Source: Myxococcota bacterium (GTDB taxonomy: Bacteria > Myxococcota_A > UBA796 > CAJQPC01). Taken from it: a DNA stretch of 64,000 nt. The stretch is taken from the NCBI GenBank assembly GCA_036012755.1, contig DASCPX010000129.1, forward strand, positions 1 to 64,000, written 5' to 3'. The notes beneath the pieces were generated by a model that made no database searches, was not told the DNA's origin, and worked only from the letters and a program-made list of their open reading frames with translations. The position numbers were made by a program, and so were the translations under genes. Of this stretch, positions 1-64,000 are shown in pieces (position 1 is the first letter of the stretch; the number at the start of each line of letters is the position of its first letter).

Positions 1-1334
1 ACCCGGGCGCCGCCTACAACGAGTCCTCGACCTCCTGCATGGAGGATCGGGACGGTGACGGCTACGGCGACGACGACGCCCCCTCTGGGGTGACGGACGG
101 CACCGACTGCAACGACGACGACGCGGACGTGAACCCCGGCGAGAGCGAGATCATCGCCAACGAGGTCGACGACAACTGCGACGGCACAGAGGTCTGCTAC
201 GCGGACGTCGACGAGGACGGCTACGGCGACTCCTCGTCCTACGAGAACTCGACCTCTGACGAAGACTGTGACGACGCCGGAGAGGCCACCAGCACGACCG
301 ACTGCGACGACTCCGACGAGTACACCCACCCCAACGCCGCTTCAAAGGACGGCGCGGCCTGCATGACCGACGCCGACGAGGACAACTGGGGCAGCGAGAC
401 CGCGCCCTCTGGCGGCTCCGCCGGAACCGACTGCGACGACGACGACGAGGACGTCAACCCCGACGGCACGGAGACGGTCGGAAACGACGTGGACGAAGAC
501 TGCGACGACGAGGCCGAGTGCTACTACGACGCCGACGAGGACGGCGATGGCACGGAATTCGGGACGACCTACAACAACGGCGACGAGGACTGCAACGACA
601 CCAACGAGGCCTCGACCAAGACCGACTGCGACGACACGGACGACACCCGCGCTGGTACGAACTCGGAGACGACCAGCAACGACATCGACGATGACTGCGA
701 CGACGTGATCGACGAGGGCAGCTACTCCGGCGGCGAGGTCGTCATCAGCGAGATCCACAACGACCCGAAGTACAGCGACGGCGGCGAGGAGTTCGACGGC
801 GAGTGGTTCGAGCTCTACAACACCAGCGCCAGCGACGACTACTACCTGGGCGGTTGGCAGATCGACCTGGGGCCGGGCTCGGGGAGTCGCTTCTACGTGG
901 GCATCGACAGCAACCTGATGGTGGCGTCCCAGTCCTACGTCGTGCTCTGCTACGACGACGTCACGCTCGGGTCGAAGTGCGACTACGTCTACGGCTCCAC
1001 CCAGAGCTGGGAGAGCGACAAGGGCGCGACCTACAACGGCAACGCCAAGCTGGCCAACAACTACGCCGATGATGGCGACACCGTCGCCCTGACCGTCGGC
1101 AGCACGACGATCGACAGCGTCAAATACACCACCGGCAACTACTTCTCGGAGCCCACCTCGGGGAACTCGATCGAGCTGGGTGACGACTACCTCGACGACA
1201 ACGACAACGACGTCGGGTCCTACTGGTGCGAGTCTGACGACACCGACACGGGCTTCATGTACTACGACGGCACAGCCACCAACGACGAGTACGGCACCCC
1301 CCAGACATCGGCGAGCTGCACGCCGACGCCGTGA
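1..1334 (+). CDS. MopE-type (DCDD) metal-binding repeat protein with C-terminal lamin-tail-like domain; 5' end outside the window
   Basis: Frame is open from base 3 ([13 protein letters not shown]...). Repeated DCDD..xNPG.xE..xDxDCD motifs, then [10 protein letters not shown]...GEWFELYN...GTP typical of LTD. Confidence 0.8.
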
Positions 1335-1342
1335 CCCCCCTC

Positions 1343-1417
1343 GGGCTCCAAGGAGCCAAAACGTATCCTTGAGCCCAGAGAACCCCGGGGTTCTCGGCCT
1401 CCAAGGATACGCTTTGG
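1343..1417. repeat. Nested palindromic (REP-like) element at the RAYT 3' end
   Basis: ccaaaacgtatccttg (1356-1371) pairs with caaggatacgctttgg (1402-1417, 1 mismatch) around a perfect 18-bp palindrome gagaaccccggggttctc (1378-1395). Confidence 0.75.
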
Positions 1418-1422
1418 ATCAT

Positions 1423-2178
1423 TCAGGCCGGAGGTGTCAGTCTCGCGAGCAGCCGGTCGTCGCCGAGGCAGAGCTGGGCCTCTGTGGTGATGTCGGGGCG
1501 GGACCACGCCTGGTGGACGGCGTTGCGGTTCATGCCGCAGAGCTCGGCGAGCAGCGTGGCGCGCCTCCAGCCGTTGGTCCCCGCGAGTTGCAAGAAGACA
1601 GTCCTCGCCTCGCTGCGCCGTCGTAGGTCCGAGGGCTTGGTGCGGGTCGCGGCCATCGCAGCCGCGGCGATCCTGCCGAGAGGATGGTCCCAGGACCGAG
1701 GCGCCGGGCTTGGCGCGGGCGTGCCGGCCACGGCGACCGAGGGATCACCGCTCACATAGGCGTGGTCGATGCCAAGGCGAGCCAGCACCCTGCGGTCGAT
1801 CCATGGGTCGCGGATGGCGCCGACCAGCTCGCGGTGTGTGCTCCAGACCCACTCCAGCGGGTCGCGTGCCAGCTCCGCACGACAGGGATTCAGGACGGCG
1901 TAGCGGATGTCCCGGCGCACCTTGACCCTGTCCGTGGCCAGGACTGGCTGCCGAGGGCGCTCGTAGGGCCATCCCTTGAGGCTGCCCAGCAGCCGGCACA
2001 GACGCCCCCAGGCCTCGGGGTCTTTAGGGACCACGAGGTGGAAGTGGTCGCCCATCAGGCAGGCCGCGAGGGCTCGAGGGTAGTTCGCTCGCAAGCGGCT
2101 CCACAGTCGCTGGGAGAGGTCGTCCGAGGCCAACGGGTCTCCCCAGGCGGCTCGGCCAGTGAGGTGGAGTGTCTTCAT
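1423..2178 (-). mobile_element. REP-associated tyrosine transposase (RAYT, IS200/Y1 HUH family) with C-terminal HTH
   Basis: CLMGDHFHL (HUH motif) and YAVLNPCRAELARDPLEWVWST (catalytic Y, NPxxA..W.WS motif); C-terminal helical HTH-like segment. Confidence 0.8.
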
Positions 2179-2190
2179 GTCCCCCCCAGA

Positions 2191-2206
2191 TGCACGGCTC
2201 GTGCCG
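2191..2206 (-). promoter_or_regulatory. Possible sigma-54 promoter for the RAYT gene
   Basis: Minus strand cGGCACG-agcc-gTGCA, with correct GG-N10-GC spacing. Confidence 0.4.
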
Positions 2207-2325
2207 TCAGCAAGCAGGCGGAATCGTGCCCTGTGGGTGGCGAAGAGTGCCAGTCAGTCGACGGGGGGTGTCGGCAGCTCGACGGATGTGAACACCAACC
2301 CAGCAGGATCCCGTGGCCATTGGGC

Positions 2326-2341
2326 TGGCGCGCGGCTTGCT
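2326..2341 (+). promoter_or_regulatory. Sigma-54 (-24/-12) promoter
   Basis: TGGCGCG-cggc-TTGCT, 35 nt upstream of the GTG at 2377. Confidence 0.55.
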
Positions 2342-2376
2342 CCTGGACTCGGTGCACCTCAGCCCTGGAGCTTCCC

Positions 2377-2907
2377 GTGTCCGACCTTCTCTCCCACCTC
2401 GGTGGGGCTGAACTCTCCGTCTATGGCTTCGCCTTCCTCGTCCTGCTCGGACGGATGTCCCGGAATCGCGAGCAGGCAGCTCGGGTTCTCGTCGGCCTCG
2501 CCCGGTTCCCTCGGGGCTTCCTCCACGAGCTGCGCGGAGGCACCTGCGAGGCACCCACCGACGACTGCCCGGCCTGGGCTCTGCGCGCCGTCAGCGTCGC
2601 CAGCTGGGGCAGCTTCCTCGCCATCGTCCTCGGCTGCGCTGGCGCCCTGGGAAGTCTCGGCAGCTTCGTCGCCCGCGTTTCGGAACAGGACGCGCTCACG
2701 CACGCTTGCCCCAAGGTGGTCCTCTCTGGCTGGGAGACGGGCGGATGCTCCGTGGACGAGCTCTCCCGAGCCCGCCTCGAGACGGCCTGCGCTGCTCACC
2801 TCCGGCTCGCCATGGACCCGGACACCCCTGACTTCGACTTCGAGACCAGGATCGCGGACCGCTGGCAAGAGGAGTGCACCTCCCACCTCGCGCAGGTGTC
2901 CCGATGA
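2377..2907 (+). CDS. Hypothetical membrane protein
   Basis: GTG preceded by GGAG; two hydrophobic segments; stop overlaps the next ATG (ATGA). Confidence 0.6.
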   Translation: MSDLLSHLGGAELSVYGFAFLVLLGRMSRNREQAARVLVGLARFPRGFLHELRGGTCEAPTDDCPAWALRAVSVASWGSFLAIVLGCAGALGSLGSFVARVSEQDALTHACPKVVLSGWETGGCSVDELSRARLETACAAHLRLAMDPDTPDFDFETRIADRWQEECTSHLAQVSR

Positions 2908-3056
2908 TCCCCGAAGGAAAGGCCGAGGTCGACGCCTTGGGTCGCAGAGTCGCTCGCAACACGGTCATCGTCTACGTGGTCCTCGGGACCGTCTTCGTCG
3001 TCCTGATGGTCTCAGCGCTGGTCGTCCTCGTACCGCTGTTCATACTGTTCGCGTAG
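2904..3056 (+). CDS. Small (50 aa) membrane protein
   Basis: ATGA coupling to the upstream gene; one long hydrophobic helix. Confidence 0.55.
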   Translation: MIPEGKAEVDALGRRVARNTVIVYVVLGTVFVVLMVSALVVLVPLFILFA

Positions 3057-3090
3057 GCTGCCTCTCGGAGAGGGTGGACGAGACGGTCGC

Positions 3091-4440
3091 TCACTGGGTG
3101 TCGAGGTAGCCGATGGCCTCCAGGGCACTCTGCATGCCCGGCGCGGTCTCGCTGCGGTCCAGGGACTGCATCGAGGAGATCACGCTCTCCAGCTGCTCCC
3201 TGGCGGGGTGGTCATCTGCAGAGAGCGGGTGATCCTCCGCCGGATCCGCGGCGAGGTCGTAACGAACGACCTCGTCGCCGGTCCAGTGGAGCTTGTCGTC
3301 GCCTTGCCACACGACAGCCTCCATGCGGTTGCCGAGCTTGCCATGGGACCAGTCCACCCAGGGCGCGAAGGGCCACACCGAGGCCTCGAGCGAGGGCAGC
3401 GGGTCCGGGAGTCGACCGTCGCGGGTGAGGTGGTAGGCGACCCTGGCCGAGACCTGGTCGGGGAGCGGTTCGTGGCCGCCGTCAGATTGCCACCACAAGA
3501 GCGGGACGCGGGCGACCGGCTCACCGATCACGTGAGCGTGGCGGACGAGCCCGTGCTCGCCGAGATACTCCCCGTGGTCCGAGGTGACGACCAGGCGAAG
3601 CCCCGCGGAGGTCCAGCCCCGCTCATCCAGGCGATCCAGCGCCCTGCTGAGGGCCTGATCCTCCAGGTGGATGCCGTAGTCGTAGTGCTCGGACATCGTC
3701 GTGAGCCACGCGGCCCGCTCCACCTCGTCCATCTCGCCGCGCACGAAGGCCTTGTAGTGGCGGACGAACCCCCTGGCCGCGGGACGCGGTTCGATCCACT
3801 CCACGCCTGGCGGGATGTCCTGCCAGGGGTCGTGGGCCTCGAGGAAGTTCATCACGAGGAAGAGCGGGCGATCCGGGTCGAGCTCTTCGAGCATCGCGTC
3901 GAAGGCCACGCTGTAGTCTGCTCCACGCAGGACCAGCCTCTTGGGATTGAAGCGGCTCACCCGCAGGATCTCGAAGCCCTGGGTCAGGCCCGTAGGGGGA
4001 AGGAGCAGGTCGTTCCCCGACACCAGGACGGTCTGGTAGCCCTGGCTCGCGAAGTGCTCGGCGAGGGTCTCTGCGTCTTCGTCCAGCGGGTGCAGCGCGA
4101 GCTCGCGCACCACGCGGCCACCCCCCTCCACGCTGTCCACGCCATGCTCGCTCACCGCCAACCCGGTGAAGAGGCTGGCGTGACTGGGCACCGTCCAGCT
4201 CGATGGCGCCAGGGCGCCACAAGACACCGACGCGCCTGTTGCCCGCAGCGCCTCGAGCCCGGGCGTGGTGGGCCGCTCGTGTCCGCACAGACTCGTCCGC
4301 GAGGATCGCACCGTGTCCATCACCGCGAGCACCACCGTGAGTCGGTCTGGTCGTCCGTGAACAGGAGCGACCTCGACGATCTCCACCGGGGGAGGCGCCG
4401 GGTCTTCCGAGCAGCCTGACCAGAGCGCGAGGTTCATCAC
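3091..4440 (-). CDS. Sulfatase-like hydrolase (alkaline phosphatase superfamily), probable lipoprotein
   Basis: MDTVR, WTVPSHASLFTG, NFLEAHDP, TSDHGE, C-terminal LEAIGY. Confidence 0.85.
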   Translation of the reverse strand: MMNLALWSGCSEDPAPPPVEIVEVAPVHGRPDRLTVVLAVMDTVRSSRTSLCGHERPTTPGLEALRATGASVSCGALAPSSWTVPSHASLFTGLAVSEHGVDSVEGGGRVVRELALHPLDEDAETLAEHFASQGYQTVLVSGNDLLLPPTGLTQGFEILRVSRFNPKRLVLRGADYSVAFDAMLEELDPDRPLFLVMNFLEAHDPWQDIPPGVEWIEPRPAARGFVRHYKAFVRGEMDEVERAAWLTTMSEHYDYGIHLEDQALSRALDRLDERGWTSAGLRLVVTSDHGEYLGEHGLVRHAHVIGEPVARVPLLWWQSDGGHEPLPDQVSARVAYHLTRDGRLPDPLPSLEASVWPFAPWVDWSHGKLGNRMEAVVWQGDDKLHWTGDEVVRYDLAADPAEDHPLSADDHPAREQLESVISSMQSLDRSETAPGMQSALEAIGYLDTQ

Positions 4441-4509
4441 GGCAGTTCCAGGTGAAGCGACCGTGGATCGACGGGACCCCCTTCGCCAGGATCACGCTAC
4501 CATGGCCCC

Positions 4510-5805
4510 TTGCTTGTGCTCCTCACCAGCCTTGTCATGGCCGCGGACGACTGTCCGACCCGGCCAGAACCGGATCGCTTCCACAACAAGGTCGAGGCCG
4601 TCAAGGAGCGAGTCGCGTTTGCGGAGCCGGATCTGACCCCGGTGCTCGACGAACTGCAGCTCGTGGCCGAGAAGTGCATCCAGGGGCCCGCCTACATCGA
4701 CGATCTGGCGGCGCTGCACATGGCGCGGGGGGCTTACGCGCTCCTCGCCAACGGCGACCCTGTCCTTGCCGAGGTCTACTTCGTCAACGCCGCCGCGCTG
4801 GCTGGAGCCAAGGCCAACGAGCCGCTCTACGGGCCAGAGGTCAGCGCGGCCCTGCTCGCGGTGCTGGCGCAGGACTCCCGCACCGCCGTGCTGGACATCA
4901 CCTTCCAGTGGGAGCCGGTCGTCCTCGTCCTCGATGGCGAGGTCCACTACGACTACGGCCCGAACGACGTCCCGGCGGGCTGGCACCTCGTCCAGTGGAA
5001 GGCAGAGGACCTCTGGTTCTCAGAGGCCGTCCAGCTTGGACCCGGAGGCCGGGCGCACGTCGGAGACGGCATCCCCTCCCCAGACGAAGTTGCCATCGGG
5101 GAGCTCGTCGAGGACGAGCCCAAGCGCGGCCGAGGCGGCAAGGACGACGACCTCATGGTCGAGGTCCGGACCGGCAACCGAGCCGGTCGAGAGAAGCGCG
5201 AGCGCCCGCAGACTGCGCTGCCGCCGGTGCTCTACGCCCCGGTCGAGGACCCCGGCGAGGTCACCGCCTTTGCCAGCTACCACGTCGCTCGCGCCACCGT
5301 CGGCGTCGGGTCCAGCACCTATGACGGCCTCGTCGGCGCGGCGGACGGGCGCCTTCGACTTCGCTACGGCAACCGCCTCCGTGTCGTCGCCGAGATCGGC
5401 ATGGGCGCCCCCAGCGGTGCCGGGCGCGTCAGCCTCTCGACCCGCGGTCGGCTCTACGGCGCCGTCGCCGGCGGCCCGGGCTGGAGTTGGCAGCTGGCAG
5501 CCGGTCCGGTCGTCGGTTTTCTCCCGGGTACGCTGGTGCCCCCCACCCCAGAGGCCGAGCCCACCTTCGCCGGTCAGCTGGCGTTCGGCGCTGGCGGGGA
5601 GCTCTCCGTGCAGCTCTCCGTGCTCGACGTCTACGCTCGTGGCGCCTGGTTGGGTGGTGCGATCGACGCCGGCGTTGGCGGCAGCTACCACATCAACCTC
5701 GGTCCAGTGCAGGTGCGACTCGGTCTCGAGGCCCGCAGCCTGACCTCCGGGTCGGATCGCTACCTCGGGCTCGCCGGCACTGGCGGCCTGGCGCTAGGAT
5801 TCTAG
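4510..5805 (+). CDS. Secreted hypothetical protein, possible C-terminal beta-barrel
   Basis: Short signal peptide; alternating beta-strand pattern ending in F; typical codon usage. Confidence 0.65.
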   Translation: MLVLLTSLVMAADDCPTRPEPDRFHNKVEAVKERVAFAEPDLTPVLDELQLVAEKCIQGPAYIDDLAALHMARGAYALLANGDPVLAEVYFVNAAALAGAKANEPLYGPEVSAALLAVLAQDSRTAVLDITFQWEPVVLVLDGEVHYDYGPNDVPAGWHLVQWKAEDLWFSEAVQLGPGGRAHVGDGIPSPDEVAIGELVEDEPKRGRGGKDDDLMVEVRTGNRAGREKRERPQTALPPVLYAPVEDPGEVTAFASYHVARATVGVGSSTYDGLVGAADGRLRLRYGNRLRVVAEIGMGAPSGAGRVSLSTRGRLYGAVAGGPGWSWQLAAGPVVGFLPGTLVPPTPEAEPTFAGQLAFGAGGELSVQLSVLDVYARGAWLGGAIDAGVGGSYHINLGPVQVRLGLEARSLTSGSDRYLGLAGTGGLALGF

Positions 5806-8800
5806 ATGCACCTCTTGTTCTGGCTCGCCTGCTTCTCTTCCTGGTCCATCCAGGACGGAGATGGCGATGGCGTCACGGCGCTGCAGGGCGACTGTGACGA
5901 CCTCGACCCCGAGATCTCCCCAGACGCGGAGGAGGTCTGGTACGACGGCGTCGACCAGGACTGTGACGGGGCCTCCGACTGGGACGCCGACCAGGATGGT
6001 CATGACACCCTCGAGGCGGGCGGGGAAGACTGCGACGACGAAGAGGCCGGAGCCTACCCGGGCAACACGGAGACCTGGTACGACGGCATCGACGGGGACT
6101 GCGGGGCGGACTCGGACTACGACGCCGACGGGGACTTCGTCGACTCCTCCGACTACGGGGGCGAAGACTGCGACGACACGGATCCCCTCGTCTTTCCCGG
6201 CGCCGCGGACAGCTGGTACGACGGGGTCGACTCGGACTGTGCGGGCAACTCCGACTACGACTGGGACGGTGACGGCTCGGACTCGGAAGACTACGGGGGC
6301 GAGGACTGCGACGACCGCGACGTCAACGTCGGCCCCGACGCCGACGAGGTCTGGTACGACTGCTTCGACGACAACTGCGACGGCAACGACGGTGACAAGG
6401 ACCTCGACACCTACGTCCCGGATTCCTACACCAGCAGCTGCACGAACTGGCTCGACTTCGAGGCCCACGTCAACGCTGGTGACTGCTGGGACGACTCGGA
6501 CGACCGGCCAGAGGACTACGTCGCTCTGAACGGCTTCCCGAACCCCGACCCGGGCGAGGTCTACCCGAGCGCTCCGGATGTCCCCTATGACGCCGTAGAC
6601 GCCGACTGCGCGGGCGACGACGGTGAGTGGGACGTCGACGCCGACGGGTACGACACGGACGCCTACGTCCAGCGCGACGGCTCCCTGGGCAGCGACTGCG
6701 ACGACGCCAACGCCGACGTGAACCCGTCCCAGGTAGAGGTCTGCGACGAGTCCGACGTCGACGAGGACTGCAACGGGGCCGCCGACAACGATGACGACAA
6801 CGCCCTGGGCATGACGCTCTGGTTCCCCGACGCCGACGCCGACGGCTACGGCGACGCCGACTCCAGCGGTTTCTCCGACTGCGACACCTCCCTGGAGTAC
6901 CCGCTTTCGGACGACACGGACTGCGACGACGACGACGCGAACACGAACCCGGGCTCCGACGAGTACTGCGACGGTCACGACGACGACTGCGATGGCGAGG
7001 TCGACGAAGACGACGCGCTGGACGCCGAGACCTGGTACCTGGACAGTGACACCGACGGCTACGGCGACGCTCTGGAGACCACGACCTCCTGCGAGCAGCC
7101 CAGTGGCTACGTCGACGACGACACGGACTGTGACGACGAGGACTTGGGCGTGAACCCGGGCACCACAGAGACCTGCGACGACGACGACACCGACGAAGAC
7201 TGCGACGGGCTCTCGGACGACGACGACAGCTCGGCCACAGACCAGGGCACCTGGTACGCCGACAGCGACGGGGACAGCTATGGCGACGAGAGCAGCTCGA
7301 GCTCGCAGTGTGACCCGGACAGCACCTACACGACCGATGTGGGCGGGGACTGCGACGACGCTGACGACACGGTCTACGACGGGGCCGACGAGCTCTGCGA
7401 TGGTCAGGACAACGACTGCGACGACACCATCCCCACCGACGAGATCGACGACGACTCCGATGGCGCCGTCGAGTGCGAGTTCGACATCGGCGGGTGGGAC
7501 GGGGACTCCGGCGTCACGGCGGACAACGACTGCGACGACGACGACAGCACGGTCAACGAGGCCGCCAGCGAGATCTGCGACGGTCAGGACAACGACTGTG
7601 ACGACACCATCCCCACCGACGAGACAGACGACGACGGCGACGGGGCTGTCGAGTGCACATGGGACTCCGGCGGTTGGGACGGGGACTCTGGCGTCACGGC
7701 GGAGGACGACTGTGACGACACGGACGCCACCATCTACGACGGCGCGGACGAGCTCTGCGATGGCCAGGACAACGACTGTGACGGCACCACTCCGACCGAG
7801 GAGACCGATGTCGACGGCGACGGGGCTGTCGAGTGCACCTTCGACAGCGGCGGGTGGGACGGCACCAGCGCCGTGACGAGCGGGGACGACTGCGACGAGA
7901 CCGACGACACGATCTACGACGGCGCGGACGAGCTCTGCGACGGTCAGGACAACGACTGCGACGGCAGCCTGGAGGAGGACGAGTCCGACGTCGATGGCGA
8001 TCTGTACGTCGCCTGCAGCGAGGACAGCGGCGGCTGGGATGGCTCGACGGCGCCCTCGGGCTACGACGACTGCGACGACGAAGACAGCTCGGTCAACGCC
8101 GGCGCCAGCGAGGTCTGCGACGGTCAGGACAACGACTGCGACGGCAGCACTCCCACGGACGAGACCGACGTCGACGGCGACGGCTACGTGCCCTGCACAG
8201 AAGACAGCGGCGGGTGGGACGGCTCCAGCTCGGTCGTCGGGGGCGACGACTGCGACGACGGCGACGGGGCGACGTACCCGGGCGCTGCAGAGAGCGAGAG
8301 CAGCACCTCGTGCATGACGGACGACGACGAGGACGGCTACGGCTCGGACACCGTCGCGAGTGGGGTCACGGCCGGGAGCGACTGCGATGACGGCTCCTCC
8401 ACGGTCTACCCCGGTGTCGCGGCGAGCGACTCCAGCACTGCGTGCATGGAGGACGACGACGGCGACGACTACGGCGACGACTCTCCCTCGAGCACAGGTG
8501 CGACGGCTGGCACGGACTGCGACGACACCTCGAGCGCCATCAACCCGGGCGAGCCAGAGGTCTGCGACTCCTCGGACACCGACGAAGACTGCGACGGACT
8601 CGCCGACGACGACGACAGTGACGCCAACGGAAAGACCGAGTGGTCCACCGACAGCGACGGCGATGGCTACGGCGACGAAGACGCGAGCAAGACGAACTAC
8701 TGCGACGGCCCCTCTGGGACCGGGTCACCGGCGACCGACTGCGATGACTCCCGCGCCTCGGCCAACCCGGGGTCCACCGAGACCTGTGGAGACGAGATCG

Positions 8801-9402
8801 ACCAGGACTGCGACGACATCGTCAACGAGGGCTGCTACGTCGCCGGCGATCTCATCATCACCGAGATCATGTACAACCCGAGCTACTCGGAGCCCGACGG
8901 GGAGTACATCGAGCTCCGGAACACGACCTCGAGCGCCATCTGGCTCGACGGCTGGCGCTTCTACGAGGACGGCAACGTCTTCTACGGCGGTGTGGGCGGG
9001 GCCTACGTGCCGCCCCACGACTACGCCATCGTCTGCTGGGGCGACGACACCTTCGACAACAGCAGCTACGTCTGCGACTACGAGTATGGGACCGACCAGA
9101 ACGAGAGCTCAGACGTTGGCAACACCTACAACTCCTCGTGGTCGCTCAGCACCAGCGGGACCCTGACGCTCTCCATCGACGGCACGACGATCGACACGGT
9201 GGTCTTCAGCAACGGTGGCAGCTGGCCGAGCAGCAACGACGGCTACGCCATCGAGCTCGGCTCCTCGTACGAGACCGACACCTACAACGACTCGGGTGGG
9301 TACTGGTGCCAGGTCTCCGGCGAGTACACAGCTCTCTACTACAGCGCCGGGGGCTATTCAGAGCATGGCTCACCGGGGCTTCCGGCAGCGTGCACGCCGT
9401 AG
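5806..9402 (+). CDS. Large acidic lipoprotein with MopE-type DCDD repeats and C-terminal lamin-tail-like domain
   Basis: MHLLFWLAC lipobox; many DCDD...E.WYDG.D.DC repeats; LIITEIMYNP...GEYIELRN...GSPG. Confidence 0.85.
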   Translation: MHLLFWLACFSSWSIQDGDGDGVTALQGDCDDLDPEISPDAEEVWYDGVDQDCDGASDWDADQDGHDTLEAGGEDCDDEEAGAYPGNTETWYDGIDGDCGADSDYDADGDFVDSSDYGGEDCDDTDPLVFPGAADSWYDGVDSDCAGNSDYDWDGDGSDSEDYGGEDCDDRDVNVGPDADEVWYDCFDDNCDGNDGDKDLDTYVPDSYTSSCTNWLDFEAHVNAGDCWDDSDDRPEDYVALNGFPNPDPGEVYPSAPDVPYDAVDADCAGDDGEWDVDADGYDTDAYVQRDGSLGSDCDDANADVNPSQVEVCDESDVDEDCNGAADNDDDNALGMTLWFPDADADGYGDADSSGFSDCDTSLEYPLSDDTDCDDDDANTNPGSDEYCDGHDDDCDGEVDEDDALDAETWYLDSDTDGYGDALETTTSCEQPSGYVDDDTDCDDEDLGVNPGTTETCDDDDTDEDCDGLSDDDDSSATDQGTWYADSDGDSYGDESSSSSQCDPDSTYTTDVGGDCDDADDTVYDGADELCDGQDNDCDDTIPTDEIDDDSDGAVECEFDIGGWDGDSGVTADNDCDDDDSTVNEAASEICDGQDNDCDDTIPTDETDDDGDGAVECTWDSGGWDGDSGVTAEDDCDDTDATIYDGADELCDGQDNDCDGTTPTEETDVDGDGAVECTFDSGGWDGTSAVTSGDDCDETDDTIYDGADELCDGQDNDCDGSLEEDESDVDGDLYVACSEDSGGWDGSTAPSGYDDCDDEDSSVNAGASEVCDGQDNDCDGSTPTDETDVDGDGYVPCTEDSGGWDGSSSVVGGDDCDDGDGATYPGAAESESSTSCMTDDDEDGYGSDTVASGVTAGSDCDDGSSTVYPGVAASDSSTACMEDDDGDDYGDDSPSSTGATAGTDCDDTSSAINPGEPEVCDSSDTDEDCDGLADDDDSDANGKTEWSTDSDGDGYGDEDASKTNYCDGPSGTGSPATDCDDSRASANPGSTETCGDEIDQDCDDIVNEGCYVAGDLIITEIMYNPSYSEPDGEYIELRNTTSSAIWLDGWRFYEDGNVFYGGVGGAYVPPHDYAIVCWGDDTFDNSSYVCDYEYGTDQNESSDVGNTYNSSWSLSTSGTLTLSIDGTTIDTVVFSNGGSWPSSNDGYAIELGSSYETDTYNDSGGYWCQVSGEYTALYYSAGGYSEHGSPGLPAACTP
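7351..8250 (+). repeat. Five intragenic 180-bp (60 aa) tandem repeats
   Basis: Cys-Asp codons recur at 7351, 7531, 7711, 7891, 8071 and 8251; each unit carries CDGQDNDCD and GGWDG. Confidence 0.85.
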
Positions 9403-9414
9403 TAGTCTCGGGCT

Positions 9415-11064
9415 GTGGGCATGCTCGAGAGCACCGAGATCCTCGAGACCCTTGGCGAGGGGTCTTTCGGGAAGGTCTACGTCGCGCGTATCTCCGAGGG
9501 CGCGTTCGAGCGCACGGTCGTCCTCAAGGTCCTGAAGTCCAACTGGGTCGGCAACGACGAGATCCTCAAGCGGGCGCGTGACGAGGCGGTGCTGCTCGGG
9601 CGGCTGAACCACGACAACATCGTTCGTGTAGAGCAGCTCACGGAGATCGATGGCAGGCCCGCCGTCGTGATGGAGCACGTCCAGGGGCTCACCCTCGACC
9701 GCATCGTGAAGGCCCATGGCCCCTTCCCCGCGGGGGTCGCGGTAGGCATCGCGATGAAGGTCGCCAACGCCCTCGACGCCGCGTACAACCGCGAACCTGC
9801 CGGCGGCGGCCCACCTCTGCGCGTCGTCCACCGGGACATCAAGCCGAGCAACATCATCCTGTCGGTGTCGGGCGCCGTGAAGGTGCTCGACTTCGGGACC
9901 GCCCGTGCGGACTTCGGGGCTCGCGGGGCTCGCACCAGTTCGCTCACCATCGGCTCGCCCCTCTACATGGCGCCAGAGGCCTTCGACGGACTCGAAGCCG
10001 ACCCGTCCGTGGACATCTACGCCCTCGGTGCGACGCTCTACGAGCTCATCGCCGGTGTCCCGATGGGCAAGCTCTCCGTCAACCCCGCCCGGCACGCCGA
10101 GCGCAAGAAGAAGCGCCTGGGGCAGCTGCGCAGTCCCGCGATCGATGACGACGCCGTGCTCGCGGCCGTTCGCAAGCTCATCGAGAAGTGTGTGCGCTAT
10201 GACCCCACGCGCCGCCCGACCGCCGCGGACATGAAGCGCCTCTGCGGTGAGTTCGTGAAGCGCCTGCCCCGGACCGAGATGGGCCACGACGGCTTCGCGG
10301 AGACGGTCGTCGAGCCGCTCTACCAGAGCCGCGAGCGGGTCGCCCCCGACCTCATCGAGCCGACCATGTCCGGCTCCAACCTCGAGCGCCAGGCCCAGAC
10401 CCAGCCCACCCAGCCCCAGCCTCCCAAGAAGAAGGGCCGTGGGCTGTTGATCGGCGTCGTCGCTCTCCTCGTGGGCCTCGGAATCGTCGGGGCGGTGGCC
10501 CTCTCTCCCAGCTCGACTCCCGACGTCGAGGTCGAGCCGGTCGTAGCGCCGCCGGCCACCGACGCTGCGCCCAGTCGTCGGGAGCGCGACCTGCAGGAGC
10601 GTCGAGAACGCGCGGCGGCCGCGGCTGACCACCGCGAGGATCCTGCCGTGGAGCTCCCCGAGGAGGATCTACTCACGCCCAAGGGAGATCAGCGGGATCC
10701 GGTCGAGCGGGCCTCGACCGAGCCCCTCGAGGTCTTCGTCGAGCCCCTCGAGGTCTTCGTCGAGCCCGTCGAGGTCTTCGTCGAGCCCCTCGAGGTCTTC
10801 GTCGAGCCCGTCGAGGTCTTCGTCGAGCCAGCAGAGGACACGGTCGGAGCGGCCGTCGTGCGGCTGGTCAGCCTTCCCGCTGGAGCCGAGGTCCAGGTCC
10901 AGGGCCGGACCGTCAAGACACCCGGCAGCGCCACGCTGGTCCCGGGGGGCTCCACCGTCACCGTGACCTTCCCGGACGGCGAGTCCCGGAGGTGCTCCGT
11001 GCGGCTGAGCGCCGGAGGGCAGCTGGCCTTCCGCCAGGACCCCGACGGGATCAGCTGTCCCTGA
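9415..11064 (+). CDS. Hanks-type Ser/Thr protein kinase with TM helix and C-terminal PEGA-like domain
   Basis: GEGSFGKVY, VLK, HRDIKPSN, DFG, YMAPE; TM segment LLIGVVALLVGLGIVGAVAL. Confidence 0.92.
   Translation: MGMLESTEILETLGEGSFGKVYVARISEGAFERTVVLKVLKSNWVGNDEILKRARDEAVLLGRLNHDNIVRVEQLTEIDGRPAVVMEHVQGLTLDRIVKAHGPFPAGVAVGIAMKVANALDAAYNREPAGGGPPLRVVHRDIKPSNIILSVSGAVKVLDFGTARADFGARGARTSSLTIGSPLYMAPEAFDGLEADPSVDIYALGATLYELIAGVPMGKLSVNPARHAERKKKRLGQLRSPAIDDDAVLAAVRKLIEKCVRYDPTRRPTAADMKRLCGEFVKRLPRTEMGHDGFAETVVEPLYQSRERVAPDLIEPTMSGSNLERQAQTQPTQPQPPKKKGRGLLIGVVALLVGLGIVGAVALSPSSTPDVEVEPVVAPPATDAAPSRRERDLQERRERAAAAADHREDPAVELPEEDLLTPKGDQRDPVERASTEPLEVFVEPLEVFVEPVEVFVEPLEVFVEPVEVFVEPAEDTVGAAVVRLVSLPAGAEVQVQGRTVKTPGSATLVPGGSTVTVTFPDGESRRCSVRLSAGGQLAFRQDPDGISCP
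10720..10824 (+). repeat. 21-bp tandem repeat x5 encoding EP(L/V)EVFV
   Basis: Five contiguous copies of gagccc(c/g)tcgaggtcttcgtc. Confidence 0.95.
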
Positions 11065-11461
11065 GCCTCCACAACAGCGGCAACAGCGCGAGCAGCCAGG
11101 GCCCGCCCGGGCCCACGGCGCACCCACCTGGGTTGACCTCGCCCGCGTCGGTGTGGACCACGACGACGCTGATCGCGTCAGGCACGGAGCTCTCTCCTTC
11201 TGCTGTGACCGTCAGCTCGAAGGTGTGGGTGCCGGGCTGATCCGGCGTGAAGCGCGGGTTCGCGATGCTGCTGTCGTCGAGCTCTACAGGGGGACCGGAG
11301 ATCCTCCTCCAGGCGTAGTCGAGATCGTCAGCCCCGGAGCCGGCTCCGTTGAGCTCCACGGTCTGGCCCGGGTAGGCGATGAAGTCCAACCCGGCCTCCG
11401 CCTCGAGCAGGGGCATGGCCAGGGCGCCGTTGACGAGGGTCTGACTCAGCAGGACGAGCAC
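11051..11461 (-). CDS. Small PKD-domain protein with MYXO-CTERM-like tail
   Basis: AG.D....PGQTVEL.G.GS...L.YAW....GP...GTHTFELTV; ends GGCAVGPGGPWLLALLPLLWRLR. Confidence 0.7.
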   Translation of the reverse strand: MLVLLSQTLVNGALAMPLLEAEAGLDFIAYPGQTVELNGAGSGADDLDYAWRRISGPPVELDDSSIANPRFTPDQPGTHTFELTVTAEGESSVPDAISVVVVHTDAGEVNPGGCAVGPGGPWLLALLPLLWRLRDS

Positions 11462-11498
11462 GAGAGGCTTATAGCCCGAAGACCCCGGAGGGCTGGTC

Positions 11499-11840
11499 TT
11501 GATCGCGAGCTTCGTCTACGTCTTCCTCGGAGGTGGTCTGGGCGCGAGCCTGCGCTACGGCGTGAGCCTGATCGTGCCCGGCCAGTACGGCACCTGGGTC
11601 GTGAACGTGCTCGGCAGCTTCGGGCTCGCCTTCTTGATGACCCGCGGAGTCCCTCCCTCCTGGCGGCTTGCTCTCGGAACGGGTCTGTTGGGCGGCTTCA
11701 CCACCTACTCGACCTTCAACCAAGACACGATTCGCCTCGTTCAGGCTGGAGAGTTGGGGCAGGCGGCCATCAACATCGTCGCCACCCTGGCGGTCTGCCT
11801 CGCTGCTGGTGCTCTCGGCGTCTGGCTCGGCAAGCAATAG
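11499..11840 (+). CDS. crcB: Fluoride efflux channel CrcB/FluC
   Basis: GGGLGASLRY, GTWVVNVLGSF, GLLGGFTTYSTF. Confidence 0.93.
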   Translation: MIASFVYVFLGGGLGASLRYGVSLIVPGQYGTWVVNVLGSFGLAFLMTRGVPPSWRLALGTGLLGGFTTYSTFNQDTIRLVQAGELGQAAINIVATLAVCLAAGALGVWLGKQ

Positions 11841-11872
11841 GTAGAGGATCGCTGGCGTAGCTCGGGTAGCTT

Positions 11873-11895
11873 GCCTGCACTCTGTGCAGGCTTTA
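11873..11895 (+). terminator. Hairpin after crcB (terminator, or operator for pspA)
   Basis: gcctgcac-tct-gtgcaggc followed by ttta. Confidence 0.4.
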
Positions 11896-11959
11896 TGCTC
11901 GATCCTGTACGGCCCCGCGGCACAAAGGGCGCCCAAACGGCGTCGAAAAGAGGGTTTTC

Positions 11960-12676
11960 ATGGGCTTCTTCGATCGAATCGCCAACATCTGGAAGGGCTT
12001 CATCTCCCTCTGGGTCTCAGAGGTCGAGCAGAGCAACCCGGAGGCGGTGTACGAGTCCGCCATCGACGAGCGGATCAAGAAGCACCGAGAGCTCAAGAAG
12101 GCGGTGTCGGGCATCGTCTACCTCCGCAACAAGCTCAGCTCGGAGCTGGAGGCCGCGGAGTCAGATCTCGCAGAGGTCCAGGTCCAGATCCCCGTGGCCG
12201 TCGAGGAGGGCGAGGACGACGTCGCGCTCGTGCTCATCCAGAAGAAGGACGAGCTGACCTCGAAGATCGCCACCGTCAGGGGAGACCTCGACAAGGTCGC
12301 GTCCCAGGCCGAAGAGGCCAAGAGCGGCCTCATCGCCTTCCAGGGCGAGATCGAGAAGCTCAAGCGCGAGAAGCAGGAGGTCCTCGCCAAGAAGGCCAAC
12401 GCAGAGGCGCGCATCACGATCCAGGAGACCCTCGACGGCCTGTCCACCGATGCGGACATCAAGGCCCTCGAGAACGTGCGCGAGCACGTCGAGAAGCTGC
12501 AGGCCCAGGCGGATGTCGGCGCCGAGATCAAGGGCGAGTCCCTCGACGACAAGCTCTCGAAGATCAAGAAGAAGACCGCAAACGCCGCCGCGAAGAGCCA
12601 GCTCGCGGAGCTGAAGAAGCAGATGGCTGCGCGCAAGTCCGCGAAGGAAGCCGCAGGCGTCAAGAAGACGATGTAG
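11960..12676 (+). CDS. pspA: PspA/IM30 family protein
   Basis: MGFFDRIANIWKG..., E..NPE, long coiled coil, C-terminal QLAELKKQM. Confidence 0.88.
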   Translation: MGFFDRIANIWKGFISLWVSEVEQSNPEAVYESAIDERIKKHRELKKAVSGIVYLRNKLSSELEAAESDLAEVQVQIPVAVEEGEDDVALVLIQKKDELTSKIATVRGDLDKVASQAEEAKSGLIAFQGEIEKLKREKQEVLAKKANAEARITIQETLDGLSTDADIKALENVREHVEKLQAQADVGAEIKGESLDDKLSKIKKKTANAAAKSQLAELKKQMAARKSAKEAAGVKKTM

Positions 12677-12682
12677 CCACCG

Positions 12683-13042
12683 ATGTCTGGCGACATCACG
12701 CTGCCCGGGCGCGCTCACGAGGCTGAGCAGGCCTTCCTCGACTCCATCGGTGACGACGACGAAGCTCTCGTCGTCGTGGTTCGCATGGCGCTCGCCGCTG
12801 GTCGACCCGCCTTCGCCGGTCGAGCCGTCCAGCGCATCGCCATCGAAAGTGACGACGAGGTCCTCCTGCGGGCTCGGCGGGCAGCTCGGCTGCTGTGTCT
12901 GAGTGACAGCCCCGACCTCGTCGAGCTGGATGGCCTGTTGGACCTCCTTCGACTCCGCACGATGTCTCGGGCCAAGCGCCGGGCCCGCGCTCGGCTGAAG
13001 GGTGAGTTCCGACAGGACCCGAGCAAGCGAAGGCGCCGCTAG
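12683..13042 (+). CDS. Hypothetical protein downstream of pspA
   Basis: Starts 6 nt after the pspA stop; 119 aa. Confidence 0.6.
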   Translation: MSGDITLPGRAHEAEQAFLDSIGDDDEALVVVVRMALAAGRPAFAGRAVQRIAIESDDEVLLRARRAARLLCLSDSPDLVELDGLLDLLRLRTMSRAKRRARARLKGEFRQDPSKRRRR

Positions 13043-13045
13043 GGG

Positions 13046-13256
13046 CTTTTCGCGCCGATCACTCCGGTTGAGCCGCCCTCGCTTGCCCTGCGCACGCCTG
13101 GCGGCGGCAACGGGGCTCGCCGACCTTCGGGTTTGGCAACGCTTCGCCCCGTTGCCCCTCCTCGAAGTGTCCAGACACGCCTTCGTCGGGCCGCCTACCC
13201 AGCCGCACGCATTGCGGCGCGATCATCGAATCAACCTATGTGATCGGTGCGATAAG
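13046..13256. mobile_element. MITE-like or structured intergenic element with 26-bp imperfect terminal inverted repeats
   Basis: 13046-13071 vs 13231-13256 pair at 21/26; internal 11-bp stem ggcaacggggc/gccccgttgcc enclosing a cTTCGg loop. Confidence 0.55.
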
Positions 13257-13265
13257 GTGCGGCGG

Positions 13266-16127
13266 ATGAGAGAGAGGCTGCGGAGGATCGGGCGTGCGGT
13301 GTACGCCCCGCTGGAGCGCTGGTTCCTCGCGCTCTCGAAGCGTGAGCGCGTCCACGTCTACGCGCTGGCCATCCTGATGGTCGGGTGCATCGCGCACTTC
13401 CTCGCCTACGCGGTCTTCTACATCGAGGACGCGGGCATCTCCATCGCCTACGCCCGCAACTTCGTGGCGGGAGAGGGCTGGGTCACCTACGCGGGCGGAG
13501 AGCGGGTCGAGGGCTTCAGCAACCCGCTGTGGACCTGGCTCGTCGCCCTGTGGATGCTCGTCGGCATCTCCGGGTGGACCTCTGTGAAGGTGATGGGCGC
13601 GGTCCTCGGCGCGGCTTGCCTGCCCCTGTCCTACCTGTTGGCCCGAGCCTCGCTGAAGGACCAGCAGAGCCACATCCCGCTCATCCCGCCGGTCCTGCTC
13701 GCGGCCTCTTCGACCTTCGCCGTCTGGACCGCCTCCGGGCTCGAGAACGCCCTGTTCTGCTTCCTGATGGCGGCTGGCGCCTGGCGCGTGCTGATAGAGG
13801 CCAGGGAGAACCGGGCCGATGCCTTCCCCTGGTCCTCGCTGCTGTTCCTGGGCTTGGCCGTGACGCGTCCGGAGGGCATCGTCTACGCGGCGGTCGCCGG
13901 GCTCTTTCGACTCGTCTTCGCGATCCGGGACAAGAACGTCGTCGGTCCCATCGTGCGCTGGGTGGTCGTCTTCTTCCTGCCCTTCGTGGCCTACCACGCG
14001 TGGCGCTACCACTACTTCGCCTGGGAGTTCCCCAACACCTACTACGCCAAGATGGACGGAGAGAACCGCTTCCGACCCTGGCAGTGGAACGTTCGGGGTT
14101 GGAAGTACGTCGTCAACTTCTTCAGGGCCTACGGCTTCGCCTACATCCTCCCGGTCTTCGCGGTGGCGCTCGTCGGGCTCAAGGACCGCCGCCGCTGGCT
14201 GGTCGTGTTGGCCACGGTCATCGGGGCGACCTTGCTGTTGTGGAACGGGCGTGAGGGTGTGCCAAACGACTTCGATCCCGACTGGTTGAACTACCTCCAG
14301 CGGCACTGGGATCGGAGCCGCGTGATCTTCCTGCTGTCCTCCGTCTCGATCTTCGCGATGGTCACCTCCTCGCGGGGGGTGCTGCGACGCCTCGGCCTCG
14401 GCTGCATCGGCCTCGGCGCGATCCTGCTGGGCATGTTCGCCCTGCCAGAGGTCGCGATGTTCCCGGTCATCGGTCTCGGCGGGGGCCTCATCCTGCTGGC
14501 TTGTGTCGCCCACACGGCCGACGACGCGCTCGCCAGGATGCTGCTCTTCGGCCTGGGCGCTTGCGGTGTCTTCTTCATCGTCTACTCGGGCGGCGACTGG
14601 ATGAAGCAGTGGCGCTTCTTCAGCTACATCCTCGTGCCGCTGTTCGTGGTGCTCGGCCTCGGGCTGGGGCGATTCATCGAGGCGCTGCCTGGTCCGAAGA
14701 AGGTCTGGGCGCCCCTTCTGATAGCGCTCACCATCGTCCCGAACCTCTGGCAGTCGGTGCACGCCGCGCCCTCTCCGGAGACGAGCGTCAGCAATGTCTA
14801 CCAGCGCGTCCGGTACATGACGTGGGTCCAGAAGCGCCTCCACCTGGAGCGGATCACGCTCTTCGACGTCGACATGGGCGCCCACATGTTCTACACGGAC
14901 TGGAAGATCCTGGACGTGGCCGGGCTCGTGGACGTCTCGATGGCCCGCCACAACTTCCAGAAGGCCTTCATCCGCGAGTACGTGCTCGAAGAAGGCCACC
15001 CGGACTTCGCCCACCAGCACGGCGGCTGGGCCAACAAGACGAAGATCAAGTCCCACCCCGAGTGGAAGCGCGAGTACCTCGAGATCCCGGGCTACCCGAC
15101 CGGCAAGACCGCGCTGCACGTCGGCAACCACGTGCGAAAGGACATCTTCGTCCGCGAGTCCTACGACGGCCCCCCCGATCGCCGAGTGCGGCTCCAGGGT
15201 GGGGTCATCTTCGAGGGCTATGACCTCCCCGCGCCCGTCGCCCCCGTCGGCGGCGAGCTCTTCGTCGAGTACTGGCTCCACGCCGGCTACCGGGACGAGC
15301 CCTTCCGGGTCTACGTCGTGCTGGACGATGGCCAGGGCCACCGCTCCGTGAGCGCCCTGCCTGCCGGCTACGACTGGTACCCGCCAGAGGACTGGAAGGC
15401 CTCTGAGCACGTGCGGCACCGCTACGACTTCGGTCTCCACGAGGACCTCGTGGCGGGGACCTACGACCTCGGCTTCCTGGTCATCGACAACGACACTGGC
15501 GAGGTCCTCGCCCCCGTGCCGCCGGTCAGCACAGGGGATGATGCCGCACTCGAGGATGATGCCGTACTCGAAGAGGACATCGTCTACGCCGACGGCGTCG
15601 TGTGGTTCGAGGACGTCGTCACGCTGGTGTCGCGGGACGAGGCCGAAGAGGAGGCCACCGTCGACCACGACCGAGCCCTCGAGCTGCTGGCGGGCGGCGA
15701 CTGTGAGGGCGGCCTGTCCGCCTGGCGCGAGGCCCGCTACCACCTCTGGAAGAACGAGGGCTGGCGCAACCAGCGCGCAGAGGCCGTCGATACGGCCACG
15801 GCCAGCTGCTACGTCGGTCGCGCCCTGGCTGCAGAGGACCGCGACGAGACCGTCCAGTGGCTGGTAGAGGCCCGGCTCTACGACCACCACCTCGACGAGC
15901 TCCTCGACGCCACCCGCCCGCTCGCTGCCGAGCTCGACGCAGAGGGCGATGCGCTGGCCGAGGAAGACGACTGGGAGGGCGCCTACGTCGCCTGGCGCGA
16001 CGCCTTGAGGCTGGACCCGAGGTTGTCGTGGACCCGCAAGAAGGCCGAGCAGGCCCGTGACATCCGCCTCGGCGTGGACGGCAAGGTGAAGGACTCGGCA
16101 AAGCGGAGCTCGAAGAAGGGCGACTGA
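13266..16127 (+). CDS. GT-C-type membrane glycosyltransferase (AftB/ArnT-like) with periplasmic Ig-like and TPR-like C-terminal regions
   Basis: EDAGISIAYARN..G.G......ERVEGFSNPLW, SGLEN, TRPEG, PNTYYAK, GGDWM..WRF; many TM helices. Confidence 0.8.
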   Translation: MRERLRRIGRAVYAPLERWFLALSKRERVHVYALAILMVGCIAHFLAYAVFYIEDAGISIAYARNFVAGEGWVTYAGGERVEGFSNPLWTWLVALWMLVGISGWTSVKVMGAVLGAACLPLSYLLARASLKDQQSHIPLIPPVLLAASSTFAVWTASGLENALFCFLMAAGAWRVLIEARENRADAFPWSSLLFLGLAVTRPEGIVYAAVAGLFRLVFAIRDKNVVGPIVRWVVVFFLPFVAYHAWRYHYFAWEFPNTYYAKMDGENRFRPWQWNVRGWKYVVNFFRAYGFAYILPVFAVALVGLKDRRRWLVVLATVIGATLLLWNGREGVPNDFDPDWLNYLQRHWDRSRVIFLLSSVSIFAMVTSSRGVLRRLGLGCIGLGAILLGMFALPEVAMFPVIGLGGGLILLACVAHTADDALARMLLFGLGACGVFFIVYSGGDWMKQWRFFSYILVPLFVVLGLGLGRFIEALPGPKKVWAPLLIALTIVPNLWQSVHAAPSPETSVSNVYQRVRYMTWVQKRLHLERITLFDVDMGAHMFYTDWKILDVAGLVDVSMARHNFQKAFIREYVLEEGHPDFAHQHGGWANKTKIKSHPEWKREYLEIPGYPTGKTALHVGNHVRKDIFVRESYDGPPDRRVRLQGGVIFEGYDLPAPVAPVGGELFVEYWLHAGYRDEPFRVYVVLDDGQGHRSVSALPAGYDWYPPEDWKASEHVRHRYDFGLHEDLVAGTYDLGFLVIDNDTGEVLAPVPPVSTGDDAALEDDAVLEEDIVYADGVVWFEDVVTLVSRDEAEEEATVDHDRALELLAGGDCEGGLSAWREARYHLWKNEGWRNQRAEAVDTATASCYVGRALAAEDRDETVQWLVEARLYDHHLDELLDATRPLAAELDAEGDALAEEDDWEGAYVAWRDALRLDPRLSWTRKKAEQARDIRLGVDGKVKDSAKRSSKKGD

Positions 16128-16197
16128 GCCGGCGTGAGACGGTGGAAGGGTGTGCCTCGCCGACAGCCCCACTAGGGTGGAGTCGACGGAGGACACC

Positions 16198-17063
16198 ATG
16201 ATCTGGCTCTTGGCATTGGCTTGCGGCGACAAGGACGACACCGACCCCAGGGGCGGGGACGACAGCTCGGTCACCAACGACAGCGGGGACAGCGGACTCG
16301 AGGTGAGCGCCTCAGCCGCACCTGGGACGGAGACGAGCAGACCTTCCAGCTCGACGGCGCGTCGCTCGATCTCGACAGCTCGGTCGGCTCGTGGGCCGTC
16401 TGGGAGGGCGAGGTCGTGACCCGCTTCGATGACGGCGCGGCTCCCCTTGGGCTGCCTCATGCCGGCGTGGCCTGGGGGAGCTCGGAGGATGGCCTGGCGC
16501 TGTATGACCTGGAGGCCGGTACGAACCTCGGGGCCTCGGTGGACGTGGACGCGGAGTTCGGCTTCGTGGTGGCGCCCCGCGACGGCAGCGGCGTCGATCT
16601 CGGCGGCGAGACCCTCGCGCCGATCGACGAGGAGCTCGTGGCGCCCACCCTGGTGGTGACGCTCCCCTGGGACACGGGCACCCGGTGCTCGAAGGCCACC
16701 GTGGTCCTCCCGGGCACGAGCACCGACAACAGCGCGCTGCTCGCCGGCGCTGTCGTGGTCGCTACCGGCGAGGAAGAGGACTGCTCGGACCTCGCCGTGC
16801 CCCTGGTCTCCGTCCAGGAGAAGGGCAGGCAGGTCGACTGCAAGAGCGGGGACCTCAACGGTGACGGCTTCGGGGACATGGTCCTCGAGGGGGCCGACGG
16901 CGAGCGCAGCATCTGGCTCAGCGCGGGGGACGGCGGCGAGCTCGACACCACAGTGGAGCTCCCGGACTGGACCGAGGCCGCGGTGATGAGGGGTGTCGCC
17001 CCCGGTGTCGGTCAGCCCGCCTCCACCGTCTTCCTGGCGTCCTGGGCTGCGATCCTGGACTGA
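16198..17063 (+). pseudogene. Lipoprotein gene with a frameshift near 16302
   Basis: RBS GGAGGA and MIWLLALAC; coding-like frame switches at ctcgaggtgag, where one extra G restores LEGERLSRTW. Confidence 0.65.
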
Positions 17064-17636
17064 CTACCAGGCCTCGACGCGGATGAAGAGCAGCTGGTAC
17101 TCGGTCTGGTCGCCGACCCAGACCGAGTGGATCTCCTGGGCGTCGCGGGCCTCTGCGATGTCCTCGTTGTTCAACACCGCGAGGCCGATCATGTCGTCTT
17201 CGTTGAGGATGTCGTGGTCCCAGAGGGTGACCCGGAGCCGCTCGTCGTCGAGCAGGTCGACGTCCCGGTAGACGGGGGCCTCGACCCAGTCGACGGAGAA
17301 GGCGTTGCGGTCCTCTGGGTCCAGCTCGATGGCCGAGGCGTAGTCGTCACCTCGGTTGATCTCCACCTGGCCGTAGGGGTCCGGGTAGCTCAGGTACTCG
17401 GCGAACTGGGCAAGGACCTCTCCGACCTCGCTCGGCAGGGGCACCCCCTGGGCGGCGAGTTCGGCGAGGGCCTGGAAGACCTCTGCGGGGATGTCGAAGC
17501 CATCCCAGCTCTGGCCTTTGCTCGAGCCTGGAGCGGGGGCCATACCCGGGCCGATGTAGGCGCCCGTGACCTGCACGTCCGCGAGATCGCGCTCGGAGGC
17601 GTTCCGGAAGGGCAGGCAGGCCAGGAGGAGCAGCAC
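17064..17636 (-). CDS. Lipoprotein with C2-like domain
   Basis: GTG-LLLLAC; PDPYGQV...W...LRVTLWDHDILNEDDMIG matches the C2 Ca-binding loop pattern. Confidence 0.7.
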   Translation of the reverse strand: MLLLLACLPFRNASERDLADVQVTGAYIGPGMAPAPGSSKGQSWDGFDIPAEVFQALAELAAQGVPLPSEVGEVLAQFAEYLSYPDPYGQVEINRGDDYASAIELDPEDRNAFSVDWVEAPVYRDVDLLDDERLRVTLWDHDILNEDDMIGLAVLNNEDIAEARDAQEIHSVWVGDQTEYQLLFIRVEAW

Positions 17637-17679
17637 GCCCCAGTCGAGCACGTCGCGCTCGGGGTCCGCAAGGGTCACC

Positions 17680-18198
17680 TCAGCGTTTCCGACTCCACAG
17701 CCAGGCTCCGATGGCCACCAGCGCCAGCGGGATGCCTACCAGCGGGGCGAAGCCGATGGCGAGGATCAGGAAGCCGGCGCTCAGCGCCCAGACCCACCAG
17801 TCCAGTCCCCCGCTTGCGGCGGGCGGGGCCAGCTCGGCGTTGGTGATGAGCGTGATGCGGCCCCCCCTGGGCTCGCGGAGGCCCCAGTGGTGCTGCTCAG
17901 AGAGCTCGAGCAGCGCCTCCGTGACCGCTTCGCGCAGTCGCGACCGGCCGTCGATGTTGTGGCGGCCTCGGCCGGTGATGAAGTGCACGGCGCCGGTCTC
18001 CAGTGGCACCTCGGCGGCCGTCGCGACCACGCTCAGAGCCAGCTTGATCGAGAGATCGTGCAGGTCCACGACGCCGACGTAGCCCTCCTCCCAGATGTGG
18101 GTCTCCGGCTTCCACGGGCGCTCCTTGTTCCAGGACAGGCTGCGAGCTTCTTCCTCGGTCCTGGCGAGCGCCTCGCGCAGGCGCAGCACGTCGCTCAC
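17680..18198 (-). CDS. Smr-domain protein with two C-terminal TM helices
   Basis: VVDLHDL...HFITGRGRH...LREAV...GGRITL; hydrophobic hairpin followed by SRKR. Confidence 0.72.
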   Translation of the reverse strand: MSDVLRLREALARTEEEARSLSWNKERPWKPETHIWEEGYVGVVDLHDLSIKLALSVVATAAEVPLETGAVHFITGRGRHNIDGRSRLREAVTEALLELSEQHHWGLREPRGGRITLITNAELAPPAASGGLDWWVWALSAGFLILAIGFAPLVGIPLALVAIGAWLWSRKR

Positions 18199-18205
18199 GA
18201 GCGCC

Positions 18206-19054
18206 TCACTCGGGTGCGAGCCGGAAGTCCACGCGCTGGTCGCCGATGGGCATCGACTTCGTCATCTCGTTGAGGCGACTCCAGGCCCGCTCGCCGACCC
18301 GGTCGCCCAGGGTCTGGGTCTCCTGCTTGCCGGAGCCGACCATCGCCAGGTTGCCGGGGCCGAGCCCGGTGACGCCTGCCGGCCGGTAGTTGCTGGTCGC
18401 CACCAGGGTCTTCATGCCGTTGTAGGCCCCGCTCACGAGCTCGTCGAGCACGGCGAGCTCCCACTCGGTGTTGCGGCCCTTGCCGAGCTCGTCGATGGCG
18501 AGGACCTCGCAGTCCATGACCTCGTCGATCAGCGCGGTGGTTCCTCGCCCGGAGTCGAAGCCGCGGCGGAGGTCCTGGAGCAGATGGGTGAACTCCACGA
18601 AGCGAACGCGGGCCCCCTTCGCGAAGACGATCTCGCGCAGGGCGGCGCACATCAGGTGGGTCTTTCCGCGACCGACAGCGCCCCAGAGGACGAAGCCCTT
18701 GATGCCTGGCTCGAAGGCCTGGCACCAGCTCTGGATTCGGGAGCTCTCCATCGCCGAGCCCTCCAGTCGCATGTTCCAGGCCATGAAGGTGGAGGTGCCG
18801 TGGCGAGCGGGGATGTGCGCTCGGTCGTACAGGGCGATGCGATCCGGGAGGAGTCGGCACTTGCAGCGCAGCCAGCGGCCGTCGAGCTCGATCCGAGCGG
18901 TGTCGGAGCAGCGCGGGCACCAGGCGCCTTCGGCGGCGCCGTCGACGACCACGCAGTCGCAGATGGTGCCGGACGCCAGTCCGTCGCGCACGCCGACGAG
19001 CATGCCGAGACCCTTGCACTTCGGGCAGCCCTTCTTCGGTTCCGGCGTCTTCAT
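18206..19054 (-). CDS. DnaC/IstB-like AAA+ ATPase with N-terminal Zn-finger
   Basis: CPKC..CDC..CPRC..CKC; Walker A GAVGRGKT; Walker B LAIDELG; ATSN. Confidence 0.85.
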   Translation of the reverse strand: MKTPEPKKGCPKCKGLGMLVGVRDGLASGTICDCVVVDGAAEGAWCPRCSDTARIELDGRWLRCKCRLLPDRIALYDRAHIPARHGTSTFMAWNMRLEGSAMESSRIQSWCQAFEPGIKGFVLWGAVGRGKTHLMCAALREIVFAKGARVRFVEFTHLLQDLRRGFDSGRGTTALIDEVMDCEVLAIDELGKGRNTEWELAVLDELVSGAYNGMKTLVATSNYRPAGVTGLGPGNLAMVGSGKQETQTLGDRVGERAWSRLNEMTKSMPIGDQRVDFRLAPE

Positions 19055-19635
19055 GCGCGCACCGTATCCCAGATGGTCGAGGCCGACAGGAGGGGGTGCT
19101 GCTGCCTCAGCAGATCCCGCGCCACCTCCTCCACCACGCGCTCCAGCGCGCTGTCTTCCAGCTTCAGCTCTGAGAGCTCTTCGAGGGCCTGGGCTCTCAG
19201 CGGCGCGTGATCGGCGGTCTCCCACAAGCGGGCGAGCTCGGCTCGAGCGACCCCGATCGCGGCTTGCAGTGTCGGCTCGGCCGAGGCCAGGGCGTCTGCC
19301 GCGGCCTCCTCTCCACCCCCTCGCCAGAGCTCGGCCAGGGGCTCCAGCGGCCCGCAGCTCGGCTCGATGGGCGCCACCCTCCACTTCTTCACGGCGGTCT
19401 CGGCGTTTCGGAGGGACAGCGGTGTCTTCACGCGCCGCTTTCGGCGTCTGCGGGCGGCCACGTCGAGGGCCTGGCAGATGAGCGCTACGGGGACATCGGA
19501 GTCCATCCACACCAGGAGCAGGCGGCCGTCCCGCGACGACAGGAAGGGGGCACCTCCGCGCAGCTCGACGAGGTAGGCGCGGACGATCTCCGCGTCTTGT
19601 TCTCGGGGGTGCTCGTCTCGACGGGTCCCTGACAT
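19051..19635 (-). CDS. Hypothetical protein, possibly DnaD/DnaB-like, coupled to the DnaC-like gene
   Basis: YLVELRGGAPFLSSRD..LL..W....VP...I..ALD; ATGA overlap with the ATPase gene. Confidence 0.65.
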   Translation of the reverse strand: MSGTRRDEHPREQDAEIVRAYLVELRGGAPFLSSRDGRLLLVWMDSDVPVALICQALDVAARRRRKRRVKTPLSLRNAETAVKKWRVAPIEPSCGPLEPLAELWRGGGEEAAADALASAEPTLQAAIGVARAELARLWETADHAPLRAQALEELSELKLEDSALERVVEEVARDLLRQQHPLLSASTIWDTVRA

Positions 19636-19685
19636 CTGCCTTCCATGCTCCAGTTACCATCCCGCGACCCGAGGACAAGCCCCCG

Positions 19686-20891
19686 ATGCGCCTGTTGTTT
19701 TCGCTGATCGCCGTGATCGCCCTGACCGCGCCGGCCTACGCCGGGGACGAGGACGAGGACGAGGACGAGATCGACTTCACGGACGAGACCTTCGACCTCG
19801 AGCAGTTCGAGGACGACGAGGAGGAGGAGGACTTCGAGATCGAGCGCCTCGACGAGGGCGACGACCTGGACCTCGACGAGGAGTTCGACGACGACGACTA
19901 CGGAGGCGATCCAGAGGACGAGGGGCTGGACTTCGGCGATGAGCTCGACGAGCTGGGCGAGGACGAGATCGGCGGCGAGGGCATGGACAACGTCCAGATC
20001 TACCGCGACTACATCGACAACATGGACGATCTGGGCCCCGAAGAGGAGCTCATCTCCTGGGAGCGGTACCTCGAGAAGTACCCGAACACCCTCTTCGGCG
20101 AGCGCATCGAGAAGCGGATGGAGGAGATCGGCGACGACCTCTACGGCGAGCGCATCGACGACGGAACCAGCGGCTACCGGGACGCCAAGGACCGGGAGAT
20201 CGGCCTGACCTCGCCTCAGCTCATGGAGCCGGTCGATCCTCGGACCAAGGTCCGCGCTGGCGTCGAGTTGGGCTTCCTCGGTCCGGGCTGGGTCAGCGGC
20301 GTCGTGGACGCCGAGTACCAGCTGCACCGCCAGGCTTCTGCACACGTCGGCTTCCGGCGCCGCTACACCGGCGGCAACATCGAGTTCGGCGGCCGCATCG
20401 CTCCCATCAAGTCCTCGCGCATGAACCTGGTGGTCAGCGGCATCGCCGACTTCCACTACAACATCGACCCCGGCTTCTTCGGCATGCGGCCGCAGGTAGC
20501 TGTCGGCAAGCGCTTCGAGGTCGCAGGCAAGCCGCTGGACGTGCTCGCCCAGGCTGGCGTCGACGTGGAGTTCGGGCGCCTCGACGACTCCCCGCTCTTT
20601 GGCAGCACCCGCTACGTCGGCGGCTTCCATGTGAGCTATGCGCCGAGCGACGTCGTGGCCGGCTTCGTCGAGGGCAACATCAACATGAAGGCCAGCGGCG
20701 ATCCCGACCTGGACCCCTTCGCCTTCAACGTCGTCTCCTTCGGGCTGAAGTTCAAGCCGCCGCCAGTCCCGGCGTACATCGGGCTCAACGCCAACGTCCC
20801 CGCCCACTACAACTTCTGGGGCTACCACTTCGGCGCGGTGCAGGCGGACGTCGTCGGCTACCTCGACGAGTACATCGACCCCGCGTTCTAG
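19686..20891 (+). CDS. Secreted protein with polyacidic N-terminus and probable outer-membrane beta-barrel
   Basis: Signal peptide ending AYA; long D/E-rich tract; alternating beta-strands in the C-terminal half. Confidence 0.7.
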   Translation: MRLLFSLIAVIALTAPAYAGDEDEDEDEIDFTDETFDLEQFEDDEEEEDFEIERLDEGDDLDLDEEFDDDDYGGDPEDEGLDFGDELDELGEDEIGGEGMDNVQIYRDYIDNMDDLGPEEELISWERYLEKYPNTLFGERIEKRMEEIGDDLYGERIDDGTSGYRDAKDREIGLTSPQLMEPVDPRTKVRAGVELGFLGPGWVSGVVDAEYQLHRQASAHVGFRRRYTGGNIEFGGRIAPIKSSRMNLVVSGIADFHYNIDPGFFGMRPQVAVGKRFEVAGKPLDVLAQAGVDVEFGRLDDSPLFGSTRYVGGFHVSYAPSDVVAGFVEGNINMKASGDPDLDPFAFNVVSFGLKFKPPPVPAYIGLNANVPAHYNFWGYHFGAVQADVVGYLDEYIDPAF

Positions 20892-20894
20892 TTC

Positions 20895-20977
20895 TCGCCG
20901 GCGCGAGTTCCGACGCAGTCGTCGGAACCTGTGCCGGCGACAAGAAGCAGCCTGAGCGGACAAGCCGCCCAGGCTGC
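20895..20977. terminator. Twin hairpins between convergent genes
   Basis: tcgccggcgc-ga-gttccgacg-cagt-cgtcggaac-ct-gtgccggcga and gcagcctgagcgg-acaag-ccgcccaggctgc. Confidence 0.5.
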
Positions 20978-20988
20978 CGTGGCCGGCG

Positions 20989-21558
20989 TCACCTGCAGCG
21001 CCGGTAGTTCCTGCCGCCCGGATCCCGGGTCATCAGGCCGTGATCGACGAAGCCGCGACGGAAGCTCGCCGTGTCTTCGCTGATCTGCTTCAGGCGATCG
21101 TTGACCTCTCGCTCGTCCCACGGCCCTTTGTCCTCGAACAGACGCAAGGCATGGCGCAGCAGGACCTCGAACTTCTTGCGCTTCGCCGGGAGCACACCCT
21201 TCAGGCGCCCATCGGCGTCGAGGAATGCGGCGAGCACTTTCTGCTCGTAGGGGTCGGTACCGTCCTCGATCCGGGCGAGCTCCTTGAGTTCCTGGTCCGA
21301 AGCCAGTGTCCTGGCCTGCGCCTGCAAGGACTCGAGGTCCAGCGCGTAGAGGTGGTAGTGGCCCCTCGCCGTGTTCGTGACCAACGCGGCGGACTGGAGC
21401 CTCGCCAGGTGATGGGACACCGTGGAAGCCCGCAGCTCGAGCACGGTCGCCAGCTCCTCCACCGTGTAGGGGCGGTGAGCCAGCAGCCCGACGATCCGCA
21501 GGCGGTTGCTGTCCGCGAGGGCTTTGAAGAACGACAGGAGTTGGGTGTTGCTTGGCAT
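20989..21558 (-). CDS. ArsR/SmtB-family regulator fused to DUF2087
   Basis: FKALADSNRLRIVGLL...STVSHHL; KVL..F..GRL...PAKRKK...EREVN..L....D.A..RR..VD. Confidence 0.88.
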   Translation of the reverse strand: MPSNTQLLSFFKALADSNRLRIVGLLAHRPYTVEELATVLELRASTVSHHLARLQSAALVTNTARGHYHLYALDLESLQAQARTLASDQELKELARIEDGTDPYEQKVLAAFLDADGRLKGVLPAKRKKFEVLLRHALRLFEDKGPWDEREVNDRLKQISEDTASFRRGFVDHGLMTRDPGGRNYRRCR

Positions 21559-21566
21559 GACGACCT

Positions 21567-21619
21567 CTTTGTTTCGATGAACGTCGAAACAAAGTAGGGA
21601 CACCTCGCTTCACCGTCAA
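21567..21619 (-). promoter_or_regulatory. Sigma-70 promoter with overlapping ArsR-type operator
   Basis: TTGACG-17-TACTTT on the minus strand; perfect inverted repeat ctttgtttcga-N6-tcgaaacaaag (21567-21594). Confidence 0.8.
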
Positions 21620-21690
21620 GCGGTCAACTGCTCGAGAGCGCAGGGCGGAGGGGGTGTGGTTCCAACGGTGGTCGCGCTAGACTGCGCGCC

Positions 21691-23505
21691 ATGCTGCTCA
21701 TCGGCACGGCGTTCGCGAGCACGGCCAACCTTCGCGAGGACACCTTCCCGGTCCACGAGAAGGTCTCCGTGGTGGTCGAGATCGAGCTCGACGAGGTCCT
21801 CGCGCCCGGGGACCAGCTCATCCTGCGCGAGCCCATCCTCCACGGCATGCGCTGGGCCAAGTGGGGCTACATCCAGACCGATCCGACTGCTTGCACCGTC
21901 CTGTCCGAGGACGGCGACTCCGCCAGCGTAGGCCTCGTGCGGGCCTCGACCGACGGCGACGCGGTCCTGGAGCTCCGCCACACGGTCGACGGTCCGGGCA
22001 TCCACGAGCTGGGCGAGGTCGAGGTGGAGCTGGTCGGTGGCGCGCTCGGCCCCGGAGACCTCGTGGTCGTAGAGATGGGCGTCGAGGAGGGCAACTGCGG
22101 GTGGCAGACGGCGGACCGGGCCTTCTCGAACCTGGAGCTGGTTGTGGGCGCCGTGATCGCCGGCACAGAGGTCGACATCGACACGCTCTCCATCGACTTC
22201 AGCCCAGAGGACGAGCTCGCCTACACCGAGGTCTTCGTGCCCAGCCAGGCCCTGGTCGACGAAGCCGTCGTGGCTCGCGTCGTATCCCTCGACCGCTGGG
22301 GAAACGCCCTGTCGGTCGACTACAGCGAGGTCGCCTTCGAGTCTCCGGGGGTCTTCCGCGTGGCCAGCGGGTCCTCGCTGTCCAACCCCATCCGCGTCAC
22401 GGACGACCCCATCGACGACATGGTCTGGTGGGGCGACCTCCACACCCACCACGGCAACTCCTGGGAGGAAGCAGGCAACTGGGTGGACGCCAACCACGAC
22501 TACGCCCGGGACGTGCTCGGCTACGACTTCGGCTGCGAGTCGGTGAAGGGCTACCCCCACGAGCTGGAGTACGAGGATCTCTGGGAGCGGCAGAAGCGGA
22601 CCTGCCAGGCCTACACGGACGCCGACTACGTGGCGCTGTTGGGCTTCGAGTGGATGGGCGGCGCCACAGAGGGGCACCACAACGTCTACTACTCCACCTG
22701 CGACGGACCCCTCGGGCCGATGGACATGGAGACCGTCGCAGAGGGGCTGTGGCCCTTCGTCGAAGACGTCATCGCCGAGACCGGCCAGGACGTGCTCACC
22801 ATCCCCCACGCTCCGAGCTTCACCGGCTACAACTGGGGCGTCGCAGATGAGCGCCTCCGCCCGGTCGCAGAGGTCTACAGCGAGTGGGGCAACTCGATGG
22901 AGCCCCTGCGCAACGGCTCGGTCCCCCAGGGCCTGTCCCTGGGTCAGAGGCTGGGCTTCATCGCCTCCTCCGACAACCACGACGGCTGGCTCGGCAACGG
23001 GCTCGCCGAGAAGAACAGCCCTGGCGGCATCGCCGCCGTCGTGAGCCAGGACCTGAGCGCACCAGCCTTGCTCCAGGCCCTCCACGATCGCAGCTCCTAC
23101 GCGACGACCGGAGCCCGCATCCTGCTGGACGTCGAGGCCAGCGAGGACGGCCAGGTGCACCCGATGGGCTCCGCCTTCGCCAGTCGCGAGGCCCGGTTCA
23201 GCTGGGAGGCCCACGGAACGGCCGAGATCAGCTCCGTCCGCTTGGTGGCTTCGAGGGTCGGCGCCCAGGAGCTCGCCTTCGAGATCAGCCAGTGGACGCC
23301 GATGTCCGCGGACTCCAAGGGCGAGGCCATCGTGCCCTGGGGACCCGACGAGCTGGCGGTGTGGGTAGAGGTCCTCCAGGTCGACGGTGAGATGGCCTGG
23401 TCGTCCCCGATCTGGCTCGAGCGACAGGCGCCGCCCCCGTCGACGGGCGGGTGTGGGGGGAGCGCAGCCCTGCTGCTGTTAGTTCTGTTCCTTCGAAAGC
23501 GATAG
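21691..23505 (+). CDS. DUF3604/PHP-fold metallohydrolase with MYXO-CTERM-like tail
   Basis: WGDLHTH, GFEW...GHHNVYY, IPH, GFIASSDNH, YATTGARI; ends GGCGGSAALLLLVLFLRKR. Confidence 0.8.
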   Translation: MLLIGTAFASTANLREDTFPVHEKVSVVVEIELDEVLAPGDQLILREPILHGMRWAKWGYIQTDPTACTVLSEDGDSASVGLVRASTDGDAVLELRHTVDGPGIHELGEVEVELVGGALGPGDLVVVEMGVEEGNCGWQTADRAFSNLELVVGAVIAGTEVDIDTLSIDFSPEDELAYTEVFVPSQALVDEAVVARVVSLDRWGNALSVDYSEVAFESPGVFRVASGSSLSNPIRVTDDPIDDMVWWGDLHTHHGNSWEEAGNWVDANHDYARDVLGYDFGCESVKGYPHELEYEDLWERQKRTCQAYTDADYVALLGFEWMGGATEGHHNVYYSTCDGPLGPMDMETVAEGLWPFVEDVIAETGQDVLTIPHAPSFTGYNWGVADERLRPVAEVYSEWGNSMEPLRNGSVPQGLSLGQRLGFIASSDNHDGWLGNGLAEKNSPGGIAAVVSQDLSAPALLQALHDRSSYATTGARILLDVEASEDGQVHPMGSAFASREARFSWEAHGTAEISSVRLVASRVGAQELAFEISQWTPMSADSKGEAIVPWGPDELAVWVEVLQVDGEMAWSSPIWLERQAPPPSTGGCGGSAALLLLVLFLRKR

Positions 23506-23514
23506 AGGCGGGCC

Positions 23515-24534
23515 ATGCTCGACTGGAATGCAATACGGGCCCGCGGCCTGGCGGGGATCTCCCTCACCGACTCAGAGGCGGCGGCCATCTGCGAGCTCTC
23601 GACCGAGGACGAACTCGCGGAGCTCATCTCGGTCGCCAACGCGGTGCGCGTCCACCACAAGGGGGACCTCGTCAACACCTGCGGCATCACCAACGCCAAG
23701 TCCGGGGCCTGCCCCGAGAAGTGCTCCTTCTGCAGCCAGTCGGCTCACTTCCAGGACGCGCAGGCGCCGGTCTATGGAATGAAGGACGCCGAGACGATCG
23801 TGGCCGAGGCCCAGCAGGCGGCGGCCAACGGCGTGCGGGAGTTCTCGATCGTCACCCAGGGCCGGGCGGTCACGCGCAGGGACGAGATCGAGACGCTGAA
23901 GCAGTCCTTCTCACGCATCCGTGAGTCCACCGGCATGCAGACCTGCGCCAGCATCGGCCTCGTCGACGCGGAGACCCTGGCGGAGCTCCAGGCCGCCGGC
24001 ATGGACTCGGTCCACCACAACCTCGAGACCGCTCGCAGCTTCCACCCCCAGATCGTCGAGACCCACAGCTACGACGACGAGGTGGAGACGATCCGCGCTG
24101 GCAAGGCCCTCGGCATGTACGTCTGCAGCGGCGGCATCTTCGGCATGGGCGAGAGCTGGGCGCAGCGCGTGGAGCTGGCCGTCGAGCTGCGGGAGCTGGG
24201 GGTCGACAGCGTCCCGCTCAACTTCCTGAACCCGCGGCCGGGGACGCCGCTGGAGGACCTGGACGAGCTGACCCCCTTCGACTGCCTCAAGATCATCGCG
24301 CTGTATCGCCTGGTGCTGCCGACAAAGGACCTCATCGTCTGTGGGGGTCGCCAGGTCCAGCTCAGGGATCGACAGGTGGAGCTCTTCGACGCTGGAGCAA
24401 ATGGCATCATGCTCGGCGACTACCTCACGACGAAGGGCACGGCGACGGCGCTCGACATGCAGATCCTCGAGGACAAGGGCCTGGTCGTTCGACCCACGCC
24501 GCACACCCCGACGGCGCCCGTCGTCACCAACTAG
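23515..24534 (+). CDS. bioB: Biotin synthase
   Basis: NAKSGACPEKCSFCSQS, HHNLET, CSGGIFGMGE, SVPLNFLNP, GDYLTT. Confidence 0.96.
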   Translation: MLDWNAIRARGLAGISLTDSEAAAICELSTEDELAELISVANAVRVHHKGDLVNTCGITNAKSGACPEKCSFCSQSAHFQDAQAPVYGMKDAETIVAEAQQAAANGVREFSIVTQGRAVTRRDEIETLKQSFSRIRESTGMQTCASIGLVDAETLAELQAAGMDSVHHNLETARSFHPQIVETHSYDDEVETIRAGKALGMYVCSGGIFGMGESWAQRVELAVELRELGVDSVPLNFLNPRPGTPLEDLDELTPFDCLKIIALYRLVLPTKDLIVCGGRQVQLRDRQVELFDAGANGIMLGDYLTTKGTATALDMQILEDKGLVVRPTPHTPTAPVVTN

Positions 24535-24536
24535 CC

Positions 24537-25607
24537 GTGCCGCGCTTCTTGAGGCTCGCGGAGCGCCTCGCGGAGCTCGACAAGCGCGGGCAGCGCCGTC
24601 AGCTCCGACCTCTCTTCCCGACCTCTCCGACCACCGCCGAGCTGGACGGCGAGGAGATCGTCGTCTTCTCCAGCAACGACTACCTCGGCCTCGCCCGAGT
24701 CCTGCGCTCGCGCTGGCGGGGCTGCGGGACCGGCAGCTCGCGGCTCATCGCGGGGGACCGCAACGCCCACCACCTGCTCGAGGAGCGCCTCGAGGCGCTG
24801 TGGTGCAACCCCGCGCTCGTCTTTCCCAGCGGCTACCAGGCCAACCTCGCGGTGATGACGACGCTCTTCGAGGCCGGGGACCTCGTCGCCAGTGATGCGC
24901 TCAACCACGCCTCGCTGATCGACGGGCTGCGGCTGGCGCCCTGCGTCCGGGAGATCGTCGAGCACCCCACCCGCGAGCTGCCAGAGCTGCTGCGCGGGGT
25001 CGTGGTCGAGGGGCTCTACTCCATGGACGGCGATCAGCTGGACCTCAGCCGCTACCTGGGAGAACACTGGCTCGTGGTCGACGAGGCCCACGCGGTCGGC
25101 TGTCTCGGTCCCCACGGGATGGGCGCCAGCTATGAGCAGAACGTGGTGCCCGACGTGCTCATCGGCACCTTCGGCAAGGCATACGGCGCCGCCGGGGCCT
25201 TCGTCATCGGGCCGCCGGAGCTCAAGGAGCTGCTGATGAGCAGCGGCCGCAGCTTCGTCTACACGACCGGACTCGCGGAGCCTGCAGCCCGGGCCGCGCT
25301 CGCAGGTCTGGAGGCTGCCACCGACGAGCGACGCGAGATGCTCGCCGAGAACGTCCGCCGCTTCCGATCCGGACTCCACCACCTCGGCCGCGTCCCGCCG
25401 GGCAAGGACCACATCGTCGCGGTGGTGCTCGGGGACCAGGCGATGGAGGTCTCGGGCCGCATGCTGGCGGAGGGCTACTTCGTGCCGGGAATCCGACACC
25501 CGACGGTCGCCAAGGGGCAGGAGCGCCTGCGCTTCTCGCTGTCGGCAGCCCACACCCCCGAGCAGATCGACGGCTGCCTGGAGGCCCTGTCCAAGTGCTT
25601 GCCCTGA
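24537..25607 (+). CDS. bioF: 8-amino-7-oxononanoate synthase
   Basis: SSNDYLGL, SGYQAN, DALNHASLIDG, YSMDGD, DEAHA, GTFGKA. Confidence 0.93.
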   Translation: MPRFLRLAERLAELDKRGQRRQLRPLFPTSPTTAELDGEEIVVFSSNDYLGLARVLRSRWRGCGTGSSRLIAGDRNAHHLLEERLEALWCNPALVFPSGYQANLAVMTTLFEAGDLVASDALNHASLIDGLRLAPCVREIVEHPTRELPELLRGVVVEGLYSMDGDQLDLSRYLGEHWLVVDEAHAVGCLGPHGMGASYEQNVVPDVLIGTFGKAYGAAGAFVIGPPELKELLMSSGRSFVYTTGLAEPAARAALAGLEAATDERREMLAENVRRFRSGLHHLGRVPPGKDHIVAVVLGDQAMEVSGRMLAEGYFVPGIRHPTVAKGQERLRFSLSAAHTPEQIDGCLEALSKCLP

Positions 25608-26368
25608 TCCTGGTGGGCTGCCCTCCAAAGGTCCCGGCGCCGACGGGCCCGGTGGCGCTGGACGACCGCCCGGTGTTGCTCGGCTGGCGCCTGGTGCCTG
25701 GGGACGTGCACCGCTACGCCCTCACCACCCAGTGGGGCGTGGGGGTCGAGGAGGTGCTGCGCGTCGAGCGCTGGGACTACCTCGTGCGCTCCGTGGACGA
25801 AGAGGGGGTGGCCACCCTCGAGGGCAGCCTCGTCGGGCTCGGTGCCGAGGTCCGGCGCCAGGGCCAGCCCTACGACGTCGGCCTGGAGGTGGCCCGCGGC
25901 GCCGAGAAGGAGCGCCTGGGCACCGTCACCCTGTCCCTGGCGCGGGACGGGCGGCTCGTCGCGATCGAGGGCCTGGACTGGGCCGACGCGTTGCCCCACC
26001 GGCTGCTCGCATTGCGGCTCTCGGCAGAGGAGATCCGCCGCGGAGACGTCTGGCCCGACCCGGTGCTGGCGCGGCCCTATGCTTCGCTCATGCCCGTCTC
26101 CCTGGACGTGACCGTCGAGGGCTACTCGACCTTCGAGGGGCTCTACCAGGTCGGCGAGCGCGTGCTCGCGCGGCTGTCCACCCGGGGCGCCGTCAAGCCG
26201 GCGGAGCTGGGGGCGCCGGAGGTCTGGCTCTCTGGCGAGACCTGGTGGGACCCGCTGAATGGCCTCGTCGACAGCCGCACCTTGTCGGCCTCTCTAGGCA
26301 ACGTGCGGGGCGAGCCGGGGACGCTGTCGCTGGGCATCGAGCGCGTGGAGGTCAGGCCCGCGCAGTGA
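25595..26368 (+). CDS. Hypothetical lipoprotein
   Basis: LALILVGC lipobox; overlaps the bioF stop. Confidence 0.65.
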   Translation: MLALILVGCPPKVPAPTGPVALDDRPVLLGWRLVPGDVHRYALTTQWGVGVEEVLRVERWDYLVRSVDEEGVATLEGSLVGLGAEVRRQGQPYDVGLEVARGAEKERLGTVTLSLARDGRLVAIEGLDWADALPHRLLALRLSAEEIRRGDVWPDPVLARPYASLMPVSLDVTVEGYSTFEGLYQVGERVLARLSTRGAVKPAELGAPEVWLSGETWWDPLNGLVDSRTLSASLGNVRGEPGTLSLGIERVEVRPAQ

Positions 26369-26831
26369 GCACCTCTGGCAGGCTGAGCAGCTCGTCGGCT
26401 TCGAGGAGGAGGGGCTCTCCGAGGAGCCAGCAGAGGCCGAGGCGCAGCGCCTCCATGCGGCACTCCGGTCCCTGGAGGTTGCGGGGCTCGCGGGTGCAGG
26501 CGTGGAGCACCTCGTCCCCGCGGATCTGGATGAAGCGCAAGCCCTCGCCGGCGCGGCGCAGGGCGACCCAGGCCTCGTTCTCGCTCGGCAGCCACAGGCG
26601 CAGGGCGATGCCGAGGGCCTCCTCCGCCTCGACGAGGGCCGGGTCCGTGTGGGGCAGGCAAGGCCGCGCCAACAGGGAGCTCGGCGGGGGATCCGAGAAG
26701 ACCCGGAGGCCGGGGTGGTGCGGTCCCCTGCGCCAGATCTCGGCGGGCGAGAAGGGCGCCGAGGGGATCAGGCCCAGCCTCCAACCGACACCCTCGGCGT
26801 CGGGACCGTCGCGTACGACCAGGCACCGCAT
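26352..26831 (-). CDS. Hypothetical protein
   Basis: Fills the gap between flanking genes; divergent from the hisN-like gene. Confidence 0.55.
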   Translation of the reverse strand: MRCLVVRDGPDAEGVGWRLGLIPSAPFSPAEIWRRGPHHPGLRVFSDPPPSSLLARPCLPHTDPALVEAEEALGIALRLWLPSENEAWVALRRAGEGLRFIQIRGDEVLHACTREPRNLQGPECRMEALRLGLCWLLGEPLLLEADELLSLPEVLTARA

Positions 26832-26862
26832 GTCGACGTTGTATCCGGGTTAGCCTGGACTC

Positions 26863-27627
26863 ATGAAGGAGTTCGTCGAGCTCGCCCAGCGCATGGCCGA
26901 CGTGGGCGCCGCGCTCGTGCGCGAGGGATACGAGGTCCTGGGCGAGGTGGAGGGCAAGTCCGACGGCTCCCCGGTGACCGCGATCGATCGGGAAGTCGAG
27001 ATGCGGCTGCGGGAGATGGTCGCGGAGCGCTTCCCGCGGCACGGCTTCATCGGCGAGGAGTTCCCACCCGAGAACCCGGACGCCGAGTGCGTGTGGATCG
27101 TCGATCCCATCGACGGCACCAGGTCCTTCATCGCCGGGCTGCCGACCTTCGCCGTGCTCATCGCCCTGCGTCGGGCGGGGAGGATGGTCCTCGGGGTGAT
27201 CGACCAGCCCGTGCTGCGCGAGCGCTGGGTCGGTCTCGACGGTCACGGCACCACCCGCAACGGTCAGCCCTGCCGGGTGGCCGAGTGCGCCAGCCTCGAC
27301 GTCGCGGTCCTCCAGACCAGCGGACCCCTGGCGCACAGCCGCGCGGTCTTCCCGCGCATGGTGCCGGTCCACCGGGCCGCCGGCGCGCTCATCTACGAGG
27401 GAGAGGCCGTCGGCTTCGGCCTGCTCGCCCGGGGCCGCGTCGATCTCATCGTGGACGGCTGCCTCAAGCTGCACGACATCGCCGGGCCGCTGGTGGTCAT
27501 GCGAGAGGCAGGCGCCATCGTGACCGACTGGCGCGGCCGACCGCTGGGTCGCGAACACGACGGGAGCCTGCTAGCCGCTGGGGATCCGCGGGTCCACGCA
27601 GAAGCCCTCGAGCTGCTGAACGCCTAG
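26863..27627 (+). CDS. hisN: Inositol monophosphatase family protein, probable histidinol-phosphatase
   Basis: KSDGSPVT.ID..E, IGEE, WIVDPIDGT, GVIDQP.L.ERW.G. Confidence 0.75.
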   Translation: MKEFVELAQRMADVGAALVREGYEVLGEVEGKSDGSPVTAIDREVEMRLREMVAERFPRHGFIGEEFPPENPDAECVWIVDPIDGTRSFIAGLPTFAVLIALRRAGRMVLGVIDQPVLRERWVGLDGHGTTRNGQPCRVAECASLDVAVLQTSGPLAHSRAVFPRMVPVHRAAGALIYEGEAVGFGLLARGRVDLIVDGCLKLHDIAGPLVVMREAGAIVTDWRGRPLGREHDGSLLAAGDPRVHAEALELLNA

Positions 27628-28310
27628 TGCTGCTCTGGATCGCCTGCGCGGCGCCGATGTCGGAGCCCGAGCTCGCGCCGACACCGGAGTGGCTCGCCGA
27701 GGCCCCGAAAGAGGTCTCCCTCGCGGCGACCGCGACCGTGCTCGGAGTACCACCCGGGCTCTATTCCAAGCACGGCCACCTGGCTCTCGACGTCGACCCC
27801 AAGCAGGTCGGGACCGGTCTCATCGTCACCCGGAAGCTCGACGATCGCACCGGCTTCATCGACAGCGAGGGCGCCCGCTTTCAGCTCCGCGAGCGCGACG
27901 GTCGCTGGCTCTTCGGGGACCTCGCCGCCGTGCAGCGCTACGCGGAGCCCGGCCGCATGGAGCTCGACGGCGTCGAGCTGATCGCAGGAGCCCAGCAGGC
28001 CTGGGTCCGCCCCAGGCGCATCTTCGCCGACCTCCTCCACGTCCAGGGGGTAGAGGGGCTGTGGCTGTCCTCCGGCTACCTGCTCGAGGACATCGACCAG
28101 GTCGCCTTCGGCTGGGACGAGGAGACCCTGCGCTTGCGAGCGACCTGCAGCGACGGGTGCTCAGAGGCCAACGCCACCAGCCTGAGGCGTTTCATCGCCG
28201 GAATACGAGCCTCGATGGACTGTCCGAGCGCGTGGCGTGGCCCGCTCCGGAGGCTGAGGGTCGGTCTCTTCGACGATGTCATCGCGGGAGCCGCTAAGCT
28301 CCAGGAGTGA
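27627..28310 (+). CDS. Hypothetical lipoprotein
   Basis: GTG overlaps the upstream TAG; LLWIAC; GTGA overlap with the next gene. Confidence 0.6.
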   Translation: MLLWIACAAPMSEPELAPTPEWLAEAPKEVSLAATATVLGVPPGLYSKHGHLALDVDPKQVGTGLIVTRKLDDRTGFIDSEGARFQLRERDGRWLFGDLAAVQRYAEPGRMELDGVELIAGAQQAWVRPRRIFADLLHVQGVEGLWLSSGYLLEDIDQVAFGWDEETLRLRATCSDGCSEANATSLRRFIAGIRASMDCPSAWRGPLRRLRVGLFDDVIAGAAKLQE

Positions 28311-31267
28311 TCATCCTCCTGGCATGCAAGGGCTCCCCGACGGCGCAGACCCCGGACATCGTCGGGGACTCGGACTCGGCCGTCGTCCAGTCGAGCGAGA
28401 CCCTCGTTATCAGCGAGGTGCTCGCCGACAGCTCCTCGGGCAGCGACTGGATCGAGGTCTTCAACCCGGGCCCGGACACTGTCGATCTCGCCGGCTGGAC
28501 GCTGTCGGACGATCCCGGTGAGCCGGGACGCTGGATGTTCCCGAGCCGCACGCTGGTCCCCGGAGAGTTCCTCGTCGTCTTCGCCTCCGGCGAGGATCTC
28601 GACGGAGAGGAGCTGCACACGAGCTTCTCCCTGTCTCGCGACGGCGAACACCTGGTGCTCGTCGAGCCCTCTGGTGCACTCTCCAGCGAGCTCGAGTACC
28701 CGGCGCTGCCAGAGGACGTGTCCTTCGGCCGCTCGCAGGTCGTGGAGCAGCGCATCGCCCTCGGCGACGGCGACACGGCCGAGTTCTCCCTGAGCGAGGA
28801 CGGCGCCACGACCGAGGTCCTCCTCGGGGTCGGCTTCGATGGCGACTACGGCAGCGGTGAGCTCACCAACCTGGCGCTCTTCGCGAGCACCACCCAGTCC
28901 ACGGACGGCTACGGCCGCACAGGCGCGCAGGCGGTCGACGGCGAGCTCTCGACCTTCTCCCACACGAACCTCGGGGACCTGGACCCCTGGTGGCAGGTCG
29001 ACCTCGACGACGAAGCCTGGATCGACGAGATCGTGCTCTACAGCCGCCTCGACTGCTGCGCCGAGCGCCTCTACAACCTCACCGTCGAGGTCCTCGACGA
29101 CGACGAGGTCCCGGTCTTCACGAGCGAGGTGCTCAACCCCTTCGCCGAAGGCGAGACCCCGGTCACTCCAGGAGAGGTGCTCTCGGTGAGTGTCGGCGAG
29201 CTCGGACGCTTCGTGCGCGTCTCCAAGGAGTCGGTGAACGGGGCCTCCAGCAGCGAGTGGCTCACCTTCGCGGAGGTCGAGGTGCTCGGCGCCGCCTCCG
29301 CCCCCTACGGCGAGCTCTTCCAGACCGACGTCGCCGAGCAGATGCTGGGCCTCAGCGCCGAGGGCTGGATCTACGTGGAGCTCGACGAGGTCGCGGACAG
29401 GGCGGTCCTCGAGGTGCAGGCGGACGACGGCTTCCGAGCATGGCTTGCCGGTGAGCTCGTGCTCGAGCACAACGTCGAGGCCGAGCCCGACTTCGCCACG
29501 GTCGAGGCCGTCGTGGACCCCGGCCTGCTCGACGGCTTCCTGCTCCAGGGGCTCAACACCGCGGCCGACGACGATGACTTCCTGCTGCGTCCGACCCTCA
29601 CCTCGAGCGACATCGAGACCGGCGGCCTGGGCTTCTTCACGGTGCCGACCCCGGGTGAGCCCAACGGCGTGGGCCTCGCGGGCTCCGTCGGCGAGGTCGA
29701 GGTGAGCGTGGCCCGCGGCTTCCTCGAGGCGCCGGAGTCCATTGCCGTCTGGACCCCTACCGAGGGGGCGACCCTGGTCTACACCCTCGACGGCAGCGAG
29801 CCGACGGCGGAGCACGGGGTGGCGGTCGACGGCGAGATCGTGCTGGATGTCGAGACCACGACCGTCCTGCGCGCCTTTGCCTACGCAGAGGGTCGCTGGG
29901 ACAGCCCGGTGGTGACCCACACCTGGCTCTTCCTCGAAGACGTCATCGAGCAACCCTCCGATCCCGAGGGCTTCCCGGCGACCTGGGACGGCATCAGCCA
30001 GTCCGCCGTCTATGCCGACTACGAGATGGACCCGGAGGTGGTGGAGGCCTACCGAGAGGACCTGCTGCGGGGTCTGCGCGCCATCCCCACGATGAGCGTC
30101 GTGATGGACCCGGAGGACCTCTTCGGCGCCGATGACGGCCTCTACGTGCACAGCCTGCAGCGGGGCCGGGAGTGGGAGCGAGAGGCCAGCATCGAGCTCA
30201 TCCTCCCCGACGGCTCGACGGGCTTCGTCGAGGACGCCGGGCTCAAGGTCCACGGCTACGGCTGGCGCTACCACAGCAACACGAAGAAGCACGCCCTGCG
30301 GCTGGAGTTCCGCGAAGACTACGGGGACAAGAAGCTGGAGTACCCGCTCTTCGCCGACGCCCCGGTCGACCGCTTCGACAGCATCGTGCTGCGCTGCCAG
30401 GGCTCCAGGTCCTGGCAGGACTTCCGGGACCCGGCCCAGGCTCAGTACATCCGCGACGCCTTCGCCCGGGACACGGCAAAGGACATGGGCAAGGTCGATG
30501 GCCACGCCACCTACGTCCACCTCTACCTCAACGGGCTCTACTGGGGTCTCTACATGCCGGTCGAGCGCCCTGACGCGGGCTTCGGCGAGGAGTACTTCGG
30601 CGGCACCGACAGCGAGTACGACGCCATCAACCGCCGGACGACCACCAACGAGGCCATCGACGGCACCCTGGAGGCCTACGAGGAGATGTTGGCGCTGGCC
30701 GACGCCGGGCTTGGCGACGATGCCGGCTGGGAGGCCATCAACGAGGTCCTCGATGTCGTCGATCTCGTCGACTACATGCTGATCCACCAGTACACGGTGA
30801 ACCTCGACGGGCCGGAGATCTTCAGCTCGAACAACATGCGCGGGGTGCGCAATCGGAACGGCGGACTGTGGCGCTTCTTCGTCTGGGACATGGAATACAG
30901 TCTCTGGACCCCGGAGATGAACTACAACATCGACGTCGACGTCGCCGGCAGCATCAGCCACGTCTACACCGCGCTGCGAGACAACCCAGAGTTCATCGCT
31001 CTCTACGACGAGCGGGCCACCCTGCACCTCACCGGCGCCGGCGCGCTCACGCCGGCGGCCTCGATCGCTCGCTACGAGGCTCGGGCCGAGGAGATCGAAG
31101 ACGCCATCATCGGCGAGTCCGCGCGCTGGGGCGACACGGACCGCGAGCCCCCGTACACCAGGGACGTCGAGTGGGAGCAGGAGCGCCAGCGCCTGCTCAC
31201 GGAGTTCTTTCCCACCCGGACCGAGGAGCTGATCGCCCAGCTCCAGGCGGCCGGGTTGTTGCAGTGA
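28307..31267 (+). CDS. CotH kinase-family lipoprotein with LTD, F5/8 (discoidin) and FN3-associated domains
   Basis: VISEVLA..DWIEVFN; AVDG..FSHT..PWWQVDL; YTLDGSEPT; VHLYLNGLYWGLY..VERPD; W.FFVWDME. Confidence 0.85.
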   Translation: MIILLACKGSPTAQTPDIVGDSDSAVVQSSETLVISEVLADSSSGSDWIEVFNPGPDTVDLAGWTLSDDPGEPGRWMFPSRTLVPGEFLVVFASGEDLDGEELHTSFSLSRDGEHLVLVEPSGALSSELEYPALPEDVSFGRSQVVEQRIALGDGDTAEFSLSEDGATTEVLLGVGFDGDYGSGELTNLALFASTTQSTDGYGRTGAQAVDGELSTFSHTNLGDLDPWWQVDLDDEAWIDEIVLYSRLDCCAERLYNLTVEVLDDDEVPVFTSEVLNPFAEGETPVTPGEVLSVSVGELGRFVRVSKESVNGASSSEWLTFAEVEVLGAASAPYGELFQTDVAEQMLGLSAEGWIYVELDEVADRAVLEVQADDGFRAWLAGELVLEHNVEAEPDFATVEAVVDPGLLDGFLLQGLNTAADDDDFLLRPTLTSSDIETGGLGFFTVPTPGEPNGVGLAGSVGEVEVSVARGFLEAPESIAVWTPTEGATLVYTLDGSEPTAEHGVAVDGEIVLDVETTTVLRAFAYAEGRWDSPVVTHTWLFLEDVIEQPSDPEGFPATWDGISQSAVYADYEMDPEVVEAYREDLLRGLRAIPTMSVVMDPEDLFGADDGLYVHSLQRGREWEREASIELILPDGSTGFVEDAGLKVHGYGWRYHSNTKKHALRLEFREDYGDKKLEYPLFADAPVDRFDSIVLRCQGSRSWQDFRDPAQAQYIRDAFARDTAKDMGKVDGHATYVHLYLNGLYWGLYMPVERPDAGFGEEYFGGTDSEYDAINRRTTTNEAIDGTLEAYEEMLALADAGLGDDAGWEAINEVLDVVDLVDYMLIHQYTVNLDGPEIFSSNNMRGVRNRNGGLWRFFVWDMEYSLWTPEMNYNIDVDVAGSISHVYTALRDNPEFIALYDERATLHLTGAGALTPAASIARYEARAEEIEDAIIGESARWGDTDREPPYTRDVEWEQERQRLLTEFFPTRTEELIAQLQAAGLLQ

Positions 31268-32521
31268 CTACTGGGCCATCGCGGAGATGAGGATGGCGGC
31301 GGTGTCGGAGCGCATGATCTCCGTCGGCGGGTTCTCTCCGGCCTGCAGCATCGCGCGGACCTTCTTGCCGCTGATGAACATGGGCTTGTCGCCCTCTGCC
31401 GTGTGGTTCGACATGAGGTCGACGCGGCCCATCGAGGGGTAGTAGGCGGCGAAGCCGACCTTGACCGGCTTGATGGCGAGGTGGCCGGGGAGCTCGTCGA
31501 AGATGGCCTGGGCGTCGAAGGGCCCCCAGATGGCCGAGCCGTCCTTGTAGGGGGCGTCCGCGTGCTGGCGGCCGATGACGATGTTCGTGAAGCCGTGGTT
31601 CTGGCGGTAGATGCCGTGCATCACTGCCTCGGCGGGGCCGCCGTAGAACATCTTGATGTCGAGACCGACGAGGTGGAAGACATCGTTGATGTCGTAGCCG
31701 ACGTCGTTCCAGAGCGCCGAGTCGCTGTCGCCCTGGCCCAGCAGGCGCTTCACCGCGAGGTTGCGGTAGGTGCGCATGCGGATCTCAGCGGTGACGTCGT
31801 CGCCCTTGAGTTCGCCGACCAGGGGGTTGAGGAACACGCCCGTGTACTTTCCGGACCGGGTCAGCTCCTGTGCGCCGTGGACCAGCGCGTACTCGTGGGC
31901 CCGGTGGAGCGGGTTGCGGGTCTGGAAGGCCAGGGCCGCCTCGTACTTGCGGCTGGCGATCAGCGCGCGGGTCTGGCGAGGGGTGAGCACCGTGTCGGAG
32001 AAGCTCGGGTGCGCCTTGTGGGGGAGGGTCTGGATCTCGCCGCCGACGAGCTTGGTGCGCGCGTCGCTGGTGACGATGTCGCCGCCGGGGTGGTCCGTGC
32101 GCTCGGTCGCGTAGACCGACTTGATGTAGGCGGCCTTGTCCCAGTCGTAGACCGAGCCGACCTTGAGCATGCCGATGACGCTGCCGGTGGAGTCGATGAT
32201 CGCCGCGGGCCTGCCGACCTGGAGCTTCGCCGCCTCCGCGTCGGTGATGGGGAGGGCCATCGGGATGGTCCAGGCGTAGTCGACGCCGTCGCGCGTGATG
32301 TTCCGGCGAGCCAGGACCTGGTTCCACTCGTCCTCGTTCATCGGGCCGGTCAGCGGCGACAGGGTGCCGTCGGAGAAGCGGTAGACGGCGCTGCGGTCGG
32401 CGTTGGTGACCGTGATCCTGGGCATGTCGATGGCTTCGGCCGCCAGGGCCTTGGCCTTGGACAGGGGAAGGACGAGGTCGACAGGCTCGGCGAGGCCGCC
32501 ATGCACGGGGACGAGGGACAT
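31268..32521 (-). CDS. sat: Sulfate adenylyltransferase
   Basis: PVHGG, DGTLSPLTG, AFQTRNPLHRAHE, M.YGGP.EA..H.I.RQN.G, ISG..VR. Confidence 0.93.
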   Translation of the reverse strand: MSLVPVHGGLAEPVDLVLPLSKAKALAAEAIDMPRITVTNADRSAVYRFSDGTLSPLTGPMNEDEWNQVLARRNITRDGVDYAWTIPMALPITDAEAAKLQVGRPAAIIDSTGSVIGMLKVGSVYDWDKAAYIKSVYATERTDHPGGDIVTSDARTKLVGGEIQTLPHKAHPSFSDTVLTPRQTRALIASRKYEAALAFQTRNPLHRAHEYALVHGAQELTRSGKYTGVFLNPLVGELKGDDVTAEIRMRTYRNLAVKRLLGQGDSDSALWNDVGYDINDVFHLVGLDIKMFYGGPAEAVMHGIYRQNHGFTNIVIGRQHADAPYKDGSAIWGPFDAQAIFDELPGHLAIKPVKVGFAAYYPSMGRVDLMSNHTAEGDKPMFISGKKVRAMLQAGENPPTEIMRSDTAAILISAMAQ

Positions 32522-32613
32522 TGTGGCTCCGGGGAAAACGGGGGGTAGGGGCCCCCCAATGGCACGGTGGGGCCGCCGTCGCAAGGTCTCAGCGGAAGGT
32601 TAGGTGCGCTCCC

Positions 32614-33885
32614 ATGGGCCCCGCAGACCTCGATCTGAAGCACGTCTGGCACCCCTTCACCCAGGCGGACGAGTGGGAGGCTTCGGCTCCGCTGGTCATC
32701 GAGCGGGCAGAAGGCGCCTGGCTCTTCGACACAGAGGGTCGGCGCTACCTCGACGGTGTCGCGTCGCTCTGGGTCGGTGTCCACGGCCACCGGCACCCCC
32801 ACGTCGACGCCGCGGTCACCGAGCAGCTCGGCCGCGTGGCCCACTCGACGCTGCTGGGCCTGGCGAACCTGCCCTCGACCGAGCTGGCGGCGCTGCTCTG
32901 CCAGAAGACCGGCTTCGATCGCGTCTTCTACAGCGACTGCGGCTCCAGCGCTGTCGAGGTGGCCCTGAAGATGGCCTTCCAGTGGCACCAGCAGCGGGGC
33001 GACACCGGTCGTCGCCGCTTCGCGGCCCTGGCCGAGGCCTACCACGGGGACACCCTCGGAGCGGTCAGCGTGGGAGGCATCTCGCTCTTCCACGAGGTCT
33101 ACGGGCCCCTGCTGTTCCCCAGCCTGCGCCTGCCCTGTCCGGCGGATCGAGAGGCCGAAGAGGCGCTGTCCGAGATGGCGGTAGAGGCTATTCACGACGC
33201 GGGTGACTCCCTGGCCGCGCTCATCGTCGAGCCCTTCGTCCAGGGCGCAGCGGGCATGCGCATGCACACCGCTGCCTACCTCGAGCCGGTCATCGCAGGG
33301 GCCCGAGAGGTGGGAGCCCTGGTCATCTGCGACGAGGTGGCCGTCGGCCTGGGCCGCACCGGCCCCTTCCTCGCCAGCGAGCGGCTGAGCGCGCCCCCCG
33401 ACATCGTCTGTCTCGGAAAGGGGCTGTCCAACGGCTACCTGCCCCTGGCCGCGACCCTCACCACCGAGCGTATCTACGACGGCTTCCGCGGGGACCACGG
33501 CCGCACCTTCTTCCACGGACACACCTTCACCGGCAACCCCCTGGCCTGCGCCGCCGCCAGGGCCTGCCTCGAGCTCTTCGACAGCGAGCACACCCTGTCC
33601 AACGTCGAGGCCCGGGCCCTGCAGCTCTCGGGGGGCCTCGAGCGCCTCGCCGGGCTCTCCTCGGTGAAGGGCGTGCGCCAGCTGGGCCTGATGGCGGCGG
33701 TGGACCTCGCCTCGGACGCCAAGCGCCAGGGACACAGGATCTGCCTGGCTCTTCGCGAGCACGAGGTGCTGCTGAGACCGCTCGGGAACACCCTGGTGCT
33801 GATGCCTCCCCTGTGCATTTCAGCGATGGAACTCGACCACCTCGTGGATGCCTTGGAGCGGGTGCTCGGACCCGTGGTCAGCTGA
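32614..33885 (+). CDS. bioA: Adenosylmethionine-8-amino-7-oxononanoate aminotransferase
   Basis: VWHPFTQ, GSSAVEVALKMA.Q, YHGDT.G, DEVA.G.GRTG, GKGL, FFHGHTFTGNP. Confidence 0.95.
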   Translation: MGPADLDLKHVWHPFTQADEWEASAPLVIERAEGAWLFDTEGRRYLDGVASLWVGVHGHRHPHVDAAVTEQLGRVAHSTLLGLANLPSTELAALLCQKTGFDRVFYSDCGSSAVEVALKMAFQWHQQRGDTGRRRFAALAEAYHGDTLGAVSVGGISLFHEVYGPLLFPSLRLPCPADREAEEALSEMAVEAIHDAGDSLAALIVEPFVQGAAGMRMHTAAYLEPVIAGAREVGALVICDEVAVGLGRTGPFLASERLSAPPDIVCLGKGLSNGYLPLAATLTTERIYDGFRGDHGRTFFHGHTFTGNPLACAAARACLELFDSEHTLSNVEARALQLSGGLERLAGLSSVKGVRQLGLMAAVDLASDAKRQGHRICLALREHEVLLRPLGNTLVLMPPLCISAMELDHLVDALERVLGPVVS

Positions 33886-34288
33886 GGTCGGCGGGCTCCA
33901 CCCGGCGCAGTCCGGCGATCCGATCGAAGTCCCTGTCGAAGGTGCAGAACGCGCTCGCCTGCTCCTCCAGGTAGACAGCCGCGTGCAGGGCGTCCCGCGC
34001 CGAGAGCGACGGGTCGTCGTCGAGGAGGCATCGAGCCCGGTCTAGCGCCCTCAGGTCGACCGGGAGCCAGGTCGGCACGATCTGCCGTGCGAGGTCGAAG
34101 ACGCGCTTGCCGTCGGCCCACCTGCCGATGGCCCTGTACCGATGGAGGATCTCCTGGAGCACCTCGACGTCGGCGCCAGCATCGACGTGCCCCCGCGCCA
34201 CGCGCTCGAGCAACTCCAGGCTGGGAGCCTTGTTGGGGTGCTCCGCGCCGGCCGCGTACATGATGATGTTGGCGTCGAGCAGGATCAC
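33878..34288 (-). CDS. vapC: VapC PIN-domain toxin
   Basis: MILLDANIIMYA, EVLQEIL, RDALHAA, TFDRDFD. Confidence 0.9.
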   Translation of the reverse strand: MILLDANIIMYAAGAEHPNKAPSLELLERVARGHVDAGADVEVLQEILHRYRAIGRWADGKRVFDLARQIVPTWLPVDLRALDRARCLLDDDPSLSARDALHAAVYLEEQASAFCTFDRDFDRIAGLRRVEPADLS

Positions 34289-34539
34289 GGGACGGGCTCG
34301 TCCCCGAATGGGACGGACTCGGCCTTCATCACGGCAGGGCTGTCGACCGGCAGCGCGAGCTCACCGAGCAGGCGCACTGCGTCCGCGCGCGCCTCCGGGT
34401 CGACCAGGCCGTACTGGGCTTCGACCGCGTCCCGGATCAAGCGGCCCATGCTGACTCCTCGGCGTTGGGCGAGGCTCCTGAGCCGTTGATGCTGCCTGGT
34501 GGTCAGCAGGATCGTCGTCCTGTGTTGGGTGGGTTCCAT
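34285..34539 (-). CDS. vapB: CopG/RHH antitoxin (VapB-like)
   Basis: RTTILL....L..LA.RRGVS...LIRDAV; 4-nt overlap with vapC; RBS GGAGG. Confidence 0.82.
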   Translation of the reverse strand: MEPTQHRTTILLTTRQHQRLRSLAQRRGVSMGRLIRDAVEAQYGLVDPEARADAVRLLGELALPVDSPAVMKAESVPFGDEPVP

Positions 34540-34548
34540 ATCCACCTC

Positions 34549-34586
34549 CATATGCATATGTTAGATCCAGTGGTGGGATCGGTCAA
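34549..34586 (-). promoter_or_regulatory. vapBC sigma-70 promoter and palindromic operator
   Basis: TTGACC-17-TAACAT; perfect palindrome catatgcatatg (34549-34560). Confidence 0.75.
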
Positions 34587-34643
34587 GCCTCCGGGCCGGA
34601 TCCGCGACTCCGGGTAGAATCGCTCACCTGAGAGGGGTTACCG

Positions 34644-35621
34644 ATGTGGGTCGTACTCATACAGCTGGCGCTCGCCCAGGATGTCACCGGCGGCGAACTC
34701 CACTCAGAGGCCACCGACGAGGTCTACGGCCACCTCGCGCTGAAGAAGCGGCTCTACTGTCACGTGCGGGCCGAGATCGACGAGGCCGGTCGGGTCTTCG
34801 TGGCCCAGGCGCAGGACTGCGTGTCCGGACTCGAGGAGGCCTCTGAGTCCCTGGTCCGGCGGTCGGGGTACACGCCGGTGCGCCTCGACGTCGAGCCCAC
34901 CCTGGCCTGGCTCGATGTCACCGTGATGTGGCAAGGCGGCCACCCGCGCAGCTGGGTGAACCTCGTGATCCCCCTCGCCGTCGAGCCCCTCCCGCCAGAG
35001 GTGGCGGTGGCCCGCACCGCCGAGCTGAGCCGCGCGGAGAAGGCACGCATCGGGGGAGCGGAGTGCATCTTCTCGGTGCTGGTCAGCGAGGACGAGGGGC
35101 TCGAGGTCCTCGACGTCGAGCGCTGCCCGGAGCACCTGGAGGAGCTCGCCCGGCTCGTCATGGTCACCAGCACCTACGAGGTCGAGGGCCAGCTCGCCGC
35201 TCGGCTGTCCGTGACCTTCGAGTTCGACAACCCGGTGACCTTGGCCTTCCTCCCGACCCGCCTGCCGCCAGAGCTCACCCCCGAGCAGGTCGAGCTCCTG
35301 CGCCGGCCGCGCATGCGCGACGAGCCGGTCGGCTACCCCAAGCTGGCGTACTTGAGGGACATCTACGGCCAGTGCTCGCTGCAGGTCGCCGTGGCCCCGA
35401 GCGGCGAGGTCGTGGACGTGGTCGTCGGCGAGACCTGCCACTCGATCTTCTCCCGCCATGCCCGCCGTACGGCCTACGCCACCACCTACTTTCCGCTCCA
35501 GTACGAGACACCGGTGAGCTTCGGGACCGGCATCGACTACTGCTTCCCGATGGTGGGGATCGCGACCGCCGAGCGCGTCGACTGCGACCCTCGGGCCCAC
35601 ACACCCGGGTGGGTGGACTGA
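34644..35621 (+). CDS. Secreted protein with TonB C-terminal-like domain(s)
   Basis: P.GYPKLA....IYGQC.LQV.V...G.V.DV.V; two earlier similar segments; signal ending LALA|QD. Confidence 0.6.
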   Translation: MWVVLIQLALAQDVTGGELHSEATDEVYGHLALKKRLYCHVRAEIDEAGRVFVAQAQDCVSGLEEASESLVRRSGYTPVRLDVEPTLAWLDVTVMWQGGHPRSWVNLVIPLAVEPLPPEVAVARTAELSRAEKARIGGAECIFSVLVSEDEGLEVLDVERCPEHLEELARLVMVTSTYEVEGQLAARLSVTFEFDNPVTLAFLPTRLPPELTPEQVELLRRPRMRDEPVGYPKLAYLRDIYGQCSLQVAVAPSGEVVDVVVGETCHSIFSRHARRTAYATTYFPLQYETPVSFGTGIDYCFPMVGIATAERVDCDPRAHTPGWVD

Positions 35622-35648
35622 GTGATACAGCCCTCGCTGGAGGGCGCG

Positions 35649-37088
35649 ATGGCCGAAGAGAAGACCGAAGACAAGGGCGGAGACAAGAGCGACAAGCCGG
35701 TCGAGCGCCCCGAGAAGCAGGTCGTCACCCAGCACTCCGCAGTGATCGCCGGCGGCGAGGTCGACTACACGGTCACCGTCGAGACCGTGAACCTGAAGGA
35801 CGACAAGGGCGAGGACCGCGCCTCGATCTTCGCCGTCAGCTATGTCCGCGACGCGGCGGACACCCAGCGTCCCGTGACCTTCTGCTTCAACGGGGGCCCG
35901 GGCTCCTCGGCTGTCTGGCTGCACTTCGGCGCCTTCGGGCCCAAGCGGGTCGACATCCCGGACCTCGTCACGGTCAAGCCCCCGCCGCACACGCTGATCG
36001 ACAACCCGGAGGGGCTCTTCGACCTGAGCGACCTGGTCTTCATCGACCCGGTCGGGACCGGCTTTTCACGGCCCGCCGGCGAGAAGAAGATCGACGCCTA
36101 CACCGGGGTGAAAGAGGACATCGAGTCCGTCGGCGAGTTCATCTGGCGCTGGCTCTCGAGGAACGGCCGCTGGAACAGCCCCAAGTTCATCGCAGGCGAG
36201 TCCTACGGCACCACCCGCTGCGGCGGGCTCGCCAACTGGCTGCAGGAGAAGGGCATCGCGCTCAACGGTGTGGTCCTCGTGAGCCTCGCCACGAACTTCC
36301 AGACCTTCGTCGCCGAGACGGGCAACGACCTCCCTCACGTCCTGTACCTGCCGACCTTCGCCCTTGTCGCCAGCTACCACGGGGTGATCCCGCAGGTGGA
36401 CCTCGACGAGGTCAAGCGCTTCGCCGTCGAGGACTACGCCCCGGCGCTGATGAAGGGAGACCGGCTCCCCGACGAGGATCGCGACGCCCTCGCCGAGCAG
36501 CTCGCGGCCTACACGGGGCTGCCTGCAGGCCAGATAGCTCGGCGCCAGCTGCGCATTCCCTACCTCTGGTTCGCCCGCAACCTGCTGGAGCTTCCGGACC
36601 ACACGGTGGGCCGCATGGACGGCCGGTACATCGGCCCCGACAGCGACCCCTACGCCCAGTCCATGGCGCGCGATCCGGCCATCGACGCAGTCTGGCCGAG
36701 CTTCACGGCGGTCGCCAACGACACGCTCCGGCGTGTCTATGGCTTCGAGAGCGACGAGCTCTACCAGGTCCTCAACATGGACGTGAACAAGGCCTGGCGC
36801 TGGTCCCAGGAGGGCCGCCTGGGCTTCATCAACACCAACGAGGACCTTCGGGCCGCCATCGTCGCCAACCCGCACCTGCGAGTCATCGTCTGCAACGGCG
36901 TCTACGACCTCGCCACGCCCATGTTCGCCGCCAGCTACAGCATCGACACCCTCGGCCTGCCCCAGGACCGGCGCGGAAACGTCTCGGTGGAGTTCTACGA
37001 GGCCGGCCACATGATGTACTTCCACCCGCCGAGCCTCGCGAAGCTCCGAGCGGACCTGGAGTCCTTCTACGCCAAGGCCCTGGGCTAG
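35649..37088 (+). CDS. Serine carboxypeptidase (S10)
   Basis: FNGGPGSS, FIDPVGTGFS, GESYG, G.YDLATP, YEAGHMMY. Confidence 0.92.
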   Translation: MAEEKTEDKGGDKSDKPVERPEKQVVTQHSAVIAGGEVDYTVTVETVNLKDDKGEDRASIFAVSYVRDAADTQRPVTFCFNGGPGSSAVWLHFGAFGPKRVDIPDLVTVKPPPHTLIDNPEGLFDLSDLVFIDPVGTGFSRPAGEKKIDAYTGVKEDIESVGEFIWRWLSRNGRWNSPKFIAGESYGTTRCGGLANWLQEKGIALNGVVLVSLATNFQTFVAETGNDLPHVLYLPTFALVASYHGVIPQVDLDEVKRFAVEDYAPALMKGDRLPDEDRDALAEQLAAYTGLPAGQIARRQLRIPYLWFARNLLELPDHTVGRMDGRYIGPDSDPYAQSMARDPAIDAVWPSFTAVANDTLRRVYGFESDELYQVLNMDVNKAWRWSQEGRLGFINTNEDLRAAIVANPHLRVIVCNGVYDLATPMFAASYSIDTLGLPQDRRGNVSVEFYEAGHMMYFHPPSLAKLRADLESFYAKALG

Positions 37089-37118
37089 CCACCGTCTACA
37101 ATCCGCGGCGGAGGACCG

Positions 37119-38789
37119 ATGCTCGCGGTGCTGTTGTGGATTGGGGTCGCCGAGGCCCAGGACGCCGACACCTTCGCGTTCTCCGGCTCGGCCTGGGACG
37201 ACCAGGGCACCCTCGAGCTCAGCCACCCCTCCCTGGGCGCGGCCAACAGCTGGTACGCCGGTGTGGGCCTCGTCTACGCCGACGACCCGCTGGTCATCCA
37301 GTACGAGGACGGGCGCGAGGAGTCCGTCGTCTCCCGCCAGTTCTCGACGCGGCTCCAAGGCGGCTACGACATCAACGAGGCCGTCCGCCTGGACCTCGAG
37401 GTGCCGCTCTACCCCTTCATCGTCGTGCAGGACCAGCAGGCCTTCGCGATGGGAGACATCCAGCTCGCCGCGATGATCCCGATCGCCGAGTTCGGCGACA
37501 CCAACGACGGCATCGGCTTCGGCCTGCGCCCTGTCATCGTCGTCCCCTCCGGCCGAAACAGCGGCACCTTCACCTCTCGCGAGAGCATCGGCGGCAGCCT
37601 CGCGGGCGCCGTGGGCGGCTACATCTCCCAGATCGGGTGGCGGGTCAACCTCGGCATGGACTTCGGGCCGAAGAGCTCGCTGGAGGAGCTGGACTTCGGC
37701 ACCTCCTTGGACGCCGGGGGTGGCTTCTCCTACCGGCCCATCGAAGAGGTCGTCACCGGAGCCGAGCTGCAGTCGAAGGTCACCCTGTCCGGCGGCACCG
37801 CCTGGAACAAGAACCCGATGGAGGCCCACGTCTACGGCGGCTACCTCCACGACAGCGGCTTCCACGCCATGCTCGGGCTGGGCACCGGGCTCATCGCGGG
37901 CATCGGCGCTCCGGACTACCGGGTCGCCCTGGCCCTGGGCTACCGCGACGACGGGGACCCCCCGGACCTGGACCACGACGGCGTCCTCGACGACGTCGAC
38001 CGCTGCATCGAGGACCCAGAGGACCTCGACTCGTTCCAGGACCTCGACGGCTGCCCGGACCCCGACAACGACGCGGACAAGATCCTCGACGAGGCCGACA
38101 GCTGCCCGGACGATCCCGAAGACTGGGACGGTTGGGAGGACACCGACGGCTGTCCCGACAACGACAACGACGGTGACGGCATCCCCGACGGCGGCGACGA
38201 CTGCCCCGATCTTCCAGGAACCGCCTCGGTCAACGGCTGCCCCGACAGTGACGGCGACGGCCTCGCGGACGACATGGATCGCTGCCCGGAGGTGCCCGGA
38301 CCGCTGGCGACCGAGGGCTGCCCCGACCGGGACCGAGACCGCGTCCCCGACTTCCGCGACGAGTGCCCGGACGAGCCGATCTCGCCCAAGGCCGATCCGC
38401 GCCGCAGCAACGGCTGCCCGACCAGGGTCATCGTGACGCACAAGGCCATCGTCATCGTCGACCGGGTCTACTTCCGGACCGACAAGTCCACCATCAAGTC
38501 GGTGAGCTACGACATCCTCGACGAGGTCGCCGCCGTGCTCGTCGCGAACCCGGACATCGAGCTCGTCGAGATCGCCGGTCACACCGACAGCGACGGCCCG
38601 CAGTCCACCAACCTGGAGCTGTCCCAGCGCCGCGCCGAGGCGGTGGTCGCCTACCTGGTGAAGGAGGGGGTCTCTGCGGACCGCCTCGTCGCCAAGGGCT
38701 ACGGCGAGAGCACGCCGATCGACTCCAACAGCTCGTCCGAGGGCAAGGCCAACAACCGGCGGGTGGAGTTCGTCATCCTGAAACAGTGA
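37119..38789 (+). CDS. OmpA-family protein with beta-barrel and thrombospondin type 3 repeats
   Basis: D.D.DG..D..D.CP repeats; GHTD, NLELSQRRA, NRRVEF. Confidence 0.9.
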   Translation: MLAVLLWIGVAEAQDADTFAFSGSAWDDQGTLELSHPSLGAANSWYAGVGLVYADDPLVIQYEDGREESVVSRQFSTRLQGGYDINEAVRLDLEVPLYPFIVVQDQQAFAMGDIQLAAMIPIAEFGDTNDGIGFGLRPVIVVPSGRNSGTFTSRESIGGSLAGAVGGYISQIGWRVNLGMDFGPKSSLEELDFGTSLDAGGGFSYRPIEEVVTGAELQSKVTLSGGTAWNKNPMEAHVYGGYLHDSGFHAMLGLGTGLIAGIGAPDYRVALALGYRDDGDPPDLDHDGVLDDVDRCIEDPEDLDSFQDLDGCPDPDNDADKILDEADSCPDDPEDWDGWEDTDGCPDNDNDGDGIPDGGDDCPDLPGTASVNGCPDSDGDGLADDMDRCPEVPGPLATEGCPDRDRDRVPDFRDECPDEPISPKADPRRSNGCPTRVIVTHKAIVIVDRVYFRTDKSTIKSVSYDILDEVAAVLVANPDIELVEIAGHTDSDGPQSTNLELSQRRAEAVVAYLVKEGVSADRLVAKGYGESTPIDSNSSSEGKANNRRVEFVILKQ

Positions 38790-38818
38790 GCGCGATACTC
38801 GCTGGGACGGAGGTCCGG

Positions 38819-39658
38819 ATGAAGACGATCGCCATCCTCGGTGCCGGCACGATGGGCCATGGCATCGCTCACGTCTCGGCGCTGGCCGGGTACGAGGTCG
38901 GGCTCTTCGACATCTCGGGCGAGGCCATCGACTCGGGGCTGGCCAGGATCAAGGCGAACATGGAGGGGGGCCTCGCCCGCGGAAAGCTGGGCGAGGGAGA
39001 CATGAACGCGGCGCTCGCGCGCATCAGCGGTGGGACCGATCTGGCCGCGATCTGCGAGGACGTCGACCTCGTCATCGAGGCCGTCCCTGAGCGCATCGAG
39101 CTCAAGCAGGAGCTCCTCTCGGAGGTCCAGCACATGACCTCTGGCATCCTGGCGACGAACACCTCGAGCCTGTCGATCGCCAAGATCGCCGAGGCAGTGG
39201 ACGACCCCTCGCGGGTGCTGGGGCTGCACTTCTTCAACCCCGTCCACATCATGAAGCTCCTCGAGATCGTCGTGCAGCCGCGCACCTCGGCCGAGGTCCT
39301 CGCCAGCTGCAAGAGCTACGGCGAGAGCATCGGGAAGCAGTGCATCACCGTGCGTGACGTCCCGGGCTTCGCGACCTCTCGGCTCGGGGTCTGCCTCGGC
39401 ATGGAGGCCATCCGCATGGTCGAGCAGGGTGTGGCCTCGGCAGCGGACATCGACGCCGCCATGGTGCTCGGCTACCGCCACCCGCTGGGGCCCCTGAAGC
39501 TCGGGGACCTCATCGGGCTCGATGTGCGCATGCAGGTCGGCGAGTACCTGGCCAAAGAGCTCGACAACCCGGCCTTCGAGCCCCCGGAGCTCCTGCGGCG
39601 GATGGTCGCGGAGGGTCGGCTGGGCCAGAAGACCGGCCGCGGCTTCTACGACTGGTAG
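38819..39658 (+). CDS. 3-hydroxyacyl(butyryl)-CoA dehydrogenase
   Basis: GAGTMG, IEAVPE, ATNTSSL, HFFNP, GPL.L.D.IGLD, GQKTGRGFY. Confidence 0.93.
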   Translation: MKTIAILGAGTMGHGIAHVSALAGYEVGLFDISGEAIDSGLARIKANMEGGLARGKLGEGDMNAALARISGGTDLAAICEDVDLVIEAVPERIELKQELLSEVQHMTSGILATNTSSLSIAKIAEAVDDPSRVLGLHFFNPVHIMKLLEIVVQPRTSAEVLASCKSYGESIGKQCITVRDVPGFATSRLGVCLGMEAIRMVEQGVASAADIDAAMVLGYRHPLGPLKLGDLIGLDVRMQVGEYLAKELDNPAFEPPELLRRMVAEGRLGQKTGRGFYDW

Positions 39659-39659
39659 C

Positions 39660-40859
39660 TCAGCAGCGCTCGATGAGCGTGGAGACTCCCTGGCCGACCC
39701 CGACGCAGAGGGTCGCCAGGCCCCGGTCGCCGCCGGTGCGGTCCAGCGCGCCCATGAGCGTGGTCAGGATTCGGGCTCCAGAGCAGCCCAGGGGGTGGCC
39801 CAGGGCGATGGCGCCGCCGTGGAGGTTCACCCGGGCCGGGTCCAGCTCCAGCTCCCTGATCACGGCGATCGACTGGGAGGCGAAGGCCTCGTTCAGCTCG
39901 ATGACGTCGAGGTCTCCGGTGGTCCAGCCTGCCAGCGACAGCGCCTTCTTCGTAGCCGGGACCGGGCCGATGCCCATCACGGTCGGATCGACGCCGGCGG
40001 CGGCCTTGGCCACGACGCGGAAGCGGGGCCGCAGGCCGAGCTCCCGGGCTCTGGCCGCGGTGGTCACCAACAGGGCAGCGGAGCCGTCGTTCAAGGTCGA
40101 GGAGTTGGCCGCCGTCACGCTGCCGCCCTTGCGGAAGGCCGGCCGCAGCCGGGCGAGCTTCTCCATCGTCGAGCCCCGGCGAGGCCCCTCGTCCTGGCTC
40201 ACGACGACTGGGTCACGCTTGCGCTGGGGCACGCTCACCGGCGCGATCTCCGGGGCCATCCAGCCTTCGTCGGTGGCGCGTATCGCTTTTTCGTGAGAGG
40301 CCAGCGCGTAGAGATCCTGCTCCTCGCGAGAAAGCCCGTAGCGATCGACGAGGTTCTCTGCCGTGCAGCCCATCGCCTCCAGCGGGAACATCGCCTCCAT
40401 CTTGGGGTTCGGGAAGCGCCAGCCGAGGCAGGTGTCGTAGCCGGTGATGTTGCCGGCCTTCGGCGCCACCGACCCCCGGGGGAAGACATAGGGCGCCCGG
40501 CTCATGCTCTCCACGCCGCCGGCGATGTAGACGCTCCCGTCGCCACACTCGGCCGCCCGGGCTGCCTGGTTGACCGCCTCGAGTCCCGACGCGCAGAGTC
40601 GGTTGAGCGTGACCCCGGGAACGGTTTGGGGCATCCCCGCCAACAGCAGGGCCATGCGCGCGACGTTCCGGGTGTCCTCGCCGGCCTGGTTGGTGCAGCC
40701 CATGAAGACGTCGTCCACCAGGGCCGGGTCGAGGCCCGTCCGCGACAAGAGCGCGGCGATCGAGTGGGCGGCGAGGTCGTCGGTCCGCACCTTCGACAGG
40801 CCCCCCAGGAAGGACCCGATCGGGCTGCGGACGGCATCGACGATGACGGCTTCGGACAT
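39660..40859 (-). CDS. Acetyl-CoA C-acyltransferase (thiolase, PaaJ/PcaF-like)
   Basis: [37 protein letters not shown]. Confidence 0.93.
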
Positions 40860-40933
40860 GCGACCTCCTCGAGCTTCCCTAACGCAGCAGACCCGTGGGA
40901 TGTGGGCGTAGACTCCGGCCGTCCGAGGATCCC

Positions 40934-41425
<492 letters not shown>

Positions 41426-41536
41426 GGCGGACAAGCTCCGCCCCTTGACGAAAGCGGCAGGATATTGGGACCGTCCTCCCGTCCGGGCACAACGAGTGTC
41501 CGCATCTCTCCACTTGCAAGACCGGCGAGGCACCCT

Positions 41537-43327
41537 TTGAGCACGGCCGTCAGCACCCCGGACGTCGATCTTCTCCGTCCGTATGTCGCGGAGTACTTCA
41601 CGAACCCGAGCCAGGACCTGCTCCGTCGGCTGAGCTTGGAGCACACCCCCGCGGTGTCGACCACCGCTTCGGGCAACCTGGTGAAGGTCGCGCGCAACAA
41701 GGCCCGCCAGGCGAAGCGGACCTTCATCATCGGCCAGCCCCGCGACGCCGCGCGCTACAGCCACCCGGTGATCCCGACCCGGGACGCAGATGCGCTCATC
41801 GATGCCCAGCGCGCCTACATAGAGGACAAGGGTCAGCTCATCGAGGTGCAGGGCTGGGTAGGTGTCGGCCCGCGAGCGGTCGCCGTGCAGTGGCTCTACA
41901 CCACAGCCGGCGCCAACATCGCCGGCATGCAGTCGATCCTGGCCTTCCCGCGGGCCGAGGTCGAGGGCGAAGAGGCCGCCGCAGATCCGGACGGCTTCGA
42001 CCCGACCTTCCGCATCGTCTACACCCCGGACTTCCGTCCAGAGGGTGTCGACGGCGCCCAGATCATCCTCGTCGACCTCTCGATCTACACGACCTTCATC
42101 ATGGGCCCGGACTACTTCGGCGAGTCCAAGAAGGCCGCGCTGCGCATGTTGAACCACAAGGTCTACCGCGAGGGCGGTCTGACGCTCCATGCGGGCGCCA
42201 AGGCCGTCGCGGTGGGCGGTCGTCGGGTCTCGATGACCATCATGGGGCTCTCCGGCACGGGCAAGACCACGACCACCTTCTCCAAGCAGGGCGAGGTCAC
42301 GCAGCCGATCCAGGACGACATGGTCAGCCTCTGGCCGGGTGGCGAGATCTCCGTGACAGAGAACGGCTGCTTCGCCAAGACCTTCGGGCTGACGGAACAG
42401 AGCGAGCCGGTCATCTACAGGGGCACGGTCAGCCCAGAGGCCTGGCTCGAGAACGTCTACACCGACTCCGACGGCTGCTTCGACTTCTTCAAGGGCGTCC
42501 TCTCCGCTGCGGAGGTGGCCCGCCTCCGGGACGTGCTCGTCGCCACCGGCGCGGACCCCGAGAGGGTCTCGGCCTACGCCTCGGGCGCGGTGAGCTTCGA
42601 GCAGATCAGCGACGACGGCATCCCTCCTGACGGCTGGGACTTCGTGAAGTGGACCGAAAACGGCAGGAGCATCATCCCGATGAGCTCCGTCGAGGACGCC
42701 GCGGACCTCCACGACATCGACACCGTCGAGTACATGGGCATCCTCAACCGGGACGAGGGCGCCGACGCCTGCACGCCCGGCATCGTGAAGTTCGACGATC
42801 CCAGGCAGGCCGCGGGCTTCTTCATGCTCGGCGAGACCACCAAGACCTCGGCCGCCGGCAAGGAGCGAGGCAAGACCCGCAGCCCCTTCACCCAGCCCTT
42901 CTTCCCCCTCGCGCACGGCCTCCAGGCTCGCAGGTTCTCAGAGCTCGCCGCCACCATGGATGGAGTCGGTCTGTGGATGATGAACACCGGCTACGTCGCT
43001 GGCGACGCGCGGAGCGTTGGACTCGGCGAGGGCTTCAAGGTCAAGATCCGCCACTCCTCCGCGATGCTGGAGGCGCTCCTCACCGGCAGCGTCGTATGGA
43101 AGAAGGACCCGGACTTCGGCTACCTCGTCGTCGACACCGAGCACCCGGACAACGGGCCGCTGCTCGAGAAGGTCCCGGCGGCCATCCTCGAACCTCACCG
43201 TCATTACCAGGCCACGGGCCGAATGGACGTCTATCGGGCCTGGGTCTCGACGATGAAGGACAAGCGCGCCGAGTTCCTGCGCGGCTACGAGGTCGACGAG
43301 GCCATCATCCGGGCCACCTGCGGCTGA
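41537..43327 (+). CDS. pckA: Phosphoenolpyruvate carboxykinase (ATP), divergent
   Basis: YFGESKK, LHAG, GLSGTGKTT, QDD, ENGCFAKT, ENV, TENGR, NTG; start codon uncertain (TTG after GAGG). Confidence 0.85.
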   Translation: MSTAVSTPDVDLLRPYVAEYFTNPSQDLLRRLSLEHTPAVSTTASGNLVKVARNKARQAKRTFIIGQPRDAARYSHPVIPTRDADALIDAQRAYIEDKGQLIEVQGWVGVGPRAVAVQWLYTTAGANIAGMQSILAFPRAEVEGEEAAADPDGFDPTFRIVYTPDFRPEGVDGAQIILVDLSIYTTFIMGPDYFGESKKAALRMLNHKVYREGGLTLHAGAKAVAVGGRRVSMTIMGLSGTGKTTTTFSKQGEVTQPIQDDMVSLWPGGEISVTENGCFAKTFGLTEQSEPVIYRGTVSPEAWLENVYTDSDGCFDFFKGVLSAAEVARLRDVLVATGADPERVSAYASGAVSFEQISDDGIPPDGWDFVKWTENGRSIIPMSSVEDAADLHDIDTVEYMGILNRDEGADACTPGIVKFDDPRQAAGFFMLGETTKTSAAGKERGKTRSPFTQPFFPLAHGLQARRFSELAATMDGVGLWMMNTGYVAGDARSVGLGEGFKVKIRHSSAMLEALLTGSVVWKKDPDFGYLVVDTEHPDNGPLLEKVPAAILEPHRHYQATGRMDVYRAWVSTMKDKRAEFLRGYEVDEAIIRATCG

Positions 43328-43331
43328 GCGC

Positions 43332-44762
43332 CTATTCGCCACCACCCGAGTAGATGTAGACGGCACCTGGCCCCTTGTCGTTGGTCGAGGTGTCGAACTC
43401 GAAGGCCGGGGAGCCGATGGCGATGTCGAGCACGCCGTCACCGGTGAGGTCGTCGCCGCCATGCACGGTCCAGCCAAAGAGGCTGCCGGGGTGCTCGCAG
43501 CCGTCGGTTTCGCAGGAGGAGAAGGGCTCGACCTCACCCTGGAGGATCCCGAAGGCGTCATCTTCGAGGACGTAGGAGCCGGATACGGGGCCGAAGACCA
43601 GGTAGACGGTTCCCGGACCGGGATCCTCGACGAAGGGCTCGTTCAGCCCGAAGACGAGGTCGACGCTGCCGTCCTCGTCGAGGTCCCCGGCAAAGTCGGC
43701 CGCGATCCGTCTGCTGTCTGGGTTCGCGGACTCGAAGGTCGCCCCCTCGGACGGAGCCGATGATCAGGTCCGTGATTCCGTCTCCGGTGATTTCCGCGAA
43801 CGACGTTGCTGAACCGGCAGCACCGCCTCTGGGCCCTTCCAGAAGGGCGTCGGTAGAGTCCGCGCTGTGCCAGCCATCGACGGGCCCGTTGTATACGGCG
43901 ACCGTCCCTCCAAGTTGGGTTCCAGCGTAGAAGGGCTCCCCGATGATCAGATCTGGAACGCCATCTCCTGAGATGTCACCGGACGCGAACGACATCAGGT
44001 ACCGCTCTGTCGCTTGCATGTTGAAGGACGCCCCGGCCGTGCTCGTGTCGCTACCTCCAGAAAACGGACCATGGAGGAGCTTGACCTCCGTCCCGCTGCT
44101 CTCGCTCCACAACACGAGGTCGGAGAAGCCGTCCTGGTCGAAGTCCGTGCCGCCGTGCATGAAGTACCTGGCGTCGGAGCCGCAGCAGGCGATGGATGTG
44201 TCCTCGCCGAGATCACGGCCGCCGGCTCGCCTGAGACGACACCGCCGAAGTACTGGCAGTCCGTGTCGATCTCTTCGTCGCAGTCGTTGTCGATCCCGTC
44301 GTCGCAGTCGTCGGGGTATGGCGAGCCGTCACCGTCGAGGTCTAGCAGGTCCTCTCCATCACAGTCCTGGTCGATGCCGTCGTAGGGCAACTCCTCCGCC
44401 CCCGGGTACACGGTCTCCTCTGTGTCGTCGCAGTCGGTGTCGTCCGCGACGTGGTCGTCGGGGGCGAAGCACGCCTCCGTGGGATCCCCTGCCCCGAAGC
44501 CGTCTCCATCAGCGTCGGCATACCAGTCTGTGGCGTCCGCGGTCTCTTCATCGACCTCTCCGTCGCAGTCGTCGTCCTTGCCGTTGCACGACTCCTCGGC
44601 GTCGGGGTGGATGGTGGCGTCGGAGTCGTCACAGTCTCCGGAGACCCCGACGTGGCCTGCCGGGGCCTCGCAGGACAGCGCGGCCTCGTCGCAGTCCTCT
44701 CCGGAGCGCCACCCGTCACCATCGCCGTCCACGGTGCGGCATGCCAGCCAGAGCAGGATCAT
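43332..44762 (-). pseudogene. MopE-repeat plus FG-GAP (integrin-alpha-like) lipoprotein with two frameshifts
   Basis: MILLWLAC; DCDD repeats; FG-GAP motifs (GD..GDG..DLIIG) split over three reading-frame segments with breaks near 44210 and 43750. Confidence 0.75.
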
Positions 44763-45090
44763 TCGCCGTCCCGCTCGAACCGGAAGGTCCTCGGCCCGTC
44801 CTCGACGAGCAGTTCGTGGTCTTCCATGTGGAGGAGGTAGCGCCGGTCACCGGCTTCGACGGACAGGGAGTCGCAGTCCGGCGTCATCGGCGTGAGTATG
44901 GCCGGCTCCGCGTGGCGCCGCGTTCAGGTCGGTATCCAAATCCGACCTCGCTCACGGCCAGCGATGCCTCGAACTCCGGCGGGGGTAGCTCCTTGCCCTT
45001 GTGGCTGGCGCCGGTCTGGCGCCAGGAGCCATGAGACCAGGCGCAGGGGTCGGTGCCGCAGGCCAGCAGGAGGAGTGCTGCGGCGGTCAT
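44759..45090 (-). pseudogene. Small lipoprotein, frameshifted near 44915
   Basis: MTAAALLLLAC; second frame ...TPDCDSLSVEAGDRRY...DGE* ends in an ATGA overlap with 44762. Confidence 0.55.
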
Positions 45091-45565
45091 CGGGCGTCGA
45101 AGGTGTCGGTGTGGACGCAGGGGCTCGGCAGCGAGCCGCACATGGTCGCGGTGGCGTCCGAGTCCGCCGGGCTCGTCCACTCGGTGTCGATCGACCTCTC
45201 GATGTACGGGTACGGGAAGTCGATGAAGGAGAGACCCTGGTAGACCGCGGGGCTGTCGAAGGTCGCGCCTTCGCAGTTGACGAACGTGACCGTCGGGGTC
45301 ACCTCGAGCCCGGCCAGGTCGCTCGTCCTCGCAGCCCATGAGGAACGTCCCGGTCGAGAGCAGGGAGGCGACCGACTCGGACGGCGAGCCGGATGCTGCG
45401 TCGGGCACGTAGAGGTGCCAGTTCGAGTCGACAACGAGGCCGCCGCTTTGGCAGTCACCCGGCTCGTGCTGGCGCGGGATCCTCGGCGTCTCCTGAGCGC
45501 GCGCAACCCCGCAAGATCGATGCCACGATCGAGATCGCCAGCAACCTACCAATTCGGCCCCACAT
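45087..45565 (-). pseudogene. Lipoprotein with two frameshifts (near 45465 and 45321)
   Basis: RBS GGAGG and MWGRIGRLLAISIVASILRGC; continues EPGDCQSGG...CEDE, then DLAGLEV...DAR* with ATGA overlap. Confidence 0.55.
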
Positions 45566-45693
45566 GGTGCCCTCCCAAGAGTGTGTCCAACCCGACGGTC
45601 GCTCTGGGGGAGGCGAGGATCAAGAGGAATCGACTGGCGATCCGCCTCCGGGGTGTGGGCCGCCACCCAGCTTCAGCGCATCCTGCGGCTGAT

Positions 45694-47358
45694 TCAGTCC
45701 GGCATGCCGACGACCGTGCGCACGCCGTCGCGGGCCACCCAGACCTTCTGGTTCGCGTCGACGTCAGCGTGACGCGTCACGGTGCCGTCCGGCCAGATGA
45801 CGTCGAGGCGATCGACGGTCTCGTGTTCACCCAGGCCGAAGTGGGCCTCGTTGGGCCCGCCGTACCCCAGCGAGGTCCCCCCGGCGACGATCCAGCGGAT
45901 CTGTGACTCGCCGTCGACCACCACGCGGACCTTCGCGCCGATGGCGTGGGTGTTGGGCGCCGGGTGGGCGAGGCGGACCCTCAGCCAGTTGTCTGTCCCG
46001 CAGCGGGAGAGGTGGAGCGTCGCTGGCTCGTAGGCCATGCGCTTGACGATGTCCAGGTAGCCGTCATCGTTCAGGTCGACGGGCGCGAAGCCCCGCCCGG
46101 CCCCGAGCTGGTCCGAGAAAGCCCAGTCGTCGGCGACGAGCTCGAAGACGCCGTCGTCGTTCTGCAGCCAGAGCCCGTCCGGCTGCTCTTCGGGGTTCTC
46201 GGGGTGCTCCCGTCGCGCTCCCCGGATGGACTCGCCGAACATGACGACGAGGTCGAGGTCCGTGTCGTTGTCCAGGTCCACCAACTCGGCGCCCCAGGCG
46301 ACGATGCGGTCGTCCTCCTTCGGCAGGGTCAGGCCGCGGACCGCGGTCGTGTCGTACCAGGACATCGGCCCCGCCGACTCGAGGAGCCACAGGCGTCCCC
46401 AGTCGGTGACGAGCATGTCGATGTACTCGTCCCCGTTGAGATCCCCGATGCCAAGGCCCATCCCGTCCATGTCCAGGAAGGCGGAGGATTCGCCGCTGAT
46501 GTCCTCGAAGAGCAGCTCCCCGTCCTCGATGCGGTTCTCGAGCAGGCGGTTGCCGTACATGATGTGGCCGAAGGCGTTCACCGAGTAGAGATCGGGGTCG
46601 AGGTCCGCGTCGAGGTCCAGCCAGGCCGTGAGGAAGGTGTAGCTGACGCTGGCCTCGCGGGACAGGATGTCCTCGCGCAGCTCGAAGCTGCCGTCGCCGA
46701 GGTTCTCGTAGACCTGGTTCGGAGGCCCGTCGTCGGGAGGATCGTAGAACTCCTCGTCGGCGGTGGAGGTCTCGTTCGACACGACGAGGTCCAGGTCTCC
46801 GTCGAGGTCCATGTCGCCCCACGCGCTGCCCTTCGAAGCGTAGACCAGCTCTTCGAACACGCTGGTCCTCGTGGCATCGGTGAACCAGCCCCCGTCGTTG
46901 CGGTACAGACGGTTCTTCAAGCCCACCGCCTGCGCAAAGACGTCTATGTCCCCGTCACCGTCGTAGTCCGCGGCGCTCCCTCCCCACAGGTTGTGTTCGT
47001 TGCGATCCGGCAGGATCTCGTCACTCAGATCGCTCATCGACCCGTCGTCCTTGAGCCTGAAGACCCACGAGGCCGACTTGTTCGTGAGGAAGATCTCGTA
47101 GCGCCCGTCCCCGGTGATGTCCGCGACGACGAGGCCCGGAGAGTCGCGCCGTTCTCCGCTGTCGTAGGGCTGGTCGTTCCACGTGTCGCCAAGGTCTGGA
47201 GCGTAGAGCGGCCCCTCGGTCTCGCGCAGGGAGGGGTCTTCGCAGGTGATCTGTTCCCCGAGGATCAGGTCCCCGTCCACGAGGATCTCGCCAGCGTTGT
47301 CACCGGCCTCCGCGCCGGGTCTCGGCGTCGGTCCGCTGCAGGCCAGGAGCCAGATCAC
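45694..47358 (-). CDS. CRTAC1/ASPIC-UnbV family FG-GAP lipoprotein
   Basis: IWLLAC; AD.DGDGD.D repeats; NWLRVRL...NT.AIGAKV.V...HFGLG...V.WPDG. Confidence 0.88.
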   Translation of the reverse strand: MIWLLACSGPTPRPGAEAGDNAGEILVDGDLILGEQITCEDPSLRETEGPLYAPDLGDTWNDQPYDSGERRDSPGLVVADITGDGRYEIFLTNKSASWVFRLKDDGSMSDLSDEILPDRNEHNLWGGSAADYDGDGDIDVFAQAVGLKNRLYRNDGGWFTDATRTSVFEELVYASKGSAWGDMDLDGDLDLVVSNETSTADEEFYDPPDDGPPNQVYENLGDGSFELREDILSREASVSYTFLTAWLDLDADLDPDLYSVNAFGHIMYGNRLLENRIEDGELLFEDISGESSAFLDMDGMGLGIGDLNGDEYIDMLVTDWGRLWLLESAGPMSWYDTTAVRGLTLPKEDDRIVAWGAELVDLDNDTDLDLVVMFGESIRGARREHPENPEEQPDGLWLQNDDGVFELVADDWAFSDQLGAGRGFAPVDLNDDGYLDIVKRMAYEPATLHLSRCGTDNWLRVRLAHPAPNTHAIGAKVRVVVDGESQIRWIVAGGTSLGYGGPNEAHFGLGEHETVDRLDVIWPDGTVTRHADVDANQKVWVARDGVRTVVGMPD

Positions 47359-47409
47359 CCGAGCTCGATGAAGGGAGAGGACATGCACCGAGTGTAGTCT
47401 CCCGCCCTG

Positions 47410-49287
47410 ATGTTCGGCCCTCTTCCGAAGTGGAGGCACAGGCCTCCGCTCGACGGCCTGCGGGCAGTCGCCGCGCTCGTGGTCCTGCTCTTCCACGCCG
47501 GCATGCAGTCTCTGTCAGGGGGCTACATCGGGGTCGACGTCTTCTTCGTGTTGTCCGGCTTCCTGATCACCTCGATCCTGCTGCGGGAGCTGGGCAAAGG
47601 TGGCATCGGCTTCCTCGGCTTCTATGCTCGCCGAGCCAGGCGGCTGCTACCCGCTGCGCTGGTGGTGCTGCTGGCCACGCTGGTGGCCTATCGGCTGCTG
47701 CCCACGACCACCCCGCTGGACTTCCTGCGGGTCAGGCCGGGAGCCATCGCCGCGGCGCTCTACGGCTCGAACTGGTGGTTCCTGGCAGAGGCGCAGGACT
47801 ACTTCGCCCGGGACCACGGCGTCTCGCCCTTCCTCCACTACTGGTCGCTCTCCGTGGAGGAGCAGTTCTACCTGGTCTGGCCTGTGTTGCTCACGGCGCT
47901 GGGGGCCGTCGCTCGCCGCAGCACCAAGGCGGCCTTCGCGGTGGTAGTCGCCCTCACCGTCGCCAGCCTGGCGGTGAGCCACGCCGTCGTTGTGGAGAGC
48001 CCGATGCAGTCCTACTTCGGGACCCACGCGCGGGCCTGGCAGCCGCTCGCGGGCGCGGCGGTCGCGCTGGGGCTGGCGATCTGGCCCGCTCCCCGATCGG
48101 GCGTCGCGAGGGTGCTCGGTGTGCTGGGCCTCTCTGGCCTGGTCGCCGCTTCCCTGGACGTCGTCCCGCTCTCCGAGGCGCTGCATCGCGGCGAGCTCGC
48201 CGTCGGCTCCATGGTGCTGCTGCTGTTGGGGCTCGAGGGTGCGCCAGGCAGCTCCGTCGCCCGGTTGCTGTCACTCCGTCCAGCCCGGGTCCTCGGGAAC
48301 TGGTCCTACGCCATCTACCTCTGGCACTGGCCGGTGGTGGTGCTGCTCGACCACGAGGACCTCCTCCCTCCCTCGGGTCTCGTGCGCGTCGCCGTGCTCT
48401 GCGTGGTCACCGTGCTCCTGAGCGCGCTCAGCTACGAGCTGGTCGAACAGCCCGTGCGCCGCATCTCCCTCCAGGGCCGGCGCGGGCTCTTCGTAGGTGG
48501 GGCGCTGGTCACCGCGCTGGTGGCCGCCGGTGCGGCGATCGTGGTGCTGCCGGTCGATGACGACACCCGGGCTCTCGCCGCCCGGCTGGAGGAGCTCCCC
48601 GTTCGTGTAGGCGGCCGGCTCGTCGGCACCGGTCCGCACGTCGTGCTCGTCGGGGACAGCCACATGCGGCTGTGGCAGCCCGCCTTCGAGGCCTTGGCGA
48701 TGGAAAACGGCTGGTCGCTGTCGATGCGGTCTCACGACGCCTGCCCCTGGCCTGACCTCGTCTGGCTCGATCGCCACGACCGCGAGCGGGTCTGCGACTA
48801 CGCCCTCGAGGAGGCCGACCTCGTCGTCCTCGCCAGCCGCTCCGTGATCGGGCGGCCGGTGGCGACCTCGCAGGGGCCTCTCGTCGCTGGGGACGCCGGT
48901 TGGCTCGACGAGGTCGTCGCCGGGAGCCGTCGCGCCGTCGAGGGCTACCTCGAGATCGCAGAGGCCGTGGTCATCCTGGAGCGCTTGCCGGAGATGGAGG
49001 TGGAGCCCGGGCGCTGTCTCTCCAGCGGTGAGTCGGACTGCTCCACCCCCGCGGTCGAGCAGCCAGGGGACGCGGAGCTGGACGCGGCATGGAGGGCGCT
49101 CGCGGCAGAGGACTCGCGGGTCCACTCCATAGACTTCGACGAGCTGATCTGCCCGGGTGGTGTCTGTCCGGCCGAGGTCCAGGGGGTGGTCACTCGCAAG
49201 GACACCCACCACCTGACAGCCGACTACGCGAGGCTCCTCGCGCCCGAGCTCGCCGCCCGCCTTCCCGAGGGCTACGCGCTCCGGTAG
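47410..49287 (+). CDS. Acyltransferase-3 (OafA/OatA) with C-terminal SGNH domain
   Basis: LDGLRA, GVDVFFVLSGFLIT, HYWSLSVEEQFY, GDSH, D.HH. Confidence 0.92.
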   Translation: MFGPLPKWRHRPPLDGLRAVAALVVLLFHAGMQSLSGGYIGVDVFFVLSGFLITSILLRELGKGGIGFLGFYARRARRLLPAALVVLLATLVAYRLLPTTTPLDFLRVRPGAIAAALYGSNWWFLAEAQDYFARDHGVSPFLHYWSLSVEEQFYLVWPVLLTALGAVARRSTKAAFAVVVALTVASLAVSHAVVVESPMQSYFGTHARAWQPLAGAAVALGLAIWPAPRSGVARVLGVLGLSGLVAASLDVVPLSEALHRGELAVGSMVLLLLGLEGAPGSSVARLLSLRPARVLGNWSYAIYLWHWPVVVLLDHEDLLPPSGLVRVAVLCVVTVLLSALSYELVEQPVRRISLQGRRGLFVGGALVTALVAAGAAIVVLPVDDDTRALAARLEELPVRVGGRLVGTGPHVVLVGDSHMRLWQPAFEALAMENGWSLSMRSHDACPWPDLVWLDRHDRERVCDYALEEADLVVLASRSVIGRPVATSQGPLVAGDAGWLDEVVAGSRRAVEGYLEIAEAVVILERLPEMEVEPGRCLSSGESDCSTPAVEQPGDAELDAAWRALAAEDSRVHSIDFDELICPGGVCPAEVQGVVTRKDTHHLTADYARLLAPELAARLPEGYALR

Positions 49288-49295
49288 GCTCCGAC

Positions 49296-50417
49296 ATGCG
49301 CATCCTCTACGGCGTCGTCGGCGAAGGCATGGGCCACGCGACCCGCTCGCGAGTCCAGCTGGAGCACCTGCTGAGCCAGGGCCATGAAGTGAGGGTGGTG
49401 GTCTCGGGGCGCGCCCACGACTTCCTGACCTCTCGCTTCGCCGAGCGCGAGGGCATCTCCATCCAGGAGATCGCTGGTCTCCACATGATCTACGAGGACA
49501 ACGAGGTCGAGCGTCGGCGCTCGCTGCGGTCCAATCTCTCTGGCGCGCCGGAGGGCTATCGCCAGAACTACACGGTCTATCGGCGACTGCTCGGCGACTG
49601 GATGCCGACGGCCATCGTCAGCGACTTCGAGTCCTGGGCCTGGTACTTCGGGCGGCGTCAGAAGATCCCCGTGATCAGTGTCGACAACATGCAGGTCATC
49701 AACCGCTGCGAGCACGACGGCTTCGTCACGAGGAGCCGCTGCAGTGACTTCCGCGTCGCCCGGCTGGCCGTGAAGGCGAAGCTCCCACGGTGTTTCCACT
49801 ACCTCGTCTCGAGCTTCTTCTTTCCGCCGGTCCGGAAGAAGTACACGACCCTGGTCACTCCGATCCTGCGGCCGGAGATCCTGGAGGCCCGGCGGGAGCC
49901 TGGCGAGCATGTCCTCGTGTACCAGACGGCGGCCTCCAACACGAAGCTGGTGCCGGTGCTCCAGAAGCTGCCGTTGTCCTTTCGGGTCTACGGCATGAAC
50001 CGCGACGAGGACCTCGGCAACGTCACCCTCCGCAGCTTCTCCGAGACCGGCTTCGTGGACGACCTTCGCACCGCCCGGGCTGTGATCGCCGGCGGCGGCT
50101 ACTCGCTGATGGGCGAGGCCGTCCACCTCCACGTGCCGATGCTCAGCGTGCCCATCGTCGGCCAGTACGAGCAGGAGCTCAACGCCCGCTACCTCCAGAG
50201 CCTGGGCTACGGGCGCTTCACCTCCGAGCTCACCGACGGCGTCGTGCGTGACTTCCTGGCCGGGCTCGAGGCCCACGACGAGGCCCTGAAGCGGTACCTG
50301 CCGCAGGACAACTCGATGCTGTTCTCCCTCATGGACGAGTGCCTCCACCGCATCGACATGGGCGAGAAACGGCCGGTCACGCTCGATGCGCCCTCGATGG
50401 GGGACCTGCGCGGCTAG
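49296..50417 (+). CDS. MJ1255/VC2487-family glycosyltransferase
   Basis: MRILYGV.GEGMGHATRS, SDFE, GGG.SLMGEA..L..P, GQYEQ.LNA.YL. Confidence 0.88.
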   Translation: MRILYGVVGEGMGHATRSRVQLEHLLSQGHEVRVVVSGRAHDFLTSRFAEREGISIQEIAGLHMIYEDNEVERRRSLRSNLSGAPEGYRQNYTVYRRLLGDWMPTAIVSDFESWAWYFGRRQKIPVISVDNMQVINRCEHDGFVTRSRCSDFRVARLAVKAKLPRCFHYLVSSFFFPPVRKKYTTLVTPILRPEILEARREPGEHVLVYQTAASNTKLVPVLQKLPLSFRVYGMNRDEDLGNVTLRSFSETGFVDDLRTARAVIAGGGYSLMGEAVHLHVPMLSVPIVGQYEQELNARYLQSLGYGRFTSELTDGVVRDFLAGLEAHDEALKRYLPQDNSMLFSLMDECLHRIDMGEKRPVTLDAPSMGDLRG

Positions 50418-50595
50418 GAGCACCAATCAGGTTTTCTCCCGTCGCATGCTCGGCGGTCTCCGCGCCTGCCGGCCTGCCTCCTCGGTCGATTGCCTCGGCA
50501 GGCTCCCTCGTCGGCACCGGGCGCCTGGGGCGCCCTGGCCAGCAGCCACGCAGCCTGCGCTTCGCCTGCTCGGTCCGACTACCTGATTGGTGCTC
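50418..50595. mobile_element. 178-bp MITE with perfect 15-bp TIRs and flanking TAG direct repeat
   Basis: gagcaccaatcaggt (50418-50432) and acctgattggtgctc (50581-50595); TAG on both sides. Confidence 0.8.
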
Positions 50596-50765
50596 TAGGG
50601 CCGGTGGATCGCCTGGTACTGCTCGGTGGTCATCGAGCGTCCCACGGCGTCGATGCCGGCGTCGGACCAGAACAAGAAGTGCACCGCGACAGGGAGGCTG
50701 AGCAACAGGGCGATCTCGGCTGCGGTGAGGAGTCGGTCGCGCCAGGATGAGTAGGGAGACAGCAT
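50595..50765 (-). CDS. Small (56 aa) single-TM protein, absent from the ORF track
   Basis: MLSPYSSWRDRLLTAAEIALLLSLPVAVHFLFWSDAGIDAVGRSMTTEQYQAIHRP*; GAGGA upstream. Confidence 0.55.
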   Translation of the reverse strand: MLSPYSSWRDRLLTAAEIALLLSLPVAVHFLFWSDAGIDAVGRSMTTEQYQAIHRP

Positions 50766-50810
50766 GAGGGGACTGAGTCCTCTCGAGGCGCCCGGTTCGT
50801 CAGGGCCTTG

Positions 50811-52529
50811 TCAGGGCACGCAGTCCAGGGCGAGGTCTCCCTCGCTCAGCTGTGAGTACAGGCCCTCCTGCGTCGCGTCCGAGTCCGCCCTGCCTCCGTG
50901 GAGGTAGACGAAGCCCTCGTCGCTCGTCGCCACCGAGTACCACTCGCGCGCCTTCGCCAGGGACGCGACCTCAGCGAAGGCCTCGCCAGGGGCCGCCGAG
51001 AGGACGCCGAGGCCGTCGGCGTCTGCGCCTGGGAAGACGTAGACGTAGTCCCCGTCGGACTCGACGTTCAGCCACAGACCCATGAACGTCCCGAAGTCGA
51101 TCTGTGTCCAGTTCCCGAGCGAGCCCCTCGACTCCACGGGTGCCCGGTAGCCTCGCGTGATCCAGTCGCTGTCGGAGCCCGAGCGCCAGGAGCCGACTAC
51201 GACGAGCTCATCGGCGGCGAAGGCCGCGCCGACGTAGCCGCCGTCGAGATCCTCTGGGAAGTCCGAGCTCTGCTGCCAGCCCTCGGGCAGGTTGTCCTGG
51301 TCCAGCTCGGTGAAGTACACGCGCTGTCGCGTGATGCTGTAGAGGACATCCTCGCGGTGCCGGATCACGTTCGCGTAGCCGGGGCTGTCCGTCATGGTCC
51401 AGCCTTGGGGCTCGCCGTCTGTGAGCAGGGCGGTCCAGGCGTTCTCTCCGTTGATCGCGTACAGACGATCGCGGCCGGCGTGGAAGCGTGTCTCCTCGCC
51501 CGAGTCGAGCTGCGGGCCCTCTCGCCAGCGCCCGACCCGTCCGTCGTCCAGGATCGGAGCCCAGTAGGTGCTGCCGTCCTCGTCTCCGCCGCCGACGTAG
51601 ATGGCGCCCTCCCAGACCCGCGCGTGGTGGGTCTGGAGGTAGACCGGCAGCGAAGAGGTGTCCCCCCAGGTCGCGACGGTGGAGATGAGCTCGACGCTGT
51701 CCTGCCACGAGCCCTTCAGGCGGTCGCGCTCGAAGTCCAGCCCGAGCACGTGGCTGCCGTCGTCGACGTCGCTGCACCACGTCGCCAGGACCAGGGCGTC
51801 CCGGGTGTCGAGCAGCCTCTCGAGGACCTCGTTGGCGATCTCGGGCAGATCCGCGATGTCCTTCGCCTTCCAGCTGCCGTGGGTCGCGACGTCCTCGTGG
51901 TCCGTGCCGACACCGACAGCCATCACCGCGAGCTCGCCCCGGGCGGCCTGCACCGACTCCAGCGAGGTGTCGTCCACCGGATCGCCCCCGTCGCTCAAGA
52001 GCACGATGACGCTGCGCTCGAGCGGCTCACCCGTGAGCAGCTGGTCCTCCACCTCCGCGAAGGCGTCCACGAGCGCGGCGTTTCGGTTGGTGGGCCCCGA
52101 AGCCGCCGTGAGCGCGTCGATCGCATCGCGCATCTTGTCGGTGTCCGTGGTCTCCGGGCGCAGCACCTCGACGTCCTCGTCGAAGCCGATCATCGTGAAG
52201 GTCTGGTGCTCGTCGAGGTTCTCTGCGATCTTCGTCGCGAAGCTCTGGATCTCGGCGAGGTCGCCGGAGTCCTCGAGGGCGAGGTCCACCAGGAGGACGA
52301 CGGACTGGGTCCCGTCGAGCTCTTCGAAGCCGCGGTAGCGGGGCAGCACCTCGGAGCCGTCGATGGTGGTCGTCAGCTCGTCTCCGGACCACGCCACGCC
52401 GCGTCCTCGCGCGTCGACGAGCTCGACGAGGATGTGGGCGCGGTTGGGGGCCGATGCCCCGGCCCACAGCCCCTTCGCGGAGACGGGGCCCTTGTAGTCG
52501 GCGTTGCAGGCGAGCAGCAAGAGGAGCAT
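50811..52529 (-). CDS. Lipoprotein with VWA-like domain and kelch-like beta-propeller
   Basis: MLLLLLAC; VVLLVD...IGFD...T...AL..A...VLLSDG; IYVGGG and VYLHGG kelch motifs. Confidence 0.72.
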   Translation of the reverse strand: MLLLLLACNADYKGPVSAKGLWAGASAPNRAHILVELVDARGRGVAWSGDELTTTIDGSEVLPRYRGFEELDGTQSVVLLVDLALEDSGDLAEIQSFATKIAENLDEHQTFTMIGFDEDVEVLRPETTDTDKMRDAIDALTAASGPTNRNAALVDAFAEVEDQLLTGEPLERSVIVLLSDGGDPVDDTSLESVQAARGELAVMAVGVGTDHEDVATHGSWKAKDIADLPEIANEVLERLLDTRDALVLATWCSDVDDGSHVLGLDFERDRLKGSWQDSVELISTVATWGDTSSLPVYLQTHHARVWEGAIYVGGGDEDGSTYWAPILDDGRVGRWREGPQLDSGEETRFHAGRDRLYAINGENAWTALLTDGEPQGWTMTDSPGYANVIRHREDVLYSITRQRVYFTELDQDNLPEGWQQSSDFPEDLDGGYVGAAFAADELVVVGSWRSGSDSDWITRGYRAPVESRGSLGNWTQIDFGTFMGLWLNVESDGDYVYVFPGADADGLGVLSAAPGEAFAEVASLAKAREWYSVATSDEGFVYLHGGRADSDATQEGLYSQLSEGDLALDCVP

Positions 52530-52549
52530 GCACGCATTATGAGCGCGAG

Positions 52550-53974
52550 ATGCTTATCCTCGCTCTGTTGGCCTGCAAGAAGGACCCCGAGTCCCTGCTG
52601 TTCCCGGAGGGCTTCCTCTTCGGGACCGCCACCGCCGGCTTCCAGGTCGAGGCGGGCTGCCCGACCATCGCGCCAGAGGACTGCGAGGACCGCAGCTCCG
52701 ACTGGTACCAGTGGGTCACGGACGAGGAGCTCGTCGCCGACGGGACGACCTTCAACTCCGGGGACCCCATGACCTGGGCCCCGGGGCACTACGAGCTCTA
52801 CGAGGACGACTTCGAGCGCGCGGCCGAGTTCGGCGGCGCCTTCCGGTTCAGCTTCGAGTGGTCCCGGCTCTTCCCCGACGCAGCTGCAGAGGACGCCGCG
52901 ACCGTCGAGGAGCTGGCGGAGCTCGTCGATCCGACGGCGCTTGCCTGGTACCACGACTACCTCGACGCCATGAGCGCCCAGGGGCTGACGCCGGTGGCGA
53001 CGGTGAACCACTACACGCTGCCGCTGTGGGTCCACGACGGCAAGGTCTGTCGGGACGACCCCACGGGCTGCGAGGCCAGCGGGTGGGTCGACGGGGACCG
53101 CATGATCCCGCTGATCACGCTCTTCTCCCAGTACCTCGGGCGGGAGTTCGGCGATGACATCCAGCTCTGGCTCACGCTCAACGAGCCGCTTGCCGTCATC
53201 GTCAGCGGCTACCTCTTCCCGAGCGAGGACCGCACGAATCCCCCGGGCGTCTCCGACCCGGAGCTCGCCCTGGCGGTTGCCTGGAACATGGCTCGGGCTC
53301 ACGCCGCGATGGCAGAGGCCATCCGCGCAGAGGACGCTGACGCAGAGGTCGGCGTCGTCGTGAACCTCGGCGTCGCCTACCCGGAAGACGACACCGACGT
53401 CGACGATGTCCGCGCAGCCGAGCACCTCGACTACGTCTACAACCAGGCCATCCTCGAGATGTTCCTGGAGGGCAGGCTGGACAGCAACCTCGACGGCCTG
53501 GTCGACGAAGAGGACAGCAGCATCGCCGGCAAGACCGACTGGCTCGGTCTGAACTACTACTTCGCCTTCGAGGTCGGCGGCTTCCCTCGCTCGATCTACT
53601 CGGCCTACCCGTACATGGACTTCTTCCCGAAGACACTCGACTCGGATCCGGCCTACTTCGGCGAGGCCATCGACATGACCGCCGAGTGGGGTCTGCCCAT
53701 CTACATCACCGAGAACGGCGTAGCAGACCCGACCGCAGACGACGCCGTGGCCTACCTCGACCCGGCACTGCGCACAGTCTGCGAGAAGGCCGTCGAGCAC
53801 GACGTTCGCGGATACATGTACTGGTCCCTCATCGACAACTACGAGTGGAACCACGGCATGGGCATGCGCTTTGGTCTGTACGAAGTCGACACGGACACGA
53901 AGGCGCGCACCCTCCGGCCCATCGGAGAGAGGTACGCAGAGATCGTGTCGGATCACGGCTTCGTCGGAGAGTAG
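52550..53974 (+). CDS. Glycoside hydrolase family 1, lipoprotein
   Basis: FPEGFLFGTATAGFQVE, FRFSFEWSR, TLNEP, ITENG, WSLIDNYEW. Confidence 0.92.
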   Translation: MLILALLACKKDPESLLFPEGFLFGTATAGFQVEAGCPTIAPEDCEDRSSDWYQWVTDEELVADGTTFNSGDPMTWAPGHYELYEDDFERAAEFGGAFRFSFEWSRLFPDAAAEDAATVEELAELVDPTALAWYHDYLDAMSAQGLTPVATVNHYTLPLWVHDGKVCRDDPTGCEASGWVDGDRMIPLITLFSQYLGREFGDDIQLWLTLNEPLAVIVSGYLFPSEDRTNPPGVSDPELALAVAWNMARAHAAMAEAIRAEDADAEVGVVVNLGVAYPEDDTDVDDVRAAEHLDYVYNQAILEMFLEGRLDSNLDGLVDEEDSSIAGKTDWLGLNYYFAFEVGGFPRSIYSAYPYMDFFPKTLDSDPAYFGEAIDMTAEWGLPIYITENGVADPTADDAVAYLDPALRTVCEKAVEHDVRGYMYWSLIDNYEWNHGMGMRFGLYEVDTDTKARTLRPIGERYAEIVSDHGFVGE

Positions 53975-53977
53975 CTC

Positions 53978-54400
53978 TCAGCGCTGGGGCATCACCAGCG
54001 GCCAGTCGAGGTCGTAGTAGTCGTAGCCCTCTCGCAGTGTCTGGAGCACGGCCTGGGACTCGTCGGAGTGCATCGTGCGGGTCTCGACGGCGTTCTCGAT
54101 CTCCTCTGTGGTCGGCAGGACCTCGGCCGGGTTGGTCCCGTTCTTCCGCGCCGCTCGGTCGAGGACATCGGCGGTGCGCATGAAGAAGTCACGCATCTCG
54201 GCGCGGACGTCGACGTCGTCCTCTGCCTTCGACTGCTCCTCGAGGGGGTCGATGCCGGCGACCTCGGCGGGCTCGTCGACGATGAAGACGAGCATCACCC
54301 CCAGCATGCCGAGATTCAGCAGTGTCAGCCCGCCGACGGCGACCAGCGCTCGGTTCAGGCGCTTCAGAGCCTGGTGGATGTCGACCGGCGAGTCGCTCAT
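53978..54400 (-). CDS. Hypothetical single-TM protein
   Basis: MSDSPVDIHQ...; one TM helix; TACCCT 6 nt upstream of the ATG. Confidence 0.65.
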   Translation of the reverse strand: MSDSPVDIHQALKRLNRALVAVGGLTLLNLGMLGVMLVFIVDEPAEVAGIDPLEEQSKAEDDVDVRAEMRDFFMRTADVLDRAARKNGTNPAEVLPTTEEIENAVETRTMHSDESQAVLQTLREGYDYYDLDWPLVMPQR

Positions 54401-54469
54401 CGTGGGAGGGTAACCGTGGCATGCCGTGTTCGTGGTTGCTATGCGCAGTACCGCTGCCTGGAGTCGTGA

Positions 54470-55591
54470 ATGCTGCTCGCCTTGACCTCGCTGTCCCTGG
54501 CGCAGGACTGCAATGTCCGAGCGCTCGAGAAGGAGCTCGAAGAGGTGAGCCCTTCCAACGTCCCAGCCGCCTTCGACGAGCTCGCTGCTTGCGACGCTGT
54601 CGCCGCGAAGGCAGCGGCTTCCGTCGCCTTCGAGCGGGTGCTGTCCGGAGAGGGCGGAAACCAGCTCGTGATCTCGGCGGTCAAGGTCCAGGCCTGGGAC
54701 GAGCCGCGGACCTGGATCACCGGCCTGCAGTCCGACGAGCGCAGCCGCACCATCGCTGCCCTCGGCGCTGCCTGCGGCAAGCACGAAGAGGTCGCGAGTT
54801 TCCTCGTCTACACGCAGACCAAGCTGGGCGACGGCTTCTGGACGAACCGCTGGTACCGCAGCCTCGCGGAGTGCCGGCAGCCCGCTGTGCAGGAGATGCT
54901 CTACAACGAGGTCTCCAGCGGCCAGAAGGACCGCACCCGGTACTTCGGGGTGCTCGAGGTCTACAGCCGCAACCTCGGTGCCGGTGCGATCCCGCTGCTG
55001 AGCGAGCAGCTGGCGACGATCACGGACGAAGAGGAGCTCACCTACATCGTCAACGCCTTCGCGGACGCTGCCCACGTCGGCGCGCTCGAGGGTCAGGACC
55101 CCGAGGCGACGAAGCTGGCGGTCGAGGCCATCGTCGCCGCGGCCCCCGACCTGCCGCCGCGGGCTGTGGAGCAAGGCCGCACCACCTTGCGCAGCCTCGG
55201 GGACGAGGACGCCGCGAACAAGCTGGTCGCGATCCGGTACCAGGACGTGATGCGGGACGACGGGCTCCACTGGGGCCTCGTGGCCGTCGAGACGGGCACC
55301 TGCAAGAAGGACACGCGGGTGAACATCCACACGGGCAAGGTCATCGAGGCCGGAACGATGTGGCCGGATCAGGTCGCCGCGGTCATCGAAGAGGCCACCA
55401 GCGCCGCCTGGAGTTGGCCGCTGGCGAAGAAGTGCGAGGTCCAGACCCAGATCATCATCTCCGCCGAGCCGATGGACGCCGCCGGGATGAATGCCTGGAC
55501 CAAGGAGCAGGTGCACGACGCGACCCGGGCCGCCACGTCCACGGCCTCCAAGATCGCCACAGTTCCGGAAGAGAGTCCGGTCTCCCTCTGA
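54470..55591 (+). CDS. Secreted helical hypothetical protein
   Basis: Signal MLLALTSLSLA|QD; typical codon usage. Confidence 0.7.
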   Translation: MLLALTSLSLAQDCNVRALEKELEEVSPSNVPAAFDELAACDAVAAKAAASVAFERVLSGEGGNQLVISAVKVQAWDEPRTWITGLQSDERSRTIAALGAACGKHEEVASFLVYTQTKLGDGFWTNRWYRSLAECRQPAVQEMLYNEVSSGQKDRTRYFGVLEVYSRNLGAGAIPLLSEQLATITDEEELTYIVNAFADAAHVGALEGQDPEATKLAVEAIVAAAPDLPPRAVEQGRTTLRSLGDEDAANKLVAIRYQDVMRDDGLHWGLVAVETGTCKKDTRVNIHTGKVIEAGTMWPDQVAAVIEEATSAAWSWPLAKKCEVQTQIIISAEPMDAAGMNAWTKEQVHDATRAATSTASKIATVPEESPVSL

Positions 55592-55646
55592 TCCTTGTGT
55601 CGTGGTCCACTCGGGTGGATCTCGTGATTCCAGGGACTTGAACCCG

Positions 55647-55662
55647 TGGCACGGCCTTTGCT
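55647..55662 (+). promoter_or_regulatory. Sigma-54 promoter
   Basis: TGGCACG-gcct-TTGCT matches the consensus. Confidence 0.7.
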
Positions 55663-55674
55663 TCACCAGAGGCC

Positions 55675-56199
55675 ATGCACCGACACGCCTTCATCGCCAC
55701 AGCCATCGCCTCAACCCTCTTGTTCGCCTGCTCGCAGCCTTTCTGGGACGTCGAGGAGAGCGCCGATCTCGGCACCTTCGAGGCCGCGGGCGACGACATC
55801 GTCGATGTCCGCCTGAGCTTCCAGGGCGACTCCCGCGCAGAGGAGATGGAAGGTCACGTCGTCATCAGCGAGCTCGCCTACGACCTCGACGACGACGTCG
55901 TCCTCACCGTGTGGGCGCGGGACCCGGGGGACTCGGTGCTCGACGGCAACCTGGCGACGGTCGACATCGTGCTTCCGGTCGCCAACAACGCCGACACCCG
56001 CCTGAACTTCAGCCCGGAGTGCTTCGAGACCAGCTGCGACCATGACGTCGAGATCCGCTTCCAGCTGGATCGCGAGCTCGAAGATGGTGAGTTCGTCGAG
56101 CTCGACCTCGCCGCATTCGCCAGGGCGGAAGGTGACTATCCCGATGGCAGCGTGGTCGAGGACCACCAGGCCGCCCTCAGCTTCTCGATCGTGGAGTAG
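55675..56199 (+). CDS. Hypothetical lipoprotein
   Basis: Conventional signal ending LFAC; acidic mature domain. Confidence 0.7.
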   Translation: MHRHAFIATAIASTLLFACSQPFWDVEESADLGTFEAAGDDIVDVRLSFQGDSRAEEMEGHVVISELAYDLDDDVVLTVWARDPGDSVLDGNLATVDIVLPVANNADTRLNFSPECFETSCDHDVEIRFQLDRELEDGEFVELDLAAFARAEGDYPDGSVVEDHQAALSFSIVE

Positions 56200-56237
56200 A
56201 CGGAGCCTCTGTGACGAGATCGAGACCCTGGAGTCGA

Positions 56238-57059
56238 TCACCCAGGAGTGAGCAGTAGCTCCCGCAGGGCACGTCCGGCTGGAGACAGGCGGTCGAGCCC
56301 CGGGTGGCAGAGGACGAGCTTGCGCTTCAGGGGTGTGCGCGCCTCTGGGACCTCGACCAGGGTCCCGAGCGCCAGGTCGTTCTCGACCGCGGCCCTGGAC
56401 AGCAGGGACAGCCCGATGCCAGCTCGCACGTGGCCCTTCACCGAGGCGATGCTGGCCAGCTCGGCGACCACCTCGACCTCGGGAAAGTGCTGGTCCTGCA
56501 GTTTCCGCATCGAGGCCCCGTGGGTGAAGGCGACGAAGGGCGCCCCCGGTCCGGGTTCCAGGTCGCTGTCGGCTGCCCTGACGATGATGAGCTCGTCCTC
56601 GCACCAGAGCTCACCGTCGCCCTCTGCGATGCCGAGGTCGACGCGGCCCGCGCGCAGCTCCTCTCGCACCAGCGGCGTCATGGTCTCGCGCAGGCGCACC
56701 CGCACGTCGGGGTAGCGCTTGCGAAAGGCCGCCAAGAGCGGCGGCAGCATGTAGGTGCAGGCGGTAGCCCCGCCGCCGAGGCGGACCTCTCCCGCGTCGA
56801 GGCCCTCGACCTCCATCACGGCGCGGCGACCGGCCTCGACCGCGGACAGCGCAGCCTGTGCGTGGGGGATGAGGGCCCGGCCGCTGGCGGTCGGCCTGGC
56901 GCCGCGGGGCAGGCGATGCAGGAGCCGCCCGCCCATGGACTCCTCCAGTCGCTTGATCGACGCCGAGAGCGAAGGCTGCGCGAGGTGGGCGTGGCGCGCT
57001 GCCCTGGTGAAGGTGCCGTGCTCGACCACGAGGAGGAAGTGCCGTAGCTCGTCATGCAT
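56238..57059 (-). CDS. LysR-family transcriptional regulator
   Basis: LRHF..V.E.GTFTRAA...LAQPSLS.SIKRLEE..G..L. Confidence 0.93.
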   Translation of the reverse strand: MHDELRHFLLVVEHGTFTRAARHAHLAQPSLSASIKRLEESMGGRLLHRLPRGARPTASGRALIPHAQAALSAVEAGRRAVMEVEGLDAGEVRLGGGATACTYMLPPLLAAFRKRYPDVRVRLRETMTPLVREELRAGRVDLGIAEGDGELWCEDELIIVRAADSDLEPGPGAPFVAFTHGASMRKLQDQHFPEVEVVAELASIASVKGHVRAGIGLSLLSRAAVENDLALGTLVEVPEARTPLKRKLVLCHPGLDRLSPAGRALRELLLTPG

Positions 57060-57072
57060 AGACAAATACTAT
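57058..57072. promoter_or_regulatory. LysR-binding box
   Basis: ATAG-N7-CTAT (T-N11-A) between lysR and the divergent exporter. Confidence 0.65.
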
Positions 57073-57129
57073 CGAACCCACAGAAACAATCCATTGGAGT
57101 TATCTCTCCTGGCGGGCGACCTTGGCAAC

Positions 57130-57831
57130 ATGGTCGTGCTCCTTGCTCTCCTCGGTGTCTTCGCGGGTGCCCTCACCACCGTCGCCGGAATGGGCGGCGG
57201 CTTCGTGATGGTCGTGGTGCTCTCGCTCTTCATGTCGCCGGTGGAGGCCCTGGCGATCACCGCGCCTGCGCTGTTGTTGGCGAACGCACACAGGGCCTGG
57301 ATGTACCGAGCGGAGATCGCCTGGAGGGAGATCAAGCCGCTCATCCTTGGCGCCTTCCCCTTCGCGGTGCTCGGGAGCTTCATCGCGACCGCCTTGCCGG
57401 ACGCAGTCATCCGCTTGTCGATGGCGGCCATGGCGGCGATGGCGGTCGCGCGGGTGGTCTTCGAGCTGACCTGGGCCCCGAGCCGCGTTTGGAACGGCCC
57501 CGCGGGCGCGCTGACAGGCTTCGTGTCGGCCACTACCGGCGGCGGTGGCACGGTGATGGGGCCCTTCCTCCTGGCTCGGGGGCTCTCCGGCACTCGCTAC
57601 GTCGTGACCGGCGCCTGCACCGCTGGCGCGATCCACATCGCCCGCATCGGCAGCTACACCGCCGCCGGCGCCGGGGTCGACCTCATCGTAAAGGGCGTCC
57701 TGCTGGCGTCGATGCTCTTCATCGGCAACCTGCTCGGGGACCGCGTCCGCCGACACCTCGGTGAGAGCGGTCAGCACCGCGTCCAGCTCGGTGTGATGCT
57801 CGCTTGCGTGGGGCTGGCCCTGGTGGGGTGA
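57130..57831 (+). CDS. TauE/SafE-family (TSUP) exporter
   Basis: AG.L..VAGMGGG and G.L.GF.S..TGGGG..P repeats; multiple TM helices. Confidence 0.85.
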   Translation: MVVLLALLGVFAGALTTVAGMGGGFVMVVVLSLFMSPVEALAITAPALLLANAHRAWMYRAEIAWREIKPLILGAFPFAVLGSFIATALPDAVIRLSMAAMAAMAVARVVFELTWAPSRVWNGPAGALTGFVSATTGGGGTVMGPFLLARGLSGTRYVVTGACTAGAIHIARIGSYTAAGAGVDLIVKGVLLASMLFIGNLLGDRVRRHLGESGQHRVQLGVMLACVGLALVG

Positions 57832-57855
57832 CGACAGTGGTTGCCCGCCCCGTAC

Positions 57856-59982
57856 CTAGAACGCGCAGCTGTACAGGTAGCTGATCTCCTCGCGCGTCAC
57901 GCCCCCGGGCGAGACCACCACCACCTCGAGGTGGGTCCCCTCGAAGGAGTGCACCCACCCGCCGAAGACCGTGCGGTCGCGGACGCGCCAGGCCGCCACG
58001 TATTGCGGCACGTGGCGGGGGTGCTCGAGGTCGAGGGGCTCTGTTTCGAAGCCGTCCATCAGGGTGGTCGAGACGTCGAAGTCCGCCACCACCACCTCGT
58101 CGAGGAGGAGCTCGGCCGTGTACTCACCGGTCTTCATCAGGACCAGCTCGTGGCCTCCCGCCTTCCAGCTGCGATGGCGCTCCCCGACGTGGGCCTCCAG
58201 CTCCAAGGCCGAGGCGTCCGTTCCGGGCTCGACCAGCCAGGTGAGACCTGGACGAATCGGGGCCCCGAACAGCGGCGACAAGGTCAGCGCGGTCCCCTCG
58301 CAGCCGTAGCGGCCCTCCTCTGAAGGGCGGACCTCGAGCACCCCGCCGTCGAGGGAGACGATGGGCTCGTAGGCGGGCAAGGCGCCCCCGAGCACCACGA
58401 CCGGTGATGAAGCCACGACGTCGAACCAGCCCCCCGACACGATGCCCAGCCAGCCTGGCAGGCCGGCGAGGTCGGGCTCCGGCCAGATCACGCCGAGGCG
58501 CTCGGCGTCGAGCACCGGGAGATCCTCGTCGAAGTCACCGGAGGCGATGACCTCGTCCCCAGAGGCCACCAGCCAGTCCGTGGGTCCGTGGAAGAGCCCG
58601 TTGATGCCCTCGATGTCCTCGTCTACGGATGCCGCGTAGAGCACGATGGGCACCTCGACGTCGTCTGGGTGGGGACGAGTGATGATGAGCCTGGGCCGCT
58701 CCACGTCGAAGCGCTGACCGTCGACGAGCACACCGGTCTCGTCGATGGTGATCTCCAGCTCCTCCAGCCACGCCGCCAGCGCCGGACTGGACATCGGGGA
58801 GCCGTAGTGGACCTCTGCCACGGGTGTATCGGAGCTCCAGTCGAGGCCGACCCGCTCCACCCCCCGCTTCCGCATGAAGTGCTCGTACATGGCGTCCGCG
58901 TAGGCGAGGTCCGCGGGTGCGACGAACACGCTCCCAGGACCCAGCCGCTCGAAGGCGGCGTTGATCGGACCCCGGAAGCCCGCCGGGTAGGTCGGCTCGG
59001 CTCCCCACTCGGCGAAGATCGTGGCGAGGTCCTCTGCGGCACTAGCCAGGTCGACCTCGCCCTCCCGGCGCAGCCCGTCGAGGTAGGTGACGACCTCGCC
59101 GACCCAGTAGAAGCCTCGCCCGATCTCGTAGCCCAGGGCCTCGCGCCCTGCCTGGACACCGTAGGCGTCGAGGGCGTAGAGCACCGTCAGCGCTCGCACG
59201 CCTGTCTCGTTCACGACGATCTGCCAGTCGCCATAGGCCTGGTCCCGCATGTGCGTCCGGACATGCCCGAAGACGCTCTCGCCTGCGGACTCCAGCACCT
59301 CTGACCGGGACTCCAGCGCCGGGTTCACGTAGGCGTGGCCGAGCTCGTGAACCAGCAGGTACTGCAGCCCCCTGCCGCTCGAGCCTGGACCCAAGACCGG
59401 TGAGAACTGCACGTCGCCGTCGATCTCCGCGCTGACGCCGTAGTTGTTGGGGCCCACCAACAAGCCGGGGATCACCGTGTAGGAGGCGCCCTCGGCCGGG
59501 CCGAAGAAGCCATCGAGCCAGCTCACGACCTGGTCGCCGCCGGCCTCGCGGAAGTGGGCCTCCACCTCCGAGCGGTGGTCCGCGTGGTCCTCGTAGAAGG
59601 TTGCAAACTCGCTGTCGGCGGCGAAGTCCCTGAGATGACGCAGGAACTTCTCTGCGTCGCGGGCCGTCCAGCGGTCGTCGAGGCGAGCCGGGTGGGGGTC
59701 CAGCGGCACCGCCGGTCGCAGGAGGGGATCGAGGTGGACCGCCAGGTCGACCGGGGCGTTGTAGGCGATGCCTCGCCGGATCCGGAGCCGCCTGGCTGCC
59801 TTCACTGCGCTGTGCCGCTCGTAGGGGGCGAAGTGGTCGTCGACGGCCCGGGCGTAGTCGTCGTCGGCGATGTTGTACTCGTGGGCCCCGCTGAGCCTGA
59901 AGACGATCGAGACGAGCTCGACGCGGGGGTCCACCCGGACCTCCAGATCCGCTGCCGAGGCGAGGGAGATGATCCAGATCAT
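57856..59982 (-). CDS. DUF4932-domain putative zinc metallopeptidase
   Basis: VDPRVELVSIVFRL; HELGHAYVNP (HExxH); AY..W...VNE..VRA. Confidence 0.8.
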   Translation of the reverse strand: MIWIISLASAADLEVRVDPRVELVSIVFRLSGAHEYNIADDDYARAVDDHFAPYERHSAVKAARRLRIRRGIAYNAPVDLAVHLDPLLRPAVPLDPHPARLDDRWTARDAEKFLRHLRDFAADSEFATFYEDHADHRSEVEAHFREAGGDQVVSWLDGFFGPAEGASYTVIPGLLVGPNNYGVSAEIDGDVQFSPVLGPGSSGRGLQYLLVHELGHAYVNPALESRSEVLESAGESVFGHVRTHMRDQAYGDWQIVVNETGVRALTVLYALDAYGVQAGREALGYEIGRGFYWVGEVVTYLDGLRREGEVDLASAAEDLATIFAEWGAEPTYPAGFRGPINAAFERLGPGSVFVAPADLAYADAMYEHFMRKRGVERVGLDWSSDTPVAEVHYGSPMSSPALAAWLEELEITIDETGVLVDGQRFDVERPRLIITRPHPDDVEVPIVLYAASVDEDIEGINGLFHGPTDWLVASGDEVIASGDFDEDLPVLDAERLGVIWPEPDLAGLPGWLGIVSGGWFDVVASSPVVVLGGALPAYEPIVSLDGGVLEVRPSEEGRYGCEGTALTLSPLFGAPIRPGLTWLVEPGTDASALELEAHVGERHRSWKAGGHELVLMKTGEYTAELLLDEVVVADFDVSTTLMDGFETEPLDLEHPRHVPQYVAAWRVRDRTVFGGWVHSFEGTHLEVVVVSPGGVTREEISYLYSCAF

Positions 59983-60655
59983 GAAATGGCCCGAGCCAGG
60001 GTCAGGACGAGGTCCACGGCCTCGGCGAGGCCCCTCCGCAGCTTGCCTTCGCAGACGAGCCGGACGCGATCATCGTAGAGCGCGCTGCCGGGGTGGCCGT
60101 GGACCACGGGCAGGAGCGCCTCGTCCACCCCGGGTCTCGCGACCAGCGCGCGGGCGGCCTCCGGGTCGGGGCAGCGCACGGCGAGGAGATGGTCGAGCAC
60201 GGGGTTGTGGGTGTCTGTCCGCGCACCGCGGGCCCGCTCTCCGTGGACGATGGACAGGCGCGGTGGCAGTCCCTCCACCCAGCAGACCAGCGAGGTGGTG
60301 TGCCTCCCCGGAAGAGCACGTCGAGGGGGAAGCCGTCGAGCTCGCACGCCAGCACGGCCTCCTGGACCTCGAGCCTCGCCAGGGAGACCCCCTGCGGCAG
60401 GCCGTCTTCGATGAGCTCCCGCCCCTCGCCCGCGACGAGGTCGTCCGAGAGGTCACTCTCCAGCACGTGCCGCAGCTGGAGCTGCCAGCCAGCCGGCCGG
60501 GCGAAGAGCTGCACCCACCAACCGGGACCCTGTCCGCGGGCCCCGCGGACCTGATCCACGACCCAGGTCAGAAAACGGGTCTCGCAGAGCTCGCGCAGCG
60601 CCTCCTCCGCGTCGGCGGAGCGCTTCAGCATGCGTCCGGCGCCGATCCACTTCAT
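59979..60655 (-). pseudogene. Hypothetical protein with a frameshift in a G-run near 60308
   Basis: ATGA overlaps at both ends; one extra G joins LFRG to RHTTSLVCW. Confidence 0.6.
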
Positions 60656-61071
60656 GCGAGCTCGAAGTCCAGGAAGTCGAAGCCCGGGGCGACGACACAA
60701 CCGACGAGAGCGTAGCCGGCGGGCCCGTCCAGACAGACCGCCGACTGCCAGCGCCCGCCGGGCACCGTGGCCTGGAAGAGGAGGTCCTCGCCGAGGAGCA
60801 GGTCCGGCTCCCCTTCGACGGACAGCCGCACCGGGTCCCCCTGGTGGTGCATCCAGATCTCGTCGCTCCGGACACGGTGGCGGGCGCTGGAGGCAGCGGT
60901 CGGGAGCAGGAAGAGGATGGCGGTGACCGCTACGCGTGAGCCGCCGTAGCTGCGCGGGAGAGCCGACGACGGGAGCTGGCGATCGCTGCGGAAGGTCTCG
61001 CGGTAGTAGCCGCCCTCTGGGTGGGGCTCGAGCTGCAGCTCGGCGATGAGGTGGCGGACGCGCTCGTTCAC
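60652..61071 (-). CDS. Cupin_5 (DUF985) protein
   Basis: [45 protein letters not shown]. Confidence 0.92.
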
Positions 61072-61111
61072 AGCCCCCAGGTTAGTCGCAACAGACACCC
61101 CGGAGACTCCC

Positions 61112-62095
61112 ATGAAGGCCCCCATTGTCGTCGCAGTGACCGGCGCCGCCGGCAACATCGGCTACGCCCTGCTCTTCCGTCTCGCCTCTGGCGACTGCTA
61201 CGGAAAGGACCAGCCGGTCATCCTGCAGCTGCTCGAGATCACCCCGGCGCTGTCCGCCCTGGAGGGGGTCGTGATGGAGCTCAACGACGGCGCCTTCCCT
61301 CTCCTGCACGGCGTCGAGATCAGCGATGACGCCAACGTCGCCTTCCGCGGTGTCAACCAGGCCTTCCTCGTCGGCGCACGCCCCCGCGGTCCCGGCATGG
61401 TCCGCGCTGACCTGGTCGCCGCGAACGGGCCCATCTTCGTCGGCCAGGGCAGGGCGCTCAACGACAACGCCGCGGACGATGTCCAGGCCATCGTCGTCGG
61501 CAACCCCGCCAACACCAACGCGCTGATCGCCATCCACAACTCGCCGGACATCCCCAACGACCGCATCCACGCCATGACCCGGCTGGACCAGAACCGCGGC
61601 AAGTCCCAGATCGCCGCGAAGGCTGGGGTCACCCCCGGCGAGGTGACGAACCTCGGCATCTACGGCAACCACTCGCCGTCGATGTTCCCGGACTTCCTCC
61701 ACGCCAGGGTCGGTGGGCAGCTCGCCATCGAGGCGATCCCCGAGAAGACCTGGTGGCACGAGCACTTCATGGGCGTCGTGCCGACCCGCGGCAAGGCCAT
61801 CATCGCGGCCCGCGGTGCCTCCTCTGCAGCCAGCGCGGCCAGCGCCGCCATCGACCACGCCTCCACCCTCTGGAACGGCACCCCGGAGGGCGAGGTCGCC
61901 AGCATCGGTATCTACAGCACCGGCGACTGGTACGGACTGCCAGAGGATCTCGTCTACAGCGTGCCGTGCACGGTGAAGGACCGGGTCGTCACCCCTGTCA
62001 CCGACATCGAGCACGGTCAGTGGGCGACGGAGCGCATCGCGGCCTCTGCAGAAGACCTCCTCGGAGAGCGCTCGGCGGTCGCTGAGCTGCTGTAG
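61112..62095 (+). CDS. mdh: Malate dehydrogenase
   Basis: [51 protein letters not shown]. Confidence 0.96.
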
Positions 62096-62198
62096 TTCGG
62101 GTTGGATCTGGGGTCCGGTGATCCCATCCCCGTGAGACAAAGAGATCGCAGTTGTCGGACTATCCCGACAAGTGCTTGACATTCTGGGGCCGCCCAAC

Positions 62199-62214
62199 TG
62201 GCACGCTTCTTGCG
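62199..62214 (+). promoter_or_regulatory. Sigma-54 promoter with upstream palindrome
   Basis: TGGCACG-cttc-TTGC; ttgtcgg-N6-ccgacaa at 62152-62171. Confidence 0.65.
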
Positions 62215-62283
62215 AAGTGAGAAGTTGACCGGGTGTGCGTTCGCTATCGAACATGCAGGCACCCCAACGTCCGGAAGGAGCCC

Positions 62284-63843
62284 ATGTCCCGCACCGCTCT
62301 TGTCATAGGCGCTCTTGGAGCGACACTCATCGGCTGCTCCGATCAGAGCCTTCACGCCATCGACGACGCCAACGGCGCCGGAGGGCCCGAGATAGCGGTC
62401 GATCCAGAGGTCATCGACTTCGGGACAGCGAGCCGCGGGGAGTACCGGAACGACGTCTTCACCGTCACCAACGTGGGCGACGGCGATCTCCACGTCAGCG
62501 AGATCGTGCTCGCCGACGACGACGCGGGCTTCTCCATCCTGAGCGAGACCCTCGACTTCTACCTGCCGGCGGGCGCCTCGCAGGAGATCGAGGTCGACTG
62601 GACCCCCTTCGGTGTCAGCCAGAAGAACAACGTCTTCGTGACCAGCGACGACGAGGACGTCGAGAAGGCCACGGTCGAGCTGCGCGGCGAGGGCCTCGTC
62701 CCCGAGCTCAAGATCGACCCGGACCCCTACGACCTCGGCAACACCTACGTCGGCTGCCCCCGCACGGGTCAGATCGACCTCGTCAACGTCGGGACCGATG
62801 TGCTCGACGTCGAGTACGTCGACGTGTTCAACGATGGCTACTTCGAGATCGAGAACCCCAACACCCTGCCGGCGACCCTGCAGTCCGGCGAGTCGATCCC
62901 GCTGTACGTCACCTTCGATCCGGACGAGGACATCTCCTACGACGGCGAGATCGTCGTGACCTCTACCGAGCCGAAGGGCACGCGGACGGGCACCCAGACC
63001 GGCCTCGGCCTGTACACGGCCGAGTACAAGGAGAAGTGGGAGGTCCCCTACGACCCGCCCTCGGACATCATGTTCCTGGTCGACCAGTCCTGCTCCATGG
63101 ACGATGACCAGACCCGGCTCGCCAACAACTTCGAGCTCTTCGCAGACACGCTCAACGACTACACCTCCGACTGGCAGATCATCGTCGTGAACGATGACGA
63201 CGGCTGCACCAACAGCGGCATCCTGGTCCCTGGTGGCAGCTCCTGGCGCGATCGCTTCAAGAGCGCCGTGAAGAAGGGTGGTGGCAGCTTCACGGAGTCC
63301 CTGTTGACCCCTGCTGCCTACGCGACCGGCAAGAGCGGGAGCGGCCAGTGCAACGCCGGCTTCATGCGTGACGGAGCGCTCCTTCACATCATCGCCGTGT
63401 CCGACGAGCCGGAGCAGAGCCCCTACACCAGCGGCTACTCCTGGAGCCAGCTGGTCGACATGATGGTGGCGAACAAGGGCAGCGCCTCGTTGGTCAAGGT
63501 CTCCGCGATCGTCGGTGACTACCCCAGCGGGTGCTCCACGGCCGATCCGGGCACCGGCTACTACGAGGCCGCCAACTACACCGGCGGCGAGTTCCTGAGC
63601 ATCTGCGCCAGCAGCTGGTCGGGCTACATGTCGGCGCTGGCCGAGGCCTCCGTCAGCATGGACACCTACGAGCTGAACGCCACGCCGGTCGAGCACACCC
63701 TCTGGGTCGCCGTGAACGACGTCGAGCGCACCAGCGGCTGGTACTACGACAGCGGCGGCAACTCGGTGATCATCACCGAGAACATCCCGGAGGGCGGCGA
63801 CGTCGTGAAGGTCACCTACGCGGGGCTCGCCAACTGCGACTGA
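62284..63843 (+). CDS. Lipoprotein with two choice-of-anchor D (Ig-like) domains and a VWA domain
   Basis: LIGC lipobox; I.V.P..IDFG...V.NVG..L.V repeats; DIMFLVDQSCSM (MIDAS), VSDE.EQS. Confidence 0.82.
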   Translation: MSRTALVIGALGATLIGCSDQSLHAIDDANGAGGPEIAVDPEVIDFGTASRGEYRNDVFTVTNVGDGDLHVSEIVLADDDAGFSILSETLDFYLPAGASQEIEVDWTPFGVSQKNNVFVTSDDEDVEKATVELRGEGLVPELKIDPDPYDLGNTYVGCPRTGQIDLVNVGTDVLDVEYVDVFNDGYFEIENPNTLPATLQSGESIPLYVTFDPDEDISYDGEIVVTSTEPKGTRTGTQTGLGLYTAEYKEKWEVPYDPPSDIMFLVDQSCSMDDDQTRLANNFELFADTLNDYTSDWQIIVVNDDDGCTNSGILVPGGSSWRDRFKSAVKKGGGSFTESLLTPAAYATGKSGSGQCNAGFMRDGALLHIIAVSDEPEQSPYTSGYSWSQLVDMMVANKGSASLVKVSAIVGDYPSGCSTADPGTGYYEAANYTGGEFLSICASSWSGYMSALAEASVSMDTYELNATPVEHTLWVAVNDVERTSGWYYDSGGNSVIITENIPEGGDVVKVTYAGLANCD

Positions 63844-63857
63844 CGATCTGAGGCAGG

Positions 63858-64000
63858 ATGGCGGCCATGTCGCTGCTGCTGCTCCAGAAGGTCGTCAAGC
63901 AAGTCCTCGATGTCTACGGTGCACCGGTCGGCGGGTCCACGCCCGCCGAGGTGACCGCTGCCATCGACGGGCTCTTCGGCGCCAACCCGTCATTCGACAC
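63858..64000 (+). CDS. Start of a hypothetical gene, truncated by the window edge
   Basis: Frame open to the window end (MAAMSLLLLQKVVKQVLDVYG...). Confidence 0.45.
   Translation, partial: MAAMSLLLLQKVVKQVLDVYGAPVGGSTPAEVTAAIDGLFGANPSFD

What the first reader, a model, noticed from the sequence alone, without database searches (positions are those of the whole stretch)
4411..59982. Window-wide ultra-short signal peptides with no basic n-region: possible non-canonical export/lipidation system
Seen: at least 13 predicted lipoproteins have Cys at residue 7-11 with no Lys/Arg before it: MMNLALWSGC (4440-), MHLLFWLAC (5806), MIWLLALAC (16198), MLLLLAC (17636-), MLALILVGC (25595), MLLWIAC (27627), MIILLAC (28307), MYLFALLYC (40934), MILLWLAC (44762-), MTAAALLLLAC (45090-), MIWLLAC (47358-), MLLLLLAC (52529-), MLILALLAC (52550). 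SPase I-type signals are similarly short: MLVLLTSLVMA, MLLIGTAFA, MWVVLIQLALA|QD, MLLALTSLSLA|QD, MIWIISLASA. Mis-called starts do not explain all of them: 5806 directly follows an in-frame TAG, and 28307, 44762 and 52529 are already the most upstream starts. Established: canonical Sec and lipoprotein signals have a basic n-region and usually about 15-25 residues. Inference: this lineage uses altered SRP/SecYEG/Lgt/LspA recognition or a dedicated route.
Basis: partly seen in the sequence, partly recalled or inferred. Interest (0 to 1): 0.85.

Follow-up and report, generated by a model that had tools for sequence, protein, structure and literature searches.

The report
Ultra-short uncharged export signals, genome-wide
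In this uncultured myxobacterium-like genome, hundreds of exported-type proteins begin with a methionine and only five to ten greasy residues, with no positively charged start, about a third to half the textbook signal-peptide length.

Summary
All 13 lipoprotein-type and 5 signal-peptidase-I-type N-termini are at the stated coordinates. Nine of the 13 are solid, two have a plausible upstream start with Arg (40934, 47358), one gene is frameshifted (16198), and one ORF is doubtful (45090).

In the whole genome, 357 of 5642 usable genes have a lipobox Cys at residue 6-11 with no canonical start further upstream. Chance would give about 5. Upstream stop codons, Shine-Dalgarno signal, non-coding statistics upstream, orthologues and public gene calls all support these starts.

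The trait also covers non-lipoprotein signals. It is graded across the order and was not seen in one class-level relative or in E. coli.

SecY, SecA, Ffh, LepB, Lgt, LspA and Lnt are all present and canonical, SecY is almost unchanged, and paralogue numbers do not track the trait.

My best reading is that these are ordinary Sec signals truncated to a Leu-rich core fused to the cleavage motif. Earlier notes of this scan reported the same trait on other pieces of this genome and in other Myxococcota. I found no paper describing it.

The parts
3091..4440 (-). Sulfatase-family lipoprotein, leader MMNLALWSG|C, GTG start
   Evidence: no canonical start in the 17 codons back to the in-frame TGA; PF00884 from residue 35
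4510..5805 (+). SPI-type short leader MLVLLTSLVMA, TTG start, 431 aa
   Evidence: no start further upstream; no Pfam hit
5806..9402 (+). MopE-repeat / lamin-tail lipoprotein, leader MHLLFWLA|C
   Evidence: ATG directly after in-frame TAG, AGGA at -10; PF11617 x11, PF00932
16198..17063 (+). Lipoprotein gene with leader MIWLLALA|C, apparently frameshifted near 16310-16330
   Evidence: GGAGGA before the ATG; coding potential moves from the 16198 frame to the 16221 frame after about 40 codons
17064..17636 (-). Lipoprotein, leader MLLLLA|C, GTG start; upstream GTGs at -5 and -14 codons add a mainly acidic stretch (one Arg)
   Evidence: weak C2 hit
21691..23505 (+). SPI-type short leader MLLIGTAFA, DUF3604 protein
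   Evidence: only start in the 31 codons after the stop
25595..26368 (+). Lipoprotein, leader MLALILVG|C, GTG start overlapping the end of the upstream gene
   Evidence: no other canonical start in 153 upstream codons; GGAG at -15
27627..28310 (+). Lipoprotein, leader MLLWIA|C, GTG overlapping the upstream stop by one base
   Evidence: the nearest alternative start is 114 codons upstream, inside the preceding gene
28307..31267 (+). CotH / lamin-tail / F5-8-type-C lipoprotein, leader MIILLA|C, GTGA start-stop overlap
   Evidence: in-frame TAA 4 codons upstream, no other start
34644..35621 (+). TonB_C protein, SPI-type short leader MWVVLIQLALA|QD
   Evidence: in-frame TGA 5 codons upstream; GAGG at -12
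37119..38789 (+).
   Evidence: stop 11 codons upstream, no other start; GGAG at -9
40934..41425 (+). Small lipoprotein, leader MYLFALLY|C; start ambiguous (GTG 13 codons upstream)
   Evidence: GAGG at -9 favours the ATG
43995..44762 (-). MopE-repeat lipoprotein, leader MILLWLA|C
   Evidence: no other start in the 28 codons after the stop
44884..45090 (-). Doubtful 68-aa ORF with leader MTAAALLLLA|C
   Evidence: weak coding potential; ATGA overlap with the stop of the 45087-45545 ORF
45694..47358 (-). FG-GAP / ASPIC lipoprotein, leader MIWLLA|C, or a 17-residue leader with two Arg from the GTG at 47388
50811..52529 (-). VWA-domain lipoprotein, leader MLLLLLA|C; best-documented case
   Evidence: stop 9 codons upstream; orthologues and 8 of 8 public gene calls share the short start; a family-level orthologue has a canonical 19-residue leader with the Cys aligned
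52550..53974 (+). GH1 glycosidase lipoprotein, leader MLILALLA|C; start codon 20 bp from the divergent 52529 start
   Evidence: the only alternative ATG lies 32 codons upstream, inside the divergent gene
54470..55591 (+). SPI-type short leader MLLALTSLSLA|QD
   Evidence: ATG directly after in-frame TGA; GGAG at -10
57856..59982 (-). DUF4932 protein, SPI-type short leader MIWIISLASA
   Evidence: no other start in the 29 codons after the stop
62284..63843 (+). In-window comparator: canonical 17-residue lipoprotein leader with Arg (MSRTALVIGALGATLIG|C)
55675..56199 (+). In-window comparator: canonical-length lipoprotein leader with Arg (MHRHAFIATAIASTLLFA|C)

Best explanation
These are genuine Sec-type signal peptides, of both the lipoprotein (SPase II) and the SPase I kind, reduced to the initiator Met plus a very Leu-rich core of 4-9 residues that runs straight into the cleavage motif (consensus M-L-L-L-L-L-A-C, or ...A-F-A|Q-D). 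The basic n-region has been lost and most of the h-region with it. Inferred steps: targeting and opening of SecY rest on hydrophobicity alone, with extra Leu, even at lipobox position -2, making up for the lost length and charge. The uncharged N-terminus can sit inside the bilayer, so a leader too short to span the membrane can still present the Cys or the A-x-A site to the canonical Lgt/LspA/Lnt or LepB at the outer face. The trait arose by stepwise N-terminal truncation of ordinary leaders and has spread to different degrees across one uncultured Myxococcota order. It is strongest in this genus, where roughly 70-85% of lipobox leaders are of the short kind.
For: True starts. 357 of 5642 usable genes have a lipobox Cys 5-10 residues after the farthest possible canonical start. 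Start codons are ATG 215, GTG 131, TTG 11. 105 of the 357 have an in-frame stop with at most 3 codons before the start, against 555 of 1947 control starts. An SD core is present in 43% of both sets against 17% at random sites. Where the upstream frame is open for 15 or more codons, it looks non-coding: log-odds -0.43 per codon and GC3 0.56 for 153 short genes, -0.47 and 0.55 for 828 controls, against GC3 0.88 downstream.
Excess over chance is 61-fold.
Orthologues of 50811-52529 keep the short leader in 5 genomes, two of them with a stop 3 codons upstream, while genus g2 has a 19-residue leader with three Arg and the Cys aligned. Further pairs show the same.
8 of 8 public gene calls for this protein family start with M plus 6-8 uncharged residues and then C.
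Window proteins carry exported-type domains: sulfatase, OmpA, TonB_C, VWA, MopE, CotH, FG-GAP.
Generality. 609 of 2331 hard-start genes (26%) open with an uncharged hydrophobic run, 244 with a lipobox and 365 without, 169 of the latter ending in an AxA-like motif. The figure is 3 of 76 in E. coli and 1 of 39 in a class-level relative.
Compensation. Leu sits at -2 in 375 of 567 short leaders against 14 of 87 canonical leaders in the same genome (Fisher p 5e-19). Leu fraction is 56% against 30%.
Canonical machinery is present.
Against: There is no experimental evidence that any of these proteins is exported, cleaved or lipidated. My gene caller and lipobox rule are crude: they found none of the annotated lipoproteins in 200 kb of E. 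coli, and the rule forces an uncharged run. 127 of 831 lipobox genes could use either a short or a canonical start, and 50 fit neither class. Relatives were sampled at only 80-250 kb each, and kin are not independent. A leader of 6-8 residues is shorter than anything I recall being shown to work with wild-type Sec machinery, so some adaptation of the machinery may exist that I did not detect. The roles I give to the N-terminal amine, membrane depth and SRP are inference only.
Confidence: 0.72

Rival explanations
1. One reading: the lineage has altered SRP/SecYEG/Lgt/LspA recognition or a dedicated export and lipidation route for these leaders.
For: The genome has five Lgt and two LspA paralogues, including an lspA-lspA-lgt-lgt cluster at G000:C59:100000-102591. 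The two genera with the strongest trait (g1, g6) have two lgt genes in that cluster. The SecY pore-ring position aligned to E. coli I187 is Ala here. Short leaders have a distinct lipobox with Leu at -2.
Against: LspA copies do not follow the trait: G029 has two in tandem and no trait, while G008 has one and shows the trait. All 13 genomes searched have 3-6 Lgt, and genus g4 has the trait with one lgt in the cluster. Ala or Ser at the pore position is shared by all 11 order members aligned, with or without the trait, and occurs in 19 of 140 diverse SecY representatives. The rest of the plug, TM2b and TM7 is nearly identical. SPase-I-type signals are shortened too, so a lipoprotein-only route cannot explain the trait. 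Orthologues switch between leader types.
Confidence: 0.15
2. The hydrophobic N-termini are real but are not cleaved signals. They would be short uncleaved membrane tethers, or the proteins would stay cytoplasmic.
For: No processing data exist. GH1 enzymes such as 52550-53974 are often cytoplasmic (recalled). Leaders of 6-8 residues cannot span a bilayer.
Against: The Cys is invariant and aligns with the lipobox Cys of canonical orthologue leaders. The non-lipoprotein class ends in A-x-A-like motifs followed by Q/A-D/E. The domain content (OmpA, TonB_C, sulfatase, VWA, MopE) needs export. Lgt, LspA, Lnt and LepB are all present.
Confidence: 0.08
3. The short leaders are artefacts. The true starts would lie upstream at canonical or non-canonical codons or through stop read-through, and would supply a basic n-region.
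For: Two window cases have plausible upstream GTG starts with Arg (47358, 40934). 127 of 831 lipobox genes allow either start.
Against: 357 genes have no canonical upstream start at all, and 105 of them have a stop with at most 3 codons before the start. The distribution of upstream stops, the SD frequency and the upstream non-coding statistics all match control genes. Orthologues place stops at different upstream positions. Public gene calls agree with the short starts.
Confidence: 0.03

Closest known systems
Canonical bacterial lipoprotein (Sec/SPase II) signal peptides, E. coli Lpp type
   Same: N-terminal position, hydrophobic core, lipobox ending in an invariant Cys with a small residue at -1 (A 71%, G 16%, S 13%) and Leu at -3 (69%). 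Lgt, LspA and Lnt are present. The Cys aligns with that of canonical orthologue leaders.
   Different: No basic n-region. Total length is 5-10 residues before the Cys, against the roughly 15-25 I recall as usual. Position -2 is Leu in 66%, where canonical leaders of the same genome mostly have V, T, A or S.
Canonical Sec/SPase I signal peptides (tripartite n-h-c)
   Same: Hydrophobic core followed by an A-x-A-like site and a polar mature start. LepB-like genes are present.
   Different: The n-region is reduced to the initiator Met. Whole leaders are 9-13 residues, as in MLLIGTAFA and MLLALTSLSLA.
Engineered minimal or poly-leucine signal peptides, and prlA (SecY) suppressor strains of E. coli
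   Same: The principle that higher hydrophobicity can make up for a lost positive charge or shorter length, and that a looser SecY tolerates defective signals. One SecY pore-ring position here is Ala instead of Ile.
   Different: This is the natural default state of a whole proteome, not a laboratory construct. The SecY change is order-wide, is found in 19 of 140 diverse SecY, and does not track the trait.

Membership tests
Lipoprotein (SPase II) signal peptide | Lipobox [LVI][ASTVI][GAS]C at the N-terminus with an invariant Cys | tested here: met
   831 of 5642 usable genes match a slightly widened rule. The Cys is conserved in orthologues and in 8 of 8 public homologues. Position -2 is unusually Leu.
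Lipoprotein (SPase II) signal peptide | Positively charged n-region (at least one Lys or Arg before the core) | tested here: not met
   357 genes have no canonical start upstream of a 5-10 residue uncharged leader. 567 of 831 allow only a short leader.
Lipoprotein (SPase II) signal peptide | Hydrophobic core and total length in the usual range (about 15-25 residues; figure recalled) | tested here: not met
   In the short-only class the Cys lies 5-10 residues after the start, with the mode at 7.
Lipoprotein (SPase II) signal peptide | Processing enzymes Lgt, LspA and Lnt encoded | tested here: met
   LspA 2 copies, Lgt 5, Lnt 1 over the cut-off.
Lipoprotein (SPase II) signal peptide | Diacylglyceryl transfer to the Cys and cleavage before it | not testable with these tools
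   Needs proteomics or a reporter assay.
Sec/SPase I signal peptide | n-h-c architecture with an A-x-A site | tested here: inconclusive
   The core and an AxA-like end are present in 169 of 365 non-lipobox short leaders. The n-region is absent. No trained predictor was available.
prlA-like (relaxed) SecY | Destabilising change in the pore ring or plug that goes with tolerance of defective signals | tested here: inconclusive
   The position aligned to E. coli I187 (numbering recalled) is A or S in 11 of 11 order members, whether or not they show the trait, and in 19 of 140 diverse SecY. The other five pore positions, F286 and the plug are conserved.

The most novel reading that the evidence does not exclude
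This clade is a natural experiment in the minimal Sec signal: a formyl-Met plus 5-7 hydrophobic residues is enough for targeting, translocation and lipidation of about a quarter of the proteome. A clade-level permissive change would make this possible. Candidates are the small pore-ring residue in SecY shared by the order, an unusual membrane composition, or specialised Lgt paralogues. After such a change, leaders would erode at different rates in different genera.
Probability: 0.25. Interest if true: 0.85.

Novelty: new variant of a known kind. Interest (0 to 1): 0.68.

Why it matters
The tripartite signal peptide with a basic n-region is textbook, and it is built into prediction rules and predictors. 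If a whole order exports and lipid-anchors hundreds of proteins with 6-10 residue uncharged leaders, several things follow. Envelope proteomes of these widespread uncultured Myxococcota are likely being under-predicted. The old question of how little information Sec targeting needs becomes testable with natural sequences, including matched short and canonical orthologue pairs. Very short secretion or lipidation tags might also be usable in engineering. The trait is graded across genera, which gives material to map what permits it.

Tried and rejected
1. Mis-called or non-canonical upstream starts: rejected.

2. LspA duplication as the cause: rejected, because copy number does not follow the trait.

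3. Lgt copy number: only a weak tendency (4-5 copies in trait-rich genomes, 3 in several trait-poor ones, but 6 in weak G003 and 5 in untyped G025). I do not use it as evidence.

4. SecY remodelling: only 8 conservative columns separate 4 trait-rich from 4 trait-poor genomes, which is compatible with phylogeny alone. The pore-ring Ala/Ser is order-wide and not rare.

5. Ffh M-domain: single copy everywhere, and its scores do not sort by trait.

6. RNA evidence for 5' ends at the 20-bp divergent pair 52529/52550: no RNA holder was listed.

7. Literature: five full-text searches listed no paper on ultra-short or n-region-less bacterial signal peptides in Myxococcota. I saw listings and abstract starts only and read no paper.

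8. Phylum-level complete genomes (G052, G053) were not sampled, so the outgroups are one class-level relative (G064) and 200 kb of E. coli.

9. No signal-peptide predictor was available. No structure or complex prediction was run, because neither would decide the question.
Full report
OBSERVATION. The window is G000:C129:1-64000, from a 6.73-Mb draft genome of 250 contigs with 68% G+C.

One search gives, for each one, the distance to the in-frame upstream stop and any canonical start codon in between:
- 5806 and 54470 follow a stop codon directly.
- 28307 has TAA 4 codons upstream, 34644 has TGA 5 upstream, and 52529 has TAA 9 upstream.
- 4440, 25595, 44762, 4510, 21691, 37119 and 59982 have no other ATG/GTG/TTG back to the stop.

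Four of the 13 lipoprotein claims are weaker:
- 47358 could start 10 codons upstream at a GTG preceded by GGGAGA, which would give a 17-residue leader with two Arg.
- 40934 has a GTG 13 codons upstream.
- The 16198 gene changes frame after about 40 codons.
- The 45090 ORF is 68 aa with weak coding potential.

The window also holds ordinary leaders with Arg, at 62284 and 55675, and an SPI-type one at 19686. The two kinds therefore coexist.

IS IT MORE THAN CHANCE, AND ARE THE STARTS RIGHT? I called genes with a simple codon log-odds model, which gave 5773 genes covering 90.7% of the genome. This caller is crude.

831 of 5642 usable genes carry a lipobox-like motif after an uncharged run near the N-terminus. 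Measured from the farthest possible canonical start, the Cys lies 5-10 residues downstream in 357 genes (counts 3, 65, 129, 78, 51, 31). Only 127 genes fall at 15-25.

The same pattern occurs at 328 of 5642 first-possible starts but at 80 of 84662 internal start-like codons. That is a 61-fold excess, with 5.3 expected by chance.

For the 357 short-leader genes:
- Start codons are ATG 215, GTG 131, TTG 11.
- 105 have an in-frame stop with at most 3 codons before the start, against 555 of 1947 control starts, so the proportions match.
- An SD core lies at -18..-4 in 43%, against 43% of control starts and 17% of random sites.

Where the upstream frame happens to be open for 15 or more codons, it looks non-coding. 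Log-odds are -0.43 per codon and GC3 is 0.56 in 153 short-leader genes, against -0.47 and 0.55 in 828 controls. Downstream GC3 is 0.88-0.90. This excludes both canonical and non-canonical upstream starts for the class as a whole.

COMPARATIVE EVIDENCE. The VWA lipoprotein at 50811-52529 has orthologues with the same short leader in G002 (same genus, stop 3 codons upstream), G005 (stop 3 codons upstream), G001 and G012. In G003 (another genus of the family) the orthologue has a 19-residue leader with three Arg, and its Cys and the following residues align with ours.

Eight of eight public gene predictions for this protein family start with M, 6-8 uncharged residues and then C, followed by a conserved mature N-terminus.

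A BLAST of the 567 short-leader proteins against my samples of relatives gave further pairs in which G003, G004, G029, G032 or G033 has an Arg-bearing leader of ordinary length at the aligned Cys. At 40% identity or more:
- G002: 8 short-only, 3 either, 4 with no lipobox at the aligned site.
- G003: 3 canonical-only, 1 short-only, 1 either, 3 with no lipobox at the aligned site.
Many lower-identity hits are paralogues, and I did not count them.

SCOPE. Within G000 the 831 lipobox leaders divide into 567 short-only, 87 canonical-only, 127 that allow either start, and 50 that fit neither. The consensus is M-L-L-L-L-L-A-C.

Short leaders have Leu at -2 in 375 of 567, against 14 of 87 canonical leaders of the same genome (p 5e-19). 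Their Leu fraction is 56% against 30%. The lipobox has in effect been absorbed into the hydrophobic core.

The trait is not limited to lipoproteins. 609 of 2331 genes with a well-bounded start (26%) open with an uncharged hydrophobic run of 5-16 residues. Of these, 244 have a lipobox and 365 do not, and 169 of the 365 end in an A-x-A-like motif.

Pfam domains of the window proteins are of exported types: sulfatase, OmpA, TonB_C, VWA, MopE, CotH, F5/8-C, FG-GAP.

DISTRIBUTION. I sampled 80-250 kb from each of 14 relatives and ran the same pipeline on each. Counts of lipobox genes with no upstream start, per usable genes:
- Same genus: G002 18/224.
- Same family: G007 13/167, G012 7/170, G008 6/168, G003 4/168, G006 1/139, G004 0/157.
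- Other families of the order: G024 5/141, G032 2/144, G033 1/159, G022 1/63, G029 0/156, G036 0/90.
- Class-level relative: G064 0/156.
- E. coli K-12, bases 1-200000: 0/159, with 3 of 76 uncharged N-terminal runs, none of them signal-like.

The trait is therefore graded across one order rather than present or absent. The samples are small and kin are not independent. The nearest named relatives of the window's malate dehydrogenase are uncultured Myxococcota MAGs.

MACHINERY. The genome encodes:
- one SecY, one SecA and one Ffh M-domain;
- three LepB-like genes;
- two tandem LspA genes and five Lgt genes, two of which follow the LspA pair;
- one Lnt over the family cut-off and two deformylases.

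SecY from 11 order members aligns almost without change in the plug, TM2b and TM7. Only 8 conservative columns separate four trait-rich from four trait-poor genomes.

One pore-ring position, aligned to E. coli I187 (numbering recalled), is Ala or Ser in all 11 members, whatever their trait status. Among 140 diverse SecY representatives with the motif, this position reads I 77, V 22, A 12, M 11, T 8, S 7 and other 3. At most it is a permissive background.

LspA copy number does not follow the trait: G029 has two in tandem and no trait, G008 has one and shows the trait. Lgt numbers 3-6 in all 13 genomes searched.

MECHANISM. What is shown: the starts are genuine, the leaders are short, uncharged and Leu-rich, they are positionally homologous to canonical leaders, and the canonical machinery is present.

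What is inferred: hydrophobicity substitutes for charge and length in targeting and SecY gating. An uncharged N-terminus lets a leader too short to span the membrane settle towards the outer leaflet, where Lgt, LspA and LepB act. Leaders eroded from the N-terminal side, which is easy in a high-G+C genome where core codons such as GTG can become starts.

That higher hydrophobicity offsets a missing charge in E. coli signal peptides, and that prlA alleles of SecY tolerate defective signals, is recalled from the literature and was not read here.

NOVELTY. Five full-text searches listed nothing on this trait (listings and abstract starts only). Earlier notes of this scan describe the same trait on three other pieces of this genome, in several other uncultured Myxococcota, and in a hot-spring bacterium said to lack SRP. 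Here Ffh is present.

I class it as a new variant of a known kind. Its proposal of altered or dedicated machinery is not supported by the tests I could run, though it is not excluded.

Noticed in passing
window 52529-52550: The start codons of the divergent genes 50811-52529(-) and 52550-53974(+) are only 20 bp apart. That leaves no room for two promoters and 5' leaders between them, so the promoters may lie inside the neighbour's coding region or the mRNAs may be leaderless.
   Followed up: partly
window 16198-17063: A lipoprotein gene with a strong GGAGGA site and a short leader changes reading frame after about 40 codons, near 16310-16330. This could be an assembly indel, a pseudogene or a real frameshift.
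   Followed up: partly
genome-wide (G000), position -12..-9 of starts: An in-frame stop codon lies exactly 3 codons upstream of the start in 72 of 357 short-leader genes and 303 of 1947 control genes (T at -12, A at -11, G at -10/-9). It looks like a stop embedded in an extended SD-like TAAGGAG/TGAGG motif.
   Followed up: no
G000:C59:100000-102591: A cluster of two lspA genes followed by two lgt genes. The genome has five Lgt-family paralogues, and relatives have 3-6. Their division of labour is unknown.
   Followed up: partly
genome-wide (G000): About 15% of usable genes (831 of 5642) carry a lipobox-like N-terminus, which would be an unusually large predicted lipoproteome.
   Followed up: no
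window 26863-31267: Three genes are joined by overlapping stop and start codons (TAGTG at 27625-27629, GTGA at 28307-28310). The second and third genes have short lipoprotein leaders, which suggests a translationally coupled operon ending in a CotH-domain lipoprotein.
   Followed up: no
G000:C80:13376-14725 (SecY): The pore-ring position aligned to E. coli I187 is Ala here, and Ala or Ser in all 11 order members aligned. This is a minority state, seen in 19 of 140 diverse SecY representatives.
   Followed up: yes
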